A stretch of DNA of 64,000 nt from Raillietiella orientalis. Taxonomy: Eukaryota. The stretch covers positions 930,001 through 994,000 of the forward strand of contig JAYWIR010000036.1 in assembly GCA_036172245.1 (NCBI GenBank). Reading direction: 5' to 3'. The translations under genes and the position numbers were made by a program. The stretch's first letter is position 1; every line of letters begins with the position of its first letter. Shown here in pieces: positions 1-64,000 of the stretch. Under the pieces are notes generated by a model. The model saw only the letters and a program-made list of their open reading frames with translations, had not been told where the DNA came from and did no database searches.

Positions 1-180
1 ACGAGCAGGTGCAGGAGGGACTCTCTTTCGCCACATCTGCTGCAGTTGGGGCTCACCTATTCCCCTGGGTCCAATGGTGTCGGCGGACGTTGCACGGGAG
101 ATCCCAGTGCGACAGAAGGATTGCCGACTCCTGCCACTCTAAGGGGAGGGTTGCACTGTTCCAGCACGCTGGTTGATCGC
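1..180 (-). mobile_element. L1/Tx1-clade retrotransposon fragment (family 1, ORF2 C-terminal zinc-finger region), running off the window start
   Basis: The reverse complement encodes LPLEWQESAILLSHWDLPCNVRRHHW and, frameshifted, VSPNCSRCGERESLLHLL. It is nearly colinear with 48170-48325. Confidence 0.8.
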
Positions 181-1269
181 GTTGTGTAACGGCTGTGTCC
201 ATTCCCCGACACCTCCGTCGCGTTCACGGGGGGTACACTGCAAGAGCATCCGTTTCAGCATGCGTGGCAATTTCGCAGGCGGTGGAGACGAAACGGTGTG
301 AGATCATTAGGTGTGAGGTCGACGGTATTTCACCGCGCAACCAAAATTCCGTCTTCGAACGAGGCCGCATTAGAAGAGTATTTTTCTCGTCCCAGAGTTT
401 CATTTTTAGGGTTTTTTTTTTCTTCTTGCAGCACCTTTCCAAGGCTCGTGCCCACGCACTAAAGAAGTCATCTCCTTCAGCCCAGTCACCAAAGCGAGAT
501 ACGCATTCTTCACGCGTTCATCGGCGTCCCGTTCGATTTCTTTCCGGTCCTTTTCGATTTCTTTCTTGTAAAGCAGGACAACCCCGCAAAACGAACGGAC
601 AAGAAACAACACGATGGGTGATCTGGAGGACGGTGAAGTTCGCCGCGAGATGAAGTTTGCGGGTGCTCTTGAGTGAGAAGCAGGGAGGACCGAAGAATGG
701 TGCGCGGACAGCAGCAGCGACGTCTTGAAGAACACACTCTCCAGAAAGGGAGGCTTCCTGACGAGTGTGCGTCCCGGATCAGGGATAAGCTGAGCCTTTC
801 GTGTTTTATGTTCTCGAGAAAATTAACGAGCAATGAGAAGATGGGGTAAAGGAAGGGGAGGAGGAGGGGTCGAGGGAAACCCGCGAAACACAAGCGCGGA
901 CACCGGGGAGACGCGTGGCTCATCGTGCGGATCGCCATGCGATGCCGTTGCCTCTCCTCGGCCATTTTCGAATGCACCCAAGGCCCACCGGGGATTGTTC
1001 TGCAGGAGGTGACCATCGAGACGGGCGCGGTGGAGTCGTGCGGACGGTTGCGCGCGCCCACTTTCGCCGCCTGCCGAAAGTGACGAACTCGGAACGTGCG
1101 CTGCTTGCAGGTGTTTTTTGTTTTTGTTTTTCCTTTTCCCTCCCTCCTCCTCTCTCTTTTGGTATCTTTTTAGCCTGACGATCTTCCAGTTTTCCTCTGT
1201 CAGAGGTGCAGCAGAAGGTGCGGCAGTCGGATTTTCCCGCCCTCGTTTGTTGCTCATCGTGCGCACAAG

Positions 1270-2820
1270 AAGCGAGTGGTACCGTTCCTCCTTCTTGGAG
1301 CATCAGCAGCGCGGGCAAGAAACCACCAGCGGCGAAGGCTGCCTTCTTGAGGACGGAGACACCTCAGAAGGTAGGAGCGGGGCTCCATCGGACTCGAGCT
1401 GGTAGCTGCTGGTTCCGTGACGTCATCACCAAGACTTTCGAAATGCGCCCTTTTCCACTCTTGGTTACCTGCCTGCTCCTGCACCCCGATTTCTCCTGGA
1501 AGCTCCCGGTTCGGGGTGCCAGGACCGACGCACTCTCTTCGTGGACCCGGAAACTGTCGTCGGGAGCGCCTGCAGGGAAATTCGGAAGCGTTCCCTCCGG
1601 GGTTCTTTTCAGGGGAGGATGAAACAGGGGACGCATCCCTTGCCCGGGAGTCCCTCCGGAGAAGGAAATTCCAGGTGCCCTCGTTGGATCAGCCATGTGG
1701 CTGCAGTCTCCGCGCATGGCGCCGAGCTTCGCGGGTTCGATTTCCCCCCGCGAGATGACGCTGGTTGGTCTATTCAGGTGTGGCAGTGGCGGAAGCCGGA
1801 AATCCCCGGATGCCCCCTATGAGTGGCTGGGATTGGAAGTTGATCCTCCGAGGTCCTTCCAGGGCATCAAGCCCTTCAAGGTTCCCCTCTGGTTGTGAAA
1901 ATGGGGACGCCCTACCCTCCATCGCGTACTATGGAGCTGTATGACACCCCTTTCGGGGTTACCTCTCCAGCGTGCTAAGGAGCTCTCTATTCCCTTCGAA
2001 GTTCTCGTCAGAGGAGGAAACTGAGAGAGGATCCTTTCTGGGTTTCCTTCGGAGAAGCAAGAGGGGAGCGACTCCCTCCTGGGAGTCATTCCGGAGAGGA
2101 TGAGAAAGAGCTGGTTCTCTTTGGACTTCCCTCCCAAGGCGGAAGAGGAACAGAGTCCTCCTTCCAGAGCCTTCCTGGATTCGTAGAGTGGTTCCCCTCC
2201 CCCTCCTGGGGTACGCCCCACAACTCGAACAGTAACGACACTCACTCTCGGGTGGTGTGGACGGTGCTTCAGGAGCTTTGTGAGTCGGCCTACGTAGCGG
2301 GGATGACGCAGGAATGCTTTCAGGGAAATCTGGAACGGGAGCAAAGAGGCCATAAATAAAGTAAAAAAAAAAAGGGGTAGGGTAGGAGAACGTTCCTGAG
2401 CACATGCCTTCTTTCCTGAAAGCAGCTGTGCGTGATGGCGCCCCGGCCTGACCCCCTGCCTCACCGCAGTCCGGCTGCCTCTTCCTGGATGATGGAAATG
2501 AGGGATGGAGTGCAGGAAGCTGTTCTTCCGGCTGCTCAAGGAGGCGCTCCTGCTGGACTCGAGGACCTTCGTCGCCCTGGACACGGTGAGCCTTCCCGAC
2601 GCCGCTACTGGACTCCGCCCTTCACACGAAAGGGAGAAAACACAACGCACCTCCGCGCGCGCGCTCACCTGCTCTGGGTGCGCGGTGCTGCGTTTCCTCG
2701 TCCACACACGCTCCCCCTTCCCACACAGGGATCTTCCCCGTGGACCTGGTTGACGCCCCCCTCGGAGTTGCCTCTCTAGAGTGCTAGGAAGCTCGCCTCT
2801 CCCTTCGGGGTTCTCTTCAG
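1270..2820 (+). mobile_element. Decayed repeat, probably a second L1-like family (ORF2 C-terminal region), interrupted by a SINE
   Basis: 1820-2030 resembles 63720-63910 (same strand) and 2755-2820. The reverse complement of 1990-2260 resembles 33655-33900 (TTTCCTCCTCTGACGAGAACTTCGAAGGGA vs TTTCTTCCTCTGAAGAGAACCCCGAAGGGA). A CxxC remnant, WCGRC, is present. The L1 assignment is inferred. Confidence 0.5.
1682..1816 (+). mobile_element. tRNA-derived SINE-like element (same family as 3243-3430, opposite orientation)
   Basis: The blocks GCCATGTGGCTGCAGT, GCGGGTTCGATTTCCC, CGAGATGACGCTGGTTGG and GGATGCCCC match the minus-strand copy. Confidence 0.65.
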
Positions 2821-3242
2821 GGTAAAGTTTTCAACTAGCGATAATTACGCCTCCGCAAACGTCCTCGGCTATAATATTGCCCGTGCCAACTGCGAGATCG
2901 CAGGCAGGTGGAAGCTGTTGAGAGGATGGATGGACCACAGAGCAGCTGATCGAACCCGAGTGCCCTTCCACGAGGACTTCAACACTGGGACGAGCTGCCC
3001 ATCGGTTTCCTTAGTCCAGACCCGAAGCGGCCCCGGTGTTCGTGTACCGCAGCGCCCTCCCCTGAAGTGACGGGAGTCGGTCCTTCCGCTGTTGCACCGG
3101 GATCTTCCCCTGCAGAGCCAGCCGTCATCACTGGGCACTGGGGAGTGAACAGGGACACAGGGACTCATTTGCACAACCGGAGGGGAGCTCCCCCTCCTTC
3201 GTTCCTGGAATGATGCGGAGGTCGACTCCCCTTGTTCCGGAC

Positions 3243-3430
3243 CTCATCGGGGCATCCAGTTTGAACCACTACCGGCTCCGCACCCGAATGCAGGCCAACG
3301 AGTGTCATCTCGAGGGAGGAACTCGAACCCACGACGCGCACGAACTCTCGGCGTCGATCCTCCCCGCGGGGATTCGAACCCGCGACGCCTGGTGCCACGC
3401 GCGACCACTGTAACCACATGGCCTCCAACG
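3243..3430 (-). mobile_element. tRNA-derived SINE-like element with an A box and two B boxes
   Basis: On the minus strand, the A-box-like TGGTTACAGTGG is at 3416-3405, the B box GGTTCGAATCC at 3380-3370 and a second B-box-like GGTTCGAGTTC at 3329-3319. The body is homologous to 1682-1816. There is no complete cloverleaf. Confidence 0.7.
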
Positions 3431-3537
3431 CGGGTCAAAAAAGGCAGGCTCTACAAAAAATCACTAGTTTATTGCGTGTTTGGCTGGAACGAGAGGGGGA
3501 GACGTGCATTCTAGAAGAATTCGTGGGGTGGAAGAGC

Positions 3538-3786
3538 TCACTCTCGCCTCTGAGCTTCCGTCCTCAGGATCAGGTAGGAATTGACTGCGATGAACAAGTA
3601 GCACTCGAAACCGATGTACAGGAGGTAGGCGATTACGTGGAGGAGCAAGCGGATTATGAATTCCCCCACGTTTCCTAGGAAAAGGTCGAAGCTCAGCACC
3701 GCCTTCACCACCATGAGCACAGCATCAAAGAAAATCTTGAACTGCAGAGCTAGCATCCACAGTTCGAAATATATGGCGTCCGCAGA
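3538..3786 (-). CDS. Terminal exon of four-TM paralog A (orphan or alternative last exon)
   Basis: The acceptor TATTTTCAG is phase 0 and the exon encodes SADAIYFELWMLALQFKIFFDAVLMVVKAV...IGFECYLFIAVNSYLILRTEAQRRE*. It aligns with the 8038-8316 exon (FELWMLALQFKIFFD vs FDLWLTGMQLKILMD). A minus-strand AATAAA lies at 3468-3473. I found no convincing dedicated exons 1-2. Confidence 0.72.
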   Translation of the reverse strand, partial: SADAIYFELWMLALQFKIFFDAVLMVVKAVLSFDLFLGNVGEFIIRLLLHVIAYLLYIGFECYLFIAVNSYLILRTEAQRRE

Positions 3787-4504
3787 CTGAAAATACACCA
3801 CGTGAGAGCTTCTCGGGGGAGGGGGACTTTGGTTTCTTTCCTGACTTTCCCAAAAACAGGCAGGCAAACCCGAAAGGGGAGAAAGAATTGCATCGAGTCG
3901 GCGGAACGCGGGAAGAGGAGGAGGGGCGGAGGGAAAACGGTCGCGTGCAACGTCCGCCGTTGCTGCCCGCTTTCAGCACCGCCCGCGCAAACCGACCCTC
4001 CTCTTGCACCGGGTCGGAGCGGGCCACGTCCCCCCCCCCCCCGTCCTCCGTGCACCATCGTCTTCCTCCTCGCACGTGGACAGCCGGGGGTGAATCCCAT
4101 CTTTCCCGAGACCGTGTTTGCCGCTTGCCTTCGCGCGTCTTGCCACACCGCGGGCGTGGCGAAGATCTATCCGGTGATGGGGGGAATGGGGGGGGGGGGG
4201 CTTCCTCGATCGACGCACAAATGGGACGTGGCAGTGAAAGTGATCAGACAGAGGGGTTCCGTTAATTAGCTGCGCGGGAAGAGCTCGCAAACACTCGACG
4301 GGACCCGCGCCGCACAGCAGAACACGCACATCCAGACTGCACGCGCCTCTTCCCAGCGTCGCCCGCAACCTCCACGAGGTCGCAGCCGGTCCCTTGCGCT
4401 CGTGAGGTTTGAGAGATGCTGTTTCTTGTAACCAGACGTGAGGGTTATGTGGGGGGAGGGGGGGGGGCAGACCACGTCACTCGAACGATGCCGTGAAAAC
4501 TTAG

Positions 4505-4880
4505 AATACGTATATACATATGCGTATTAAAAATTAGAGTACGTATATATATATATATACATTATTCTAATTTTGCAGAATACATATATGTATATACATG
4601 TGAAATGACAGAGACCCGCAGACTTCAAGTGAACACCAGTGAACTCGTGTGCAGTTTTTGTGCAATTTGTAGGAATATGAGATTGTAGTGTGAATGAAGA
4701 AAAAGAGAAAATAAATTCATCCCACCCCTTGTGGGACTTGGGGAAACTACAATATATATTTATGTATACATATTCTAATTTTACAAGCACACACATATGC
4801 GTATGCGTGTGTGTACGTGTGTGTCGTTGTCATGTGGCGTATGTGTGCGGGTGCCGTTGTGATGTGTGTGTGTGTGTAAG
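4505..4880. repeat. (TA)n and (TG)n microsatellite-rich segment
   Basis: TA runs at 4510-4600 and TG runs at 4795-4877. Confidence 0.75.
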
Positions 4881-4953
4881 AGTGACGTCAAATGAGCTTC
4901 TGAGAACCATGGTGAACACCACTCGAGAATTCAAATGGAGCTGCTGACCAGTC

Positions 4954-5759
4954 GGGAGAGCTCATGACCCTGAATTTGGAAACTACAAAGGGTGAAGCTC
5001 AGCTAAGCACGGGAAGCTGAGAAGGAATTCGTGCAGCGATGGAACGGGAGTGATGGAGGAGACTGACGGTGCAGAATCGCCTTCTTAAAAGGGACCCAGG
5101 CACGTGCGGTGTGTTCTTTGACTGACACGTGTTTAACCAGCCGTTTTCAACATCCTTAAGCGAGATTTAAAGCGACGGGGCTTTTGGAGGACGCGTTCTG
5201 AACGTGCTGTCCTTTGCTCATTAAGGCGCACTTGGACGAAGGTTTCCTTCGTCAGTGGGAGCAGTGCCGGAGGCGCTGCTGAACACCGCAACGAGCCAAA
5301 TGCGTGTTTTTTCTGCGGGCAGCTACAAAGCGGTAGGTGGGCAAATGTCCCTTCTCCTGGGACCGGGAGCGTTCGTGTTGGTCGAGAGGATGCTGCCGCG
5401 TTGGATTTGCCAGTTGGGGCCGAAATCTGAACCATGCAGGTGCGTCGAGATGCTCGCGACCCACAATGACAGAGCCCAAGGCGTACGGCGACGGGGAAAC
5501 CTTTCCCGTACGTGGGAACCTCTGAACTTTGCCAGCTTCGTCTCCCGGTGAGGTAGCGAAGAAGTCCGTGGCAGCAGCCTCGGAACGCTCCTGTGGGAAA
5601 ATCACTTCCGTGTTCGAATGGGGGTCGAAAGATTCTCCGAGAGGGAGGGATAGCTCCCGACCCTGGATTTGGCAACTACAACGGTGATGTCAGCTACGCA
5701 CGGGAAGCCGAGAAAGGGATTTATGCAACGATGGAACGGGACTGATGGAGGAGACTGAC
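4954..5759. repeat. Diverged ~113-bp direct repeat pair (4954-5067 and 5647-5759)
   Basis: Both copies contain GACCCTG.ATTTGG.AACTACAA, GCACGGGAAGC.GAGAA and CGATGGAACGGGA.TGATGGAGGAGACTGAC. Confidence 0.85.
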
Positions 5760-8037
5760 CGCACACAGGGTCACTTTCTCAAAACGATTGTTCGGATGAT
5801 TTGAGGTTCGCTGTCCACGGAAACGGAATCCGGAAAAAACGCTGACATTCTCTGCGACGAAGATTTTCGGTTCTCCGTTGGTTGCAACGCATCCCGAGGG
5901 ATCATGACGTCACACGTTCATCGTCGTGCATAACGAAAAATCGTGCGTGTGAGCGAAAATTCCCATCCATCCATTGCATTCATAAAGTAATGCGATCTGT
6001 TAGGGGAAGGGATACAAAAAGGGAAGAAAAAAAAAAAAAAATGCTCGAGGGAACCCATGACGTTCGGAAACCACATACAGCGGGGAAGTGCCCATTCCGT
6101 TGCTTGGGGCTGCGTCGAGCGTGGGCTCCAGTTCTCAGGAAGGGTCAAAGTGCGACACTGCCACCTCAATCCGGGAAGGAGCCTCCATGCGATTCTCTCC
6201 GTGTGTTCCGATCAACAGCGGCGACTTTCCTATGCGCCGAGCGACCAGCGCGCCCCTTTTGCTTCGGTGCCGGATGGACGCGCCCGTGGTGTTCCCGATC
6301 TGTGCCTCCAACCGGAACTTCGCCGCTGCATTTTTCGAGGAACCTCTCGCAGTCCCGATGAAAAAGGAAAGCCTCCCGCGGCCTCTTTCCGGAACGACCC
6401 GTTCGTGTCCACCCGCGCGACGCAAGCCCAAGAAGGACTTCCGGAAACCGCGCGCACCACGCGCGGCCGGTGGGTCCGCGAGCTCTTCGGCGGGAAACTT
6501 TTCCAAGCTTTTTGCAGCTGGAAGATCCGCCCGTCCTGCCGGAGAGGTCAAACTGAGGCTGGCTCTTGCATCTCGTGCTTCCGCCGAGGGAGGGGCTTCA
6601 CGAACGGAGGCGAAGTTTTCGAAGACTGGCGAGACCTACTGCTGGTAAGGAGTCCCTGCGGGAGAGTTGCTGGCCGATTCATCCGGCGGGAGGGTTTGCG
6701 GGCGTGAGAGGCACAAGATGGGGGAGCCGAAGGCGCGGCGCCTGGATTTCCCCGCGCAGAACCAGCCGTCCGCCCGGATGAGCAAAGCTTGCGGGTTGAC
6801 CACTCACTGGACCGCTCCGCCTTGCGCCGAGCGGGAGCCGCTGAAGTCGCCTCGCGCGCCTCGACTCTGCTGGATCGATGCAGCTCGATTCGAGGACTGA
6901 CGGATGACGGCTTCCCCAGCACGGTTTTGCTCACAGCATCCGTCTGCCACGGCAGGACCGGACCGGAACCGAACGGTGCGCGCTGCCAGTCGCTGAGTGG
7001 GGGGGGAGGGGGGGGCGCCGACGACGACAAGTGGATGGTCGCACGCTTGCAGCGCGTTCCGGCGGCGTCGCAACTCGTTCCCGAGACGATCCTTCGCGTT
7101 TCTCCAGAGGTTTCAGTCTCAAACGTATGTGTATTTTCGTCCTTCTTCTACTGTCGCGTGCCTTTTTTTTTTCCTCATCAACTGCTAAACAGGACGGGAA
7201 GGTCCTTAATTGATGATGCGACGGAGGCTGTTCTGCTAGAGAAACCACTCGGTCTCCGCACGTGGATGGCTCTGAGCCAGCTCCCGCAGGCGACCACCAC
7301 CCGCAAACACGAAACACGCAATATGCCCCCGTGAAGCCGAGAAAGTCTTCCAAAGGTTATGCTCCCTCGAGAGTCACGCCCTGCTGCCTGTTTCTCGGCT
7401 TCTCATGGAGTAGAGGAAGGAGAAGCACCCTCGCGACGGTTCGCTTGCAGCGAGGGAGCACCCCGGAGGAAGACTGCGTGAGAGCATGTCAGGTTTTATT
7501 CTTCCCACGGGAAGCAGGTGACAGCGAAGACCTACAACGGCACGGGAAAGACAGCTGTCTCTAGCATCCGCTGGTTTCGCCACCGCTCTCGAACTGGAGA
7601 TGATCGAAAGTTAACCGGAGTGGAAGGCGCGGGGGAGAAGGAAGGGGAGGGGGGGGGGGGAAATCGCCTCTTTTCACCCTAGTGAACACTCCTCGACTTC
7701 TGGAAAAATGGAGCGGGACTAAAAAAGGCACAGACTCTTCGAGATGCACGGGTTTTTTCCTTCTCGAGGAGGGGGATGTGCACAGGGAGGGAAAGACAAG
7801 CACACACCAGTCCGCTGCTGTCTTCGCCGCGTTGCTGCCTCGGTGCAGAGAGCGCCTACAGCCGCGCGGCGGTGGTTCCAGCTCTCACGAGGTTGCAACC
7901 CTCAGCCGCGCTCCTGAACCGTTCAGCAGGAAGGGTGGTCGGTCGGTCGGTCGGGCGAGCGAGCCTCAGTGCTTGCGCCCCTTCCGCTCGTCGACGGACT
8001 TCATCAAAGAACAAGAATTTTTATTGGCACACATCGT

Positions 8038-8316
8038 TCACCACTTCTCGATAGTGGGGTTCACGTGGTACAACCTCCTTTGGTAGGAAAAGGTGCACCA
8101 GAACAAGTAGCTTTCCATCATTACGAACAGAATGGAGCGCAATTCAAACAGGAGCAGATCTTTGAGCATCGTCAACAGGTTGCGTCTTTCCTCTGGTTTC
8201 TTTTTATAAACACTCTCGGAGAAGAATATAGGCTTAATGATCATGACCGTAACATCCATCAGAATCTTGAGTTGCATACCCGTCAGCCAAAGATCAAAGT
8301 CCGAATAGCGGGCATC
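8038..8316 (-). CDS. Terminal exon of a four-TM paralog (probably exon 3 of paralog B, across a ~9-kb intron; 145 aa total)
   Basis: The acceptor TTCTTATTCTTAG is phase 0 and the exon encodes DARYSDFDLWLTGMQLKILMDVTVMIIKP...MMESYLFWCTFSYQRRLYHVNPTIEKW*. It shares the W-x3-[ML]-x2-K-I-x2-D and E-x-[YH]-L...SY motifs with paralogs A and C. A minus-strand AATAAA lies at 8020-8025. The link to the 17.3-kb exons is inferred. Confidence 0.75.
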   Translation of the reverse strand, partial: DARYSDFDLWLTGMQLKILMDVTVMIIKPIFFSESVYKKKPEERRNLLTMLKDLLLFELRSILFVMMESYLFWCTFSYQRRLYHVNPTIEKW

Positions 8317-11300
8317 CTAAGAATAAGAACATCAGTATGAAGGTTGCTGGTTGGGGTCAACTTATTTTACAGCAATTTTGAAAGCGGGATTTCCGTTTCC
8401 TCCGCCTCCGTTTTTGTTTTTTTATCAGAATTTATCGTTAGCGAACTTTCGTTTTCATTTTTACTTTCCCCTCTGAACAAGTCGACGGGGTCGCATCGCG
8501 TCCCGAAACGCCGGTGGGATCCGACGATCGTCTTTTGCATCCCCCTCGGAAAAGGAGTCCACCGCACCCCAAAATCACGGCGAGTGGGAAAGACGCGGCA
8601 AGAACATCGCTTGGAAGATGTTCCGGCAGACGGCGAACCCCTCGTCTGGCAACCGTGGAGGTCCACCTTCCATCGAGGTGGAATGGACGGATCGAATCGT
8701 CCACCTGCACTCTGCAGCAGCGGCAGTGCAGTAGCCGGTTTCGCGTTCCGCGTCGAGCAGTCCGCATTCCTTTCATTTCTTCGGGGGGGGGAGGGGGACC
8801 GACAGAAATGCCAAGCATCTGCAAAGGCAGCCCCCACCCCGAGCCCAGTCTCGCATTCGGTTGCTGCTTGGTGACGCACGGGAAGCCAAGTCAAGCCTGA
8901 CACGGTGTTCAGCAGCCTCGATGCCCTTCCCGAGTTTATCCACCAGATGCTGCGCGTTCAGAGGCGTGCACCATCCTCCTGCGCTTTCCTGGATCGTCGA
9001 CCCAGCAGACCTGAGCAACTTCACCGGGAATGGCTGCTAACTGGATTAGGATGGCACCTCGAAAATCTCGAGGTCGGACAACGGGTTCGGGATGGATCGC
9101 ATTTCGAACGCTCGAGCGTACCCTTGCACCGCGATCCTTCATCTTTCATTCCCTCTTTGATAGGAACGCGACTCGAGTGCCTGTGGCAGTAATCATCCTA
9201 AATGCATCCATTAATTCTTCGCCAGTCTTTCAGGCAGGAGTCCGTTGACAGGCTTCCCACTGTCGTCAAGCTGTTCATTTGTTTTCCCTTCCTCGCCGAT
9301 GCTTAACAGTCAACGACTCTAAGGTTAAGTATTCCTTTAATATTAATTTGTCTTCGGCAAGTTCCCCACGTCTGGAATCCACCGGAGAACATTTATTACC
9401 ACTGATAATGGGTGGAAAAAACAAAATAAAATAAATACACCTCGAGGAATAAATATGCGTTCTTCAAGATGCAGATGTGCGCAGTTGTCGGCCGCCTCTT
9501 TCGGAATACGAGAAATTCTGGAAAATCCGGGCGGAAAAAAAGTCTGCTTGTGCGCGCGCGGGTGTTCCTCCCCCCCAACTTTTCCTCAAGACGCAACTTT
9601 AACGTTTACTTTCCGGTTCTTTGAGGCATTACAATTTTAACGCGGGGGCCACTCATGCATTAATAAACAAGCTTTATTAATTTATTGCGGCTTGGCATCT
9701 TCCTGTGTCAGGAATGGTGTTTTGATTTTTACTCTCAGAGGTTGCTTGGATTTATGATTGCCAACTTCCTCTGGACCAAGTTTGGTGCGCGATTCGGGAA
9801 ACTTGGAAGTCTGTCGGGATGACGAAACCGGGCGAACGTCAAAATGTGCAGGGGCTTCCTGCAGCAGCCGCGGAAGAGACGCGTGCCCAGCTGGGGGGCG
9901 GTGGCGGCCATGCAAACAACGGACTCTTTTGAAAGCCCAGTTTTGCGGCCACCTGAAATGAAGCACCTGAAACGCAGCCGCGCGGATCCACACCGCCGCG
10001 ATGAAGCACTCTCTACCTGCAGAACCGGGAACGGAGTTGGTGAATTCGAAAGATGAAATGCAAGGAATGCGTTCGTTTCATCACGGGGTTAAGGCAACCT
10101 TCGCGGTAATCATCCCGAGCTGCCGCTATGGTGAATTTGCAAGGAATCCGACGCGTGTAAGCCTCCTTGAGAGTAAAATTGAAACCATAGCGAATGGTTG
10201 CTATAATTGAAATCCTGCTTCACCAACGGTGCTCCAGCTTGATCAGAAGGCAAAAAAAAAAAAACAAGAAAAAGGAAAAAGAAAAAGACAGGATTCCCAA
10301 GGGGAAACATTTGTTCAATTGTCCCCCAAGTGTACTTGGACTTTCGATTCTGAAGTGGCCTCCGGCATTTTCCCCCATTTCCCGTTGCTATCACAACGTG
10401 TGTCCCTTGCCACGGCGCCCGCCATCATCTCCGCCGGCTCTGTCACGTGACCCGAATCGCCGCCGGAACCTGCGTTCCTTGCGTCAGCCTTGCTGCACCT
10501 CGGGTTTCTTTGCCTTTCAGCGAGCAAGTTCCCAATCGTGTGCCCGTCTGCGTTGCAGCGAAAGAACAGAAGGATGTGTCCGTGCGCACGGGGAACCAAT
10601 GCACATGGCAGCTCGAACTGACCACACCAGCAGGTGCGTTGGTTGACCTCTTGATGCGTTCCGGTTGCATTCTAGATGGGAAGGTTCCTCTCAGCAGTAC
10701 TAAAACCGGGAGCTCATCTTCGTCGTCTCACTTCGCTAGCAAAGACGCCTTGGTGTTTTTCAACTGCTCTCTTTAGGAAAGGAACTGACTGCTCCTCGAT
10801 GCATCGGATATGTCGCAAACATTCTTGCATCAGACTCCAAATCACTGGTGTGAGGAAACGGGTGATTTCCCTATCCAGCTCGCTTCACGGATTCAATCGG
10901 TGTTTCCGCTAAGGTGATGCGGCAATACTTTGCTCGGTGATGTTGAGAACTGACCTTTTCCGAACCAAAGAGCTGTTATTTGTGTAACTCGTTTTAACAT
11001 CGAGTTGCGTTCTTTTTGCGGATTTCACTTTCCGTTCTTCAAATTGGAATCCTTTTTTTCTTCGAGTCTGAACTCTTCTCGAGTTCAAGAGCCCCAACCT
11101 GTTTTTGTGCCTGTTGCAAAGGAACTCGAACATGTTTAAGGGAGGCTGACGCAAGCTCGGATGAATTCATCCGACTTAAGATTCCACATACCACATCGCC
11201 TTCCACGGCAGCCACACAGTTTACGAACATGTTTTTTTTTTTTTGGAAATTCACAGACGTGCATGTTAGGTATGTGAATTTCACGCGGATTCCCGACACA

Positions 11301-14300
11301 CGGTGTCCCGTGCCGCGGATTCACGACACGAGACACAGAACAGGACGTTTGGAATTTCAATGTGGGAAAAGCTCGTCAAATGACTTTAGGGAAGCAAAGA
11401 GGAATGCAAAGAATCACCCTCGGCTTAGTGGTGCTCGTTTTGTGCTTGCAGTGCTCGAGGTGTTTCAGCAAATAACCAAATGTTTGAAGATGGCACTCTC
11501 ATTCTTCCGCACTGGAAAATTCCACGATAATGCTCAATTTGAAAAGGGAAAGCATTTCTACGTATTCTTCCTTCTGTTTTCGTTTCTTACAGATCTGAGG
11601 AAGTACATCTTCAGCTCAAGTACCTTTCTTTCTTCCTGCAGCAAACGCAAACAAGAGTTGCTTTGATTCCAGCCGCTGCCTTGAATTTCACTTAGCATTG
11701 AAGACGATGCACACAGCACCGATCTGCAGATCCCGAGATGCAGGAAACCCAGAAAGACACCCTACATGTTTTGTGCTTTGAGCGACGGAATACCCAAAGA
11801 GTTCTGAATAGACCAATGAAAGCAGTGCAGGGTGGTATTTGAAATTTCCTGCTTGCTACGTGCTCTGCTTTTTCACTGCAGTAGAAAAGCGAGGACTGAC
11901 ATCTAGGAAAAGACTTGCTCACATGAATTCGTGGGAACTGCACTCCGAGGAGTGACAGAAGATGAAGTTTCCCGGTTCTTGTAGACACTCAATAATTTCT
12001 GAACAAAGTGATGTTTAAGGTCAAAGACGGAAGATGGAAAGAGAGAAGAAAATTTTATGAGGAAGTTATCAACAGCGGTGAGTGGAAGTCTGTTCGAAAA
12101 AGGAGAAGAAAACAAGCTGATTCCTGTCTCAGCCGCGACCAAACAGTTCTCAACTCTGAATGGTCAAGAAGTGAACCTTTCCTGACAAGGGGAAAACCTG
12201 GCCTTGGGCATGAGCTGCAACAGCGCCTCGTTTCCCGTTTCGAGATGATCCACGCAGGAAAGCAGACGCTGTGCGAACGCTGTTTTGGATCTCGGATCCA
12301 TCTGATGGGAAGGGAGGTTTTTTCGAGTCACCTTAGAAAACAGCGACCGTGATGATATGAATCTGTCCTGGTCAGTTCGCCTGACAAGAGTAGGCACCAG
12401 TGCGTGCTTCCTCTCTTGCAACTCTCACATTTTGTAGATTTCCATCCTCCAATAAGTATCTGTCTGTCTATTCCCAGACCTCTCATCTAAGCACATAGTG
12501 CAAGAAACATGGAAATTTTCCGCTTGTTTCGTCGAAGAGTTCCTTTTCCCCTCCACCTGTGTTTGTGTTCCTTTTTTTTGATTCGCTGCCAAGTTCCTGA
12601 TAATTGAAGGCCATGCTGGAACACCGATGAGGCATCCAGATGAGGCGCAGTAGAGAGGAAAATGACTCCACATTCAAAGGTGCATTTCTCCAGGCTGATT
12701 GGACTCGCAACGGACTACGCTCAGCATCTGGATGGTGCCCGAGAGCGTTCGTGGTCGAGCTTCAGGGAAGGATCTCCGGTTTCCCTGTCACTTGGCTAGC
12801 TCGAGGGCGCAGATTGCTTTTTGTCTGACTGACGCCACCGAGTGTCTTGCTACTACCTCATTCTAACTACCATTGCATTTGTCAGTCGGACTCCCGCTGG
12901 CTGCTACTATAATGCGCTCGCGGAGAATGAGAAAGGAAAGTGAAAGTGCTCCCAATGAAAAATGGAATACGGAATGGGAACATTAAGAGACGGCAAGTTC
13001 CCATCACACTGCTTATAGGTTAACGGGTCTCATGGAACTGTCCAGGACACAGAATCCTAACAAGGAGACTTTCCTAGGACGACGACAAGACGGGAAGGTC
13101 CAAGATCCGTTCAGTCTTGTACCTGAAGCGAACACCGCAGACCAGCTTGTGGATGGAGCCCTGCTTGGACAAGAGATCGGAAACGAGCACATCGTGCGGA
13201 CGAAATCGAACTGGTCGAGAGTAGGTGCAAAAGGGCTCGTCCTACAGAGGAACTTGCTTCGTAGAGCACGTGCGGCCCAACGAGGAACGAAACGGGCAAG
13301 AGCAGCAAAAAATGGGTCCTCAAAAAAAGGGAGAGACCGTACTGGAACACACCGCACGCTCCAATCACGTACTGTCCTAAATACACGTTCCTCCTTGCTG
13401 TGCAAAACTACTTAGGCTAATGGCTACAAAGTTCCTGGGAAACATTATCCTTTCAGCAACTTTTACTGCACATGTGAATGCATCCGCGGCTTTCCGGGGA
13501 ACTCGGTGATTTGTGAGAAAGTCTTTCGCACTCGATCGATTTTCGGACGACCGACGAGCTCAGACTGAGAGTCTGCCCTTCTTACCAACGAGCAGTCGAT
13601 GCCAGTTTCTTCGCGGTCATGTTCCCACGGGCTCGGCACGCGCGCGAATCGCGGTCACTTCTGCTTCCGGAAACCATCGCACGGGCAAGTCGGAGAGTAT
13701 CCTTCCACGCGTTTCCCGCCACGCAGTCAGGAACAGCGTCCAACTTGTGCTACGCAACGCTCTCGAAGGCCATTCGAGGCCGCGTCAGAGGTCACTCCTG
13801 TGCCGCGGAGTCAGAGGATTCTTGCAGATCCGCCTACCAAGTGCAGCAGTTGATAAGTGCTGCTGCGAAACTGGATCCCAACCATAGGCAGCACACAGCT
13901 TTCAGAACAGAGTTTTCTAGAGCCGGCAAAAATGGTACAAAGCCCAAGGCTGCACATCCCAACTTTGAACATCTCGAACGTGCGCTCGTTGACCACAGGA
14001 GGCGTTGCAGCGGAGGATGTTCGAACTCTCGAGGAGGGATAACTTCTCAACTCTTCAAGCCATTCGTAGGACATAGAAGGTGGTGGTTGTGCTTTGGGAA
14101 GACATCGCGAAAACCCTAGCGGAGGCGTAAACTTTTGGTATTTGAGTGATGTGAAGGGGAGTTTAAACGAATGTGGGAATCAGGTGCATTCAGGGGAAGC
14201 AAGGCTGGTTAAATTCGTAGCATCTCCCAAGAAGGCAAAAGAGCAGTGGTAGCCCAAGCAAAGAATCATGGGTGTACCCTGAAATTTTGAGGTTCCTGAG

Positions 14301-17300
14301 ACCCCAGCAGCCTTAGATCGCTTCTAAAGACCCTGTTCCACAAAAATGGGTATCGGCAAAGGGGAAGAATTTTTTCCATTTCCTGAAAACCCAGTGCACG
14401 AAGGACGATGAGTTTAAGATTTCGCTCTATCCTGGGGCACGGTTCTAAACGTGACCGCCACCATTTTTGAAACCTAACATTTGACTCATTTAAAAATCAA
14501 AGAATTCCTAGAAGACGAGAATTCTCGATGAGGAATCATCGATTTGGAAGTGAATCGATGAACCATGCATCCTAAGTGTAGTCATCCACTAAACTGTCAC
14601 AAAGCTACCAGATTTTAGTAACAGAGGCAGCAGCAGCAGCAGCAACAACAACAAAAGCCAGAATTTTCACGTAAAGTGCAATCTCGACTGATGCACTTCT
14701 CTTTTCATTTCCAAAGAGCATTGAGAGCTCCAGCGCCACACATATGCACGCTTGGCAGCACCAAGGTCGAACTTCAGAGTCGAGAAATGATCGTGCGAGA
14801 ATCCCTCTCTGAAATGCCTGGGGACGTGGTCCTCGGATGTACGTGGAGGCCGAGCATCTGCGAGTGCCTGTCCACGGACGCTTTTCCGACAATTTGGAAA
14901 AAGCTAGGGTAATCCTTCTGGTTGACTCTTTTTGGCTCGATAGCGAAAAGGGATGTACCAAAAAGAGGACTATTTTGTCAACTGCGACGATTCTTTAGAC
15001 AGATACTCTGGCCAGATAGAGATACTTCCAGAAGTCTGCTTCTTTGCTTTAGCGGTGTGCTCGTGCTGTTGGTTGTGTCTCGCAGAGAACAAGGCGAAAC
15101 CTGTATTGATGGTCCATCCGCTTTGTCCAGGAGACTTTTACTTGTCCGGCGTCTTAACTCTTCATCCAACGATTCACAAGAATACAGAAAAAGACACTAA
15201 ACAGAAATCGCTATATAATATATTTTCAGAGTGGGTTTTCCCATCTCATCGTGTTGTTACGGAGACCACACAGGAATCTTGTGATTAGCAATTAACACGT
15301 GATCTACAGTATTTTAACTGTCTGTGTTCATCGTCTGCTTTCCTAGAGACAACGTGCAGACACCGTGGATCTCGTTGCTTCGCTTGTTTTTCTAGATCAG
15401 ATTTTCAAACCCAAAAGGTTATTAATTAGCGTCACGGAATATTTGAAAGCGAAAAATATGAAATCAAATGGGAATGGACATCTGGTAGCCATGGGGGCTG
15501 AACAGGTCTCTTTCGTGCAACGCTTACGGACACATTAAACTCCAAGGTCGGCTTCTGTTCTTCGCTATAGCAGCAGACGTTGTTCCATACACGTGCTGCA
15601 AGGATGCTGGAACCGCTCATTCAGACCAATGTCTGCTTTCCGGGTTCATAGTGTACACACCCTTGGAACCGAATTGGTTCCCGCAAAACAGAACGAGCAC
15701 AAAGCGTTCTTCTTCAGAAATGACAGCTGTGAATTCTACGACTTAAAAGAAGTGAACTGCTTAGAAACAAGCGCTCATGACGGTGGTATTTCCTTCGTGC
15801 AGATCAAGTGTAGAAAGCTGACGAGGTTACAGATTTGGAGCATAAGATCATCGTGCAATGCCTTTCTTCTTTTTTTGAACTGAATGGTCAGTGCTCGTCT
15901 TCAGATTCAAGGCTTCTTCATTCCAGGGAAGCTTTGGAAAGCTTTATTTAGAGCTTTGGAAAGGTTATGCTTATGACGTGAAATGATGCTTTATGACGTA
16001 AAAGGGACGTAGAAAACTCATGTCCCAGATGTCCAAACTCCCATTCCAAGCCCTAATTCCTGGGATTCTTATCATAAGTTATTTACAGGTTCTCAAAAGA
16101 ACCTCCGACGTTTGAAAGACATGCGAAATGTCATCTTTATGGAGGGATTCCAAAAGGGTGGATATTTTCCTCTAGGAGATTCTGCTTTCCCAGAGCTGTA
16201 CCACCATTCTCCAGGTAAGATGAGCGAGGCTACTATTCCTCAATAAAAGACAGTATCCAGAAAATCCAGAAGTGCGCAAGGGGGGGAGAGGAGGAGAAAG
16301 GAATCGATCTTGGAATAAGAAGAGATTTTCCCAGATGACTTTCGAAGATAAAGGAGTTGAGACTTTTCGGAAAGATTAACTTCAGGTGAGTTCCGAGAGA
16401 ATCCATTCCACACATTTGCGGGCATCCGACGGAAATCTTTTCGAGATCACTATTATTATTTTGAAAATTCGTTCCCTATACCACTGTAATTGTGTGAATT
16501 TATTTCCAGACAAGTTTTCCCCACTCCTGCAATCATTTCTACGTCTTCACTCATGAGGCAGATATCGTTTCCGTTCCCATGGAACTGATACTGTTCCATG
16601 CAGTTAATTGGAAATGTTCAACACCCAAAAGACTGTTATTTTGGGATTGTTTTTTTATCTTAGGCTTCAGGTACCTTGCAACAACAACAACAAAAACAAC
16701 AACAAAGAAGAAGAAGAAGAAGCAGTAATGACTCGCAAGATGACTGCTGTGGCCATTGTCTGGATTAAAATTAGTCAGTATTTTTAGATGTTCAGCATCT
16801 TTCTTTGCTTTTCTCTGGCATCTTAGACCAGGTTTTAGTTTTTTATTAAACGGAGAGAGGCCAAGCAGTGAGAGAGTGGATTAATCATTCAAGAACTTCC
16901 GTTAACCATGTGATCTCGGCTGGAAACATCACATGAGGGAGCAGCACTACTTTTCGATTCTTTTTTTAGAGACAGCTGAAAGATAGCAGTGCGATGTGTC
17001 TCCTGTTTCGTTTCACTTAATGAATTGGATTGGCATGATTCAAAACATTCATTACTTATTCGATCAATCAATTGGGTCGGGATTTAAAATTGTAAAAGGC
17101 CGTTGGATTCATATGTCATCCTCATCCCCTCTATACATGGATGAATGATGACATTTGAAGTCAGTACCAGAACTTTTGCTACAAGTACACCTATTCAACT
17201 ATGTATGCGTATGTATGTGTGTACAATATATATACTCATTGGTAATGTAAGTTATTCACAAGTAATAAGGATAAATTAAAACTAAACAAATAAGATAAAA

Positions 17301-17313
17301 GAGTGCTACTTAC

Positions 17314-17527
17314 TGCTATGACCAGTATCAGCAGAAAGACACCCAATAATTTGTCAAATATCAGTGGACCCTTAAAAACGACATGGATGGAGAAGAAGAA
17401 AAAAAAAAATACATGGAATACTTACGACGAGGAGATAAACAATACTTAAAAGGATGCATCCTTTTCTCAAGTCAAGTCCAAGGATGTCCCTCTTAAGAGG
17501 CAAGCTTTCCCTTTGCTGTCTGTCCAT
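17314..17527 (-). CDS. Exons 1-2 of four-TM paralog B
   Basis: Exon 17527-17426 encodes MDRQQRESLPLKRDILGLDLRKGCILLSIVYLLV and is followed by GTAAGT and a 55-nt intron. Exon 17370-17314 is exactly 57 nt (GPLIFDKLLGVFLLILVIA) and is followed by GTAAGT. It is clearly homologous to paralog C exon 2 (GSLMIDKLMATILIIALLL). Confidence 0.82.
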
Positions 17528-19029
17528 GTTTACACAGACAGTATTGAAATCAATGCTTTGCAAGCTATCGAATTCATCGAAGAGTCTTAGAACTGCTAAA
17601 TTTTTCAATCGTCGGACGAAAACTGAAAATCATCTTTCCACAATAAAAAAAAAAAAAAAAAAAAAAAAACAGCAAAAAAGCAAAAAAAACAAAAAAGGAA
17701 AACTGTTTGACCAGATTTTGTTGACCGATACGTCCGTTGTCCTAGCAACAGCAATAACGGAAAACAAACAAACAGCCCAAAAGCAAGTTCTTCGGCCATG
17801 AGGAGGAGGCAAGCCGTTTGAGAGCGAAAGAGCGCCCCCAACGAATCAGCGACAATCTGCATCATTAATTAGGAATCGTCAGTGTGGATTGCCGGCGTCC
17901 ATCGCTGGGTGACTGGCTGCTGGAATGGATCGTTCCGGGGGGGAAGGGGGAATCGCAGCTACCGCGCAGGGAGTGCCTTGGTCCGGGCCCAGTTTGGAAT
18001 GTCCCGGATCTTCCCAGACGGATCCACCCGAGCTTTCCTCTCCGAGGAGCGCACCGCAGCGCACCTCCGAGAGGCCAAACCGAACGCGCGTTCGGTTGAC
18101 GCGTTTATTTTTACGAAAGAGTACAGACAGACACCCGACCTAGCAATTTGGATGGGTGGCTGAGGGGGCCGATAAAAGTTTCCCCCTGAGTGCGCGCGCG
18201 CGCGCGTGTTTGTGTTGTACCCCCTCCCCCTCCCCAAGAAAAAAAAAAAACCAAAAGGCGGGATTAATAGTTTCCGCTGGAAACACCCATCCGGAAGAAA
18301 CTTTTTGGTCGCAGGAAGCAATACCGCGGGCGGGGGGTGATTTCGCTCCCTGGAAGGAAGCCTGGTCCCTTTCCTTCCGGCTAGATGTGCGCACCTCAGC
18401 AGAAAGTAGTAAGCTCCCCCCTGTTCGCCGAATCCTCCGCCCCGGACCCATCGTGTCACCGCAGGCTGATAGAGAGAGAGTCCTCGCTGCGACGAAAGGG
18501 ACCTCGAGCTGCGACCGCACTCGAGAGGCCGGGGGAGGCTGGCTCGAGGACAGCGAGATGAGCCGAGTCCCGAGTGGTTTCCTGTGATCAGCGCTGCTTC
18601 AGCAAGTTTCCAGGGATTCCCATCCTTAGAGCGGCGGACGAGGAGAGGCTGCTCACGCGGCTTGTTTGCGGGGAAGGAACGACCGCCAGCCCTCCGTCTC
18701 GGTGCCGAACCCTCGTCTCCCGCGCGTCCCACGTTCGAACTGCTTCTTCGGGTCCGTTTGTCCCGGGTTTCAGAGTCAGCTGGATGTGCCCCCTCGAGCA
18801 TTTCGTTGCCTGCCGTCCTTTCGGATGAAGCTGCGTCCAAAGGGTGGTCGCGGTCGACTCGGAATGACCGTCCATCCGGTGCGCCTCTTTCATTATTGAA
18901 ACTCGGGCTGCCGATCCTCTGCTCCGCTGCCGTCGGGCACGACGATTCGTGCCCCCAGTGCTAACGGGCCGACCTCTTTCCGCGAACCGCCGACGTTTGC
19001 CGCAGTGGGGCGGCAGCCGCCGGGTCGAT

Positions 19030-19200
19030 GCCGAAGAAGATAAAGCCGATGATGAAGATGAAGGCGAACGTAAAAATGAAGATGATGATGATGATGAAGA
19101 TGACGATGAAGGCGAAGGTAAAAATGAAGAACATGAAGATGATGAAGCCGATGATGAAGAAGATGAAGGTGAAGATAAAAATGAAGAGGGCGCTATTGAA
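19030..19200. repeat. (GAT/GAA)n low-complexity tract with three higher-order units
   Basis: GAAGG[CT]GAA..TAAAAATGAAGA recurs three times within GAT runs. Confidence 0.85.
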
Positions 19201-19884
19201 GCAAGAAGAACCAACCCGAAGGATGACCCACAACCCTCGCTGAGAGGTACTGGAGTATGATCTGCCTCCACGTGCATCCGAGGACCATTGTGCCCGGACA
19301 TTGCGAAAGGCTCACAAGAGGGAGGTTTCCTCAGATGAAAAGCATGGTGGCGGACCGAAGAGAGCTCCAGTGGGCCGGGTCTGGACCGCTCTTCGGAGGC
19401 CTCCTGGGTCCAGCATCTTCCTGCCCTTCAGAAGCGGCACTCTGCGTCGGCCAGGATCCTGTCGGAGGGGGTGGGTGGGTGCGAATCGTCGTGTCGAACG
19501 CGCGCCCCCTGCTGGAATACTGCGATGCTGCCATCTGGCTGGGGAGCTCTGGGAGGGGGAAGAAGAGAGGGAGGAGAGGAGAGGGAAGAGGTATGCCCCC
19601 TTCTCTCCTTCCCCGTGCCGCCGCTCCTCGCGTCGAAACGGTTTCCAGGGCGTCAAGAGGAGGGCCCTCGGCTGCCCCGACTCCTTCCGAGCTCGAGAGC
19701 CGCTGGCGACGCCGAGTGGGCGCGCCCTCGGCCGAAAAGGCCGCCCCTCCCTCCCTCGCGGAAGCTTTTTCGATCGCGAACCGGCCGGAGGAACTTTCCG
19801 GGCCTGCGAGCCGCCCTCCGGGACCCTGCGAACGAGGCGTGCGGGACTCTCGGTTTTATTTATTGTTCTTCCCGCAGCGCGGCG

Positions 19885-20404
19885 TCACCGGCGCTCGGAG
19901 TAGATCTGGAGGTACGAGTAGGTGACCACGACGAGGTGGAGCTCCAGCAGGATGTTGAAGAACGCCGCCATGTACATCGTGACGCCCAGGTAGATGGCTG
20001 TCTCGCTGTCCAGGACCTTCCCCGTGTCCTGCTGGTACCTCTTCAGCTGGAAAGGGATGATAAGGGGGGATATGATGAGGATGAGCACGTCCAGGATGAT
20101 CTTGACGTCCATGGCGAGTATCCAGCCGTCGACGAGTCCCCTCCTTTTCTTGAGAGGGGACGGGTATGAGAGGGAGGGGAGACGGCCAAGGGGCAGGGCG
20201 GGCTTACCAGAAGCAGTGCGATAATGAGGATGGTGGCCATGAGCTTGTCGATCATCAGGGATCCCTGGGTGCACAGAGTAGGGGGCGAAGGAGGGGAATG
20301 GGAGCATGGCTTACCAGCAGCAGGTAGAGGAGCGACAGCAGGACCAGTCCGTTGCCGACGCTCAGGCAGAAGACGGAGCGGACCAGAGGCTCTGTGCGCG
20401 CCAT
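19885..20404 (-). CDS. Small four-TM membrane protein, LAPTM4/DUF4728-like, paralog C (136 aa)
   Basis: Exons are 20404-20315 (MARTEPLVRSVFCLSVGNGLVLLSLLYLLL), 20264-20208 (57 nt, GSLMIDKLMATILIIALLL) and 20148-19885 (KRRGLVDGWILAMDVKIILDVL...LELHLVVVTYSYLQIYSERR*). Both donors are GTAAGC, the introns are 50 and 59 nt and phase 0, and overlapping minus-strand AATAAA signals lie at 19855-19864. Confidence 0.85.
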
Positions 20405-21429
20405 CTCACTCGTCTCCTTCGCGGCGGCAGGCGAGGTGAAGGACCACCTGAGTGTAGGGGGTGACCGGACCCGCTGCTGCACTTCGAGCTGCTCCCGTCC
20501 TAGGAGAAGCTAGCGACGGAAAAACAAAAAAACAAAAACAAAACAAAAACAAAAAAAACGAAAGGAAAGAAGAAAAAAAAGCAAGGAGGCCAAACGAAAC
20601 CACCCGAGTTGCTGGGCAACGGTCCCACGACTATTGTTCTGTGCTCACTCCACTTTGTTTTTCTCTTTTTCCTCCCCCTCCCCTTCTTGCCACGCTTTCC
20701 CCCCTTGAGGAGGGGGTTCCACTCTCGCCGCGCGCACAGCCTCGGACGTCGGACATCTTGTCGCCCGTTTTCTCTCGGATCATGGAAGCCGACGGTGAGC
20801 TGGGACCGGGCGGCCACCCAATCCAGGAGCCCCCGTGATGCTGCACCCCGGAAAATGAGCGCCTCGGGTCTAAATTCATCCGAAATGAGCGTCCGACGCA
20901 GCCCTTGGCGTCCCCCCCCGTCCGATCGGGGCGGCCCGGCGTCTGCCACTCCACCATGGCAAATGCCGGCGGTTCGCGGAGGCCGCGGCTCCGCGCTTTC
21001 CCTCAAAGTCTGCCAGGTGGGAGCGCTGCTTCCGCCGGAGTTCCCTGCTCCCTGTGGGACGTTCAGCACTGTCGGCAGGGCAACGCGGCTCTTCGTGGAA
21101 GGTGGGCGATGGCCGTGTGTGTGTGGAGGGGTGATTCCAGCCGACATGGCTACCGGTTTCGGGTTCGCTTTTACCCGACCGCCTACGCAGGCTGGCATTC
21201 CCTCCCGTTCCTGGATACGTCGAAGGATCGGTGCTTTCGTCCGGCCTCCCCTGAGGATCGCCGAGGGTTTGCACGGAGGCGACGTTCCGCGCACGAGACG
21301 ACGGACACCCGAGGGGCGATTTCCGGCTGCGCCGTCCTCCACCGGGGACCCGCGGGGAGGGGATCTTTCGTGGTCCGGCTGCTTGGAGGGAGCGCTGCCC
21401 AGCGCTCCCTCCAAGCGCAGACAGTGGAA

Positions 21430-21760
21430 GAGCAGGAGGAGGACGACAGCGACGATGATGAAGATGATTAGGATGACAGTGGAGAAGAAGGCATGATGAC
21501 GATGCTGGGAGCGAATCATAATAATAATACTAAGATGATGACAATAAGGATGATGATAAAGAAGATGAAGAGGAATAGGAAAAGAAAGAAGAAGATGGAG
21601 AAGAGCAAGAGTAAGAGGGAGAAGATGAAGAGACGGAGGAGGAGGAGAACGACGACGAGGATGACGATGAATAATAACATTAAGGAAGAGAATTTTAACA
21701 TTAAGGAAGAGATGAAGACGTTGTTATTGATGAGGAGGAGAAGGAGGGGGAGACCGAGAA
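21430..21760. repeat. (GAT/GAG/AAG)n purine-rich low-complexity tract
   Basis: Directly visible. Confidence 0.8.
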
Positions 21761-22143
21761 GGGGTGGCTACGGCGTTGGCAGCAGCTCCCAGCGCAGGCG
21801 GCTTGCTGGTCCTCAGACAGCAGTCTCCGGTCGCTTGTGTGGCGGGTGCCGGCGAGGGCTGCCGACTGCCTTTGGGTGGCTGCAGGCCTGCGAGAGCAGG
21901 TTGGGGTCTCTCCACCGGCGGAGCGGCGTGCGCTGTGAACGTGCTCCTGGGCACAGAGTACGCCCGATCCTCGGACCCGGTCCTCTGGGGTCGTTCCGTT
22001 TGCTCTGGGGACACGAATCGCCGTGCCATTTCGATTCCTACCTCCACCCTTTTCCGCCTTCCGGAGAAGTCGGGTCGCTCCGATTGGCGCGCTGAGGTCT
22101 TGTCTTCGGGATCACTCCACTCGCCATCCGTTGAGTAGGGGAT

Positions 22144-22212
22144 TTCTAACCCAGTCACGCCGGGGCGTTTATTCCATGTGAACATCAAGATTACAGAAAA
22201 TAAGAGGGGATA
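22144..22212 (-). mobile_element. 69-bp retroposon 3' end flanked by a perfect 11-bp target-site duplication
   Basis: GAGTAGGGGAT occurs at 22133-22143 and 22213-22223. The minus-strand insert ends AATAAACGCCCCGGCGTGACTGGGTTAGAA. Confidence 0.72.
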
Positions 22213-22590
22213 GAGTAGGGGATCGAGTGGAGAGAGGAGGGAGGAAGGGGGGGGGGGAGATGTCGAAAAGGAGTTGCAGCGCTGGTCAGTGAGGAGAAAA
22301 GTTTACCCACCTCTCGGTCGCCTGGGTGGCGTTGGCAACTCCAAGATAAGCGTACAAGACAGCTGCCGAAGGAGCACTACGTGCCCCAGGCTATGAACAG
22401 GCGCCTCCTTCTCCTTCCTCCTCCCTTCCCTCCTCTTGTCTTCCTTCTCCTTTCCTTTCTCCCTTCCTCCTCTTCTCCTCCATCTCCTTCCTTCTCCCTC
22501 CTTTTCTTCCTTCCTTCCTTTTTCTCATTCCTTCTCCTTCTTTTCTTCTTCCCTCCCCCCTTCTCCTCTCTTCCTCTTCCCCTTCGTCCT

Positions 22591-22874
22591 TCCCTCCTTC
22601 GAGGCGCTCGCTCGCACGGGGGCAGAAACAACCTGGAAAAGAACGAGCGACGTGACACTGCGGGGGAGGAAAGTTAGTCTTTGTCAGGGGACAGGAAAGG
22701 ATCTCCAAATTCCTGGGCGATGCTGGGTCTCGGGGAAGGGAGGGGGAACCTTCGTGACCTCTCCCGCAGCTCTGATGAGGGTACGCGTTGGCACCACACG
22801 CTGATCTCGAGGTCTCCCAGTCGCTACCTCCAGGAGAGGAAATTTTCCGCTCCCCCGCCATCGGGGGGAGCCCG
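22591..22874. repeat. 284-bp direct repeat, copy 1
   Basis: Ungapped match to 25119-25402 (offset 2528), with about 10 mismatches by manual count. Confidence 0.95.
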
Positions 22875-23740
22875 GCTCATCGGTCACGCAGGGCTCCAGT
22901 CGGTCTGCTGGCGCCCTCCGCCCGCTCTTGGCACGCCATCTGGAACCGCATTTTCGGGCTCTCCTTTCCGGCAAGGTCTCCTGCTTTTCGAGTGCTCCAG
23001 GACTTCCCCGGGTTCACCCCGGAGGAGAAGCGACTTGTGGGAGGACTAGCCCCCTTTCTGTCCTTCCTGGTCCTTTCGGGGAGCTCGGAAGGCTGAAAGT
23101 GGACCTACCGCGGGCAAGGAAGAGATCGAATCGGTGATCGCTCTGCGCCTCGGGCATGCCGGGGCTGTAGGGGGGCCAGAGCAGAGGCACCCGAAGGCGG
23201 ATCGCGGATGCCTTGCAGGAGAGGAAGGCAGTAGATGCGGCCACTTTCCACGGAGCCACTTTCCGGTCGGCGGCCGTTGGGGGACGTTGGGCTCCGACGT
23301 TTCGCCACCACAGGGGCGGGCCGCTCCCCCGCCTTGCCCGCTGCTTCGGAGCGTGCTGAGGGCGCAGTCCATCGGTGCCACGGGCGTCGCTCCCTGCTGT
23401 CGCAGCCTCCCCCGAGAAGCGGACGCCGGGACGGTGGCCGGGTATTCCCTGAGCTCTTGCTTCGCCCTTGCCGCGCCCTCCCTCGTCTCGGCTTCGGGAG
23501 CGATCCCCTCCGCTCGAAGGTTCCCCTCTCATTTCCACCCGCCTCCTCGCGCTTCCCGGGAACCGGCGGCAGGAGGCCTCCCGACAACCCCCGACCGGAG
23601 AATTTCCTTTTATTGCTGTTCCTCGCGAGGGGCGCCGGATCGTGCGCAGGGGCCGCTTCGCTCCCTTTTCTAGGTTGGACCTGGCCTCTGTCCTTCCGCG
23701 GCGCGCAGCTCGGCGCGGAGACTCCAGTTGCTCCGCTCCT

Positions 23741-24718
23741 CTAAGTCTCCTTGAGGTGTTTGACGTAGTACTCGTTGACGTACATCAGACACAGGTAGTC
23801 AACGATGAGGTGCATCAGGGAGATGAGCCAGTAGCACATGTTCCTGCTGAAGAAGGTTTCCCGTTCCTGGGGGGGGGGAGACGCCTGGTACGTGGTCAGG
23901 AGGTACACCAGCGTGACGACCAGGATGATGAAGAGGAAGAGTATGCGGATGAACATGACCACTATCCAGATGAGGAAGATGTCGCTTGAGTCCTAAAATC
24001 GCATCTCTAGGTCACAACCTCTCCTTTTGCTTCTTCCCTTCCTCCTCCTTCCCTCTTCCTCTTTTCCCCTTCCAACACTTTTCGCACTTCCTCCTCCTTT
24101 TCTGCACCCTACCATTCCACCACCTTTCTCCTTTCTTCCTCTTTTTCGTACTTCCCTTCCTCCTCCTCCTCCTCCTCTTCGCTGAGGAATGAACTGACTC
24201 CCACGGGGGCGCGGAATGAAGAGAGAGATTCCCGAGGCTCTCCTCCCCTCCCCCTCGCTTCTTCTGGATACCGCGTGTCAATGCGTCATAGGTCCAGGGT
24301 TCGCTCTTATGCGGAGCGTGGTGGCGCCACTGGCTGCGAGACGTTCTTAGGATCCCGAGGGAGCAGCGGATTCGTCCCTCTTTTCCTTCTCTACCATCCT
24401 ACACTACCCCCTCTTTTCCTTCGCCTTTCCTTTTTTCCCCGGAAAGGTCAGGTGCCGCCTGGGTGCCCTTCGTCAGAGAGGGCGCCTGCAGACGTGCGCT
24501 CGGACCGGGACCGCGACCTCGCGCGCACGCTTCCAAACTTACCAGGAAGTGCCCAATGGCGAGGATGAGGCCGCACAGCTTCGTGCACGGATCAGGGGAC
24601 TAGGCAGAGGATGGGAGTGGGGGGCATTGTTGGTAAGGAGGTCATACGTTACCAGAATCAGCTGCGCTATGGCGACCAGCCACACGGTGGCCCTGGGGTC
24701 CTTCAGTCCGGTGGCCAT
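23741..24718 (-). CDS. Small four-TM membrane protein, LAPTM4/DUF4728-like, paralog D (124 aa)
   Basis: Exons are 24718-24653 (MATGLKDPRATVWLVAIAQLIL), 24599-24543 (57 nt, SPDPCTKLCGLILAIGHFL) and 23992-23741 (DSSDIFLIWIVVMFIRILF...VDYLCLMYVNEYYVKHLKET*). Donors are GTAACG and GTAAGT, acceptors are TAG, and all introns are phase 0. A minus-strand AATAAA lies at 23609-23614. Confidence 0.8.
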
Positions 24719-25118
24719 GCGGGAGATACGCGCGGGGGCTGCCTCTGGAGCTGCGGCCCGAAAGCCCCGAGGGTTCCTCTGAGGCGCTTTGGGGCACTCA
24801 CTGAGTGCTCAGAGGCGCGCGGGTTCGCTCGACCTCCTCATCATCATCCGGGGGGAGGGCGTGCCACGTAGCATAATTTTTGCCTCGCATTCATCTCCAC
24901 GGAGTTCATTGCTGCCCTGGGGGGTGGGGTGGTCTGGTTTCCCTGGTTACAAGCAAAGCCGCCAAAGGCCCTCTTTCGGGGGTGGGGGAAACAGCTTCGT
25001 GATGAGCCGCCCTGCGGCTATCCCGTCCTGCGCTGCCCGTGCTCCCCGCCCGGGAGCAGCAGGCACGCCTCCCGGCACGTCATGTGACAACCGGCAGGAG
25101 AAGTCAAAGGTCGGGAGG

Positions 25119-25402
25119 TCCCTCCTTCGAGGCGTTCGCTCGCACGGGGGCAAAAACAACCTGGAAAAGAACGAGCGACATGACACCGCGGGGGAGGAAA
25201 GTTAGTCTTTGTCAGGGGACAGGAAAGGATCTCCAAATTCCTGGGCGATGCTGGGTCTCGGGGAAGGGAAGGGGAACCTTCGTGACCTCTCCCGCAGCTC
25301 TGATGAGGGTACGCGTTGGCACCACACGCTGATCTCGATGTCGCCCAGTCGCTTCCTCCAGGGGAGGAAATTTTCCGCTCCCCCGCCATCGGGAGGAGCC
25401 CG
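25119..25402. repeat. 284-bp direct repeat, copy 2
   Basis: Ungapped match to 22591-22874. Confidence 0.95.
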
Positions 25403-27739
25403 TTCCCTCCTTGACCTCCCACTTCTCCGTGCTGTCCCATCGACTCGGTCGTGGCATCGACTCGAGTTCGACCCGGCGTCCCCTCCCTCCCCCCCGCGCC
25501 CTCCTTCGACGCGAGACACGAGGAACCACCCGCCCATCCGCTTCCGGTCGAGAGTAGCCCCGGTCGTTCCTGAGGGACCAAAGAGCCATAGGAACGCGGG
25601 AGAGAGAGGTCGCCCCGAGGCATTCGAAAGGCGTACGGGCTCTCGGTGAGTCGTAATCTCTCCTCCCCCACCTTGAACGTGATGCTCGGGGTGGCGACCT
25701 TTTTGGACTCGAAAACAGTCCGTGACCCTTCAGGATCTGCCTTCTGGAGGCGACGGCAGGGCAGAGGACGGGGTCAGGAGTGATGAGGGAGAGAAGAGGG
25801 GGAAGAAGAAGGTGGTAGGAGGTTTCCGAAGTACCTGAGTCCTTCACCTGAGAAGGAAGGAGTCGTAAGACGTTGGGAGGATAGGTGGCTGATGACCAGC
25901 AAACTGAGGGTCTCCCGAGGGCAAGGGTCCTTCGTCTACCGCGAGAGGAACGCCGGTCTTTGGCTCGCCCCTGAAAAGAAACACCTCACCCTTTCTTGCA
26001 GCAGCAGCTGCGAGGGCCGTGCAAAGTCCTGACGGATCCAGGAGGCTGCTGACCAGCAGGTCTCCCTTTCCCCCGCTTTCCTTGCTTCCTTCTTGACCGC
26101 CACACCACTGGTGGCGGTCGGACGAGAAGGTGGCTGCCCTGCGGGCGGGTGGCGTTCCCCGTGCGGACGGAGTTTGCAGGTGGCCGCGGGGGCGAGAGCC
26201 GGTCGCGGTCCAAGGGGTGGTGCCCGAAGAGTCCGCAGTTGAAGATGGCTCTTGGGATCGGCGAGCGGCGTCCCGGCCGGGGGGGAGCAGGGAGAGAGGC
26301 GGCCGCGTAGGTTCCCCTTGAGCGACTTGAAGGGGGACGTCTGGTGGTTGGTGGACGGAGAGTTCTTTTTGCTCCCGGGCGCAGTAGAGATTGCGTCTGG
26401 TTCTCTTGGCACGAGCGGTGTGGGTCAGCTGCGTAGACCCGTCCTCCCCAATATGGCCGGTCTGGCTAAGAGGAAAATGGGGTAAGTGAGCGGAGCAGAC
26501 TTTGCTCGCATCCTGACCCAGGTGGCGGCGGGAGCTGGCGAAGTTCCCAGGATCGTCAGGATGGAGTAGGGAGAGCCCAGTGTCCCTGCTGGGCCTTCTG
26601 ACTCCGAAGGATGCTGGAAGGGGTGCCGACACCTGCGCATCGGTGGGGGGGGGGGGGGGGGGGTGAGGTCGTGGCAACTCGAAACAATTCAATTCTGAAT
26701 CCTCAGCGATTGAAATCAAGGACGATTGTTTTGTCGTGCAGCAGTCCCTGTATAACGCGGTAGGACGCGCCCCGTGTCATGCGAATCCGCATCTTACGAG
26801 CCCATGGATAAAGCAAGAGGATGTAAAGTGTAAGAAGCCCAGTAGAAGAATTACCTTAAAATAGAAGGGAGGAAGGGGGATTAAAACTGCCTATTTATTA
26901 TCCAATTTTGCAGTATTCGACAAAATGACATGCTAACAATGCAAGTCCTTTTACTATCAAAATAATACTTTAATAACATAGGAGAAACGTCAACTTGACT
27001 TCGAGCTTTTAGAATGCTGTTGACATGTATTCGGTGCAAGCAATTCCACGGGTCCAGCTCCATATCTCTCTGTGGCCGTTGAGAAACGTGTCCTCTCGCG
27101 CTCGTTCGTCTGCTAAGATCTGGATGGAACGCAACCTACTTGAATCACGTTTGTCCCCAGTCCGACAGGCGGAGGGGTGGATTTATTACGAATTTCACAC
27201 AGTTCCAACATTCACACTTTTCTGCATACACAAAAGCCCAATACACTGCGGGCTTAACCATCTTCGATGCCTACTCAAACAGCCGAACGCGCGCGGCGCC
27301 GCAAAACTGAAATTTTTCCGCAGAGTCAGCGCGCAGCTGATTGGCCGAGAAGCACCGGAACTGCCGCCGCCATGTTCTCTCGCTGCCGCATGAGTTAGCC
27401 GTGTTTATTTCATTTCTGTACATGAAAATCACATGGATAAATATTCGACCTTATTCCCTTAAAAGTACTTATATGTTTTGCGAGAAGTATTCAGTCGATC
27501 TATCATTATTTAGCTTGTGCGTAGAGTATGTAGAGTATACGATGTTGATATTATTTAACTTGTGTAATGTGTGCGCAAGAGAACTGAAGACGCGCAGTAA
27601 TTTATGCGCGCCTTAAATGTTTCAAATGCAAACAGTAGGCAAGTAATAATAAGAAAATAATAATAAGTTAGTAGAAACAATTATTCTATGGTGCAGCGAG
27701 GACCGAAGGAAGTCTCCATAACTCACGAATTTGAACGGC

Positions 27740-27949
27740 CAAACCAAAGACCCCTGTCCCCTCCCCTCCCCATATCTTTATTTCTATTTTTTATATGTGT
27801 ATTTATGGTCCCCTCCCTCCCGTTCCGGACTTTCGGTTTACCGATCTGCGTGTCGGGGATACCCCCCTTCGTTTCTTCTGTGTCCTTTGTCCGGGAACTC
27901 CGTTCCTGGATAGTTTAGAAATAAACGCCCCGGCGCACCCGGGTGGGAA
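27740..27949 (+). mobile_element. 5'-truncated 210-bp retroposon (3' UTR only) flanked by a ~21-bp target-site duplication
   Basis: The flanks are ATAACTCACGAATTTGAACGGC (27718-27739) and ATAACTCACGAATTGGACGGC (27950-27970). The insert has a C/T-rich tract, an internal hairpin TCCGGGAAC-TCC-GTTCCTGGA and the terminal AATAAACGCCCCGG..CCGGGTG module. Confidence 0.75.
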
Positions 27950-28199
27950 ATAACTCACGAATTGGACGGCTTAGGAAGGCGTCCGATTCGTGAGTTATGG
28001 TGATTAAACAAAAGACAACAAGGTGGTGCTGATGAAACGGGAAGCGCAGAAAGTCCTCGGAAAGAGAGGCGTGGGGCGAGGAAGGGTAGAGGAAAGCTCA
28101 GTATTGGAAGGGGAGTCGGGACGATGCGAGGGAGTCGGGATTCGCGAAGAGTTGGGAGGATGCGCCTTGGTAATCCTGTTCGTCCGGAGACGGATTGAG

Positions 28200-29680
28200 A
28201 GCGAGATTGGGAGGGGAGTGGGGGAACAGGATAAAGGCAAGAGCTTCAGGAGCGGAAATGCCTTTGGAACGAAATCCTTGGAAGAGGTGGTCTGTCTACG
28301 GTGACAAGTGCCACGCTGGACGGGTGCGCATGTGGAGGCGAGCCGGGCATTTCTGGAGCCCCGTGCGTCCGAGCGGGCTGGACGACGGGGCCATGGAGAG
28401 TGGTACGCCACTGCGTGACAGGTGGTCAGATGGCCGACCGGGGAGGTGCTGAGGAGCTCTGAGGCGTGCCGGAATGCGGTTGGCAGCGGTGCGGAGATGA
28501 CGGACAGGGGGGTCGGTATTTCTTGTCCTCTGCAAGAGATGGCGTTGGCTGCCCGAGGGGAATCGCTCTTGGCAGGTCAACAGCCAGTAGCGGGATGCTA
28601 TGGTTCCCGATCATCGGACAGGTTGCCACCGGTCCCATGGATCGGGAAAGTGAGGCTGGAGGCGAGGAACGAGGATGCTGCGTCCTGGACCAGGAAACCG
28701 TCTCTCATTGAGGAGCAAATCCAGGTCGATGGCTCATCTCGTTCAGAGTGTCGGCGAGTTGCCTGCGGGCCCTGAACGGATGGGTTCGAAGACGCCAACC
28801 GCAAATGGGATGCGTCCCCAATAACTTTTTTGATGGAGTGAGGCCGATGATCGAGGGGACCCTTCGTTCAGGGAGCATCCAGGTCGACGGCCTTCTTCGT
28901 CTTCGGGGCCGCCCGCCCCACTGCAGACTCCCCTTCTGTGCTCGCACCACCTCGATGATGTCCCTGCGGGGAGAAAGGGTGGGCGCAAGAGGCCAGCCTC
29001 CACCCCCGGATGCCCCGAAAGGACTTCTCTGCTGGAAGGATCATCCCAGAATTCCCCTGGCGCTTCCGGGAGGTCCCTCCCTGCCCCAGGGTCGCAACTG
29101 CCCCGTAGGACTGCCCCTCTGGAACGCAGCGAGAGGGAATTCTTCCCGCGCCTGGGAGCGCACCGCCCTCGGGAGCACGCGGGAACGCCTTGCCGCAGAC
29201 CCCCAGCGCCCGGGGGCAGCCCGGAAGACCGCAGCGCCACGTCTAGAGGGTTGCGGCCCGCCGCTGCTTCCGCGGAGCCCGTTGTGGCACCAAACGAGGG
29301 CACTCCTCCTCCCTGAGGGTAACGGCAGGATGGCCGCAATTCAAGAGCGAAGAAGGAGGAACTCTCATACATCCAGGATGGGATGCAGGAGACACCGGGA
29401 GATCCCTTCCTTCGCACCACCCTCTTCCTCATTCCAGAAAAAATGAAAGAAATCCTTTTGTCCCTTTTTTTTTTCCTGCGCACTATCCCCTCCCCATTCC
29501 TGTTTTACCCGTGCAGACTTCTCCGGGAAGCGAGCAGAAACCCCCTCTGGGACTTCCCCGACGTAGGGGTATTGGGAATTCCCCTACGTCGGGGACTCTT
29601 CTTTTTTCTCGTGTGGCTTGACGGTGGACCATGCGAAGGTCTGCTCTGCAATAAACGCCCCGTCGTGACGGGTGAAAAAA
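28200..29680 (+). mobile_element. Decayed Tx1-like element relic ending in the conserved 3' module
   Basis: An ORF1-like knuckle remnant GQQPVAGCYGSRSSD lies at ~28575-28620. A pyrimidine-rich tract at 29453-29510 is followed by AATAAA, the hairpin and A6 at 29650-29680. This may be more than one element. Confidence 0.45.
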
Positions 29681-31044
29681 CCCTCGGATCAGTTACGGCC
29701 GCCCAGAAAGGTCCTTCGGGGCGCAGCTTGAAGACTTGGCGGCTCCGGGTCGGGACGAAGGGTCTAGCCACCCAACGCCGGGGTGGATGCTGCGAGACGA
29801 TCCTGTTTAAGGGACTGGCCTGGATAGCCAGGCTCTGGACCACCCTCTGGAGCCTCCCGGCACGTCTGCTCCCCAGGAGAGCCGGGCAAGTGCGACGGAC
29901 TAGCAGCCCCGCTTTCGCGAAGCCACTCACGGCCTCCCACTCCGGCAAAGGGCTGCCCCGGGAAGTAAGCCCGCTCGTGGATTTCCTGCCGCCCCACGGG
30001 CGGCATGTCCGGAGGCGGAAGGAGGTACTCCCGAGGTCGCCGCGCTCGATGAGGCCGGTTGCCTGCAATTCCGCAGGGGAGCCGCAAGAACAGCGGGGGC
30101 GGCTGGCTGTGACCGTTGGCTTGTCCGGCAGCCACCCCCTCCGCTGCACACTACACACCCACCGGTGAGTTGCGGAGAATTTCTGAGAAATCCGGAGACT
30201 CGGAAACCCCCCTGGCGGCCTCTCTGCGGGTCGCAGCAGCGCACAGGACGCTCCTCTCCGTCCCCCCGAGCGGCCTTGCAGGAACGTCCCTCCACGTCCC
30301 TTTCCATCCCAGTGGGCAGCCCCGGTGTCGCTTCCGAGACCCCCCCTGAGCGGGGGAAGGGAGGCTGTTGCCGCAGCGCAGCCTCGTCACTGCGATAAGC
30401 GAAGCGGCGGGAGGGTCGTCCGTCCCCTTGGCGACCCGCTTGCCGCGGCTCGCGAAGGGAACGCCACCGAAAGGAGCGCGTGTGACGGCATCCCACAGAA
30501 AACCCGACGGCACGGGTAGCCCTCCCGCCCCTCACTCAATCACAAGGACAGTCCTTGTCTGTTTTCTTCCTCTTCGCCTCCCTTCATCCCTCTCCGTCCC
30601 GTCCACGGCCTCCTCGGCGGCCCTCAAAGAACCGCCCCACCCAGCCGTGTCCCTCTGTTTCGTCTTTTGCGTGGCGCCTATTTTCAAAATGAACCCTCCC
30701 ACGAGACTGGGAGAAAATCCGCTCCAAGAGACGCAGCTTCGCCTCCGGAACGGCTGCACGTCTCACCAGGCGTGGGGAGGACGGTCATCACCTTTCTCGC
30801 TTGGAGACTGGGGTTCCAGGCGATCCCCGGGAGGTTTCCTTTCCCCACCTTGCAGACAGGAAAAGTCGGGCCCGAGGGCGGTCGCCCGAGCGCGAGGTCA
30901 ACGCCGACGAATACCAGCAGGTCGGTCAAAGTTCGCACCAAAGAAGCCGCCGCTTTCCTCTGGAGGACGACAGGAATTTCTTTGCCCCTGCCGCTGTCCT
31001 TCTGGAAAGTCCCGCGGGCGAAGGAGCACACACATATGGGGAAT

Positions 31045-31445
31045 ATCCAAATCTATCTATATCTATCCATCTATATGTATATCTATCTATAAACATTTAT
31101 ATCTACCTATCTATATGTATACCTATCTATGTCCATGTATGCCTTTATCTATCTATATCTATATCCATCTATATCTACAGATATTTATATCTATGTATCT
31201 GTCTACATCTGTATCTATATATACATCTATCCATCTATCTAGCAATCTGTATCTATATCTATCAAGCTGTGTACATATAGATATCTACCTAACTGTAGAT
31301 ATCTGTATCTATAGATATCTATGTCTAAATGTATATCTATAAATTTCTCCCTTTCTATCCATATCTATCAACCTCTGTCTGTATCTATAAATCTCTCTCT
31401 CTATATATAGATATCTACATCCGCATATCTACTTACATATGTGTG
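31045..31445. repeat. Degenerate (TATC)n/(ATCTAT)n microsatellite
   Basis: A run of atctatctat/atatct variants is directly visible. Confidence 0.92.
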
Positions 31446-33589
31446 TGTACATTCTCTCTGCGCAAGGTGCTCGAGGGCAATATACGCCTCCAGGCTTCTA
31501 TTGCCGTGACGCTATGTGTGTATAAAGGAGTGACTCTAAATTGGTTAAGGTAATGAGTATATATATGTTAAAGTCAAGAGCATATATGTACATGTGTATT
31601 AAAGAAATATATACGCATATGTGTATGTATATGGACTGTTTATACGTGGACTGCATTTCACGATAAACGACCCGGGGGACCGGGTGAGCACTCCAATGGC
31701 CCACTGCTGGACCATCACTGGGGCCCGAAGTGACCGCACTCGGAGATAACCACGTGCCTTCCCGAGGCGGAAGGGGTCGCCATCACTGGGGAGGGGGGGC
31801 AGCGCTAGGAAGGAGGGGTCGGTGGGCCCATGAGCGAGTGGGGGCAGGCGGCATCAGCTCCCGAGGGCAGGCACAGAAGGCGCCAGGGCGCTGCTTCCTG
31901 TTGCCCGAGGGGGGTCTCCCTCGTGCGCCGCATCCCCGTCCCAACCTGGCGTGGGGGGCGACAGTCACACCCCTCTTCCGTTGCGGGAGGTGGATGGAGG
32001 CGGCCGGCAGGTCCGGAGAGGCGGGTGTCCCGGCCTGGGCGGGTCCGGCGGGGACTGTCCCCTTGGATGACCCCGCGGGCGAGGCGCTCCCGTTTATCCC
32101 GTGGCCCCACGGAGGCGAGATCGCCGCGGAGGCCAATCGTTGGTGCCTCTTTCCCTGACTCTTTCGCGCTGGATGGAGCATCCGGGCAGCGGCCCGTGCC
32201 TGGACTTGCGCTCACAGAGGGCGCCTCGGCCTTGAGGCAGAGACCAGGGAAGCATCTGGGGTGGGAGGGAACGGGCCGTTGGTCTGGGCAGCTAGGAGTC
32301 CCCTTGAACCCTCAGTTCCTGCTTTCTCGCGAACCACTGACCACTCCGCGCTTTCAAGATGGTGCCTTCCGCAGCATCCCTCCGGGATAGGCACGACTGC
32401 CCGAGTTGCCTCAGGGCATCCAGAGGGGGCACAGTGAGGTCGCCAAAAGAGCTGGAATGGGGGGCTGGGAAGGGTCGGGGCACGTGGGCGGGGGTCTCGG
32501 GCTGGGAGGGGAGCATTCGGTTCGCCAGAGGGCAAGAGGTCGACTCCCGGTTTCCCGTGCATCGAGCGAGGGTCCACCAGGGGACGCCGACCGGTAGACC
32601 AGGAGCGCCTCCCGCCTCGATTGGGAGGCAGTCCGAATCCCCACCCCTCTTGACCTCCCTTCCCTACTCGCAGCTGGTCCCCGGGAAGACGGCGGCGAGC
32701 GCCCCGTCTGGCTGGAGAGAGTCACTTGCTCACCGTCTGGTGACTGCGGCACCCTGGGGTGCACCGCCCCGGGGGGAACGGCCGAGGATCGCAACCCCTC
32801 CACCCACCTGTGACCCAGCGATGTCCTCCCTGTGGGAGAGGAAACTCACAGTCCTCCGCCTTGGACACTCCCATGGAAACTCCGGAGATCCTCGCGCCGT
32901 TTGGAGGCACCTGGCGGTGCCGCCGCTGCACCGGCGTTTCCCGGGCAACGCTCGCCGGCCCCACTGTTCCCCGAGCTGTGCCAGATGACAGGAAGTGGAA
33001 TCCTCCCCACATCTGCCGCGGTCCCTTCAGCCCTCAGTGGATGACCTGAGACGCGGAGTGCCGCCCAGCAGCACGGTGTCGCCCTCCTTGAAGAAGGCGA
33101 CGGGATGGCGCCACCTGAAATCTGCGAAAGAGATTCCCTCCCCCCTTCCTCGACTGGGATCCTCCGCGAGTGGCACGAGGGACTCCCGGGAATCTACCTG
33201 CGATCCCTCCCCCCCGTTTTCTCCCGTTGCTAGGCAGCTTCCAAGTCGCGCGAACTGCGCCCCGGGACGCTGGCGCGACTTATAAAAGTCCTGCTCTGGA
33301 CCGCCGCTTGCTGCTACTGCGGTCTCTTGCCTACAGGCATTTTTTTTTCCTTCCACGACCGGCGTCGCGGGGTGCGAAGACCACGGTGGGGGAGAGAGAA
33401 GGGAAGGAGCCTCGAGCACCCTCGAAGGGATGTGCGCCAACACGCGGGTGGCCTTCCCTCATAAGCGCGGGGCAGCCGTCAGTCCTGACGACATAAGACC
33501 GATGCTGGAAATCCTTTGAGGGACCTTCTGCTCCCGCTGCTCTCCTTCCAGCTTTTCCCACCCCTTTTTTTGGTCATCAAGGAGTGCTG

Positions 33590-33900
33590 AAGGACCCTTC
33601 GCCTCCCTACGGGGGTCAGGACACTACGCCCTTTGAAGGCGCGAGGTAACATGCCACCTGAGAGTGCGTTGACTCTTTGAGTTATAGGGGGTACCCCGGG
33701 AGGGGACCATCCCATGAATCTAGGAAGGCTCCAGAGAAGGGAGTTCGCTCCTCTCTTACTCTTGGTAGGGGGATCCCGAAGGGGTGCTGGAGCCCTGATT
33801 GTATCCGAAGGGTACCACCTCTTCTTCGTTCTCTATGGAGGGACCCCCCGGTTTGTGGGGAGGCTCCACGTTTCTTCCTCTGAAGAGAACCCCGAAGGGA
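33590..33900 (-). mobile_element. Inverted copy of the family-2 repeat seen at 1990-2330
   Basis: There are colinear blocks with the reverse complement of 1990-2260, e.g. CCACCTGAGAGTG...GTACCCCGGGAGGGG...GAATCTAGGAAGGCTC. Confidence 0.55.
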
Positions 33901-35156
33901 CGCGGCGCCAGGAGCCGGCCCGTGCTCTTCACGCGATCTGGCGCGCTGCGACGGCCGCTGCCTCGGCTCTCCTCCCTCTTCCCCTTTTCCTCCTTCCCTT
34001 CCCGTGGCGGCGGCGGAGCGGATGCCCCTATGTCTCTCTCCTCACTCGTAGGGGTATGATGCCGTAGTCCTCCACTGCTCCTCCACAGCCGAGGGAGGAG
34101 GGATGCTGCCGCTGTTGCTGCAGCCGGGAGGAGAATCGATCTTTCCCGTTGATCTTCCTCCGGAAGAGGGCAGGGCGCTCGCGCAAGGAGGCGGCGAGGC
34201 GTCTTCCACCTGTGCTGGTGGGCACTCCCGGAAAACGGCTCCAGGAGATGCGGCTAGTGCTCCCTTGCTGCCGAGGACGCTTCCCTGAATCTCGCGGGCT
34301 GCTCGAGACGGCGCCGCTGACGTCAGCCGGCCGGGGTCGCGCCCTGCGAGTGGCGGGCGCGCGCTCCTTCCCCTTCAAGAGATTCCGAAGGGGAAGGGAG
34401 GAGGAGGTAGGGGGGAGGGGAAGACCGAGGGAGAAGGAAGGGGAGAGGAGGGGAGGAAGGGAGGTTGAGAGGAAGAAGAGATGAAGAGAAGAAGGGAGTA
34501 GGAAGGGAGAAGGAGAGCTGAAGGGTGGAGGAGGAAAGGAAGAGGACAGGATGAAAGAAGGGAGGGGAAGGAGAGTCGCCGCGGGAAGGCCGCCGGATGG
34601 GTCTTGGGAGAGCGAGCTTCGTGGATGAACGGAGGGTGACGCGTCGCGCGTGCCCAGGGGACGCATCCCTCAGAATTCCTTCGCCAAGAGCGTGACCCAC
34701 AGGAAGCCCTTTGGGCTTCTCTGCAGGCTGCACCCCTGGCATCCATGCGCGGTGCCCGCCCTCCTGCGAGGCTCCCAACCCTGCCAGGAGGTCAGCCCGT
34801 CACGCGCCAACCTTGGATTCCCTCCAGGGAACCATCTCCGAAGGTTGGGGACAGGTCCCTGACACAGAGGTCACTCTCCGGACCGGTTCGCAGCGGAACA
34901 TCTCGCGACTGTCAGCATGGCGGCGCCTTTCCCTCCCCAACTGTGCACCTTCCTCGCGCCCGCGAGAGCGCTGGCGGCGGTCCCGGAATCGATCCCGGAA
35001 TCCCGAACCCTAAAGGATCCCTTTCCCTCCTTCTCTCCCACGCCTGCTCCCTCCTTTCGTCTCTTCCTCTCTCTCCTTTTTCTTCTTTTCCCTCCTCCTC
35101 CCCCTCGTGCTTCTTGTGAGGCGCCGACGAGGACGACAGGGGCGGCATGGCGGCGC

Positions 35157-38031
35157 TCACCTCCCGTCCCCCGGCCGGACCGACTTGATCTCGAAGAGCT
35201 TCCGCACGAAGAACACCTGAAGGCTGCCGCAGAGCAGGATGAGGACGCACAGGAAGAGGGACCAGTAGGCGACGTAGGAGCGACTGCCTAGGAGGGCGTT
35301 GTAGTCCCTGCTCTCGTGGCGCCGCGTCGTCTGCTGGTGCCGCAGCATCTCCTGGATCCGCCCCTCGACGTTGGCCAGCGTTGTCTACAATCCGGCGTCG
35401 CCAACGACCGCTGAACCAGCCGCGCGCCCCCTACCGTGAAGTTCTGGATGCTGACGTCCAGGGTCTCTATCTCGGCGCTGTACTTCTCCCAGTCCTCGAA
35501 CCTGGAACGGGGCGAGGGAGGAGAAAGGGAAGCAGACTGAGTCCGCCCCTACGCTTCACCCGCCGCTCGGGGAGACGCCGAAGGGCCTCCGGGAGCACTC
35601 CCTACCGGTCCAGGGGTTCTCTGACCCTGCGGGACCAGTGGCCCCTGCTACCTCCCCCTTCCCCTTGTTTCTCCCGGAGACCGGATCTGCTCTGGGGAGG
35701 CACGTCGGTCCCACCCCTAGGGGCACGTGCTGGGGTCGTGCTCCTCAGCGACCTCATGTGCTCGTGCGCACCACACACACTTCGGGGAAGGCGACGGCGG
35801 CGCTTTCAGGGAAGGGGGGGGGAGCGTTCTCGAGGAGCCGGAGATGCGGCGCGAGCGCCCTGAACGGCGAGCGAATTTCCGCCTCTCCACCTGGAGAACG
35901 CCAAGAGGACAGTTCCGAGAGCTCCCGCGAGAGGGGAGCGCTGGGAGACCTCCGGCTCAGCCCTGCCGAATGCGGGCTATGCGAGAGATCCCGCGGCGGG
36001 AACGCTCGGAGCAGGAAGCGAGGGTTGGAGGAAGAGGCGGAAGGAGGACCGAAGCGATGATTCCCGACTGCGTCTGCGGCGTGGAACGGATCGATGAGTG
36101 AGCTGGACAGTGGCAAAGCGGCTGACCCACTTCCGCTCCTGCCGGAGCTCCGCGGGACCGCGGAGGCAAGGGGAAGGAGGTCGCACGCAAAAAGAGAAAG
36201 GGGGAGGAGGACGAGGAGGAGAGAAGGAGGAAGAAAGAGGAGGAGGAAGGGAAGACGAGAAAGAAGGGAGGATGGGAGGAGGGGGGGGAAAAGGAGGAAG
36301 GAAGGGAGGAGAAAAGGAAGACGATAAATAGGAGGAAGAGGAGGAGGGAAGGGACGAAAAGAGGAAGAGGAAGGGAAGAGGAGGAAAGAAGGAAACAGGA
36401 GGAAGGGGGGTGGAGAGGAAGAGGAAGAGGAGGAAGAAAAGAGGAAAAGTCAGGACGAGAAGGCAGGGGGGAGGAGGAGGAGAAAAGCCAGACAGAGGAG
36501 CGGACGGCAGCGGCGCGCGCGCCCAGCGGACGGACACCGCTGCCGCCCCCCTCCCCCCGTCCAACGGTGTCTAGGAGTAGGCCCCGGCGACCCCACTCCT
36601 TACTTGAAGGTGGTGATAAAGACGTAGACCAGCTTGGAGGAGAACTTGGAGAACTGGTTGTCGATGCAGATCTGGTAGTATCCCGGCCGGCAGCCGTGCT
36701 CCTCGTACTCGGCCTCGGGCTTCCAGGCATAGGGGTGCACGACCTGGCCGAAGGGGTTGCGGATGCCCAGGCCTGCATTGCCGTCCCCTCCGCGCAGGAC
36801 CTGCGCGGGAAGAAACTAGGATGAGCCTCCAGTGAGGCGCTCCCGACATCCCACCATTCGCCTCGCAACCCGCGCCGCCCACGGGCGTTTCCGGAAGGGG
36901 GGGGGTTCCCCGGGTTTCCAGCGCGGATTCCTCAGGGAATCTCCCTCGCGACCGCCACGCTGCGTGGGTGCCTGCGGACGAAGACTCTCGGGCGCTGTGG
37001 ATTCGGTCTTTTCCTCTCCTTTTTTTTTTTTGTGTCACGTCGTAGTGGTCGTCGATTCTGGTGGTCAGGCTCCGAGGCGTGACTAGATCAGCCCGCTCTG
37101 ATTCGGCAGTCCGTCTCGCATGCTCAGCTCCCCCCCCCCCACCGTTCCCACCAGGGGGACCTCGTGGCGGTCGCACGGCGCAGCGTGCGCGCGTTCCGCT
37201 TTTGTCGTTTTCGCTTCAGGGCACTTTCTCGGAAAGGCGGCGGTGAGATGAGGGTGAGGGTGCTAAGGGTCACGTACCTTCAGAGGACGGCGAGCCACCC
37301 TCCATCCCTCACCCCCCGTCTTCCTCTCAGCCTCTGTGACGCACTCGACCCGGGGAGAAAAGGACTGCGGGGCGTGGCGGTCGACGCCCTGCCGTCGCCC
37401 ATTCGGCTGTCAACCCCATCGGTCCGCATGAGCTCGCTCCATCCTCACCCTCCCCAGAGAGAGCGCATGCGCGCGTGCCTTGCGATCGTCGCGTCACCTC
37501 CATGCCCTCTCTGCCTCAGGGGAAACAGGGTATCCAAGTAACGAGGCTCGCTACTTTAAGAGAGGGGAAAGGGGGGAGGAGGGAGAAAATAAAAACAAAA
37601 TGGACGCGTGCTATAAAGAGAAACATCCAGAACGCGGAGACGTTTCGCTCACCTGGGCTCGGTGCGCCGGAGGACCCCGCCCCTTCCAGAGAACCGCTCC
37701 CGCTGATCCCTCCTCCCTTGTCGCGACCGCTGCGCCGCCGCCGTACGAGCGGCGGGCGGCGGAGGCGCACACGAAACCCCGCGGCGAGCCGCCAACGCCG
37801 CCTCACGACTCCGTGAGTTACCTGGAAGCTGACGTACAGGCTGGCGTTGCTCTCCACGTACTGGTAGTAGCAGTCTTCCTTGCCGGCATCCACGTGGATC
37901 TTGTACTCCATGGCAACCCCGGGCAGCGACCCCGCGCGCTCGTTGTGCAGTAGGGAGGGACGCGCGCCGGGGCACCTGCCGACCGCGAGCAGCGCGCACA
38001 GCCACCAGCCGGATGCAGCCCACACCGTCAT
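35157..38031 (-). CDS. p24/TMED (emp24/gp25L, GOLD-domain) cargo receptor, gamma-type (logjam/TMED6-like); 4 exons, 233 aa
   Basis: Exons 38031-37822, 36800-36604, 35501-35435 and 35384-35157 are joined by GT..AG introns with consistent phases (0, 2, 0). The protein has a signal-peptide-like N-terminus (MTVWAASGWWLCALLAVG) and a GOLD domain (MEYKIHVDAGKEDCYYQY...VSFQVLRGGDG...GYYQICIDNQFSKFSSKLV) with the two conserved Cys. A coiled-coil region, a TM helix (VAYWSLFLCVLILLCGSLQVFFV) and a short RKLF tail follow. The subfamily call is from recall. Confidence 0.93.
36160..36490. repeat. Polypurine (GGA/GAA)n tract in TMED intron 2
   Basis: Directly visible. Similar polypurine or polypyrimidine tracts lie at 22405-22600, 24020-24180, 34390-34570 and 41055-41170. 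Confidence 0.85.
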
Positions 38032-39199
38032 CTCTGCGTCTCGCTTGCGGGTGGTACCGTTGCCGCCCGCCGCGGGTCGCGCTGGTGCCGCTGGTGCCGG
38101 GCGCGCGCGCGGGAGACAGCGGCCGTGTCACCTGCGGCGATTCCTCACGTGCGGGGAAAAGGCAGTTCGCCTCTCCCTCCCTCTCTCGCAGGCTCACTCG
38201 CTCGCTTGCGTGCGTTCACAACTGGGTCAATGCGCCGCCCGCAGCTGTTTAGGTCTGCCCTGGAACGTCGTCGTCGCTGCGTGCGGACGACGGCCACCGC
38301 CACCGCCGCCGCGGCGAAGGGAGTGAAAAGTAGGGAGGCGCACCACCGCCACGTGGCGGCGCTCGCGCGCATCGAGGTCTGCTGCGTGCCTGAGCGAACC
38401 TTCCCACCGCCGATCCCCCAGCCGGAAGCACCCTTTGGTGCTCCTCCGCGCTGCTTCCGGAGACACAGGGCTGGACTACCCCCCGGGGGCTCTCCCTCCC
38501 GCCACTGGCCGACCTGGGGACTCCCTCCAACCGCCACCTCAGCGGGCGCAACCGGAGGAGGGCGGTGGGCGAAAGCGAGAGAAGTGGCGGCGTTCCTCGC
38601 TCAAGCCCGGAGGTCGGGGACGTCCGGAAGGACGCGATGGGGACGGGCAAATGCGATTCCTCTCCCGAGGGCGAGGCGAGGCGAGGAGGTTCCTCTTCTT
38701 CTCTCCCCCCCCCGGGGGAGTTCATACCTGACCCCCTCCGGCTCCGCTCGCCGTGCAGGGGCACGCCTCGTCCGCCGTGGCTTCCGCGGGACAGAACTGC
38801 GGATCGAGCATCTCTCGCCTAGCTCTTCTCAAAGGAGGAAGGGGAGGTAGGGGGAAGGGAAGCGTTTCAGGGACCTTTGCTGGGACCCTGTCAGCAACTC
38901 GGCCGGCTGGAGGCGCAGCGATGCTGCTCGCATTGCCGGAGGGGGTAGGGTCTCAAGAACACCAGATGGTGGTAGCACGACGGTGCAGCATCGGGCATGG
39001 CGAAGATGGTGACGGCGCTAAGGAAGAGGAGGAGGAGGAAGGGAATAGGACAGCTGAGGTCAGGTTGAATAGAAGTAGGTAGTGGGGCTCTCACCCACAC
39101 GCTCTTTTTAGAGGTTCCCGCGTGTGGATTTCTTTAGAGAAAGGCGAAAGAAATAGGAGTGTAGGGAGCAGGCGGACCTGAAAATTCTGCTTCCCAGTA

Positions 39200-40800
39200 A
39201 CCCACGCTTGGCGTCATCGCAGAGGTCGGCCCAGTCGGACTGCATTAATGGAGTCTCACTCTGGAAGAATCCCCATCGTGATCAAAATCGCCTTGAAATG
39301 AGGTGACTATCGCGATATGGGAGGCAACTCGACCTTTCTGGTGCCTGACCTCACCCTACTCAGGAGACCGTCTTCATCCCGCTGTAGGTCAGCTGTGCGC
39401 AGGCAGGAAAAGGAGGCAAACCTTAGGTCACCAAAACACCCACTGCTGCCCCTTGCACTCGTCTGCCAGCGCGGCTGCTTGGTGACTTGGTGACAAAGGT
39501 CTCGGAAGCTTCCATCGTCCTCACGGAGACTGCCACGAGGAGTAACGACACCAGGAGTGCTCTCGAAGGCTCCTGCTCATCGCATTGCCCGCTGGTGCGG
39601 GATGTATTCGGTGCGTGCGTGGAGGTGAGGTGTACGTGGAGTCGAGAGTGTGGGTGGAGATAGGGTGTGAGTCGATTAGAGGGTGCGTAAGGGGACGAGG
39701 GTGTGTGTAGAGGCGGGACGTGCGTATGGAAACGAAGGTTTGGGTTACGGTGCGAATGTGGTGTGAGGGGAATGGTGTACGTCCCTGAGGCGTCGAATCA
39801 GTTTGGGGAGACAGCAGCGCCCATCAGCGGGGAACGAAGGAAGGAAGGAATGAAGGAAGGGGCGCTTCCTGAGCAAACAATGCCCGCCCGCTTACGCAAA
39901 AAAGCTTCCTCTTCCCTTGACGTCACTCTCGGAAACTCTCGTCACTCTTCCGTCACTCTGGCGGAAGCTCTCGCCTTTCCAAATGGCTCGCCAGAGGAGC
40001 TTTCCCCCAAGAGTCGACGTCCTTGAGGTCGGTGCATGTCGTCCTCGCTTCAGATGGCCTTCCAGCACCTCTCCTCACCTGTCGCCAATCCCCTCTCGCG
40101 CGCCGAGGGCGGAGTTCCTTCGAAAGGCTCCGGAAAGGGGTGGTCAGGTGGCCTCGACCAAGGGTTGCCCGCTTTGTGGTCAGGGACTTCCTCACTTCTA
40201 CAAAGAGGCAACACTTATGGGGAGGCACTGCGCAGAAAGATTGGCGGGATGTTCGAGAAGACTCAAGTATCCTGCCTGAAGAGTCAGGTGGGGGCAATGG
40301 ACCACGCCTGCCTGGACGAACACCTGCATTCGCAAGTGTGCAAGCGAGGAAGGTTACGGTGCAGTCTCTCATGTCATCCACGGAATTGCGGTCGATCCGC
40401 TCCCACAAGCAACGTGCCCTCCAACCAATACATGGTTCACGGGGTGGAGCATGCCCGTACCAGGGGGCTGCCGGGGACTCCAGCATGCAGGAGGAGGTCC
40501 CTTTCCGGCATGCTGGAGTCCGTGGAGTCCCGGATTGGGGTGAGTTCCGGACCTCCGTCCGCTGGTCCCGTCACACTTTCCCGGTCCAAAGGCTGCTCCG
40601 GGGCTTGGTAGAGGGGATGGGGATTCTCAACCCCCCTACCCTTGCCAGGAAGATAGCAACCCCCAGGGCGCTTGCAGGATGCTGAACCTGGCAGGCCGGC
40701 ATGGCTCCCCTACTTAACGGATCGTGTAGGGTGCTCGCTGATGCGCGGGTTCGGGTGCTCAAGGAGGCTAAGCGCTTGGCAACGCGTCATCCCTGCCGCT
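39200..40800 (+). mobile_element. Decayed non-LTR reverse-transcriptase relic
   Basis: Broken RT-like motifs: K*GDYRDMGGNSTFLVPD (~39290-39350) and STKGCPLCGQG (QGCPL-like, ~40155). A GT-rich tract interrupts the region at ~39600-39800. Boundaries are approximate. Confidence 0.5.
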
Positions 40801-43800
40801 GCTCCCGGAGGGAGTTAGCCTGATGCGGGAGGGGGTGCCCTCGGCCCTGGCATCTCGGTGGGGCGGAAGAAGCCCTGGGGAGGGCGGCGCACCCGCAGGA
40901 TCTTACAAAACGCTCCACGGGCGAGGCGACTCCCCCTGGAGGTGCCTCCGGTCGACCTCGGGACGCTGATGCGGAGCACCGTCCACCTGGTCGCTCGGCA
41001 GAAGGACGGCTCCTCCCGGAGGAAGGTGACCTTCGAAGCACGCATGCGGAAGGGGTGAGAGAGAAGAAGGGGAGAAGGAAGAGGAGGAAAGGAGGAGGAA
41101 GACGAAGATGAGGAAGGGAAGAGGAGGAGGAGAAGGAAGGGGAAAGGAAGAGGAAGATGAGGAAAAGGAAGACGGGTCCAGTTTGCCTCTAATCGAGGAG
41201 CCTACGGAACTGAACTCGTCGACTCCTGCTATCGCCTCGAGGCGTCGAATTCCCTCTCCGGCTTCCCTTAGCGGAATGCGTAGGCAGGCGACCACGAATG
41301 AGGCGGCGTGCCACGCAGCTCCCCATCAGCTGCCTTCTGGCACGAACTTCGGAAACGAGCCAATGGCGCATCGGTTGGGCAGTGAACCAAAGGGCCCTGC
41401 AAGGCACCCCAGGTCGCAGACGGACAGTCAGTTGGCCACCTTTGAGGCGGAGATATGCCACCCCGCAGGAAGGGAGGAGCTTCGGGACGACCATGGGGTG
41501 TGTGGCCGCCGAGAGTTGAAGCGCAACACACCCCGTGGCTCCTGATCCCACCCCTGTGCCTTGAACGGACGTTCCCTCTCAGTCCGAGGCGCCACAGTGC
41601 GCTCCTGTCCGTGCACCGCGGACTCCGGCGCAATGGCCGGGACCCATCACGGCACTGGAGGGATGGCGTCCCAACTCTGCAGTCGTCGCATAAGGGGAGA
41701 AAACCCCGCCGCGTACGTTGCTGGACAGCCCGGGATGGGAGGAGCTGGAGCAGCCTCCGCTACGGTGGCAGCCAACCACACTTGGTGCTTCCCCCGCGGC
41801 GCGGCGCCTCAGGCAACCGGACGGCCGCAGGGACTGCATCGCTCTGCCCTTCATCAGGGGATGCAGGGCGTCGGAGTGGACGTGGCAGGGGTGGGGTGGC
41901 GCTAGCCCTGAAGAGACGCTGCATCCGGTCCGATCCCTTCCCTACTTAGTCTCCGTGCATCACACGAACACTCTGACCCCGCCCCACTCATTCGTCACTC
42001 CCTTCCCCTCCCGGATCCGTGCGCCCTTGGCCGGCACCCTCAGAATGCACAGTGAGGGCGGCGTGCGGGGTCTCCTGTCGATGCCCTTCCGGGAGCAGCA
42101 GCAGGTTGGAGTCGACCGATGCCTTGGGCTTTCCAGGTCGAGACAGGGTCGTCCGTGGCTCCTTTCATGCCGGCCGGCAGCTGCGGCTGGAGAGTCCTTC
42201 TTCGGGGACCCCTGAACTTTTCTCCTCCCGTCACCACCCCTCAAGTGTCCCTTCCCGCTAGGTGGCGGCAGCATCGCACCGGCCACCTCGCGGGCGACTG
42301 CGGAAGCCCCGCCTCACCTCGGGGAGCATCCGTTCTTGGAGATGGGGGGGTGGAGTGCTCAGTGGGGAGGGAAGCGAAGAAGGCCGAGTGTCCGGAGTGA
42401 TACCCACTGGGAACACCTGCTCGGGGAGACGGGCGTCTCCCCATCGAGGCGTCCTTTCTCTCCCCCCCCCCCCCCCACAAACTCCATCGCGCGCAATTTT
42501 AGACACGGTCCCACGTGCCCCAACCACAGCCTCAGCAACTCCATCCACACTGATCACCGTCTCCTGCACTGCACCCACTTCGAATGCATTTCCACCCATA
42601 ACGCCATGCTCTTCAATCACATCCTTACGCACTTCAGTCACACCAAACACATAGTCCATAAGTTCATTTACTTTGACCACATCAACCACAAGTTCATCCA
42701 CTCCAATTACACTAATCACAGTATCCTGCACTGAGAGCACGCCGCGCGCGCTACCATCCACGACATTGTGCACCTCGATCACATTTTCGTGTAGCCGCAC
42801 TACGACCTTGCCTTGGGCATTGTCCATCAGGTGTCCCGAGGCCTCCAAGAGCCGAGCCGAGCCGGACCGGGAGGATCGGCGTGCGGCACTCCCTTCTGCC
42901 TTCCCTCCACCCCCCCTCCTGGTGGTCCTTCCGGAAGTCGGCTGCTCCAGGGCAAATCCTGACGCCCTCGTTCGTTCTTCGAGGGCCGCCGCCGGGCGTC
43001 CTGGATCGCAGCCTCCCGGTCAGTGTGCCGACGCCATTCGCTGCCGACCCGCGGACGCCATTCGCGGGATGGAGGTCCCTCAGAGCCGGGGGTAACCTCG
43101 GCCTGACCCCTAACCAGCGGAGCGGGGTGGCCGGGAGCTGCGTGAGACGAGCGAGAGGGTGGGGAACCCTTGCCGAGTCGAAGGCGGCTTTCCAGGAGCG
43201 CGTGGGGAGCTCCCCTCGCCGGGAAGGGACCTCTTGTGCCGTCGGGGGCTCGCGGTTGTGTCCTGGATGACCCGCTCCCCGGGTGTCTCTGCGACTCCTC
43301 CCGCCGGGGAGCCAAGCCTCATCCCGCGCGCCTCATCCGGAGCATCTCCCGAATTGCCCTCCTCCCCATTTCCCTCACGTGCTCCCTTGATGGGAGATCG
43401 GTAATTTTTGAAGATGGGTGGGGGGAGACCAATTCCCGGGATCGACGCGGCGGAGAAACCCATCGAGACTCCCCCCAATTGCCATTCAGCTTCCGTAGCA
43501 ACCGCGTAACGACCTCCATCAGATCGCAAGAAATTTCTTCCTCGTGCGTGCGACGCCAGCACCGTTAATGAGCACCTGCTCTCTCCTTCCCTCCCCTCCC
43601 CCCTTACTCCTTCCTCTCTTATCCTTCTCCCGAAAGGACGTTCGTTGTCTCCGTGACAAGGAAACGGAGAGGCGAATCCGAGGTAGTTGCTGTGCATGCC
43701 TCTAGATGGCAGGAGAGCGCGGTGTTTCCTTCCTTCCTCCGCTTCGGCGCCGGCACGGAGCCCGAGGAACCCAGGCTCTGCGCGCGCGGCCTCGCTGCGG

Positions 43801-46800
43801 AGCCATCCTCGCTCCCTTACCCGTTCTGCGGGTCTCGCGCCGATATCCCCGAAATTGCCAATTTCGGAATCGCTCCCCTCTGGGATCGGGTTTCCAGTCA
43901 CGTGACGAGGGGGAGCGAGGGAGCAGGGGAGCCGCTCCACGCAAGGAGTTCCGCCTGTTCCTCCAGAGATGCCCCCGCGCCCGGAAGCTGTGCCGCGTCC
44001 GTTCGCCGCCTGCGTCTACGTGCACACCCTTCACGACCTCCGGCGCGCAGCCAACCCGCCGAGACATTCTCGTCTGCCGCTTCCGTGGGACGAGGGAGTC
44101 GCCGCACGCTCTGTTTACGAGCTCGCAAGCCACCCCTTCGGCTTCTCCGGTCGCGAGAAAAAGGGAGACTGTGGTCCATCGCGTCCTTCCTTCCACCGCC
44201 CCCTCTCAGTTCACAGTCCGGACCCGATCGAAGCGGCGCGGAGATCGATCCGCTGCGTCTCGGGAGGCGGAGGGAAATCTGCTTTTCCCCCTCGTGGTCC
44301 GGGCCTCAGCTGCGCACTCGCGGTTTCTCACCTACTCCTCCTCCTCCACCTCTGAAGCCAGCCCGAGGCGCACTGGCCGTGACGCCAGCAGCCTGGGTGC
44401 AGCCTGGCGCCAGGAGTGTGCGCGCGTGCACAACGGCTCTCCGAGGAAGAAGGCGAAGACACGGTGCACGCAACGAGACCCTGAGCCATGCTTGTGCGGA
44501 CACGCCTGCGCACATGTCCGTACGAAGGGGCCCTGTGCCCGACCGTGGTACCATGCAGAGGAGTGGTGTCGGTTCCCACTGCCCAAGAGGAGAGACCGCA
44601 AGAGTCAGTTTCCTCCCTCTGAAGGGAGGGCTTCCAGAAAAGACGTCCAAGTCGGCCTTCGGTGTGGCCCCGAACGCCGTGGTGCATCAGTGGTCAAGGT
44701 CGGTCCGCGAAGGAGGAAGACTTTGTTTCCGACCTCCTTCTCAACGGGCTCCACCCGTTGAGAAGCGGCCGAACCTTGCCAGGGTCTCTCCAGGAAGGGA
44801 CAGGACTCGGCTGAACCCGTCTCCCATGCACCACAGCCTGTTTCGGGAGGATCTGCTGCTGTTGAGTCAGCCGGGGTTAGGGGATGGCCGCCGGGGACTA
44901 TCGTCGCCGCCGACAGTCGTCGCCTCGGTGGCTCACTTCCTCCGGAATCGCGGGCGGCAAGCGCCAGCAGGTCTTCGGTGGTGCGTTCGCCAGCGTACGG
45001 ATTCGCTTCCGGGCATTCGCAACCCTGTGTACACGAAACGTACATACCTAAGTACATTTCGATAAAAAAGGAGGTCGTTTACATACGTATCTGTTGCGCG
45101 ATGTCGTAAAGTAATATTTACGAACCATGCTACCATGGCATCCCAGTGTACCACATTATGTACGGTGAGATGCTGAGCAAGACGTCATGGTAGCGTAGGA
45201 AGAGACAATCCATCGAAAGGAGCCGCGCAGCTGGCATGCGGGTCCTCTACTGACGTGGCAATGTTCGACTGCATCCGCAGAAATGGGGAAAGGATGAAGT
45301 CGGGGCCTATTGTTGCGAATCCGGCAAAGCGAATGCGCGATTGTTGCGGATGCCTGCCGAAAGGACGAAGCGAATCCTCCTTCCGGATGCACAAGCCAAA
45401 GGAAAGCTGCAGAGCAGCTGCAGATGGATTGAGATCGGACGATGCAGAGATCGGTTTCGGGAGACGCTTTCTCCGGTCGCGGAAAAGGCTGACTGGGTCC
45501 ATCGCGTCCTCCCTTCCTCCGCCCCTCTCCGTTCGGAGACCCCGCAGGTCCATCCTCCGTCCGGGTCTGGGTACGATCAAAGCGGTGCGGAGATCGGTCC
45601 GCTGCTTCTCGGGACACGAAGGGAATGGGGGATGCGCGCTTCCACCCAGATGCTTTCCGATAGGTGGCCTTCCCAGCGGAGGCTGCAAGGAAGGCGTGGG
45701 GCGGGCCTGCGCTGGAAGACCGGGGCCGGGGGATTCCGGGGATCTCGCGAATGCTGAGCGGTCGAATCCGCGCTTCCGCAGCGAAGGAGGAGCGTCTCCA
45801 CGCTGTAGTGGTCGTGCGCCACCGCTGCGGTCCTGCTGCTGTCCTTGGAGACTGGAAAGCAGGGTCCCTCGGGCTGCTTCCTGAATCGCTCCGAGACTCA
45901 GCAGGAGAGAATTCAGCCTCCGTTGGCTCTCCAGATGGCACTCATTCGATTTGAAGCGGCGCACCGTCGAAGGCCTCTGCTTCCGAGGCGGCGGGTGGGG
46001 ATTCGATTAAATCGGGACAGGGTCGCAGGAGCCACCCCAAGTCGGTAGCCTCCCTCCCGGCCACCACCCTTCTATCCCTTCTATTCCTCACCGCGCAAGG
46101 AAACAGCTGCCGCCAGCCCATTCTTCTTGCCTGGCTCTGCCGCTGGATCCGCGGAGGTCGGCATTTTCTCCAGAACCCTTCCATTTCAGACGACCCTGAA
46201 GCACCACGAGGTGCACGCGGTAGGGATGGAATGGGAGTGAGGACGAACCTTCCTTGTTTCTTCCTTCGCTGCCAACAGAGAACGGGCGGGGAGAGGTCTT
46301 ATCTGGGATGATGCCCGGGGAGCAGATCGAGGGATTTGAGGCTTCAATCTCGGACGCCTTCCGGGGAGGTCCTCGAAGGTCTGAGGACAGGATGGTTCGA
46401 GCAGCCTCCGACGACATCCCCCAGCCTTCCTGGTACCTGTTCCTCACGGGACGGCAGCGTGGGGCCCTCTCCTTTTTCGTTCCTGCTTTCTCACCTAAGA
46501 ACCGGGCTCTCCCCCCTTCCTCGCGTCCCATCTGAGTTTTGGGCGACCTTCCTGGGATTGCTGAGGGGATGGGTCGGAGGGGAGAAGGCGGCGCCAACCA
46601 GCGCCGCGCAGAAACCAGCAGCCCCTCCGAGAAACCAGCTTCCCCGGAAAACAGTCCACCCCGTTCCAGATAGCTGGGAACGCGGGAGACGCCAGCTTGC
46701 CGATCCTCCTGCTCTGAGGAAGCCGAACTTCCGGAACCGGCGGCTCGCTTTTCTCCCTTCTCTCTCCCGGAAACGAAAAGATTTGCCCGGAGCATTCAGG

Positions 46801-47159
46801 GAGCTAAAGGGTCGGCAGAGGGAAGCGCGGGTCGGCGGGCAGGGCAAGAGGTTCAAGGACCTCCCGCCTCGAGGCAGACCCTCTAGAGCGCGCCGGGAAC
46901 GAAGGCGTTCTTCGCCCGCGCTTGTCCAAGAGCCTGGGCCCAGCCCTCCTCTCTTCCTCTTCCTCCACGCTGGAGGAAGGAGGCCTCGGACCTAATCGGG
47001 CCGCGCGCACTTGTGTGCACACCAGGAGTGTCCGAAAATCGACCCCTTTCCCCCCGTTTCAAGGGCAGGGGCTTTCCCCGAAGTGGTCCCTCCCTCGATG
47101 GTCTGCGAGCGACCGGACGCTCTGGACGCTAGTGGGAGCCGTGCCGAAGGTCTTTTGAC

Positions 47160-48837
47160 TGCCACGCGGCGACCGAGGTCCTCTTCCACGTTACTGACTT
47201 CCTGGAGCAGGGTGATAAAGCCGCAGGAGAGGGCGTAGAATCGAGGGCGCGCCGCCATCTCCAGGGGCAGGGGAGGGAGGAGAGCTCCCGGGAAAGCCGC
47301 ACATCCTGTCGTGGACGGTGGAGAATCCTGGTCCGGCCGTCTTCAAAAGGTGGAGATGGCGCTTGGACCGATCCAAAATGGCAGATTTTACCTGCCGGAA
47401 CGAGTGGTAGTGTGGAACGCGTTCGCGGCCACTCTGCTTCGCCCCCTGCTTTTTGCGGTCATTCAAAAAAGGACCGAGGACCTCCTCTGAAAAGCCCCGT
47501 GGGGCAAAGGGAGGCCCAGAGTCCGTTTAAAAGACCTCTGTGCCCCGCTTAGGGATGGTGGATTGTGCCTTCTTACGCTGGAGGGGATGGAGCGACAGCT
47601 CCAATTCCGCAGACTTGCCCTCGCGTCCAAGCACTGGACTACACCTTGGTGCGCTCCGGCAAGAATCCTTGCCAAACAGGCAACCGGCTGCGAAGGACTG
47701 ACCTCGGCCGTCGTGGCCACAGAGCGGAGTCTGGGCTATCTTGTCCCCCAACTCCGACACATGGCTGCCTTTATGCAGAAGAACCCCTGGATCTCTGTCC
47801 TCCCCACGAACTGGACTGTCTGGCTGCAAGAGTCCCATTTTCGCATGGGGAAAAATCAACGGCACGGGTGCGACAGAGTTCATCTTCCTTCGGAACAGTA
47901 GATGCGCTCATCAGCCATTGGAAGAGATCCTGGGAACACCAGGAATCTTCTGTGAGCCTTGTTCACCTCCCCTCGCTGCTCTCCCTTAGAGGAGCAAAGG
48001 ACAACCAACTTCCAGCGAGATGGGAAGTGACGTGCATGATCGAGAACAAAAAGATATATTTGGATGCGTGGACAACTCGCGAACCGGCAGACGCCGCGAC
48101 CCAGAGTGTCCCACCAAACGGACTGCTACGCTGGGGAGAGCTACTACGAATTCCTCTGGAGGAGGCCCCCAGCGTGTCGGAACAGTGCTATCCTCCCCTT
48201 GAACTGGCAGGAATCGGAGACCCTGCTGTTGCACTGGGCCAGCCGACACCATTGGCCCCAGGGAAGGAGGTGAGCCCCAACTGCACTAGGTGTAAAGAAA
48301 GAGAGTCCCTCCTGCACCTGCTCATAGATTGTGCTGCCCTCCATCCGCTTTGCCATGTCCCCGCGGATCTCCGGCGACAACCCCAAAGACGTTTTGAAGC
48401 GCCTATTTTCGCGCAACGTCCTCACGCCGGCCGCACCTCTAGCTGCCTACGCGGGATCGTGGCTACATGGAGTTACGTCAGAGGAGGCCAGGACGACAAG
48501 GACGCTATCTATTTTGCCGTCCTCTTCATGAGGACAGCGTCAAGGTGAACCATCTGGGAGCCTCGAAACAGGAACTTGCCGGCATCCATACAAGGCTGCA
48601 GAGGACACCATCCAGCACGCAGTGATCCCCTTCCGAACCCCCCACTTTTTTTGTATTTTTTCCTTTTATTTTTCTTTTTGTCTTCCCTTCCCCTGTGCTG
48701 CCGAAGCGAACCTCGCCGGCCCACGTGCCGGTTCTCGGCAGGTTCTTTTTAGTATATTTATAACGTGGTAGGACCAAGCGTTCTGTCACTGGCCTATATG
48801 TTTATTTTTTGAAGAAACGCCCCGGAGTGACCGGGTG
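47160..48837 (+). mobile_element. Decayed L1/Tx1-clade non-LTR retrotransposon, 3' part (family 1)
   Basis: Frameshifted motifs include the thumb region (WSGRLQKVEMAL...ERVVVWNAF), LCAPLRDGGLCLL (L..P...GGLG motif), and LPLNWQE...CTRCKERESLLHLLIDC (CCHC/zf-RVT-like). A T-rich 3' UTR and the terminal hairpin at 48812-48837 follow. The 5' boundary is approximate. Confidence 0.8.
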
Positions 48838-51800
48838 TCAACCGTAGACGGTTGACACTTCAGGGAAGAGCGTGGAGGTTCCCGCCAGTGGATAGCAGCG
48901 TACCGATGGGACAGCCGCTCAACCCTGACGGACCGCTTCCGAGGAGGTGACTTTCAGCTTCCCGACTCCTCCTCCGTCTATCTGAGCACCTCCCAAGAGG
49001 TCCGGCGGCGGACTTCCGGATGGAGGAGTGAGGGGAGAGAGTGCTAGTGCCCACCCGACCACCTGGTCAGCTGGGTGTTTCCTGACACGCATCGGGGTTC
49101 CTTCCGAGCACCGCCATGCTGGACCGCCTTCCGAGCTCAGAGAGGTGCCTAGTTCCTGGGCTGGAGAACAGGGTGGTGGCAGCGTTGATGCTCCAGGCGC
49201 TCGGGGGCAACGGGTCGCGCCTGCGCGCCATTGTGCGCTCCCTCGCGGAGTCATTGATCGGTTAAATGGGAGAGGCGGGGCGGGGCGCCGAGGGAATCTG
49301 CGGGGCGTGGGTAGAGGACGTTCCCGAGCAGCGTCCGGGCTGGGTAAGGGGCACCAGGCAAGCTGGAGGCGGGTCAACGGACGGAGGGAAACGAAGGAGG
49401 GGTAGCGGACGCTGCCCAGAGAAACGACGACGGAGATGACGATGGCAGCAATCAGAAGAGGACCCCGGGTCACAACGGAGGGCGGAGGTGCCTTCGTTCC
49501 GCCTCGGAAGGGCGCGGCGGAGGAGTCCTCTCAGCCCTCACTCTACTCCGCGAAAAAGGAAGAAGAAGAGGGTAAGGGGGCAGTTGAAGGGACGCGCGGA
49601 GAGGTTCGCGTGCCCCTCCTCCGGCCCTACTCTCTACCCCCCATCCTTTCCGGAACTCTTTCCTTTCCTCCCTCCCCTTCCAAGGCAACTACGGCGGCCC
49701 ATCCGCCACCTTAGCGGGTGCTCCCTCCGCCTCCTCCTCCACGCCCACGCTGCGGCCCGTCATCTCGGTGGCACCTCGCACGCCACAGGTGCCATCGCTG
49801 CCTCCGTAGCGGCACCCTCGCTGCCACGCCGCCGCCTCCGCTGCCGTTGCTGCAGTATCTCTGATCGCTTCTGCTGTTCTTGGTACACTAGAAACGGTTA
49901 CGATTCCTTGATTGCCATCGCCCCGCTTGATATTTCCACTCCTGAAATGGTTGCTGCGCCGGCAGGAGACGGCCCGGCGTTCGTGGAGACGGTCCGGTTC
50001 CCGTGTCTTCGCAGCAGGAACTCCTGCTGCCATCTCCTAGTAGGGACAGCATCTCTTTTTTCCCGAGACCGCCGATGCCACCACTTGGTCACCCCAAGAG
50101 TTGTAGCGCCCAAGCGGCCAGCTCTCGGTACCGCGAGCCGCTCTCCCTTTCTCTGCCGCCTGAGCTCCTCCCCGGCGGGGCTGTGATGGGGACCGAAGGG
50201 CAGGGAGTCGAGCGTGCGGCGGATAGGCGACAAGTGGCGCGTCTTCTCGACGGCTTGGCTCGGCGCCAGAGGTGGCCGTTTCTGGGGCGACGCCCTGAGG
50301 AGGGAAACGGAAGGGTAGAGGGGGAGGGGACGGCATCTCGAGCGTCTGCTCTGTCGGGACTAACCGGGAGATTTGGCCATGGTTTAAGTCCGCCATCGAT
50401 TCGTGCTCCCCGGACGGAGCCGGCGGCGACGGGTTCCGGGCTCGCTCCCGAATCTCGAGAGCTTCCTCGGCCTGGGAATCCCTTCGGAGGAGGCGGGATC
50501 TGCGTCGCTCGCCAGCCTCCAGCAGACCTCAAGAAATCGGAACACCTAAGTGACCGCTCTTCGGCTGCTAAGCCACGAAAGTTTCTTGAGGTGTGGACCT
50601 GGAGTGGGGAACCGTTTCCCACCCCGAAGGCCTGTTGGAACGATGCTCCCACCGAACGACCACGGAAGCCCCTCCTCCTCCCTCTTCCAATTCCGATTCT
50701 GGGGAGAGCCTTTCGCGAAGCTTCCACCGATCCCCATAGCCGTAGGCGAGCCGAGGGACCGGGGCAAAAAATGTGGCAGCTGCAGTCTTCTCAAGGCGGA
50801 CATGTGGCCAGCATCCCAGTAACCTTCCTTCTCCTTCGATTCAGTTCATTCACGAGATGGGCAAAGGGCAGAACTAAAAAACTGCCCACGGTGTCCGTGG
50901 GGAAGGTCTGTATCAACAAGTCGGCGAAAGCGAGCCTGCGGTAACACCATTGGCTGTGCTCCGGTCCGAAGAGACGGCCGCGGCTGGCTTTCCGCTTAGA
51001 GTGAGCCCAGGGCCGGATTCGACCCTGGGCTTGCTCCCTAACCCTTGAGCAGGGAAACTGTCCTCTTCCGTTTTCCTGACGAAGCGGCTCAGAGAGCTGT
51101 GGGCTCGCTTCCCCGTTACAGAAAGGAGTCGTCTCGCGCAGCCTCCGTCTACGTCAGAACACTTTCAAGGACATTCCGTCGATTGATGCTTCCACTGTGG
51201 ACAATCGGCACCGTAACTCGAAGGCTTAGCCGCCCGTTTTACCCTACGAGCAATAAGGATCCGGCAGGGAGAGTGCCCGGTCTTTTTAGTTATTCTGGGC
51301 GGAGCAACCTTCGGCAAGAGTTTAAAGTGACTGCAGATCAAACAATCGCTACGAATCACCGCCAACTGATTGTTACGGGACATTGTTGACTGAAAGTTGC
51401 GAATCGTTGCCAACCGATTGTTGCGATGCATTGTCATTCGATGCTTCATCGCACAGTGAATGCGATTGCGAAGGGCAAACACGAATGCGCTCATGCAGGA
51501 GTCTCATGGCAGTCCATTCGAGGGCTCTGTTGGGGTCCGAAAGTTATGGACTGCGCCTGCGATCTTGTGAGCCGCGAACCTCGAGAGGAGAACGCAGCTC
51601 TTGAAGGAACATTTCGCGGGGTTTCATGCTGCCTCGACGTCTTATCCCTAAACTTCTTCTGGCCCGAAGGAAGCTTGGAAAAAAGGTTCAAGGTGCGAGG
51701 GTGGGGGGCTGGTGGTGTGCTCTTCTGCACGCATATGCGCGACACAGCCTCCGAGCAGAAAGCACTTTGGACTGCCGTTCCACCGGAGACGGACGTGGTG

Positions 51801-52599
51801 ATGCACATTCTGCGGTGACCTCACCGCAGTGGCGCGTGTCTCCAGTTCCTACCCTCCAAGCATCTCCAACATGGTGGCACACCTGGTCAGGATGCGGTCT
51901 CAGCTCTCCTTTGGCTCGAGGCCGTTCCGGGCGAGCCACGAGGGAGCGCATAAGCAGCGGGGAGCGGGAGAATGAGGGGAGATCCCCCGATCACACGACC
52001 CGGCTGCGTATGCGAAAAGCCGGCAGAAGGGTGCGGTGCGCCCGAGCCGGAGAGGCAGCCGGCGGGTCGGGCAGCTCCGGCCGCTCTCTGGGCCGGTAGG
52101 TCGTCCGGCCGGCGGTCGAACTGGACGCCCGTGAGGAAGCGACTGGGCAACCCCCGGCGCTGCGTTTTCCGGCGAGCTGCAGCTGCCGCGCAGCCATCTC
52201 CATCATCGTCGCGCACCGTTATTGACGGTGGTCCCTGCTTACCGCGCGCTCCGCCGTGGAAGCGGACTCGAACGATCATTAGCGCCAAGGGGAAGAGCCT
52301 CTTTGCTCCGCGAAAGATAACAGCCATTACCATCATTCCTGGACGTCAGCGTAACTGGAACGCGCGGCTACTTAATGATGCGGCTGCGTCGAGAATCGCC
52401 TTCCCCCGTTTCATCCCATTTGTTCTGGGAGCCAATCTCCTCCCTGGGAGAAGAAGTCGAGCGTGCTGCCGGAAGAGGCGTGGCGGGCAGGCCACGGACA
52501 GACCAGGCGTGCTGAGGATGGACCCGCGTGCTCTCGGGAGGATGATCGAGGGCGCGCCTGCGGGCGGGTATCCCCCGGACAATACAGGTCGCCCTCCCT

Positions 52600-55215
52600 C
52601 CTCCCTCTTCGGAGGCTTCCTCAGGGCGCCGGAGGCTGCCTGGACCTGCGCTTCCTCTCCAGGTCCTGATTGGGAGCTTCGAGAACCTTCCCCAGGTGGT
52701 AGTGGGAGCGTCGCGGATTCCAGGAGTGGCTGGCGGTTCAGGAGGTGGAAGCAGCGGTCTCCCTGCGTATCCCTGCGAACGGACGAGGAGGGTGATGGGA
52801 AGGATCCGGCCCGCCCTGCGACGCGCTTGCGGGTTTTGGTGGACGCGTCCGCCGGTTAGATGTCCGGCTCGGCCGCCGAGTCAAGCGGATGGCGGCAGAG
52901 GATCGCTGGGAGGCAGCCCAGCTGCCACCGAGAAGCCGAGAGCGCGCCGGCTTCCGGACACTCCAGGGTCCAGAGGTCGGAGAGCGTAACGGGAGGGGCA
53001 GCCCCTCGCAGCACCTTCAGCCAATCCCATGCTCTTCCTCTGGGAGGGAATCCAGGCAGGAACGTCAGTCCAGCGCCCCGAAGGAGGGATGCGCCCGGGG
53101 CAGTCGGAGGTTCCACCCTGAAAGTAGAGAGAGGGAGATAGGATGCGCAGGCATCCTCCCCTCCCCTTCTCTCCGATGTTTGTTCAGCATACGGCACCGC
53201 GGTTCACCGGGACTCTCTTGGGAGCCAGAGAGTCCCTTTCCGCCAACTAGGCTTCGGCAGGCGTCTCCATGGCTACCGGCCGCAGTATACGCTGTGGTCG
53301 CCGCACCCTCCCATCCTCCGCGGCTGGTGCGCTTCTAGGATTCAGAGGGATGCGCCTGCAGACGGCTGTGGGACAGGGAGGAGTCGCCGGGACTCCTCCT
53401 CCTTCTGGGCTGACTCCGAAACAGCCGCATGCCCCCAGGGTGCGATGCTGACCCATCTGCTCGATTGGAGGAAAAGGGTGCGACCCTTCCCCGGGCCACC
53501 GGTCCGTCGAGGATCCAGTGCAGCACTTGCTCCCGGAAGGGATCGGGCCATGGGCCCAAGGGCGCCCTTGCGACGCCAGGATGAGCACAGGTTCTACTGT
53601 CACTGGAGCCGCCAGAGCTCGACTCTCGCAAGTACCTGGCTCAGAGGGTGGGTGGGGGGGGGGGGGTCGACAGCTAGGGAAGAAGAGGAATGAAAGGTGT
53701 CTTCACCTCCATCCCGCAGTAAAAATGCGGGAGGATAACGGGGCGAGAGGGATCCGATCGGGGTTGCACGGAAGAGGCAGAGCTCCCCACGGCGCTCTGC
53801 TGTTTCCGGGACGGGAGGTCACGTCTCATCGGCCGCCTTCCTTCCCTAATACGGGCGACGGAGAGGGGAACGTCGCCTCTCCCCCTGCGCCTGCCCTTCT
53901 CGTGCCGCACTACCCCTTCCGGGGGTGGGACGTGGAGAGAGGAGAAACCGCAACGGAGGAAGCGGACACAACGGACCGGATGCTCCTCGCATTGTCGGGA
54001 AGCGCTGGTGCGCGCCAGGATCGCTGGCGGTTCATCGCGTCCACACCGCTTGGCTCTTCCCCCTCCTTTCCCCCCTTCCTCGAAGAAGATGCAGCCTTCT
54101 CCTTGGACGCATGGCCACACTGGTAAAGGAGAACGGCTGGATAGTATGCAGCCTCGCCAACTCCTCCGCATGGCTGGAGGAGTCTGTTGGAACGTGAGCG
54201 AAGATAAATCAGAGAAGTAACAACTGGAACTGCCTGCAAGTTTCGAACTACTCCCCCGGCTCCCTGCGGTCCATTCTGGAGTGTCCCGCCAGGAACACGT
54301 GGGCGGAGACGAACCCTTTAGCTACAGCGCTGCCCTTCCTACGAAGGGTCCTCTCCAGCGGCCTGACGCCGAAGTGGCAAGTCTCCTGTCCAATCGCAGG
54401 CAGAGAGAAGAAGATGAGCGGTTGGACCATGGGAGAGCTGGCGGACGCCACGACCCCGAGCGTCCTTCCGCGTGGATTAACAAGATGGGGCGAGCTGCTC
54501 GCCATCCCGATGGATGAGCTGGAGTGTCCCCGGTATTACAAGGATTAAGGATGCTGCCCCTTAATTGGCAAGAGTCGGCGCTGCTGCTGTTGCATTGGGG
54601 TCTACTCTGCAACGAACGCCGCTTCCACTGGACGAGGGGAGCTGTGTGCCAGGTGTGGGGAGAGGGAATCGCTCTCCCACTTGATTGTTGACTGCCCTGC
54701 CCTCCGTCTCCTATGGGAACGTTTTGGGACGACCCTCGGTCTCCCGGTGGGCAGCGCTCCCAGAGACGTTTTCCAGCTTCTCTTCGTGCGAGACGCCTTG
54801 CAACCTGCAGCAGCCCTGGCAGCACTTTGCTGCATCCGAGACATCGTGGAGGCTTGGGGCGATGACCGCGACGATGCTAACGAGAGGGACGTCATCGTAT
54901 ATGCTGTTCGCTTTCTAGTGAGAGCAACGAGATGGCCCCAGCTGGGAAGAATGCAGATGGACCTCGAGGGCATCCTGCAAAGGATGAACCCTCCTCTCGG
55001 TGGCCAGTGATCCCTTCCCGTCCCTCCAAACTCTTTTTGTTTCTTTGTCTTTTATTTTTCTTTTTGTTTTGACCCCCATCCCCCTCCACTGCCGAGGAGA
55101 GTCACGCTGGTCTGCGTCCTGGCGTCCCGGCAGGTCCGGTGTTGTGTTGGCCGTTAGTGGGGCCTCGTACCACGTTTTTGTAGAGCTTTAATAAACGCCC
55201 CGGCATAACCGGGTG
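52600..55215 (+). mobile_element. Decayed L1/Tx1-clade non-LTR retrotransposon, RT through 3' end (family 1)
   Basis: Degenerate RT motifs appear in the expected order: SPGPD (~52655), WKQRSPCVSLRTD...ATRLRVLV (WRPISL..D-like), and FPPTRLRQASPW (RQGCPLS-like). These are followed by LPLNWQESALLLLHWGLLCNERR, ESLSHLIVDC, a stop at 55010, a T-rich UTR and the terminal hairpin at 55190-55215. Confidence 0.78.
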
Positions 55216-58200
55216 GTAACCTCCCCCCGCCTGCTCCCCGGTCGGGAAGTCGCCGCCGACTGTCGTCTGCTTTTCGGTCTTCCCGGCAGACAGCCTTTCT
55301 GAACGGAGGCTCTGCGATGAGGTCGTGGCTCTGCAGGTAGAGGGCGCCGCGGGGCGGATGTGCTCTCTGCGGCGAAGCAGGAAGGAGGCGGCTGGCAGGG
55401 GGCTGGAGTGGGGTGTCCCCTTGCCGGCGACCCCGAGGAGGCAGGGTCTTGGTCCCTGTGCACGCGGCGCGCGCTCCTGGGAACCAGCCCCTTGCCGCCG
55501 GTGCCGCGTCCTTTTCGGTGTCCGGAGGGGTGGAGGGAGCGAAAAATTCTCGTACGTCTCCTGAAGAATTTCCGGGGCGCGGTCCCATCCGGCGACGCAT
55601 GCATTTCTCTGCTTCCTCCAGAGAGGGGGAACCCTCCATTAACGGGATGAAACGGGGCCCGTGGCCCGGAGAGGTCCGCCCGCCTTTGCAACCCCCGCGC
55701 CTTCCTCTCCGTTGCACACATGGCGTGCGCCAGAGCGTGTCTCCTCTCCGCGGGGACACCAGCTCTTTGGACAGCGCCACCCAGGAACTGCGGGCTCCGG
55801 GAGTCGCTCCCTCGAGAGCTCCGGGCTGATTTCCAGGGGATAGCGTCCTCTGCGAGAGGGGACCCCGCTGCTCCTGTGGGCCTCGCCGACGCACCCACGG
55901 GCCGGTTTCCGGGAAACTGCCCCTCTCGTGCGCTTCACGAGTTCACCTGCAGGGACGCTGCCGTCGTGGGCGGAGGTGGTTCACCATCCTGACGTTTGGT
56001 CCATCGCCGGATGCGGACCGGTCCCCCGAGCGGGTTCCTTGCGCTCCTGGGGACGACCCCGAAAGAGGTCTTGTCCACCTGCTCGCGCAGGGCGCAACCT
56101 AGCCCGGTCCCTTTCCCATGGGGACTGCCCAAGAGAGTGATAGCGCTGGGTACCTCCTCACCCCCCTCCTGGTTCCTCTTTTTTCATTTTCCTCGGAGGC
56201 TGCTGGACGGTCCGATGCCCTGCGGGTTGGCCCCGCCAGGTCCGAGGTGCGGCAGAAGGGCTCGGCTCCTCCTCTCTGCGACAACAGCCTACCCCCTGAG
56301 GATGCGAGAGTCCTTCCGCGGGTCGGCCTGCGATGCCCTCCCTTCGGGCAACCTGAACAGCGCAGGAAAACGCCCCGCCCACTGGGGCTCTGCTGCAGCG
56401 GCGTGGGAAGGCCCTCCCTGCTGTGCACCGCCAGTGAGCGAATTTGCGGCGGCTCGAGTGCGCCTGGGGACCCCGTGGGGGTTCCAGGAGGAGGAGACAC
56501 TCCCGCGGCGTGGGAGGCGACCTGCTTCCGGATCGCGGGAGTCGCCAAGCCCGTCTCCCAAGGGCAAACGGCGCGGCTGGCGCACGGACACATCCCTAGG
56601 GACCTCCCTCAGGACCCGCAAAGAGTCAGCATCCCCCTCGGAGGCCCCGTGATCCCTGACCGGCGCTCCGTCCTCCCCTCAAGTCTCCCGCACGCCGCCA
56701 TTCTTGCCGGCGGGACAGTGGGGCCTTACTCGTGCCCCATCTCCCCAGAGACGGGACCCGAGGGAAGCTGAGAACCGCGTGCATACATTCGGGACGCTCC
56801 AGGAGGCTGCTGCATGGTCGGAAGCTCACCGCAGATGGGGCCTCCGACTCCCACTGGGCTCTTCCCATGCAAGCAGCGGTGGTCGCCGCAACGGAAGGGG
56901 TGTGTGGCTGTCTCTCCCCCTCCCACGCCAGGATGGGGTGCGGAGCACGAGGGGAAGGGCAAGCCCTCAGGGCGACGGGCACCAGCTCCAGTGCCCCGTC
57001 TCCTTCTGTGTCTGCCCTCGGGGATCGCGTCCGACACCGTAGGGCGGACCCACCCCTATTGGCCCCATCCTCCACAATCTCCCCCTCTTCCGGCCCTCCC
57101 CAGTGAAGGCAATCCCTTTCCCTTCGGACCATCGATCTCTGAATGCCTTCATTTTTATGTATTTATTTTAAAGAAGTGACCTGGAAAGCTGGGCTGGGAA
57201 GCTGGTGCGCGCATGCAGCGTCATCTCCAAGCGCACATCTGAACTACTGTCGTTCTGATACGCGCTCCTAAAAACGGCACCAGCAGCAGCGGGACGGGCA
57301 CGAAACCGCGGCGTGGGAAGCTGCAGAAACAGAGGGATCAACCGGTTCTTCCACAGCGAACACACAGTCCGTGAGGAGTTTCCTTTTTTTCTTTTTTTGA
57401 TTTCGGCTGCTGCTACAGCTGGACCAACGAACGAAGGGGAAGTTCGGTCATGACTGAGTGATAGCGTGGGAACTTCCGTAATGGCCGTCCCCTGCCCTTC
57501 CCTCAACTCGTCGCCAGCCCCGGAAGTAGTGAAGGAGGGATCGAACCTCGGGAGGAGGAGGAAGAGGAGGAGGCACGGAATTCGCCTTGGCGGGAGGGGT
57601 CGAAGAGAAGGCGCCGCGGCGACGGAGAGGCGCGGGGCGCGCTCCAGCGCGACTTCCCCCGTCGTCCCGAAAGCGTTCCGTCCCCGGGACTCTCCTCGTG
57701 CCCCTCCGCGACAGATAATCCCATTAGGTCAGCGGCGAGGCACAGAAGGGCCCGCTCATTATCCGGGGTAATTAATTAATGGCTCGTCGGCTGCGCTGGT
57801 CGGAGTCTGCGCATCCGGGGTGGCGCTGCTAAACGGCCGCGGAGGGGAGGACTACGCCGGGCGCGCACGGCTGCCTCCTCCCAAAGGAGACGCACGGATC
57901 GCGTTCCGGACGTCTGCCTTCCCGGGCGAGGGAGGTAGCGGTGACCTCCCTTTCCTCGCGAAAGCGTGGCTTCGGCCTCAATTCCCGGAGGGGGGAAAGG
58001 GGGGGGTGAACCCCCGTCTGCAGCAATACCAACACCCCCGGACCGGGAAACCCACATTCCGGGATCCAGTTCTTCATATGGCTCGGGTCCAGATCCAACA
58101 TCCGTCCCTCCGGCGCTGTTTTTTCACTCCCCGGGAAATCCGGAGTTTCGGGGAGGGCCTCCCGACTGCTGCCAAATTCCTCCGCTCGTCGTGCCTGGAG

Positions 58201-61200
58201 CCGTCGGCAAGCCCCTCGGCTTACGGTCCTCCTCCCCCCACCCTTTTCCTTTCGCTCCGTTCCCCCGAAGTCGGAAGGTCCAGGCGGGCGAATTCGCTGC
58301 CGTTCCAAGCCGGGGACGGTGGCACCGTTGCCAGGAGGCCGACCGCCTCCGGAGGCACAGCAGCAGCGTTCCGAGGCAGTCGATTTGTTTCCTCAACGGC
58401 AACCGGGAGCGAGACAAATGACTTCCTGGATACGTGGGTAGCGCGGCAGGCACCGTGGTATCCCCGCGGTTTCCCCTCCGCGTGGGCTCCGGCTTCGAGG
58501 AGGGGAGGCCCGGGCGGTGCTGCCATCGATCGGAGCGACTAGGAGGCACCCTTGCTGCCGGCTCGCAGGTCGCGCGGAAGCCCTCCGGGCCTGCCCACCC
58601 CGGCGCCGCCTGTGGGAACGGAAAGCGAGGCTTCCGCTCACTCCCCCCCCCCCCTTCCTCGTCCTCCCTCCAACCCGTTCGCGCGCGCCCGTTCGAGGGC
58701 GGAACTTCCCGAGTGCTGCCTCCACGCGGCAAGGGGAGGCACTTCGCGCGCGCCGCCCGCCGGAAGGGTTCTCGTCCGCCGGAAGCGGGCGTCTGGTCTT
58801 CGAGGTCGCCGCCGCCCCACCCGGGGCCCCACCTTTCGGCGAGTTCCCCCTTCGGTCGACCCGGGATGCGAGGAAGGAGGGAAAGCGATTCTCTTCCGCG
58901 CGGAGGATCAATTTATGTATGAATCCGCTCTCCACAGAGCGCATACAAATCCCAGCTGGGGGCTCGCGCGCGCGGCGAAGGGTCCGCGGCTCTCCTGAGT
59001 TATTCATCACGCATCATCCGTGCCGCCTCCTTTATTTGTTGTTGCTGCTGTTTCCCCCTTTTTTCTCCTGCCCTCCCCCATCTCCTTTTTTTTAATGAGT
59101 TGACATAAAGATTGTTAACAAAGAGTGAGCGCCTCCGGAACGAGGGAGGTGTGTGACGTGGAGGGAATGGGGAAGGCGGGAGGAGGAAGCGCAGAGCCCG
59201 TTTTCCGAAGGGGAGGGGGCGGAGGGGAGGCCATGCTCAAGCGGTCCATTCGGAATGCGAGGACGACCCTCCCTCTGGAACTCGCCCTTGGACAGCGCAC
59301 GAAACACGCAGCAAGCAGGGCGAGCACAAGACGGTTCCCATGGTCCCACATGTCCCCGAGCCTGCCTCCCCGTGCTAAACCATGGGCCTCTCTCATGCGT
59401 ACCATGAACGGGTCGCGCGTCGATCTGATCTCATTAATCGCTCGGACGTGGCATCTCAGGTCATCTGAGGATGTTCCGTCTCTCGAAAGCTCCCTCATTG
59501 CGTATTCATAGTGCGCTTCCGTCTCCTCCTCCCCCCCCCTTTATCAGGAACGAGTTTGTTTTCGTCACGTATCGGATGGGTGTGATTAATATGCAACTGA
59601 AGGAGACGTGGGGCCACACCATCAATTCATTCGCCATCTTGGACTCCTGATCGCTGAAAAATGGTTGTTTACCGTTCTGTGGATGTATGGTACCGGGTGT
59701 GACGCATCTTGTACAGTGCAGGATGATGGATACAAAGAGAACGGAATTGTGGGAGAATGCAGAGCGGCACTGCGAAGACAGAGGAGACTCGCCATAAATA
59801 GAACTCCCGCTCGGCGGGAGCCAATCGCATCGCGGCGGCACCGTCCCCATTGTTGCCCCGCATTGTTTTCAGGCGGCCGGTGCCTTAAAGACAGGCTGGG
59901 AGGCTCCCGGCGCGCTCACTGCTTGGCGGACGTGCAGGAGGGTCGCCTCGACCTCGCCGGCCCCCTTCCCCCCCGAGTCCGCTCGTGGGCGGGGCGAGGG
60001 CGGGGCCGCCCCTCGTTCCCTCCCCCCATGATGGCTGTCTAGACCCCGGCGGGCCTCGGAGAGCGGCATCCACGCCCCTTTGGAGGAGGCCGGCGCTCCA
60101 ACGCAGTGGAGGCTTCCTCCCCAGCGCGGCTCGCCCCCTGCAAGGAGGGAGCTCCCGTCCCTCAGCCTCGGAGACCTCGGCCGGTCAACCGGAAGAGGGT
60201 CAACAATGGTTACGCAACGGATCGCGGCCACGGGAGCTCAGGTGAGAGGACGGGGGAGAGAGGCGACGTCCCTTCCTGTTTCTCCTGTTTGAGGCAGGGT
60301 GAGCTCGGAGACTCTCCATGCCCGCTCCCCGAACCCGCCCATAGCCCTCCGGCTCCTCTGCCCCCGTGGGGTCTGGAGAGGGAAGACTTTCCGGCCTTAC
60401 GCTCCCTTCGGCAGTCAGGTCGTGGCAGGGAGGGAGGGGTAACGCCTTTCTCCCTTTCCTGCCCTCGGACGGACCAGGACGATGGGGAGAGGGCAAGCGT
60501 CGCCCCGCGGGGTTCCAGTCAGGACCTGAAGTCTCCCCGGGACCGCGGGAGCTCGTGTCAGGGAGAAAGAGCGAGTTTGTCTCCCGGGAGCAGAGCGAAA
60601 GGGGAAGGAGGGAGGGGGGAGGGAAGAAGGGAGAAAGGGTGTCACTCCGGTCCTTTCCCTTCCCTTTTCCCCCCGCCGGCTTCCGGGAAGAGAGCATCTT
60701 CTCCCCCGGGAGTCCTCCTCCTTCTCCCCGGTCGGAGGAAGGAACACGGACGACGCGTTCCGGGACTTCGGCCCCGGGAAGCCGGAGGGACCTTCCGAAC
60801 CTCCTCAGAATGAGTGAGGGGCCCGGAAGCGCCCCGAAGGCAGCCGGCGCGTCCGGGAAGGGACTTCCCGGCGCCCGCCCTTCCTGGAAGGGAGTCGGTC
60901 GCTTTCCACGTCACTCCGAACCCTCCTGCTCACGGGGGGAACCAACAGCCTATCGCCTCCCCCTGCGGGTCTTCCGTGGCCTCCTCAGGGGTCTCTGCGC
61001 GATTTCCGGCTGCTTCCTTCTGGAGCATTCCTCCCGGACCCTCCGGAGCTCAGGTCCCGGACCGTCCGCGCTCCAGGAGTCGGAACTGCCGCTCCGAAGA
61101 CTCCCCTGCCTGACCGCTGTCGTTCGAGCGGCCGTCTCCAGGGGCGCTGTCCCCCGTTCTCCCCTCCTACCTCGCCTTCGGGCTCGGTTGCAGGGGCAGG

Positions 61201-63699
61201 GGTCATCCTGGAGAGATCTCTCGCCCCCCCCCCCCTGCCCGAGAAGTTTGCATCGGTTTCTCCGCCGCAAATTTCCAGTATGGCACCCTCTCTGGGCACC
61301 CTCGCCGGCATCCCCTGGGCCGCCCGTCGGTCTCCTCGAGAAGATAGGGGCGAGGGCTGCCGTCTCGGCCCTCCGAGTCCGTGGGAGCGGCGCCAGGGTT
61401 GCTTTCCGCCGCCACCGGAAGGTCTTCCCCAGGGAGACTACTCTCAAATCTCAGTCGGGATGCGCCTTCGACCCCCGGAGGATGGCAAGCATCGCGGTGC
61501 GGCCGAGGCGCTTCCTGGACGTCCCGATGCCTCGCGCTCCCCGAAGTCTGTGGCAAGCTCCCGGTCCCCTCCTCGTCGCTGGTATAGTCCCCCGTGCGAG
61601 GGGGTAGGCGCTTCCGGCTTGGGGGCCAAGGGAATGATCCTTTCCCTTCGCGGAAGCTGGCAGGAGGTTCCCTCCTTACCGGCGCTCCAGAGGCTGATCC
61701 GGACAAATCCCTGCGCGCTCCCTCCCTCTCTCGCCGCAGCCGCGCAGCGGTCCTCAAATAGTCCGGGCCAAGGACGCCCGCCTATTTCAGACCTGAAATG
61801 GTTCCAAGCTGCTCGCCCCCTATTTTCCACCCATCCCCACCTCCAGGATGAAAGCTCCCTCCGTTCCCTCCCTCTTTTCTTCCCCGCGTTAAATTCCACG
61901 ACGAGGGGCGCTCCCCCAAAGAGCCGCCGCCGCTGTCTCCACGGAAACCTCCTTCCCCGGCCCCATTCCCTATCCGCCGCATGCCGGACGAAGCGCGCTG
62001 CTCCCTCCGCACAGCTGGCTACCGCCTTTGCCCCCCTCCGGCGTGCCTCCTGAACTCGGCAGCTCCCTTCGTACAGGTCCGGCTAGCGGGGAGAGACAAC
62101 GAAGACGCAGACACGCCCCTTCCCTTCCCGATTCCATCAGACTGGAAATTCTCTGGGGAATTTCGGAGAATCCGACGTGGCGCTTCCAGGAGGAGTCCCT
62201 TCTTCCTGGTGATCCTCGAGCGGTAACTTCGCCACCCGGTCAGCCTGGGATGATGGACCTGTGAACGCGGCTCCCGGCTGGGAATGGGGAGTTCCAGGGA
62301 AGAATCCCTTCAGGGTATCAGACAGACTGCTCTGAAAGTCCGGAACGGGCGTGAGAGGACAGCAAATAGAGGATGGGGTCAGGACGTCAGCTATCCCTTC
62401 CTTCTGAGACCGGCGCCTACCCGATCTCTCCTTCCTTGCGAGGCCACCCCACGGCCGCCGTCATCGAGGCGACCGCCGTGTGCGTGGCGCATCCCTTCGC
62501 TGCTGCGCCCTACCCTCCAGCAAATGGCGGGCGGCGACGACGGCGCGGAAGGCGCAACGCGTCGTCGCGGCACCCCTCGCGACGAATCGCCGCGGCAGGT
62601 CACGGGCGGGATCCCCCGTACGGAGAAGCGCCGAAGACGGCAGCCTTCACCGCCGCTGACACAGTTCCGTCGCGGCCCGTCAGGAGATGCGCTCCCCACC
62701 CCGCACCTGGAAAAGCAGTTCGGGGGAAGCCACTCTCCCGGAGACGAGGTGCCTGCGCTGGTCGCCCTGGCAACCCCAGAGCGGAAAGAAACGGCAAGAT
62801 CTTTAGCTCGAGGGAGACGCCGAGACATTGGCGCGCAGGGGCAGGACGGCGAGCGTTTCAAGGGGAAGGGGGTAAGTTGGGGGCACTCGACAGTCCTCTG
62901 CACCGGAGGGCCCTTCTCGTCCTTCTCAATCTTCACCCGGGAACGAGGCTCGGCGTCGCGTCCTCCAGCTCGCTCGCCTCTCGGCCGGCCACCCGGGAGT
63001 TTTGGTTCACTCCCGCAACGGAGCGGGCAGGGAGCTCCCTCCCCTTTGGTGAAGGGCAACTGCCCCGAGGGCAGACGGTGCTGCGGCAAGGGATGCGGCG
63101 GCCGTGCGGGCGTTCTCCGTCCAGCCCTGCGGCGCTTCTCCCGGAGAAAGGCTGTGGAGCGAGTCCTTTCGGGGTCGCTGAGGTGCAATTCGGAATGCAG
63201 GCAGGGGTGCCAGGTGTTCTTCCCGCGAGAAACCCCGCCCTGCCTTCCTGCTCCGGAGACCTCGGAAGCGCCCTGTCCCGGCTAGCGCCCTAAAGCGGGC
63301 GCTCTGGGGTCACCGACGATGTCTGCTTCTTCCAGCTTCCCGGACGAGGACCGCTCTTTCCCTTCCTGGCCGCTTTTCCCGGCCTAGAGCATCCTCTCTC
63401 CGAGGGGTCGTGGACATCTCACCGTGCGGGCACTGGAAGACCTCAGGCCGACCGATGGCCGAGAGCGCTGATTTTCCATGCACAGAGTCCTCGGAGGGCA
63501 AGGCATCCTGCGGGAGATCCCCTCGCACCCCCTCCCTCGCGCGCGATGAGGGAGGCGCAGGAAATCCGTAGCGGTCTCCACGCAACGGAGCTCTTCGTCC
63601 CCTCTCCGCCTTCCGCGCCGGGAACGAGGAGTGCGTCGTCGTTGGTTTCGAGTCGCCCCCTCAGGATGGAGCTGGTTGACCTCGGTCGGCTTTGGGAGC

Positions 63700-64000
63700 G
63701 GAACTGGAAGGAGTTGACGTCGACTGGCCGGGACTGGGAGTGGAACCTCCGGGGTCCTGCCAGGATTCACGGAGCTCTTCGGGGTTCCTCTCCGGTGGTG
63801 CAAATGGAGCCGTTGCCATGGAGCTGGTTGATACCCCCCCTCCCTCTCGAAGGTTGCCTCTCCAGAGTGCAAGAAGCGCGCTGCTCCTTTAGGGAGTGCC
63901 CCTCAGAAAAACCTGGAAAGTTCCCTTCGAAGGAGGAAACCAGGATCGACCCGCACAAACAGGGGGATTCCTCCGGAGAGAAGAAGGAAGATGTGGTTCC
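63700..64000 (+). mobile_element. Copy of the family-2 repeat; the element probably extends upstream to ~62000
   Basis: GACTGGCCGGGACTGGGAGTGGAACCTCCGGGGTCCTGCCAGG resembles 1821-1863, and GGTTGCCTCTCCAGAGTGC resembles 1957-1975. Confidence 0.5.

Follow-up and report, generated by a model that had tools for sequence, protein, structure and literature searches.

What does the minus strand encode between positions 3538 and 24718 of the window (the whole 64,000-nt stretch of DNA that was analysed), and are the short exon-like reading frames found there parts of real genes? We located four homologous terminal exons in this region, with an exon 1/exon 2 pair upstream of three of the four (Table 1), bearing out the arrangement described in an earlier sequence-only reading. 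Judged from the DNA, three complete genes (B, C and D) and a fourth terminal exon (A), and so three or four neighbouring genes, look real; the cluster has the appearance of a family of tiny genes in tandem, unannotated and with three exons each, whose predicted, very hydrophobic products have 124, 136 and 145 aa. Exon 2 is exactly 57 nt in all three genes, as had been claimed. The introns of B, C and D are all GT..AG and, because the exon lengths are all divisible by 3, all are in phase 0; the terminal exons have the AG acceptors in phase 0 that had been attributed to them. Gene D has introns of 53 nt before exon 2 and 550 nt before the terminal exon, and the last intron of gene C is 59 nt, whereas 8997 nt separate exon 2 of gene B from terminal exon B, which we take as the putative last exon of that gene.

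Table 1. Predicted features of the cluster, with positions in the window.
Feature	Position	Strand	Description
Gene D exon 1	24653..24718	-	ATG at 24718; 22 codons; short basic N-terminus and hydrophobic run; donor GTAACG
Gene D exon 2	24543..24599	-	57 nt; TKL motif; acceptor CCTAG, donor GTAAGT
Gene D terminal exon	23741..23992 (coding 23744-23992, stop 23741-23743)	-	83 codons and TAG; predicted TM3-loop-TM4
Gene D AATAAA	23609..23614	-	127 nt past stop
Gene C exon 1	20315..20404	-	ATG at 20404; 30 codons; donor GTAAGC; GC3 0.90
Gene C exon 2	20208..20264	-	57 nt; DKL motif; flanking introns of 50 and 59 nt
Gene C terminal exon	19885..20148 (coding 19888-20148)	-	87 codons and TGA stop
Gene C AATAAA, two overlapping	19855..19864	-	21 and 25 nt past stop
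Gene B exon 1	17426..17527	-	ATG at 17527; 34 codons; donor GTAAGT
Gene B exon 2	17314..17370	-	57 nt; DKL motif; preceding intron 55 nt; donor GTAAGT
Terminal exon B	8038..8316 (coding 8041-8316)	-	92 codons and TGA; acceptor TTCTTAG
Terminal exon B AATAAA	8020..8025	-	13 nt past stop
Terminal exon A	3538..3786 (coding 3541-3786)	-	82 codons and TGA; acceptor TATTTTCAG
Terminal exon A AATAAA	3468..3473	-	65 nt past stop

The predicted exon boundaries carry recognisable processing signals. All six predicted donors (GTAAGT, GTAAGT, GTAAGC, GTAAGC, GTAACG and GTAAGT) begin with GTAA, and five begin with GTAAG, a sequence with only 39 occurrences in the whole window, both strands counted, including these five. 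Each of the seven acceptors is an AG preceded by a pyrimidine-rich run. An AATAAA lies 13–127 nt 3′ of the stop codon in all four copies, with 35 AATAAA sequences in the window on both strands. The description of this signal as nearby fits A, B and C, but the signal of D, at 127 nt, is less near than was implied.

All four terminal exons have a strong coding signature, with GC3 of 0.66–0.92 versus GC2 of 0.25–0.28. GC1/2/3 is 0.46/0.25/0.88 for the terminal exon of D and 0.54/0.28/0.92 for that of C, and GC3 versus GC2 is 0.66 versus 0.28 for terminal exon B and 0.73 versus 0.26 for terminal exon A. Pairwise phmmer searches against all 1772 window ORFs of at least 15 aa matched terminal exon A to B (E = 8e-7) and B to C (1e-4), and the terminal exon of D was weakly similar to the other copies (E from 0.08 to >100). 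Profile similarity among the four terminal exons, on which the sequence-only reading had staked its family, was found: in leave-one-out profile searches, the omitted terminal exon was the top non-member match in all four cases (the weakest being D, with an E-value of 0.0074), and no terminal exon was equalled by any of its own 1000 composition-matched shuffles. With exon 2, the number of shuffles (out of 1000) that reached the leave-one-out score was 0 for B, 4 for C and 9 for D. The homology exceeds what chance would give. The copies resemble one another only in the proposed frame, the sole signal in another frame being between A and B in antisense frame r1 (0.003). There was no significant nucleotide similarity between exons in blastn comparisons. 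The paralogs are 21–32% identical and saturated at the DNA level, indicating deep divergence and not a rate.

The surroundings of the cluster bear on the kind of genome in which it resides. A neighbouring TMED5-like gene has GC3 of 0.88–0.96, the same codon bias as the cluster, and the four named nearest relatives of its exon are all from pancrustacean arthropods; on this evidence, the window comes from an arthropod-like genome. Genes are sparse in the region and repeats abundant, and a Pfam scan of 332 other window ORFs identified one real domain. Overall, B, C, D and terminal exon A are, in our view, probably real protein-coding paralogs arrayed in tandem, and the genome that carries them is arthropod-like, with high GC3. 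Such surroundings would also suit a decaying or never-expressed cluster, made up of the remains of an extinct gene family or of ORFs that resemble exons by chance, with gene B split by ~9 kb of inserted DNA. The failure of protein, Pfam and contig searches to find orthologs is consistent with decay of this kind, as are the unusually long last intron of gene B and the incompleteness of A. By contrast, all 10 exons are open, the splice sites are all canonical, polyadenylation signals have been kept in all four copies, and the contrast between GC3 and GC2 and the frame-specific similarity persist despite DNA saturation, which is unexpected under neutral decay. We therefore consider decay very unlikely.

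A cluster of this kind might instead be carried by a mobile element or an endogenous virus and not belong to the host's own genes, and gene D does have a 284-nt direct repeat on either side (22591-22874 and 25119-25402), the two copies being 96% identical. These repeats flank only D, however, and there were no transposase, reverse-transcriptase or viral domains among the 332 ORFs scanned. In addition, the cluster and the host TMED5-like gene have the same codon bias, spliceosomal introns are present in the cluster genes, and no relative was found in viral contigs, making a mobile or viral origin extremely unlikely.

We found no exon 1/exon 2 look-alike for terminal exon A anywhere in the 64,000-nt window, suggesting that this exon either serves gene B as an alternative last exon or is an orphan. 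If terminal exons A and B belong to one gene, the constant TM1-TM2 exons (17.3–17.5 kb) would be spliced to one or the other of two TM3-TM4 hairpins. In terminal exon A, the frame is open, the TATTTTCAG acceptor is strong, an AATAAA of its own is present and GC3 differs from GC2 as in coding sequence; moreover, terminal exons A and B lie next to each other, and no other pair is closer in sequence. On the other hand, joining exon 2 of gene B to terminal exon A requires a 13527-nt intron that would skip the complete terminal exon B, including its polyadenylation signal, and the 5′ exons of A may have been lost or have diverged past recognition. We hold the single-gene arrangement tentatively, at a real but less than even chance.

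If transcribed and spliced as predicted, the genes would most likely encode a four-helix integral membrane protein of 124–145 residues with cytosolic N- and C-terminal ends and almost no exposed loops. Hydropathy analysis revealed four hydrophobic blocks, corresponding to exon 1, exon 2 and two stretches in exon 3. Exon 1 would provide a short basic N-terminus and the first hydrophobic segment; the 57-nt exon 2 would provide a 19-residue hydrophobic segment that opens with helix-breaking G/S/P and bears D/T-K; and the terminal exon would form a helical hairpin (TM3-loop-TM4). An AlphaFold2 model of terminal exon A alone, with alignment A1, has two helices (residues 2–37 and 40–81) with a mean pLDDT of 81.5. 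The N- and C-termini of B and C are net basic, and the C-tails are ~7–15 residues long. Loop 2 is acidic in three of the four copies (charges were counted in B, C and D), and hence gives no positive-inside support for this topology. Since the hydrophobic runs in exon 1 of B and D, and in exon 2 after D/T-K, are only ~12–13 residues long, two full membrane spans from exons 1 and 2 are not assured.

In all three genes, the exon 1 hydrophobic run directly adjoins exon 2, with a link of 2–7 residues (GP, GS, SPDP...), in agreement with the near-absent TM1-TM2 loop noted previously. So short a loop would be simpler to explain if exon 1 were a signal peptide that is cleaved, leaving a mature protein of three spans that starts just before exon 2. 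Exon 1 has a signal-peptide layout in all three genes, with a charged start and a hydrophobic run of 11–21 residues, the helix breakers (GP, GS, SPDP) directly follow this run at the start of exon 2, and gene D has an A-x-A just within the run. Nonetheless, B and C lack a small-x-small site at the exon 1/2 junction, and the nearest analogue, the pasiflora family, is described without a signal peptide (PMC4582180). We consider cleavage of exon 1 unlikely, and favor four helices.

Polar residues are conserved in or near the predicted helices. The sequence W-x3-[ML]-x2-[KR]-I is present in all four terminal exons, and is followed by D in three of them. The predicted TM4 contains an acidic residue (E, E, E and D across the four terminal exons), followed 9–10 residues on by SY, SY, SY and EY. 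Together with the [DT]KL of exon 2, seen in all three copies, these are the motifs that the sequence-only reading had listed, and each is present throughout (4/4 copies for the two terminal-exon motifs). The ionisable residues, namely D/T-K in TM2, K/R and D in TM3, and E/D in TM4, may form a buried cluster at similar bilayer depth.

We searched for relatives of the cluster in several databases. Pfam hmmscan with the four terminal exons (~60–65% of each protein) gave no family match, with PF15860 and PF03821 both absent at E-values up to 10. A PDB sequence search gave no match, none of 1.84 billion proteins was hit in a profile search, and viral and metagenome contigs yielded no relative. By these sequence comparisons, the family appears to have no detectable relatives, and no orthologs, in the databases searched; the strong match to a well-characterised family that would have removed its novelty did not appear in Pfam, PDB or the 1.84 billion proteins.

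The cluster had been likened to LAPTM4/Mtp and DUF4728 proteins. Profiles lend this resemblance no support, and what remains of it is a likeness of motifs (W at the TM3 start and [VT]x[SE]Y at the TM4 end). The genes might nevertheless be loop-less, diverged members of the pasiflora/Fire exit tetraspan family (DUF4728 and Mtp), which includes Drosophila Pasiflora1, Pasiflora2, Fire exit and CG15098/ikebana (PF15860 with PF03821). This family is described as panarthropod (10.1101/112664), matching the arthropod-like character of the window. Its reported traits are four TMs, a PW motif opening TM3 (the sole motif shared across the wider family), VxSQYQ (Pasiflora1) or VxS (Pasiflora2) straddling the TM4/C-tail boundary, N- and C-termini that lie inside the cell, and a first extracellular loop of larger size (PMC4582180). 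Like these proteins, the predicted products are small, very hydrophobic four-segment arthropod proteins with short tails, and both groups comprise several diverged paralogs per genome (PMC4582180; 10.1101/2024.04.13.589362). In both, an invariant W opens the third helix (in all four copies here) and a V/T-x-S/E-Y-type motif lies at the TM4/C-tail boundary: VNSY (A), TFSYQ (B), TYSYLQ (C) and VNEYY (D), with the strict VxS in A only and Y invariant across copies. A language-model atlas queried with the terminal exon of C returned two DUF4728-bearing clusters, with scores of 0.85 and 0.82 (below the tool's 0.9 line).

By contrast, the atlas returned no DUF4728 cluster for the terminal exon of B, and neither the profile search nor hmmscan, whose PF15860 profile has 91 positions and a cut-off of 26.7 bits, linked any of the four terminal exons to the family. 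The P of the PW motif is missing in all four copies (W is preceded by L, L, G or I), B, C and D have no larger first extracellular loop, and the predicted products are 124–145 aa long versus 169 aa for Pasiflora1 and 258 aa for Pasiflora2. Unlike the pasiflora family, the cluster has conserved charges within three helices, tandem genes and an invariant 57-nt exon. Membership of this family is compatible with our best explanation of the cluster, but we consider it somewhat unlikely.

Other four-span families offer looser parallels. LAPTM4A/4B/5 (Mtp, PF03821) are lysosome-associated four-span adaptors thought to act within the membrane and not as enzymes, with C-tails that carry proline-rich PY-type and lysosomal sorting motifs. 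The cluster proteins would share their four hydrophobic segments and cytosolic ends, but have no PF03821 match at E-values up to 10, are about half the length, and have short C-tails without a proline-rich PY-type motif. Claudin/PMP22/MARVEL-type proteins are likewise small, with the general four-helix, N-in/C-in plan proposed here; these families are described as being defined by structured extracellular loops (PMC4582180). Claudin/PMP22 membership, which calls for PF00822 and a structured first extracellular loop bearing a signature motif, is not supported: we found no Pfam match with the four terminal exons, no PDB sequence match and virtually no first loop.

Tetraspans of the pasiflora and LAPTM type are believed to work in cis. 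Since the predicted products are without an ectodomain, their action would likewise be confined to the membrane plane. Arguing from composition and analogy, we suggest that they could serve as small tetraspan-type accessory or scaffold subunits that pack on themselves or on partner membrane proteins via the charged cluster. Our fullest proposal is that of an arthropod-lineage family without relatives, whose members would be minimal, loop-less bundles of four helices kept together by a conserved intramembrane acid-base cluster. This family would have diversified in a modular way, by tandem gene duplication and by splicing of the gene B TM1-TM2 hairpin to terminal exon B or A from one promoter, giving bundles with different cores. 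Taken as a whole, this proposal is speculative and quite unlikely to hold in every part. The overall case is built from sequence signals.

If expressed, the cluster would give an arthropod genome a family of very small polytopic membrane proteins that is absent from its annotation. With no exon longer than 92 codons, genes of this sort escape gene finders and ORF tracks. Near-total membrane embedding, together with conserved intrahelical charges, would make these proteins a compact natural model for minimal helix-bundle cohesion. They are also candidate accessory subunits of membrane complexes; an accessory role has been shown for pasiflora tetraspans in septate junctions. A possible swap of whole hairpins via alternative last exons would, if true, be an unusual way of varying a membrane protein.

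The minus strand, read with exon borders located, holds three complete three-exon genes predicted to encode membrane proteins (B, C and D) and a fourth homologous last exon (terminal exon A; see table). The exon cluster claimed in the sequence-only reading was confirmed by these borders, by splice and AATAAA signals and by frame-specific homology, and the predicted products have the lengths claimed there: 124 (D), 136 (C) and 145 (B) residues. Every intron of the three genes is phase 0 and GT..AG, with the six donors reading GTAAGT, GTAAGT, GTAAGC, GTAAGC, GTAACG and GTAAGT, and pyrimidine-rich runs precede all seven acceptors. Counting both strands, the 64-kb window contains GTAAG only 39 times, five of them at predicted donors. 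AATAAA, with 35 occurrences on both strands of the window against 8.3 expected from shuffles, lies 65 (A), 13 (B), 21/25 (C) and 127 nt (D) past the stops of the terminal exons; the signal of D is thus less close than first described. The splice and AATAAA signals of the cluster exceed chance. Open 57-nt segments bounded by AG and GT number 273 in the window; of the eight with strong hydrophobicity, two are exon 2 of genes B and C, and exon 2 of gene D falls under the hydrophobicity threshold of this screen.

Predicted genes and other features, in window coordinates
Feature	Coordinates	Strand	Remarks
Gene D	exon 1 24653-24718; exon 2 24543-24599; exon 3 23744-23992 + stop	minus	introns 53, 550 nt
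Gene C	exons 20315-20404, 20208-20264, 19888-20148 + stop	minus	introns 50, 59 nt
Gene B, first two exons	17426-17527, 17314-17370	minus	intron between, 55 nt
Gene B, closest homologous terminal exon	8041-8316	minus	8997 nt beyond exon 17314-17370
Terminal exon A	3541-3786	minus	
TMED5-like gene	35163-38031; exons 37822-38031 (exon 1), ~36603-36827, ~35435-35503, ~35163-35384	minus	emp24/GOLD, p24 family
284-nt direct repeats	22591-22874, 25119-25402	plus	96% identical
U4 snRNA match	2815-2894	minus	80 nt
Inverted interspersed repeat copies	3-172, 48169-48323		76-88% identical
ORF adjoining one inverted copy	47553-48545		
AT-richer island	8000-18000		GC 0.40-0.51
GAAGAT-type repeat, imperfect	19033-19187	plus (open frame)	
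Purine-rich GGA/GAA arrays	36204-36445, 41071-41172		

We observed no significant similarity among the terminal exons at the DNA level (lowest blastn E-value 0.03), indicating that synonymous sites are saturated between the paralogs. At the protein level, with all 1772 window ORFs as the database, A paired with B at 8e-7 and B with C at 1e-4, and similarity was limited to the proposed frame, save for a weaker antisense A-B echo at 0.003. Profile similarity among the four terminal exons, called homologous in the sequence-only reading, was recovered by leave-one-out profiles of their alignment, for each of which the top outside match was the omitted exon (4 of 4; E of 4.5e-4 for A, 1.4e-12 for B, 9.8e-7 for C and 7.4e-3 for D), and all of the motifs that it had listed are present in the copies. 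For each terminal exon the real score was above those of all 1000 shuffles of its own residues, and for exon 2 the real score was reached by 0 (B), 4 (C) and 9 (D) of 1000 shuffles. Based on its leave-one-out E-value and the shuffle results, D is judged to be a distant yet real family member; identity between full-length paralogs is 21-32%. The terminal exons A, B, C and D have GC3 values of 0.73, 0.66, 0.92 and 0.88 against GC2 values of 0.26, 0.28, 0.28 and 0.25, a bias matched by the TMED5-like gene (GC3 0.88-0.96), the sole other recognisable gene of the window. Overall, we hold with considerable confidence that the gene family is genuine.

Neither exon 1 nor exon 2 was found in the window for terminal exon A, using screens for 57-nt open frames between AG and GT, exon 1/2 profiles, relaxed exon lengths and a motif regex; none of the eight hydrophobic segments among the 273 candidates lies near it. 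The frame of terminal exon A is nevertheless open, its acceptor is strong and its composition is of the coding type; it has an AATAAA of its own and is the closest relative of B. Either it serves gene B as an alternative last exon, reached across a 13.5-kb intron, or it is what is left of a gene with a lost or unrecognisable 5' end.

GC content of the eukaryotic window ranges from 0.40 to 0.67, and CpG observed/expected is 0.80-1.07 in all 16 4-kb blocks, indicating no CpG depletion. We scanned 332 other window ORFs against Pfam in two sets: 84 of the 87 ORFs of at least 90 aa with <47% R+P+G+S+A (three family ORFs omitted), and 248 of the 249 ORFs of at least 110 aa with at least 47% R+P+G+S+A (one overlapping gene C omitted); the high-R+P+G+S+A class has 81 further ORFs, of 90-109 aa, that lay outside the scan. 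The one meaningful match was to the beginning of an emp24/GOLD domain (E 3.1e-4), in an exon that matches TMED5-type proteins at 72-80% identity (10 matches, 48 candidates); the four named sources, a louse, an ant, a shrimp and a brine shrimp, are all pancrustacean arthropods. This places the window in a genome of arthropod-like and probably pancrustacean type. A tblastn search with five TMED5-type proteins gave a complete-looking gene of four exons. A plus-strand membrane gene suspected at 42.2-42.9 kb proved to be a low-complexity repeat. The gene family is located in a gene-poor, repeat-bearing stretch.

Gene D is bracketed by sharply bounded 284-nt direct repeats, 2528 nt apart, without a poly(A) tail and with no obvious target-site duplication seen, which could be two short interspersed element copies or could delimit a composite element. 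The AT-richer island, set amid GC 0.57-0.67, coincides with what would be the 9-kb last intron of gene B, and the exons of this gene have GC3 of 0.42-0.66, below those of C and D. The GAAGAT-type repeat lies between gene C and the first exons of gene B and has an acidic, D/E-rich open frame; the GGA/GAA arrays are similar. The U4 snRNA match covers the 5' part of the model at 46.8 bits (gathering score 46). Its 3' half is missing, the final 55 positions of the model included, and it is probably a truncated U4 pseudogene. The ORF next to one copy of the inverted repeat, on which Pfam gave nothing, ends in a Cys/His knuckle that by eye we take to resemble the end of ORF2 in non-LTR retrotransposons.

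Hydropathy places one hydrophobic run of ~12-21 residues in exon 1, and in the terminal exon a pair of long hydrophobic stretches with a polar loop of 11-21 residues between them. Exon 2, of 19 residues, starts with GP, GS or SPDP, followed by D/T-K and then 12 hydrophobic residues; this opening, directly after the exon 1 run, bears out the near absence of a TM1-TM2 loop claimed from the sequence. AlphaFold2, given terminal exon A and the four-sequence alignment, predicted helices at residues 2-37 and 40-81 (mean pLDDT 81.5), and both termini of B and C are net basic. The exon 1 run could alternatively be a cleaved signal peptide, leaving a mature protein with three spans. Most simply, the products are read as four-helix proteins with cytosolic ends and essentially no first loop, and this fold class is probable. 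The D/T-K of TM2 lies 12-13 residues ahead of its cytosolic end, TM3 carries K/R at 7 and D at 11 residues past the W at its start, and in TM4 an E/D precedes the C-terminal [SE]Y motif by 9-10 residues. Counted from the helix ends, these conserved charges would sit at similar depth, which suggests that they may form a buried ionisable cluster, as deduced from residue counting and not from a computed structure.

The searches for relatives used the terminal exons or their alignment as queries and cover each protein beyond its N-terminal third (exons 1-2). The likeness to LAPTM4/Mtp and DUF4728 proposed earlier gained no profile support: Pfam at E up to 10 lists neither DUF4728 nor Mtp for the terminal exons, and its rows (DUF3624 0.41, YniB 0.078, Phycodna_minor_capsid 0.19, ATP-synt_8 1.2) are at chance level. 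PY-type motifs are a feature of LAPTM4/5; the present family has no such motif and no PF03821 match. The alignment profile gave no match at E up to 0.001 in an exhaustive comparison with 1,835,955,588 representative proteins. Word-indexed searches gave one candidate with the terminal exon of C, which did not score, and 4457 candidates among longer proteins with the alignment, none at E up to 10. There were no matches among PDB sequences, and a single-protein query, rather than the alignment, gave one pattern match in viral contigs and 142 in metagenome contigs, none confirmed. None of these searches gave a relative or a strong match to a well-characterised family; absence from protein libraries may be partly due to short multi-exon genes being seldom predicted. 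In a language-model atlas, C was closest to an unnamed nematode-rich cluster (0.91) and then to DUF4728-bearing clusters (0.85, 0.82), whereas B fell nearest to unnamed clusters (at most 0.84) and then to TMEM135/Tim17 clusters, with no DUF4728 cluster. By the calibration of the atlas itself, these look-alikes count as leads and not as evidence.

Drosophila CG15098, described as a member of the pasiflora tetraspan family, has both Mtp and DUF4728 (10.1101/2024.04.13.589362), and DUF4728 has been termed arthropod-specific or panarthropod (10.1101/112664). Deligiannaki et al. (2015; PMC4582180) define the pasiflora family by four TMs, both ends being intracellular, by the lack of a signal peptide, by a first extracellular loop that is the larger, by a PW motif where TM3 starts, given there as the sole motif common to the wider family, and by VxSQYQ or VxS at the boundary of TM4 and the C-tail. 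Set against these features, the present family lacks the first loop and any profile match, and has the W of TM3 with P never preceding it; at the place of VxSQYQ/VxS its copies read VNSY, TFSYQ, TYSYLQ and VNEYY. That it is a stripped-down offshoot of the pasiflora family is a tentative and rather doubtful proposition. Based on this feature-by-feature comparison, we liken the family to a small tetraspan and, as to function, infer only that it would act as one; it is a new, apparently lineage-restricted form of small tetraspan.

Follow-up and report, generated by a model that had tools for sequence, protein, structure and literature searches.

The locus described here raises the question of how four homologous terminal exons can be served by only three pairs of 5′ exons. 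It lies in a window of 64 kb (the whole stretch of DNA that was analysed, 64,000 nt), in which one gene, gene C, has no terminal exon next to its first two exons, while two terminal exons further downstream have no 5′ exons next to them. Our tentative answer, held with slightly less than even confidence, is that gene C splices over an AT-rich intron of 8,997 nt to the terminal exon starting at 8316, and that the same gene uses the terminal exon starting at 3786 as a distal alternative last exon.

Organisation of the gene cluster

The minus strand of the window carries a tandem cluster of paralogs with three exons per gene, encoding proteins of ~140 aa with four hydrophobic helices each. Helix 1 is encoded by exon 1, helix 2 by a 57-nt exon 2, and helices 3 and 4 together with a loop by the terminal exon, all family exon junctions being in phase 0. 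Genes A (24718-23741) and B (20404-19885) each form a compact, complete unit. The exons of the three genes that can be assigned without long-range splicing are as follows.

24653..24718, minus strand: gene A exon 1, 22 codons, ATG at 24718; donor GTAACG
24543..24599, minus strand: gene A exon 2, 57 nt, 19 codons, phase 0; donor at 24542
23741..23992, minus strand: gene A terminal exon of 83 codons and a stop codon, with AATAAA at 23614
20315..20404, minus strand: gene B exon 1, 30 codons
20208..20264, minus strand: gene B exon 2, 57 nt; donor at 20207
19885..20148, minus strand: gene B terminal exon of 87 codons and a stop codon, with AATAAA at both 19864 and 19860
17426..17527, minus strand: gene C exon 1, 34 codons, ATG at 17527
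17314..17370, minus strand: gene C exon 2, 57 nt, 19 codons; donor GTAAGT starting at 17313

The six N-terminal exons (exons 1 and 2 of A, B and C) all have lengths divisible by three (66/57, 90/57 and 102/57 nt). The short introns of the family measure 50-59 nt, intron 1 of gene C being 55 nt long, and the five family donors all read GTAAG or GTAAC. In the two complete genes the terminal exon lies 550 nt (A) and 59 nt (B) downstream of its own exon-2 donor, and AATAAA is found 127 nt (A) and 21 nt (B) beyond the stop. This hexamer occurs 23 times on the minus strand of the whole window and twice within positions 1-8000. ARAGORN found no tRNA genes.

Searches for homologues of the family gave 0 matches when a profile of all four terminal exons was compared with 1,835,955,588 proteins. 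The terminal exon of gene B taken by itself found no protein homologues, and among metagenome contigs a single-exon query returned 328 pattern matches, none of which was confirmed. An hmmscan of the four terminal exons alone against Pfam, with E values up to 10 admitted, produced no match above a family cut-off, the best values being at chance level (E 0.078-1.2). Sets of 17 and 13 ORFs of the window, and 150 of its 308 ORFs of at least 110 aa (the remaining 158 being mostly on the minus strand), were also scanned against Pfam; no family emerged at the thresholds used and a single row was listed, with E 0.035. Among the ORFs of the putative intron 2 of gene C there was no Pfam match.

Four terminal exons and three exon pairs

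An earlier note on this DNA had counted three exon 1/2 pairs for four terminal exons, and the count is confirmed by profile-based and structural scans across the entire 64 kb. Run against the 1,410 six-frame ORF fragments of the window, the terminal-exon profile recovers exactly these four exons (E 1e-28 to 1e-37), with the next-best match at E 0.57. A scan of both strands for AG followed by a 57-nt ORF and GT[AG] yields 115 candidates, three of which are exon-2-like (scores 106, 90 and 84; the next scores 8).

The interval between the distal exon and the gene C donor (3787-17313) was searched for anything that might complete the count. Neither relaxed scans, which allowed exons of 36-150 nt and less hydrophobic sequences, nor low-stringency tblastn with the six N-terminal exons as queries detects a further TM-type exon in it. 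The minus strand of 3787-8037 holds no stretch able to encode two helices. In 8317-17313 a profile search of the whole interval, together with a reading of 17320-14500 and 11000-8300, reveals no remnant of a terminal exon.

The same note had described exons 1 and 2 of gene C (17527-17314) as lacking an adjacent exon 3; the coordinates hold, and the terminal-exon profile places none nearby. Its two intact phase-0 terminal exons are likewise where it had put them, 8,997 and 13,527 nt from the 17313 donor, each with its own stop and poly(A) signal.

8317..17313, minus strand: putative intron 2 of gene C, 8,997 nt, AT-rich
8038..8316, minus strand: proximal family terminal exon, 92 codons plus stop (ending at 8038), AATAAA at 8025; probably the third exon of gene C
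3538..3786, minus strand: distal family terminal exon, 82 codons plus stop (ending at 3538), AATAAA at 3473; lacking family-type 5′ exons

The two orphan terminal exons

The coding spans of the proximal and distal exons run from 8316 to 8041 and from 3786 to 3541, and both open in phase 0 behind pyrimidine-rich YAG acceptors (CTTAG at 8316, TTTTCAG at 3786). In the 8316 exon a canonical AATAAA follows the stop after 13 nt and has a U/GU-rich stretch behind it; in the 3786 exon the interval is 65 nt, and its AATAAA is one of only two on the minus strand in 8 kb. The two are thus arranged as tandem homologous terminal exons on one strand, each with its own acceptor, stop and poly(A) signal, and are separated by a GC-rich, intergenic-looking spacer of ~4.2 kb.

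The two exons find each other by tblastn (E 6e-5) and have the family-invariant residues in common, a pattern that goes beyond chance. With 26 of 82 residues identical (32%, z 8.4, compared with 6.5, 4.8 and about 4 for other pairs), they are mutual closest relatives. At the DNA level, sensitive blastn between the 8316 and 3786 units aligns the exon only (65% over 66 nt), apart from a 17-nt piece of local repeat. Because no DNA similarity is left outside the exon, the duplication that produced them must be old.

The distal exon has kept the four family-invariant residues and two hydrophobic helices, and its acceptor is at the homologous position. By our own arithmetic, an open frame of 82 codons has a probability of ~0.02 in random sequence of the same composition. 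The GC3 of the exon, 0.73, exceeds the 0.61 of its flanks by 0.12, an excess also seen in the 8316 exon and in exons 1-2 of gene C; the GC2 of the distal exon is far below its GC3, falling to ~0.2 in the best 50-codon stretch. The exon does not look like a pseudogene: its frame is open, its acceptor and AATAAA are intact and its coding composition is kept. Judged from these features, it looks still constrained and appears functional despite the age of the duplication.

Gene C and its possible distant acceptors

Exons 1 and 2 of gene C are intact and both of its donors read GTAAGT, so that the gene appears active and requires a terminal exon. By elimination, since it has no nearby partner, the 17313 donor must use a distant acceptor, of which the nearest is that at 8316.

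In the mechanism that we favour, the region would be a minus-strand tandem array of four paralogous units of a lineage-specific four-helix family. Unit C would start at 17527 and, after exon 2, would be spliced across the AT-rich intron to the 8316 terminal exon. The fourth terminal exon, which has no helix-1 and helix-2 exons, would derive together with the 8316 exon from an old duplication, and its likeliest route to a normal four-helix protein would be as the distal alternative last exon of unit C, the 17313 donor being joined to the 3786 acceptor with skipping of the 8316 exon and its poly(A) site. The predicted outcome is two isoforms with a common N-terminal half and interchangeable C-terminal halves. 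From the exon anatomy we infer both long-range splices, as well as any regulation of the choice between them. Given the canonical AATAAA of the 8316 exon and the U/GU-rich stretch behind it, read-through to 3786 would need regulation.

That the 17313 donor may splice to either acceptor was already the proposal of the earlier note. The anatomy it requires is present in full (an intact exon-1/2 pair, a consensus donor and two sister terminal exons), while an X-box-like site with a T tract 2.2 kb upstream of 3786, and a weak in-frame candidate for a first exon, weigh against a shared 5′ half.

Composition was considered as a further guide. The best breakpoints of the AT-rich block are at 9175 and 17875, with a GC content of 0.458 inside against 0.565 and 0.593 outside. 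As a mark of the transcription unit the block was dropped, since, although it starts at the gene C promoter, it has no clean end at the 8316 poly(A) site. The GC3 of exons 1-2 of gene C, 0.47, sets them apart from each of the two orphan terminal exons (Fisher p 0.035 and 0.003), so that composition does not tie them to these. Pairing them with one terminal exon by GC3 proved non-discriminating, as GC3 follows the local flank GC in all three.

A docking/selector arrangement was looked for by comparing the start of the intron (17313-16314) with the 400-1,000 nt upstream of each acceptor, using shuffled controls. The duplex energies, -112.7 and -122.6, fall short of the means of the shuffled controls (-127.4 and -133.8), and the longest perfect complements between the intron start and the acceptor upstreams are 10 and 11 nt, the shuffled maximum being 12.

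Upstream motifs of the family

An X-box-like motif is found 216-232 nt upstream of the ATG in genes A, B and C alike.

24937..24950, minus strand: gene A upstream, X-box-like site with one mismatch, 232 nt from the ATG
20518..20620, minus strand: gene B upstream, perfect X-box match 20620-20608, 216 nt from the ATG, and T tract 20580-20518
17636..17749, minus strand: gene C upstream, X-box-like site 17749-17736, 222 nt from the ATG, and T tract 17703-17636

In the whole window, sites with at most one mismatch are not above expectation (20 seen, Markov 16.6 +/- 4.2). The chance that three sites fall within a 20-60-nt span of ATG distance is ~2e-7 to 7e-6, estimated post hoc from 20 sites per 64 kb. 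T tracts of the minus strand occur at just four places in the 64 kb, two of them upstream of genes B and C.

In the account of Drosophila RFX (X-box) ciliary genes in PMC2375033, a restricted consensus GYTRYY N1-3 RRHRAC is given, which the sites of B and C fit; the B site also fits RTNRCC N1-3 RGYAAC. According to the same source, a single X-box without conservation is not predictive. Unlike in those ciliary genes, conservation of the motif is here among paralogs only. The position-conserved motif offers a concrete lead to the site of expression of the family.

Alternative explanations for the orphan exons

The features that bear on other explanations lie upstream of the two orphan exons.

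6012..6113, minus strand: X-box-like site 6113-6099 (one mismatch), followed 57 nt on by T tract 6041-6012, in the same layout as in B and C
3846..3893, minus strand: weak candidate first exon for 3786, an ATG-initiated stretch of 16 codons in phase 0, with a GTCAGG donor and an intron of 59 nt
10250..10288, minus strand: fourth T tract of this strand, lying 1.9 kb upstream of the acceptor at 8316; the X-box-like sites nearby have two mismatches

The composite at 6113-6012, which repeats the promoter layout of the family, may be a promoter or promoter relic of the 3786 unit; a rough, post hoc estimate of ~0.02-0.04 makes it only marginally unlikely by chance. If it is active, the 3786 exon would belong to an independent fourth gene that has a promoter of its own and either a short, non-homologous first exon or a start at an internal Met (codon 11), giving a two- or three-helix product and leaving gene C to use 8316 alone. 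We consider this somewhat unlikely. An ATG at 5905 lies 208 nt from the X-box-like site, close to the 216-232 nt of A, B and C, but the ORF that it opens is not family-like. The candidate exon 3893-3846 is in phase 0 and its intron is family-sized (50-59 nt); however, its donor is poor compared with the GTAAG or GTAAC of all five family donors, the surrounding sequence is a pyrimidine tract, whose translation is hydrophobic in any event, and the exon bears no coding signature. The long ORF 4100-3846 was rejected as coding, as it is flat in GC1/2/3 (0.68/0.64/0.66) in a region where four of six frames are open. The canonical poly(A) signal of the 8316 exon, which would end gene C transcripts, speaks for a separate gene; against it, helices 1-2 would have been lost, yet the 3786 exon retains the family acceptor position and conserved residues. 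MAFFT alignment of the four upstream regions was uninformative, and blastn-short among the upstream segments gave low-complexity matches only.

The composite could also be a relic, the 3786 exon being a recently orphaned remnant of a fourth paralog whose exons 1-2 were deleted and which is no longer expressed as protein. This would agree with the lack of exons 1-2 of its own, and repeated elements and microsatellites across 4500-5760 are consistent with a rearranged spacer. The duplication is old, however (32% protein identity, no noncoding similarity), and the exon has acquired no stop or frameshift and lost neither acceptor nor AATAAA, its GC2 remaining far below GC3. The loss would have to fall very late in the history of the duplicate, presumably within a narrow time window, and we regard such a remnant as distinctly unlikely. 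Still lower stands the proposal that neither orphan exon belongs to gene C, each having a T-tract promoter ~2 kb upstream and an unconventional first exon, and exons 1-2 of gene C having lost their partner, to which we attach a small probability. The T tracts at 10288-10250 and 6041-6012 do sit 1.9 and 2.2 kb upstream of the acceptors with a spacing (4.25 kb) close to that of the exons (4.53 kb), and an ATG-to-GTGAAG ORF at 10310-10224 has phase 0 and a usable donor. This ORF, however, reads through the T tract as poly-Phe, whereas in B and C the tract is clearly non-coding; the X-box-like sites near 10288 all have two mismatches, and such sites occur about every 430 nt; and the intact exons 1-2 of gene C, with their consensus donors, argue that they are still used. 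The suggestion of the earlier note that the donors of A (24542) and B (20207) also splice to distant terminal exons, allowing a combinatorial repertoire, is unsupported: its sole point is the phase 0 at every junction, while both genes have an adjacent terminal exon and AATAAA of their own at the short distances given above. For such splicing, transcription would have to run past one to three poly(A) sites and through complete genes, and we give the suggestion next to no credence.

Significance

If the 17313 donor serves both exons, as in the preferred reading, the locus would be a minimal case of a tandem duplicate recruited for use as an alternative last exon, in which half of a four-helix membrane protein is exchanged, in a family that no database recognises. 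If the 3786 exon has its own start, it would be an old duplicate surviving as a two-helix half-protein. For annotation, automatic gene finders probably miss either the 3786 exon or the 9-kb intron. A wider picture would be that of an animal (probably arthropod) lineage-specific four-helix family with no detectable homologue, driven by position-conserved X-box promoters and hence expressed in ciliated sensory cells, in which one locus swaps the C-terminal two-helix half via old alternative last exons as a modular 'half-protein exchange' in a sensory membrane protein; taken as a whole, it is improbable.

Comparison with known systems

Among lineage-restricted families, the DUF4728 and MARVEL/Glam1-like clusters of arthropods and nematodes are of similar size and have four hydrophobic helices, these likenesses being leads from a language-model search only. 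The Atlas scores are 0.82-0.91, with DUF4728 on just 12-28% of cluster members. In the hmmscan of the terminal exons alone neither DUF4728 nor a MARVEL-like family was matched, and the terminal-exon profile has 0 matches in 1.84 billion proteins.

Partial duplicates and unitary pseudogene fragments occur in tandem gene families. The distal exon resembles them as a family exon that lacks the remainder of its gene and adjoins complete paralogs. It differs from pseudogene fragments in having no disabling mutation, in keeping splice and poly(A) signals, and in a codon-position composition that is still that of coding sequence despite the old duplication.

A close parallel in gene structure is with Drosophila pip, which has tandemly duplicated, mutually exclusive terminal exons, and PGRP-LC, which has alternative 3′ variable regions (PMC9013439). 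As in the genes described there, tandem homologous terminal exons on one strand lie downstream of 5′ exons, here only putatively common ones, each exon has its own acceptor, stop and 3′ end, and picking one exon over the other would exchange homologous modules of the protein. Unlike in pip and PGRP-LC, no competing RNA structure is detectable here by the shuffled-control tests, and there are two copies only, 4.5 kb apart and with 32% identity, the dual use of a common donor being putative. The array here also lies inside a cluster of complete paralogous genes, and the spare exon may therefore stem from a whole-gene duplicate rather than from exon duplication.

Organization of the gene family

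The minus strand, read and then checked by script, carries a tandem family of small genes built on one fixed plan, whose predicted products are four-helix membrane proteins of ~140 amino acids. Exon 1 opens with the ATG and runs through a brief polar segment into a hydrophobic helix; intron 1 measures 50-55 nt; exon 2, 57 nt long in every case, codes for the second helix; and the terminal exons (82-92 codons) contribute two further hydrophobic segments and a loop, with an AATAAA past the stop. Every N-terminal exon has a length divisible by three, the family donors are GTAAG or GTAAC (5/5), and the acceptors are all YAG after pyrimidine-rich stretches. At a cut-off of 1.6 for hydropathy averaged across 15 residues, one helix is called in exon 1 of genes B and C, one in each exon 2 and two in each terminal exon, with exon 1 of gene A staying under the cut-off.

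Exons of the family (all minus strand)
24718-24653, 24599-24543, 23992-23741: gene A
20404-20315, 20264-20208, 20148-19885: gene B
17527-17426, 17370-17314: gene C, no third exon nearby
8316-8038 and 3786-3538: two additional terminal exons (the orphan '8316 exon' and '3786 exon')

Purine/pyrimidine-rich microsatellites of the GAAGAT and GGAAGG types (19036-19187, 21560-21632, 22407-22600 and 24020-24180) occupy intron 2 of gene A and the intergenic spacers that separate A, B and C. A 284-nt direct repeat with 96% identity has one copy 400-680 nt upstream of the gene A ATG (25119-25402) and one in the spacer separating A from B (22591-22874). Being far younger than the gene duplications, it is either a mobile element or the product of recent local duplication.

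Three N-terminal halves and four terminal exons

The earlier note had counted three exon 1/2 pairs against four terminal exons, and this imbalance stood up to every scan applied. A profile built on the alignment of all four terminal exons, run against 1,410 six-frame ORF fragments of the window, recovered exactly the four known exons (E 1e-28 to 1e-37), the next-ranked match lying at E 0.57. Scanning both strands for AG, a 57-nt ORF and GT[AG] gave 115 candidates, among which mutual resemblance is confined to the three known second exons (scores 106, 90 and 84; next 8). The N-terminal exons of gene A are too diverged to match those of B or C by similarity (tblastn), so scans relying on structure only were added. 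These covered the minus strand of 1-17313 and took in phase-0 AG...GT exons of 36-120 nt or ATG...GT exons of 45-180 nt that contain a hydrophobic 12-mer scoring 2.2 or more; the cut-off was lowered to 1.4 in 3787-8037, where every 15-residue hydrophobic window was also inspected. They returned only low-complexity repeats (poly-T, GTT or CTG runs), parts of the 3786 exon or weak candidates, and low-stringency tblastn of the six N-terminal exons against 3787-17313 gave noise only (at most 17 bits, E >1).

The two orphan exons lie, as had been claimed, 8,997 and 13,527 nt from the 17313 donor (the 5' splice site after gene C exon 2), and their phase 0, stops and poly(A) signals were likewise confirmed. 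AATAAA is scarce on the minus strand: 64 kb contains 23, of which just 2 fall in 1-8000. One of that pair stands 65 nt past the stop of the 3786 exon, and the 8316 exon has its own 13 nt past the stop.

Exons 1-2 of gene C are intact, with consensus donors, and thus need a terminal-exon partner. The nearest candidate is the 8316 exon, to which gene C is probably spliced. GC3 tracks local composition and does not discriminate between pairings; that of gene C exons 1-2 is far under that of paralogs A and B (0.85-0.92). An AT-rich block (best breakpoints 9175 and 17875; GC 0.458 vs 0.565 and 0.593 in the flanks) begins at the gene C promoter and takes in exons 1-2, with no clean end at the 8316 poly(A) site. 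A search for docking/selector RNA complementarity found none above shuffled controls.

Relationships and age of the orphan exons

Terminal-exon pairs were ranked by global alignment with shuffling controls.

Similarity among terminal exons
8316 exon vs 3786 exon: 26/82 identical, z 8.4
Gene B terminal exon vs 8316 exon: z 6.5
Gene B terminal exon vs 3786 exon: z 4.8
Gene A terminal exon vs each other terminal exon: z 3.7-4.3

Taken with the N-terminal halves, of which C and B are the closest, this ranking indicates that the orphan terminal exons are sister copies younger than the B/C split. Comparison of 7900-10500 with 3400-6250 (2.6-2.85 kb each) found 65% DNA identity over 66 nt within the exon, and outside it no similarity beyond 17 nt of a local repeat; such divergence marks the duplication as old. 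This short interspersed repeat (5647-5759 and 4954-5067, 85% identity over 115 nt; the 17-nt piece at 8874-8890) occurs upstream of both orphan exons, lying within the spacer in the case of the 3786 exon.

The 3786 exon itself is well preserved. Its frame is open for 82 codons, for which arithmetic from its base composition gives ~0.02 in random sequence; it retains the four family-invariant residues and two clear helices, its acceptor is placed as in its homologues, and a branch-point-like CTCAC can be read ~20 nt upstream. Its codon-position pattern is of the coding type (GC3 0.73 vs 0.61 in the flanks), with an excess like those of the 8316 exon (0.66 vs 0.54) and gene C exons 1-2 (0.47 vs 0.34), all at +0.12 to +0.13. 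That the exon is an unexpressed relic is thus unlikely: given an old duplication such a relic would be expected to have decayed, and the reading is tenable only with a very recent loss of the 5' exons.

Downstream of this exon, a stretch at 3340-3440 (minus strand; GGTTCGAATCC) resembles a tRNA T-arm or B box by eye. It lies ~100-200 nt downstream of the stop, starting ~30 nt past the AATAAA, and may be a fragment of a tRNA-derived SINE; ARAGORN found no tRNA over the whole window. An Rfam U4 snRNA match at 2815-2894 (minus strand), ~580 nt downstream of the same AATAAA, scores 46.8 against a gathering score of 46, and has only 80 nt though spanning model positions 1-138.

Upstream elements and competing explanations

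X-box-like sites, resembling RFX sites, were sought with the pattern GTNRCC N0-3 RGYAAC (at most 1 mismatch), and T tracts were defined as at least 24 T in 30.

Upstream elements (all minus strand)
24950-24937: X-box-like site, gene A, 232 nt upstream of ATG
20620-20608: X-box-like site, gene B, perfect match, 216 nt upstream of ATG
17749-17736: X-box-like site, gene C, 222 nt upstream of ATG
20580-20518: T tract upstream of gene B, ends ~115 nt before ATG
17703-17636: T tract upstream of gene C, ends ~109 nt before ATG
10288-10250: T tract, 1.9 kb upstream of the 8316 exon
6041-6012: T tract, 2.2 kb upstream of the 3786 exon

With only 20 X-box-like sites in the window, chance would very seldom place them so consistently ahead of genes A, B and C (~2e-7 to 7e-6, estimated post hoc). 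The agreement suggests a common promoter element and possibly expression of the three genes in ciliated cells; the B and C sites fit the restricted Drosophila X-box consensus given in PMC2375033. In genes B and C, a long T tract begins 27-39 nt after the site, and the four minus-strand T tracts of the whole window are all within the gene cluster.

These elements bear on an own 5' end for the 3786 exon, the outcome that the earlier note had named as contrary to its idea and for which weak candidates exist in silico. An X-box-like site with one mismatch (6113-6099) stands 57 nt ahead of the T tract at 6041-6012, in the order seen upstream of genes B and C. The spacing to an ATG at 5905 is roughly that expected, but the ORF from this ATG does not resemble the family. 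A second candidate, the phase-0 exon 3893-3846 (16 codons from an ATG), ends exactly 59 nt before the 3786 acceptor; it is weakened by a poor donor (GTCAGG), by its position within a pyrimidine tract, and by the flat GC1/2/3 of a longer in-frame ORF from 4100, in a region with four of six frames open. An own start, which would yield a protein without helices 1-2, is somewhat unlikely. Its extension to both orphan exons, each with a private T-tract promoter and gene C bereft of a partner, is improbable, and the ORF at 10310-10224 is merely the T tract read as poly-Phe. The combinatorial splicing across paralogs proposed earlier, from the gene B and A donors (20207 and 24542), has nothing in its favour but shared phase, and against it stand the adjacent terminal exons and poly(A) signals of A and B; we regard it as scarcely credible.

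Tentatively, the leading single explanation is the plausible one that the 17313 donor serves either orphan terminal exon. Were gene C also spliced to the 3786 exon, the product would be a normal four-helix protein in which helices 3-4 are swapped.

Homology and genomic surroundings

Pfam gave no match to any terminal exon at E up to 10, word-indexed protein searches with the gene B terminal exon ('near' and 'longer' lengths) gave nothing, an exhaustive HMMER search of 1.84 billion representative proteins using the four-exon profile gave 0 hits at E ≤0.001, and JGI metagenome contigs held no relative. The language-model Atlas, which provides leads only, pointed to unnamed eukaryotic clusters (0.85-0.91) and to two arthropod clusters (0.82-0.85) in which 12-28% of members carry DUF4728. 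As far as these tools see, with single exons and not spliced proteins as queries, the family appears to be an orphan.

The host DNA, from a eukaryote, has about 60% GC and an observed/expected CpG of 0.9. On the minus strand, ~38000-35160 contains a multi-exon emp24/GOLD (TMED5-like) gene; the best matches of its exon fragment 36815-36603 have 54-58% identity and carry PF01105. Thrips proteins (54%) are the closest that carry a name, against 58% for the best match overall, and no near-identical protein was found in the database; this weakly suggests that the host is an arthropod, one absent from the databases.

Comparison with known systems

If true, the gene C arrangement would place duplicated alternative last exons, a known arrangement, within an otherwise unknown protein family. 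Alternative 3' exons occur in lola and mod(mdg4). Insect precedents for the gene C arrangement, if it is real, are described in PMC9013439: Drosophila pip, with mutually exclusive, tandemly duplicated terminal exons, and PGRP-LC, with alternative 3' variable regions.
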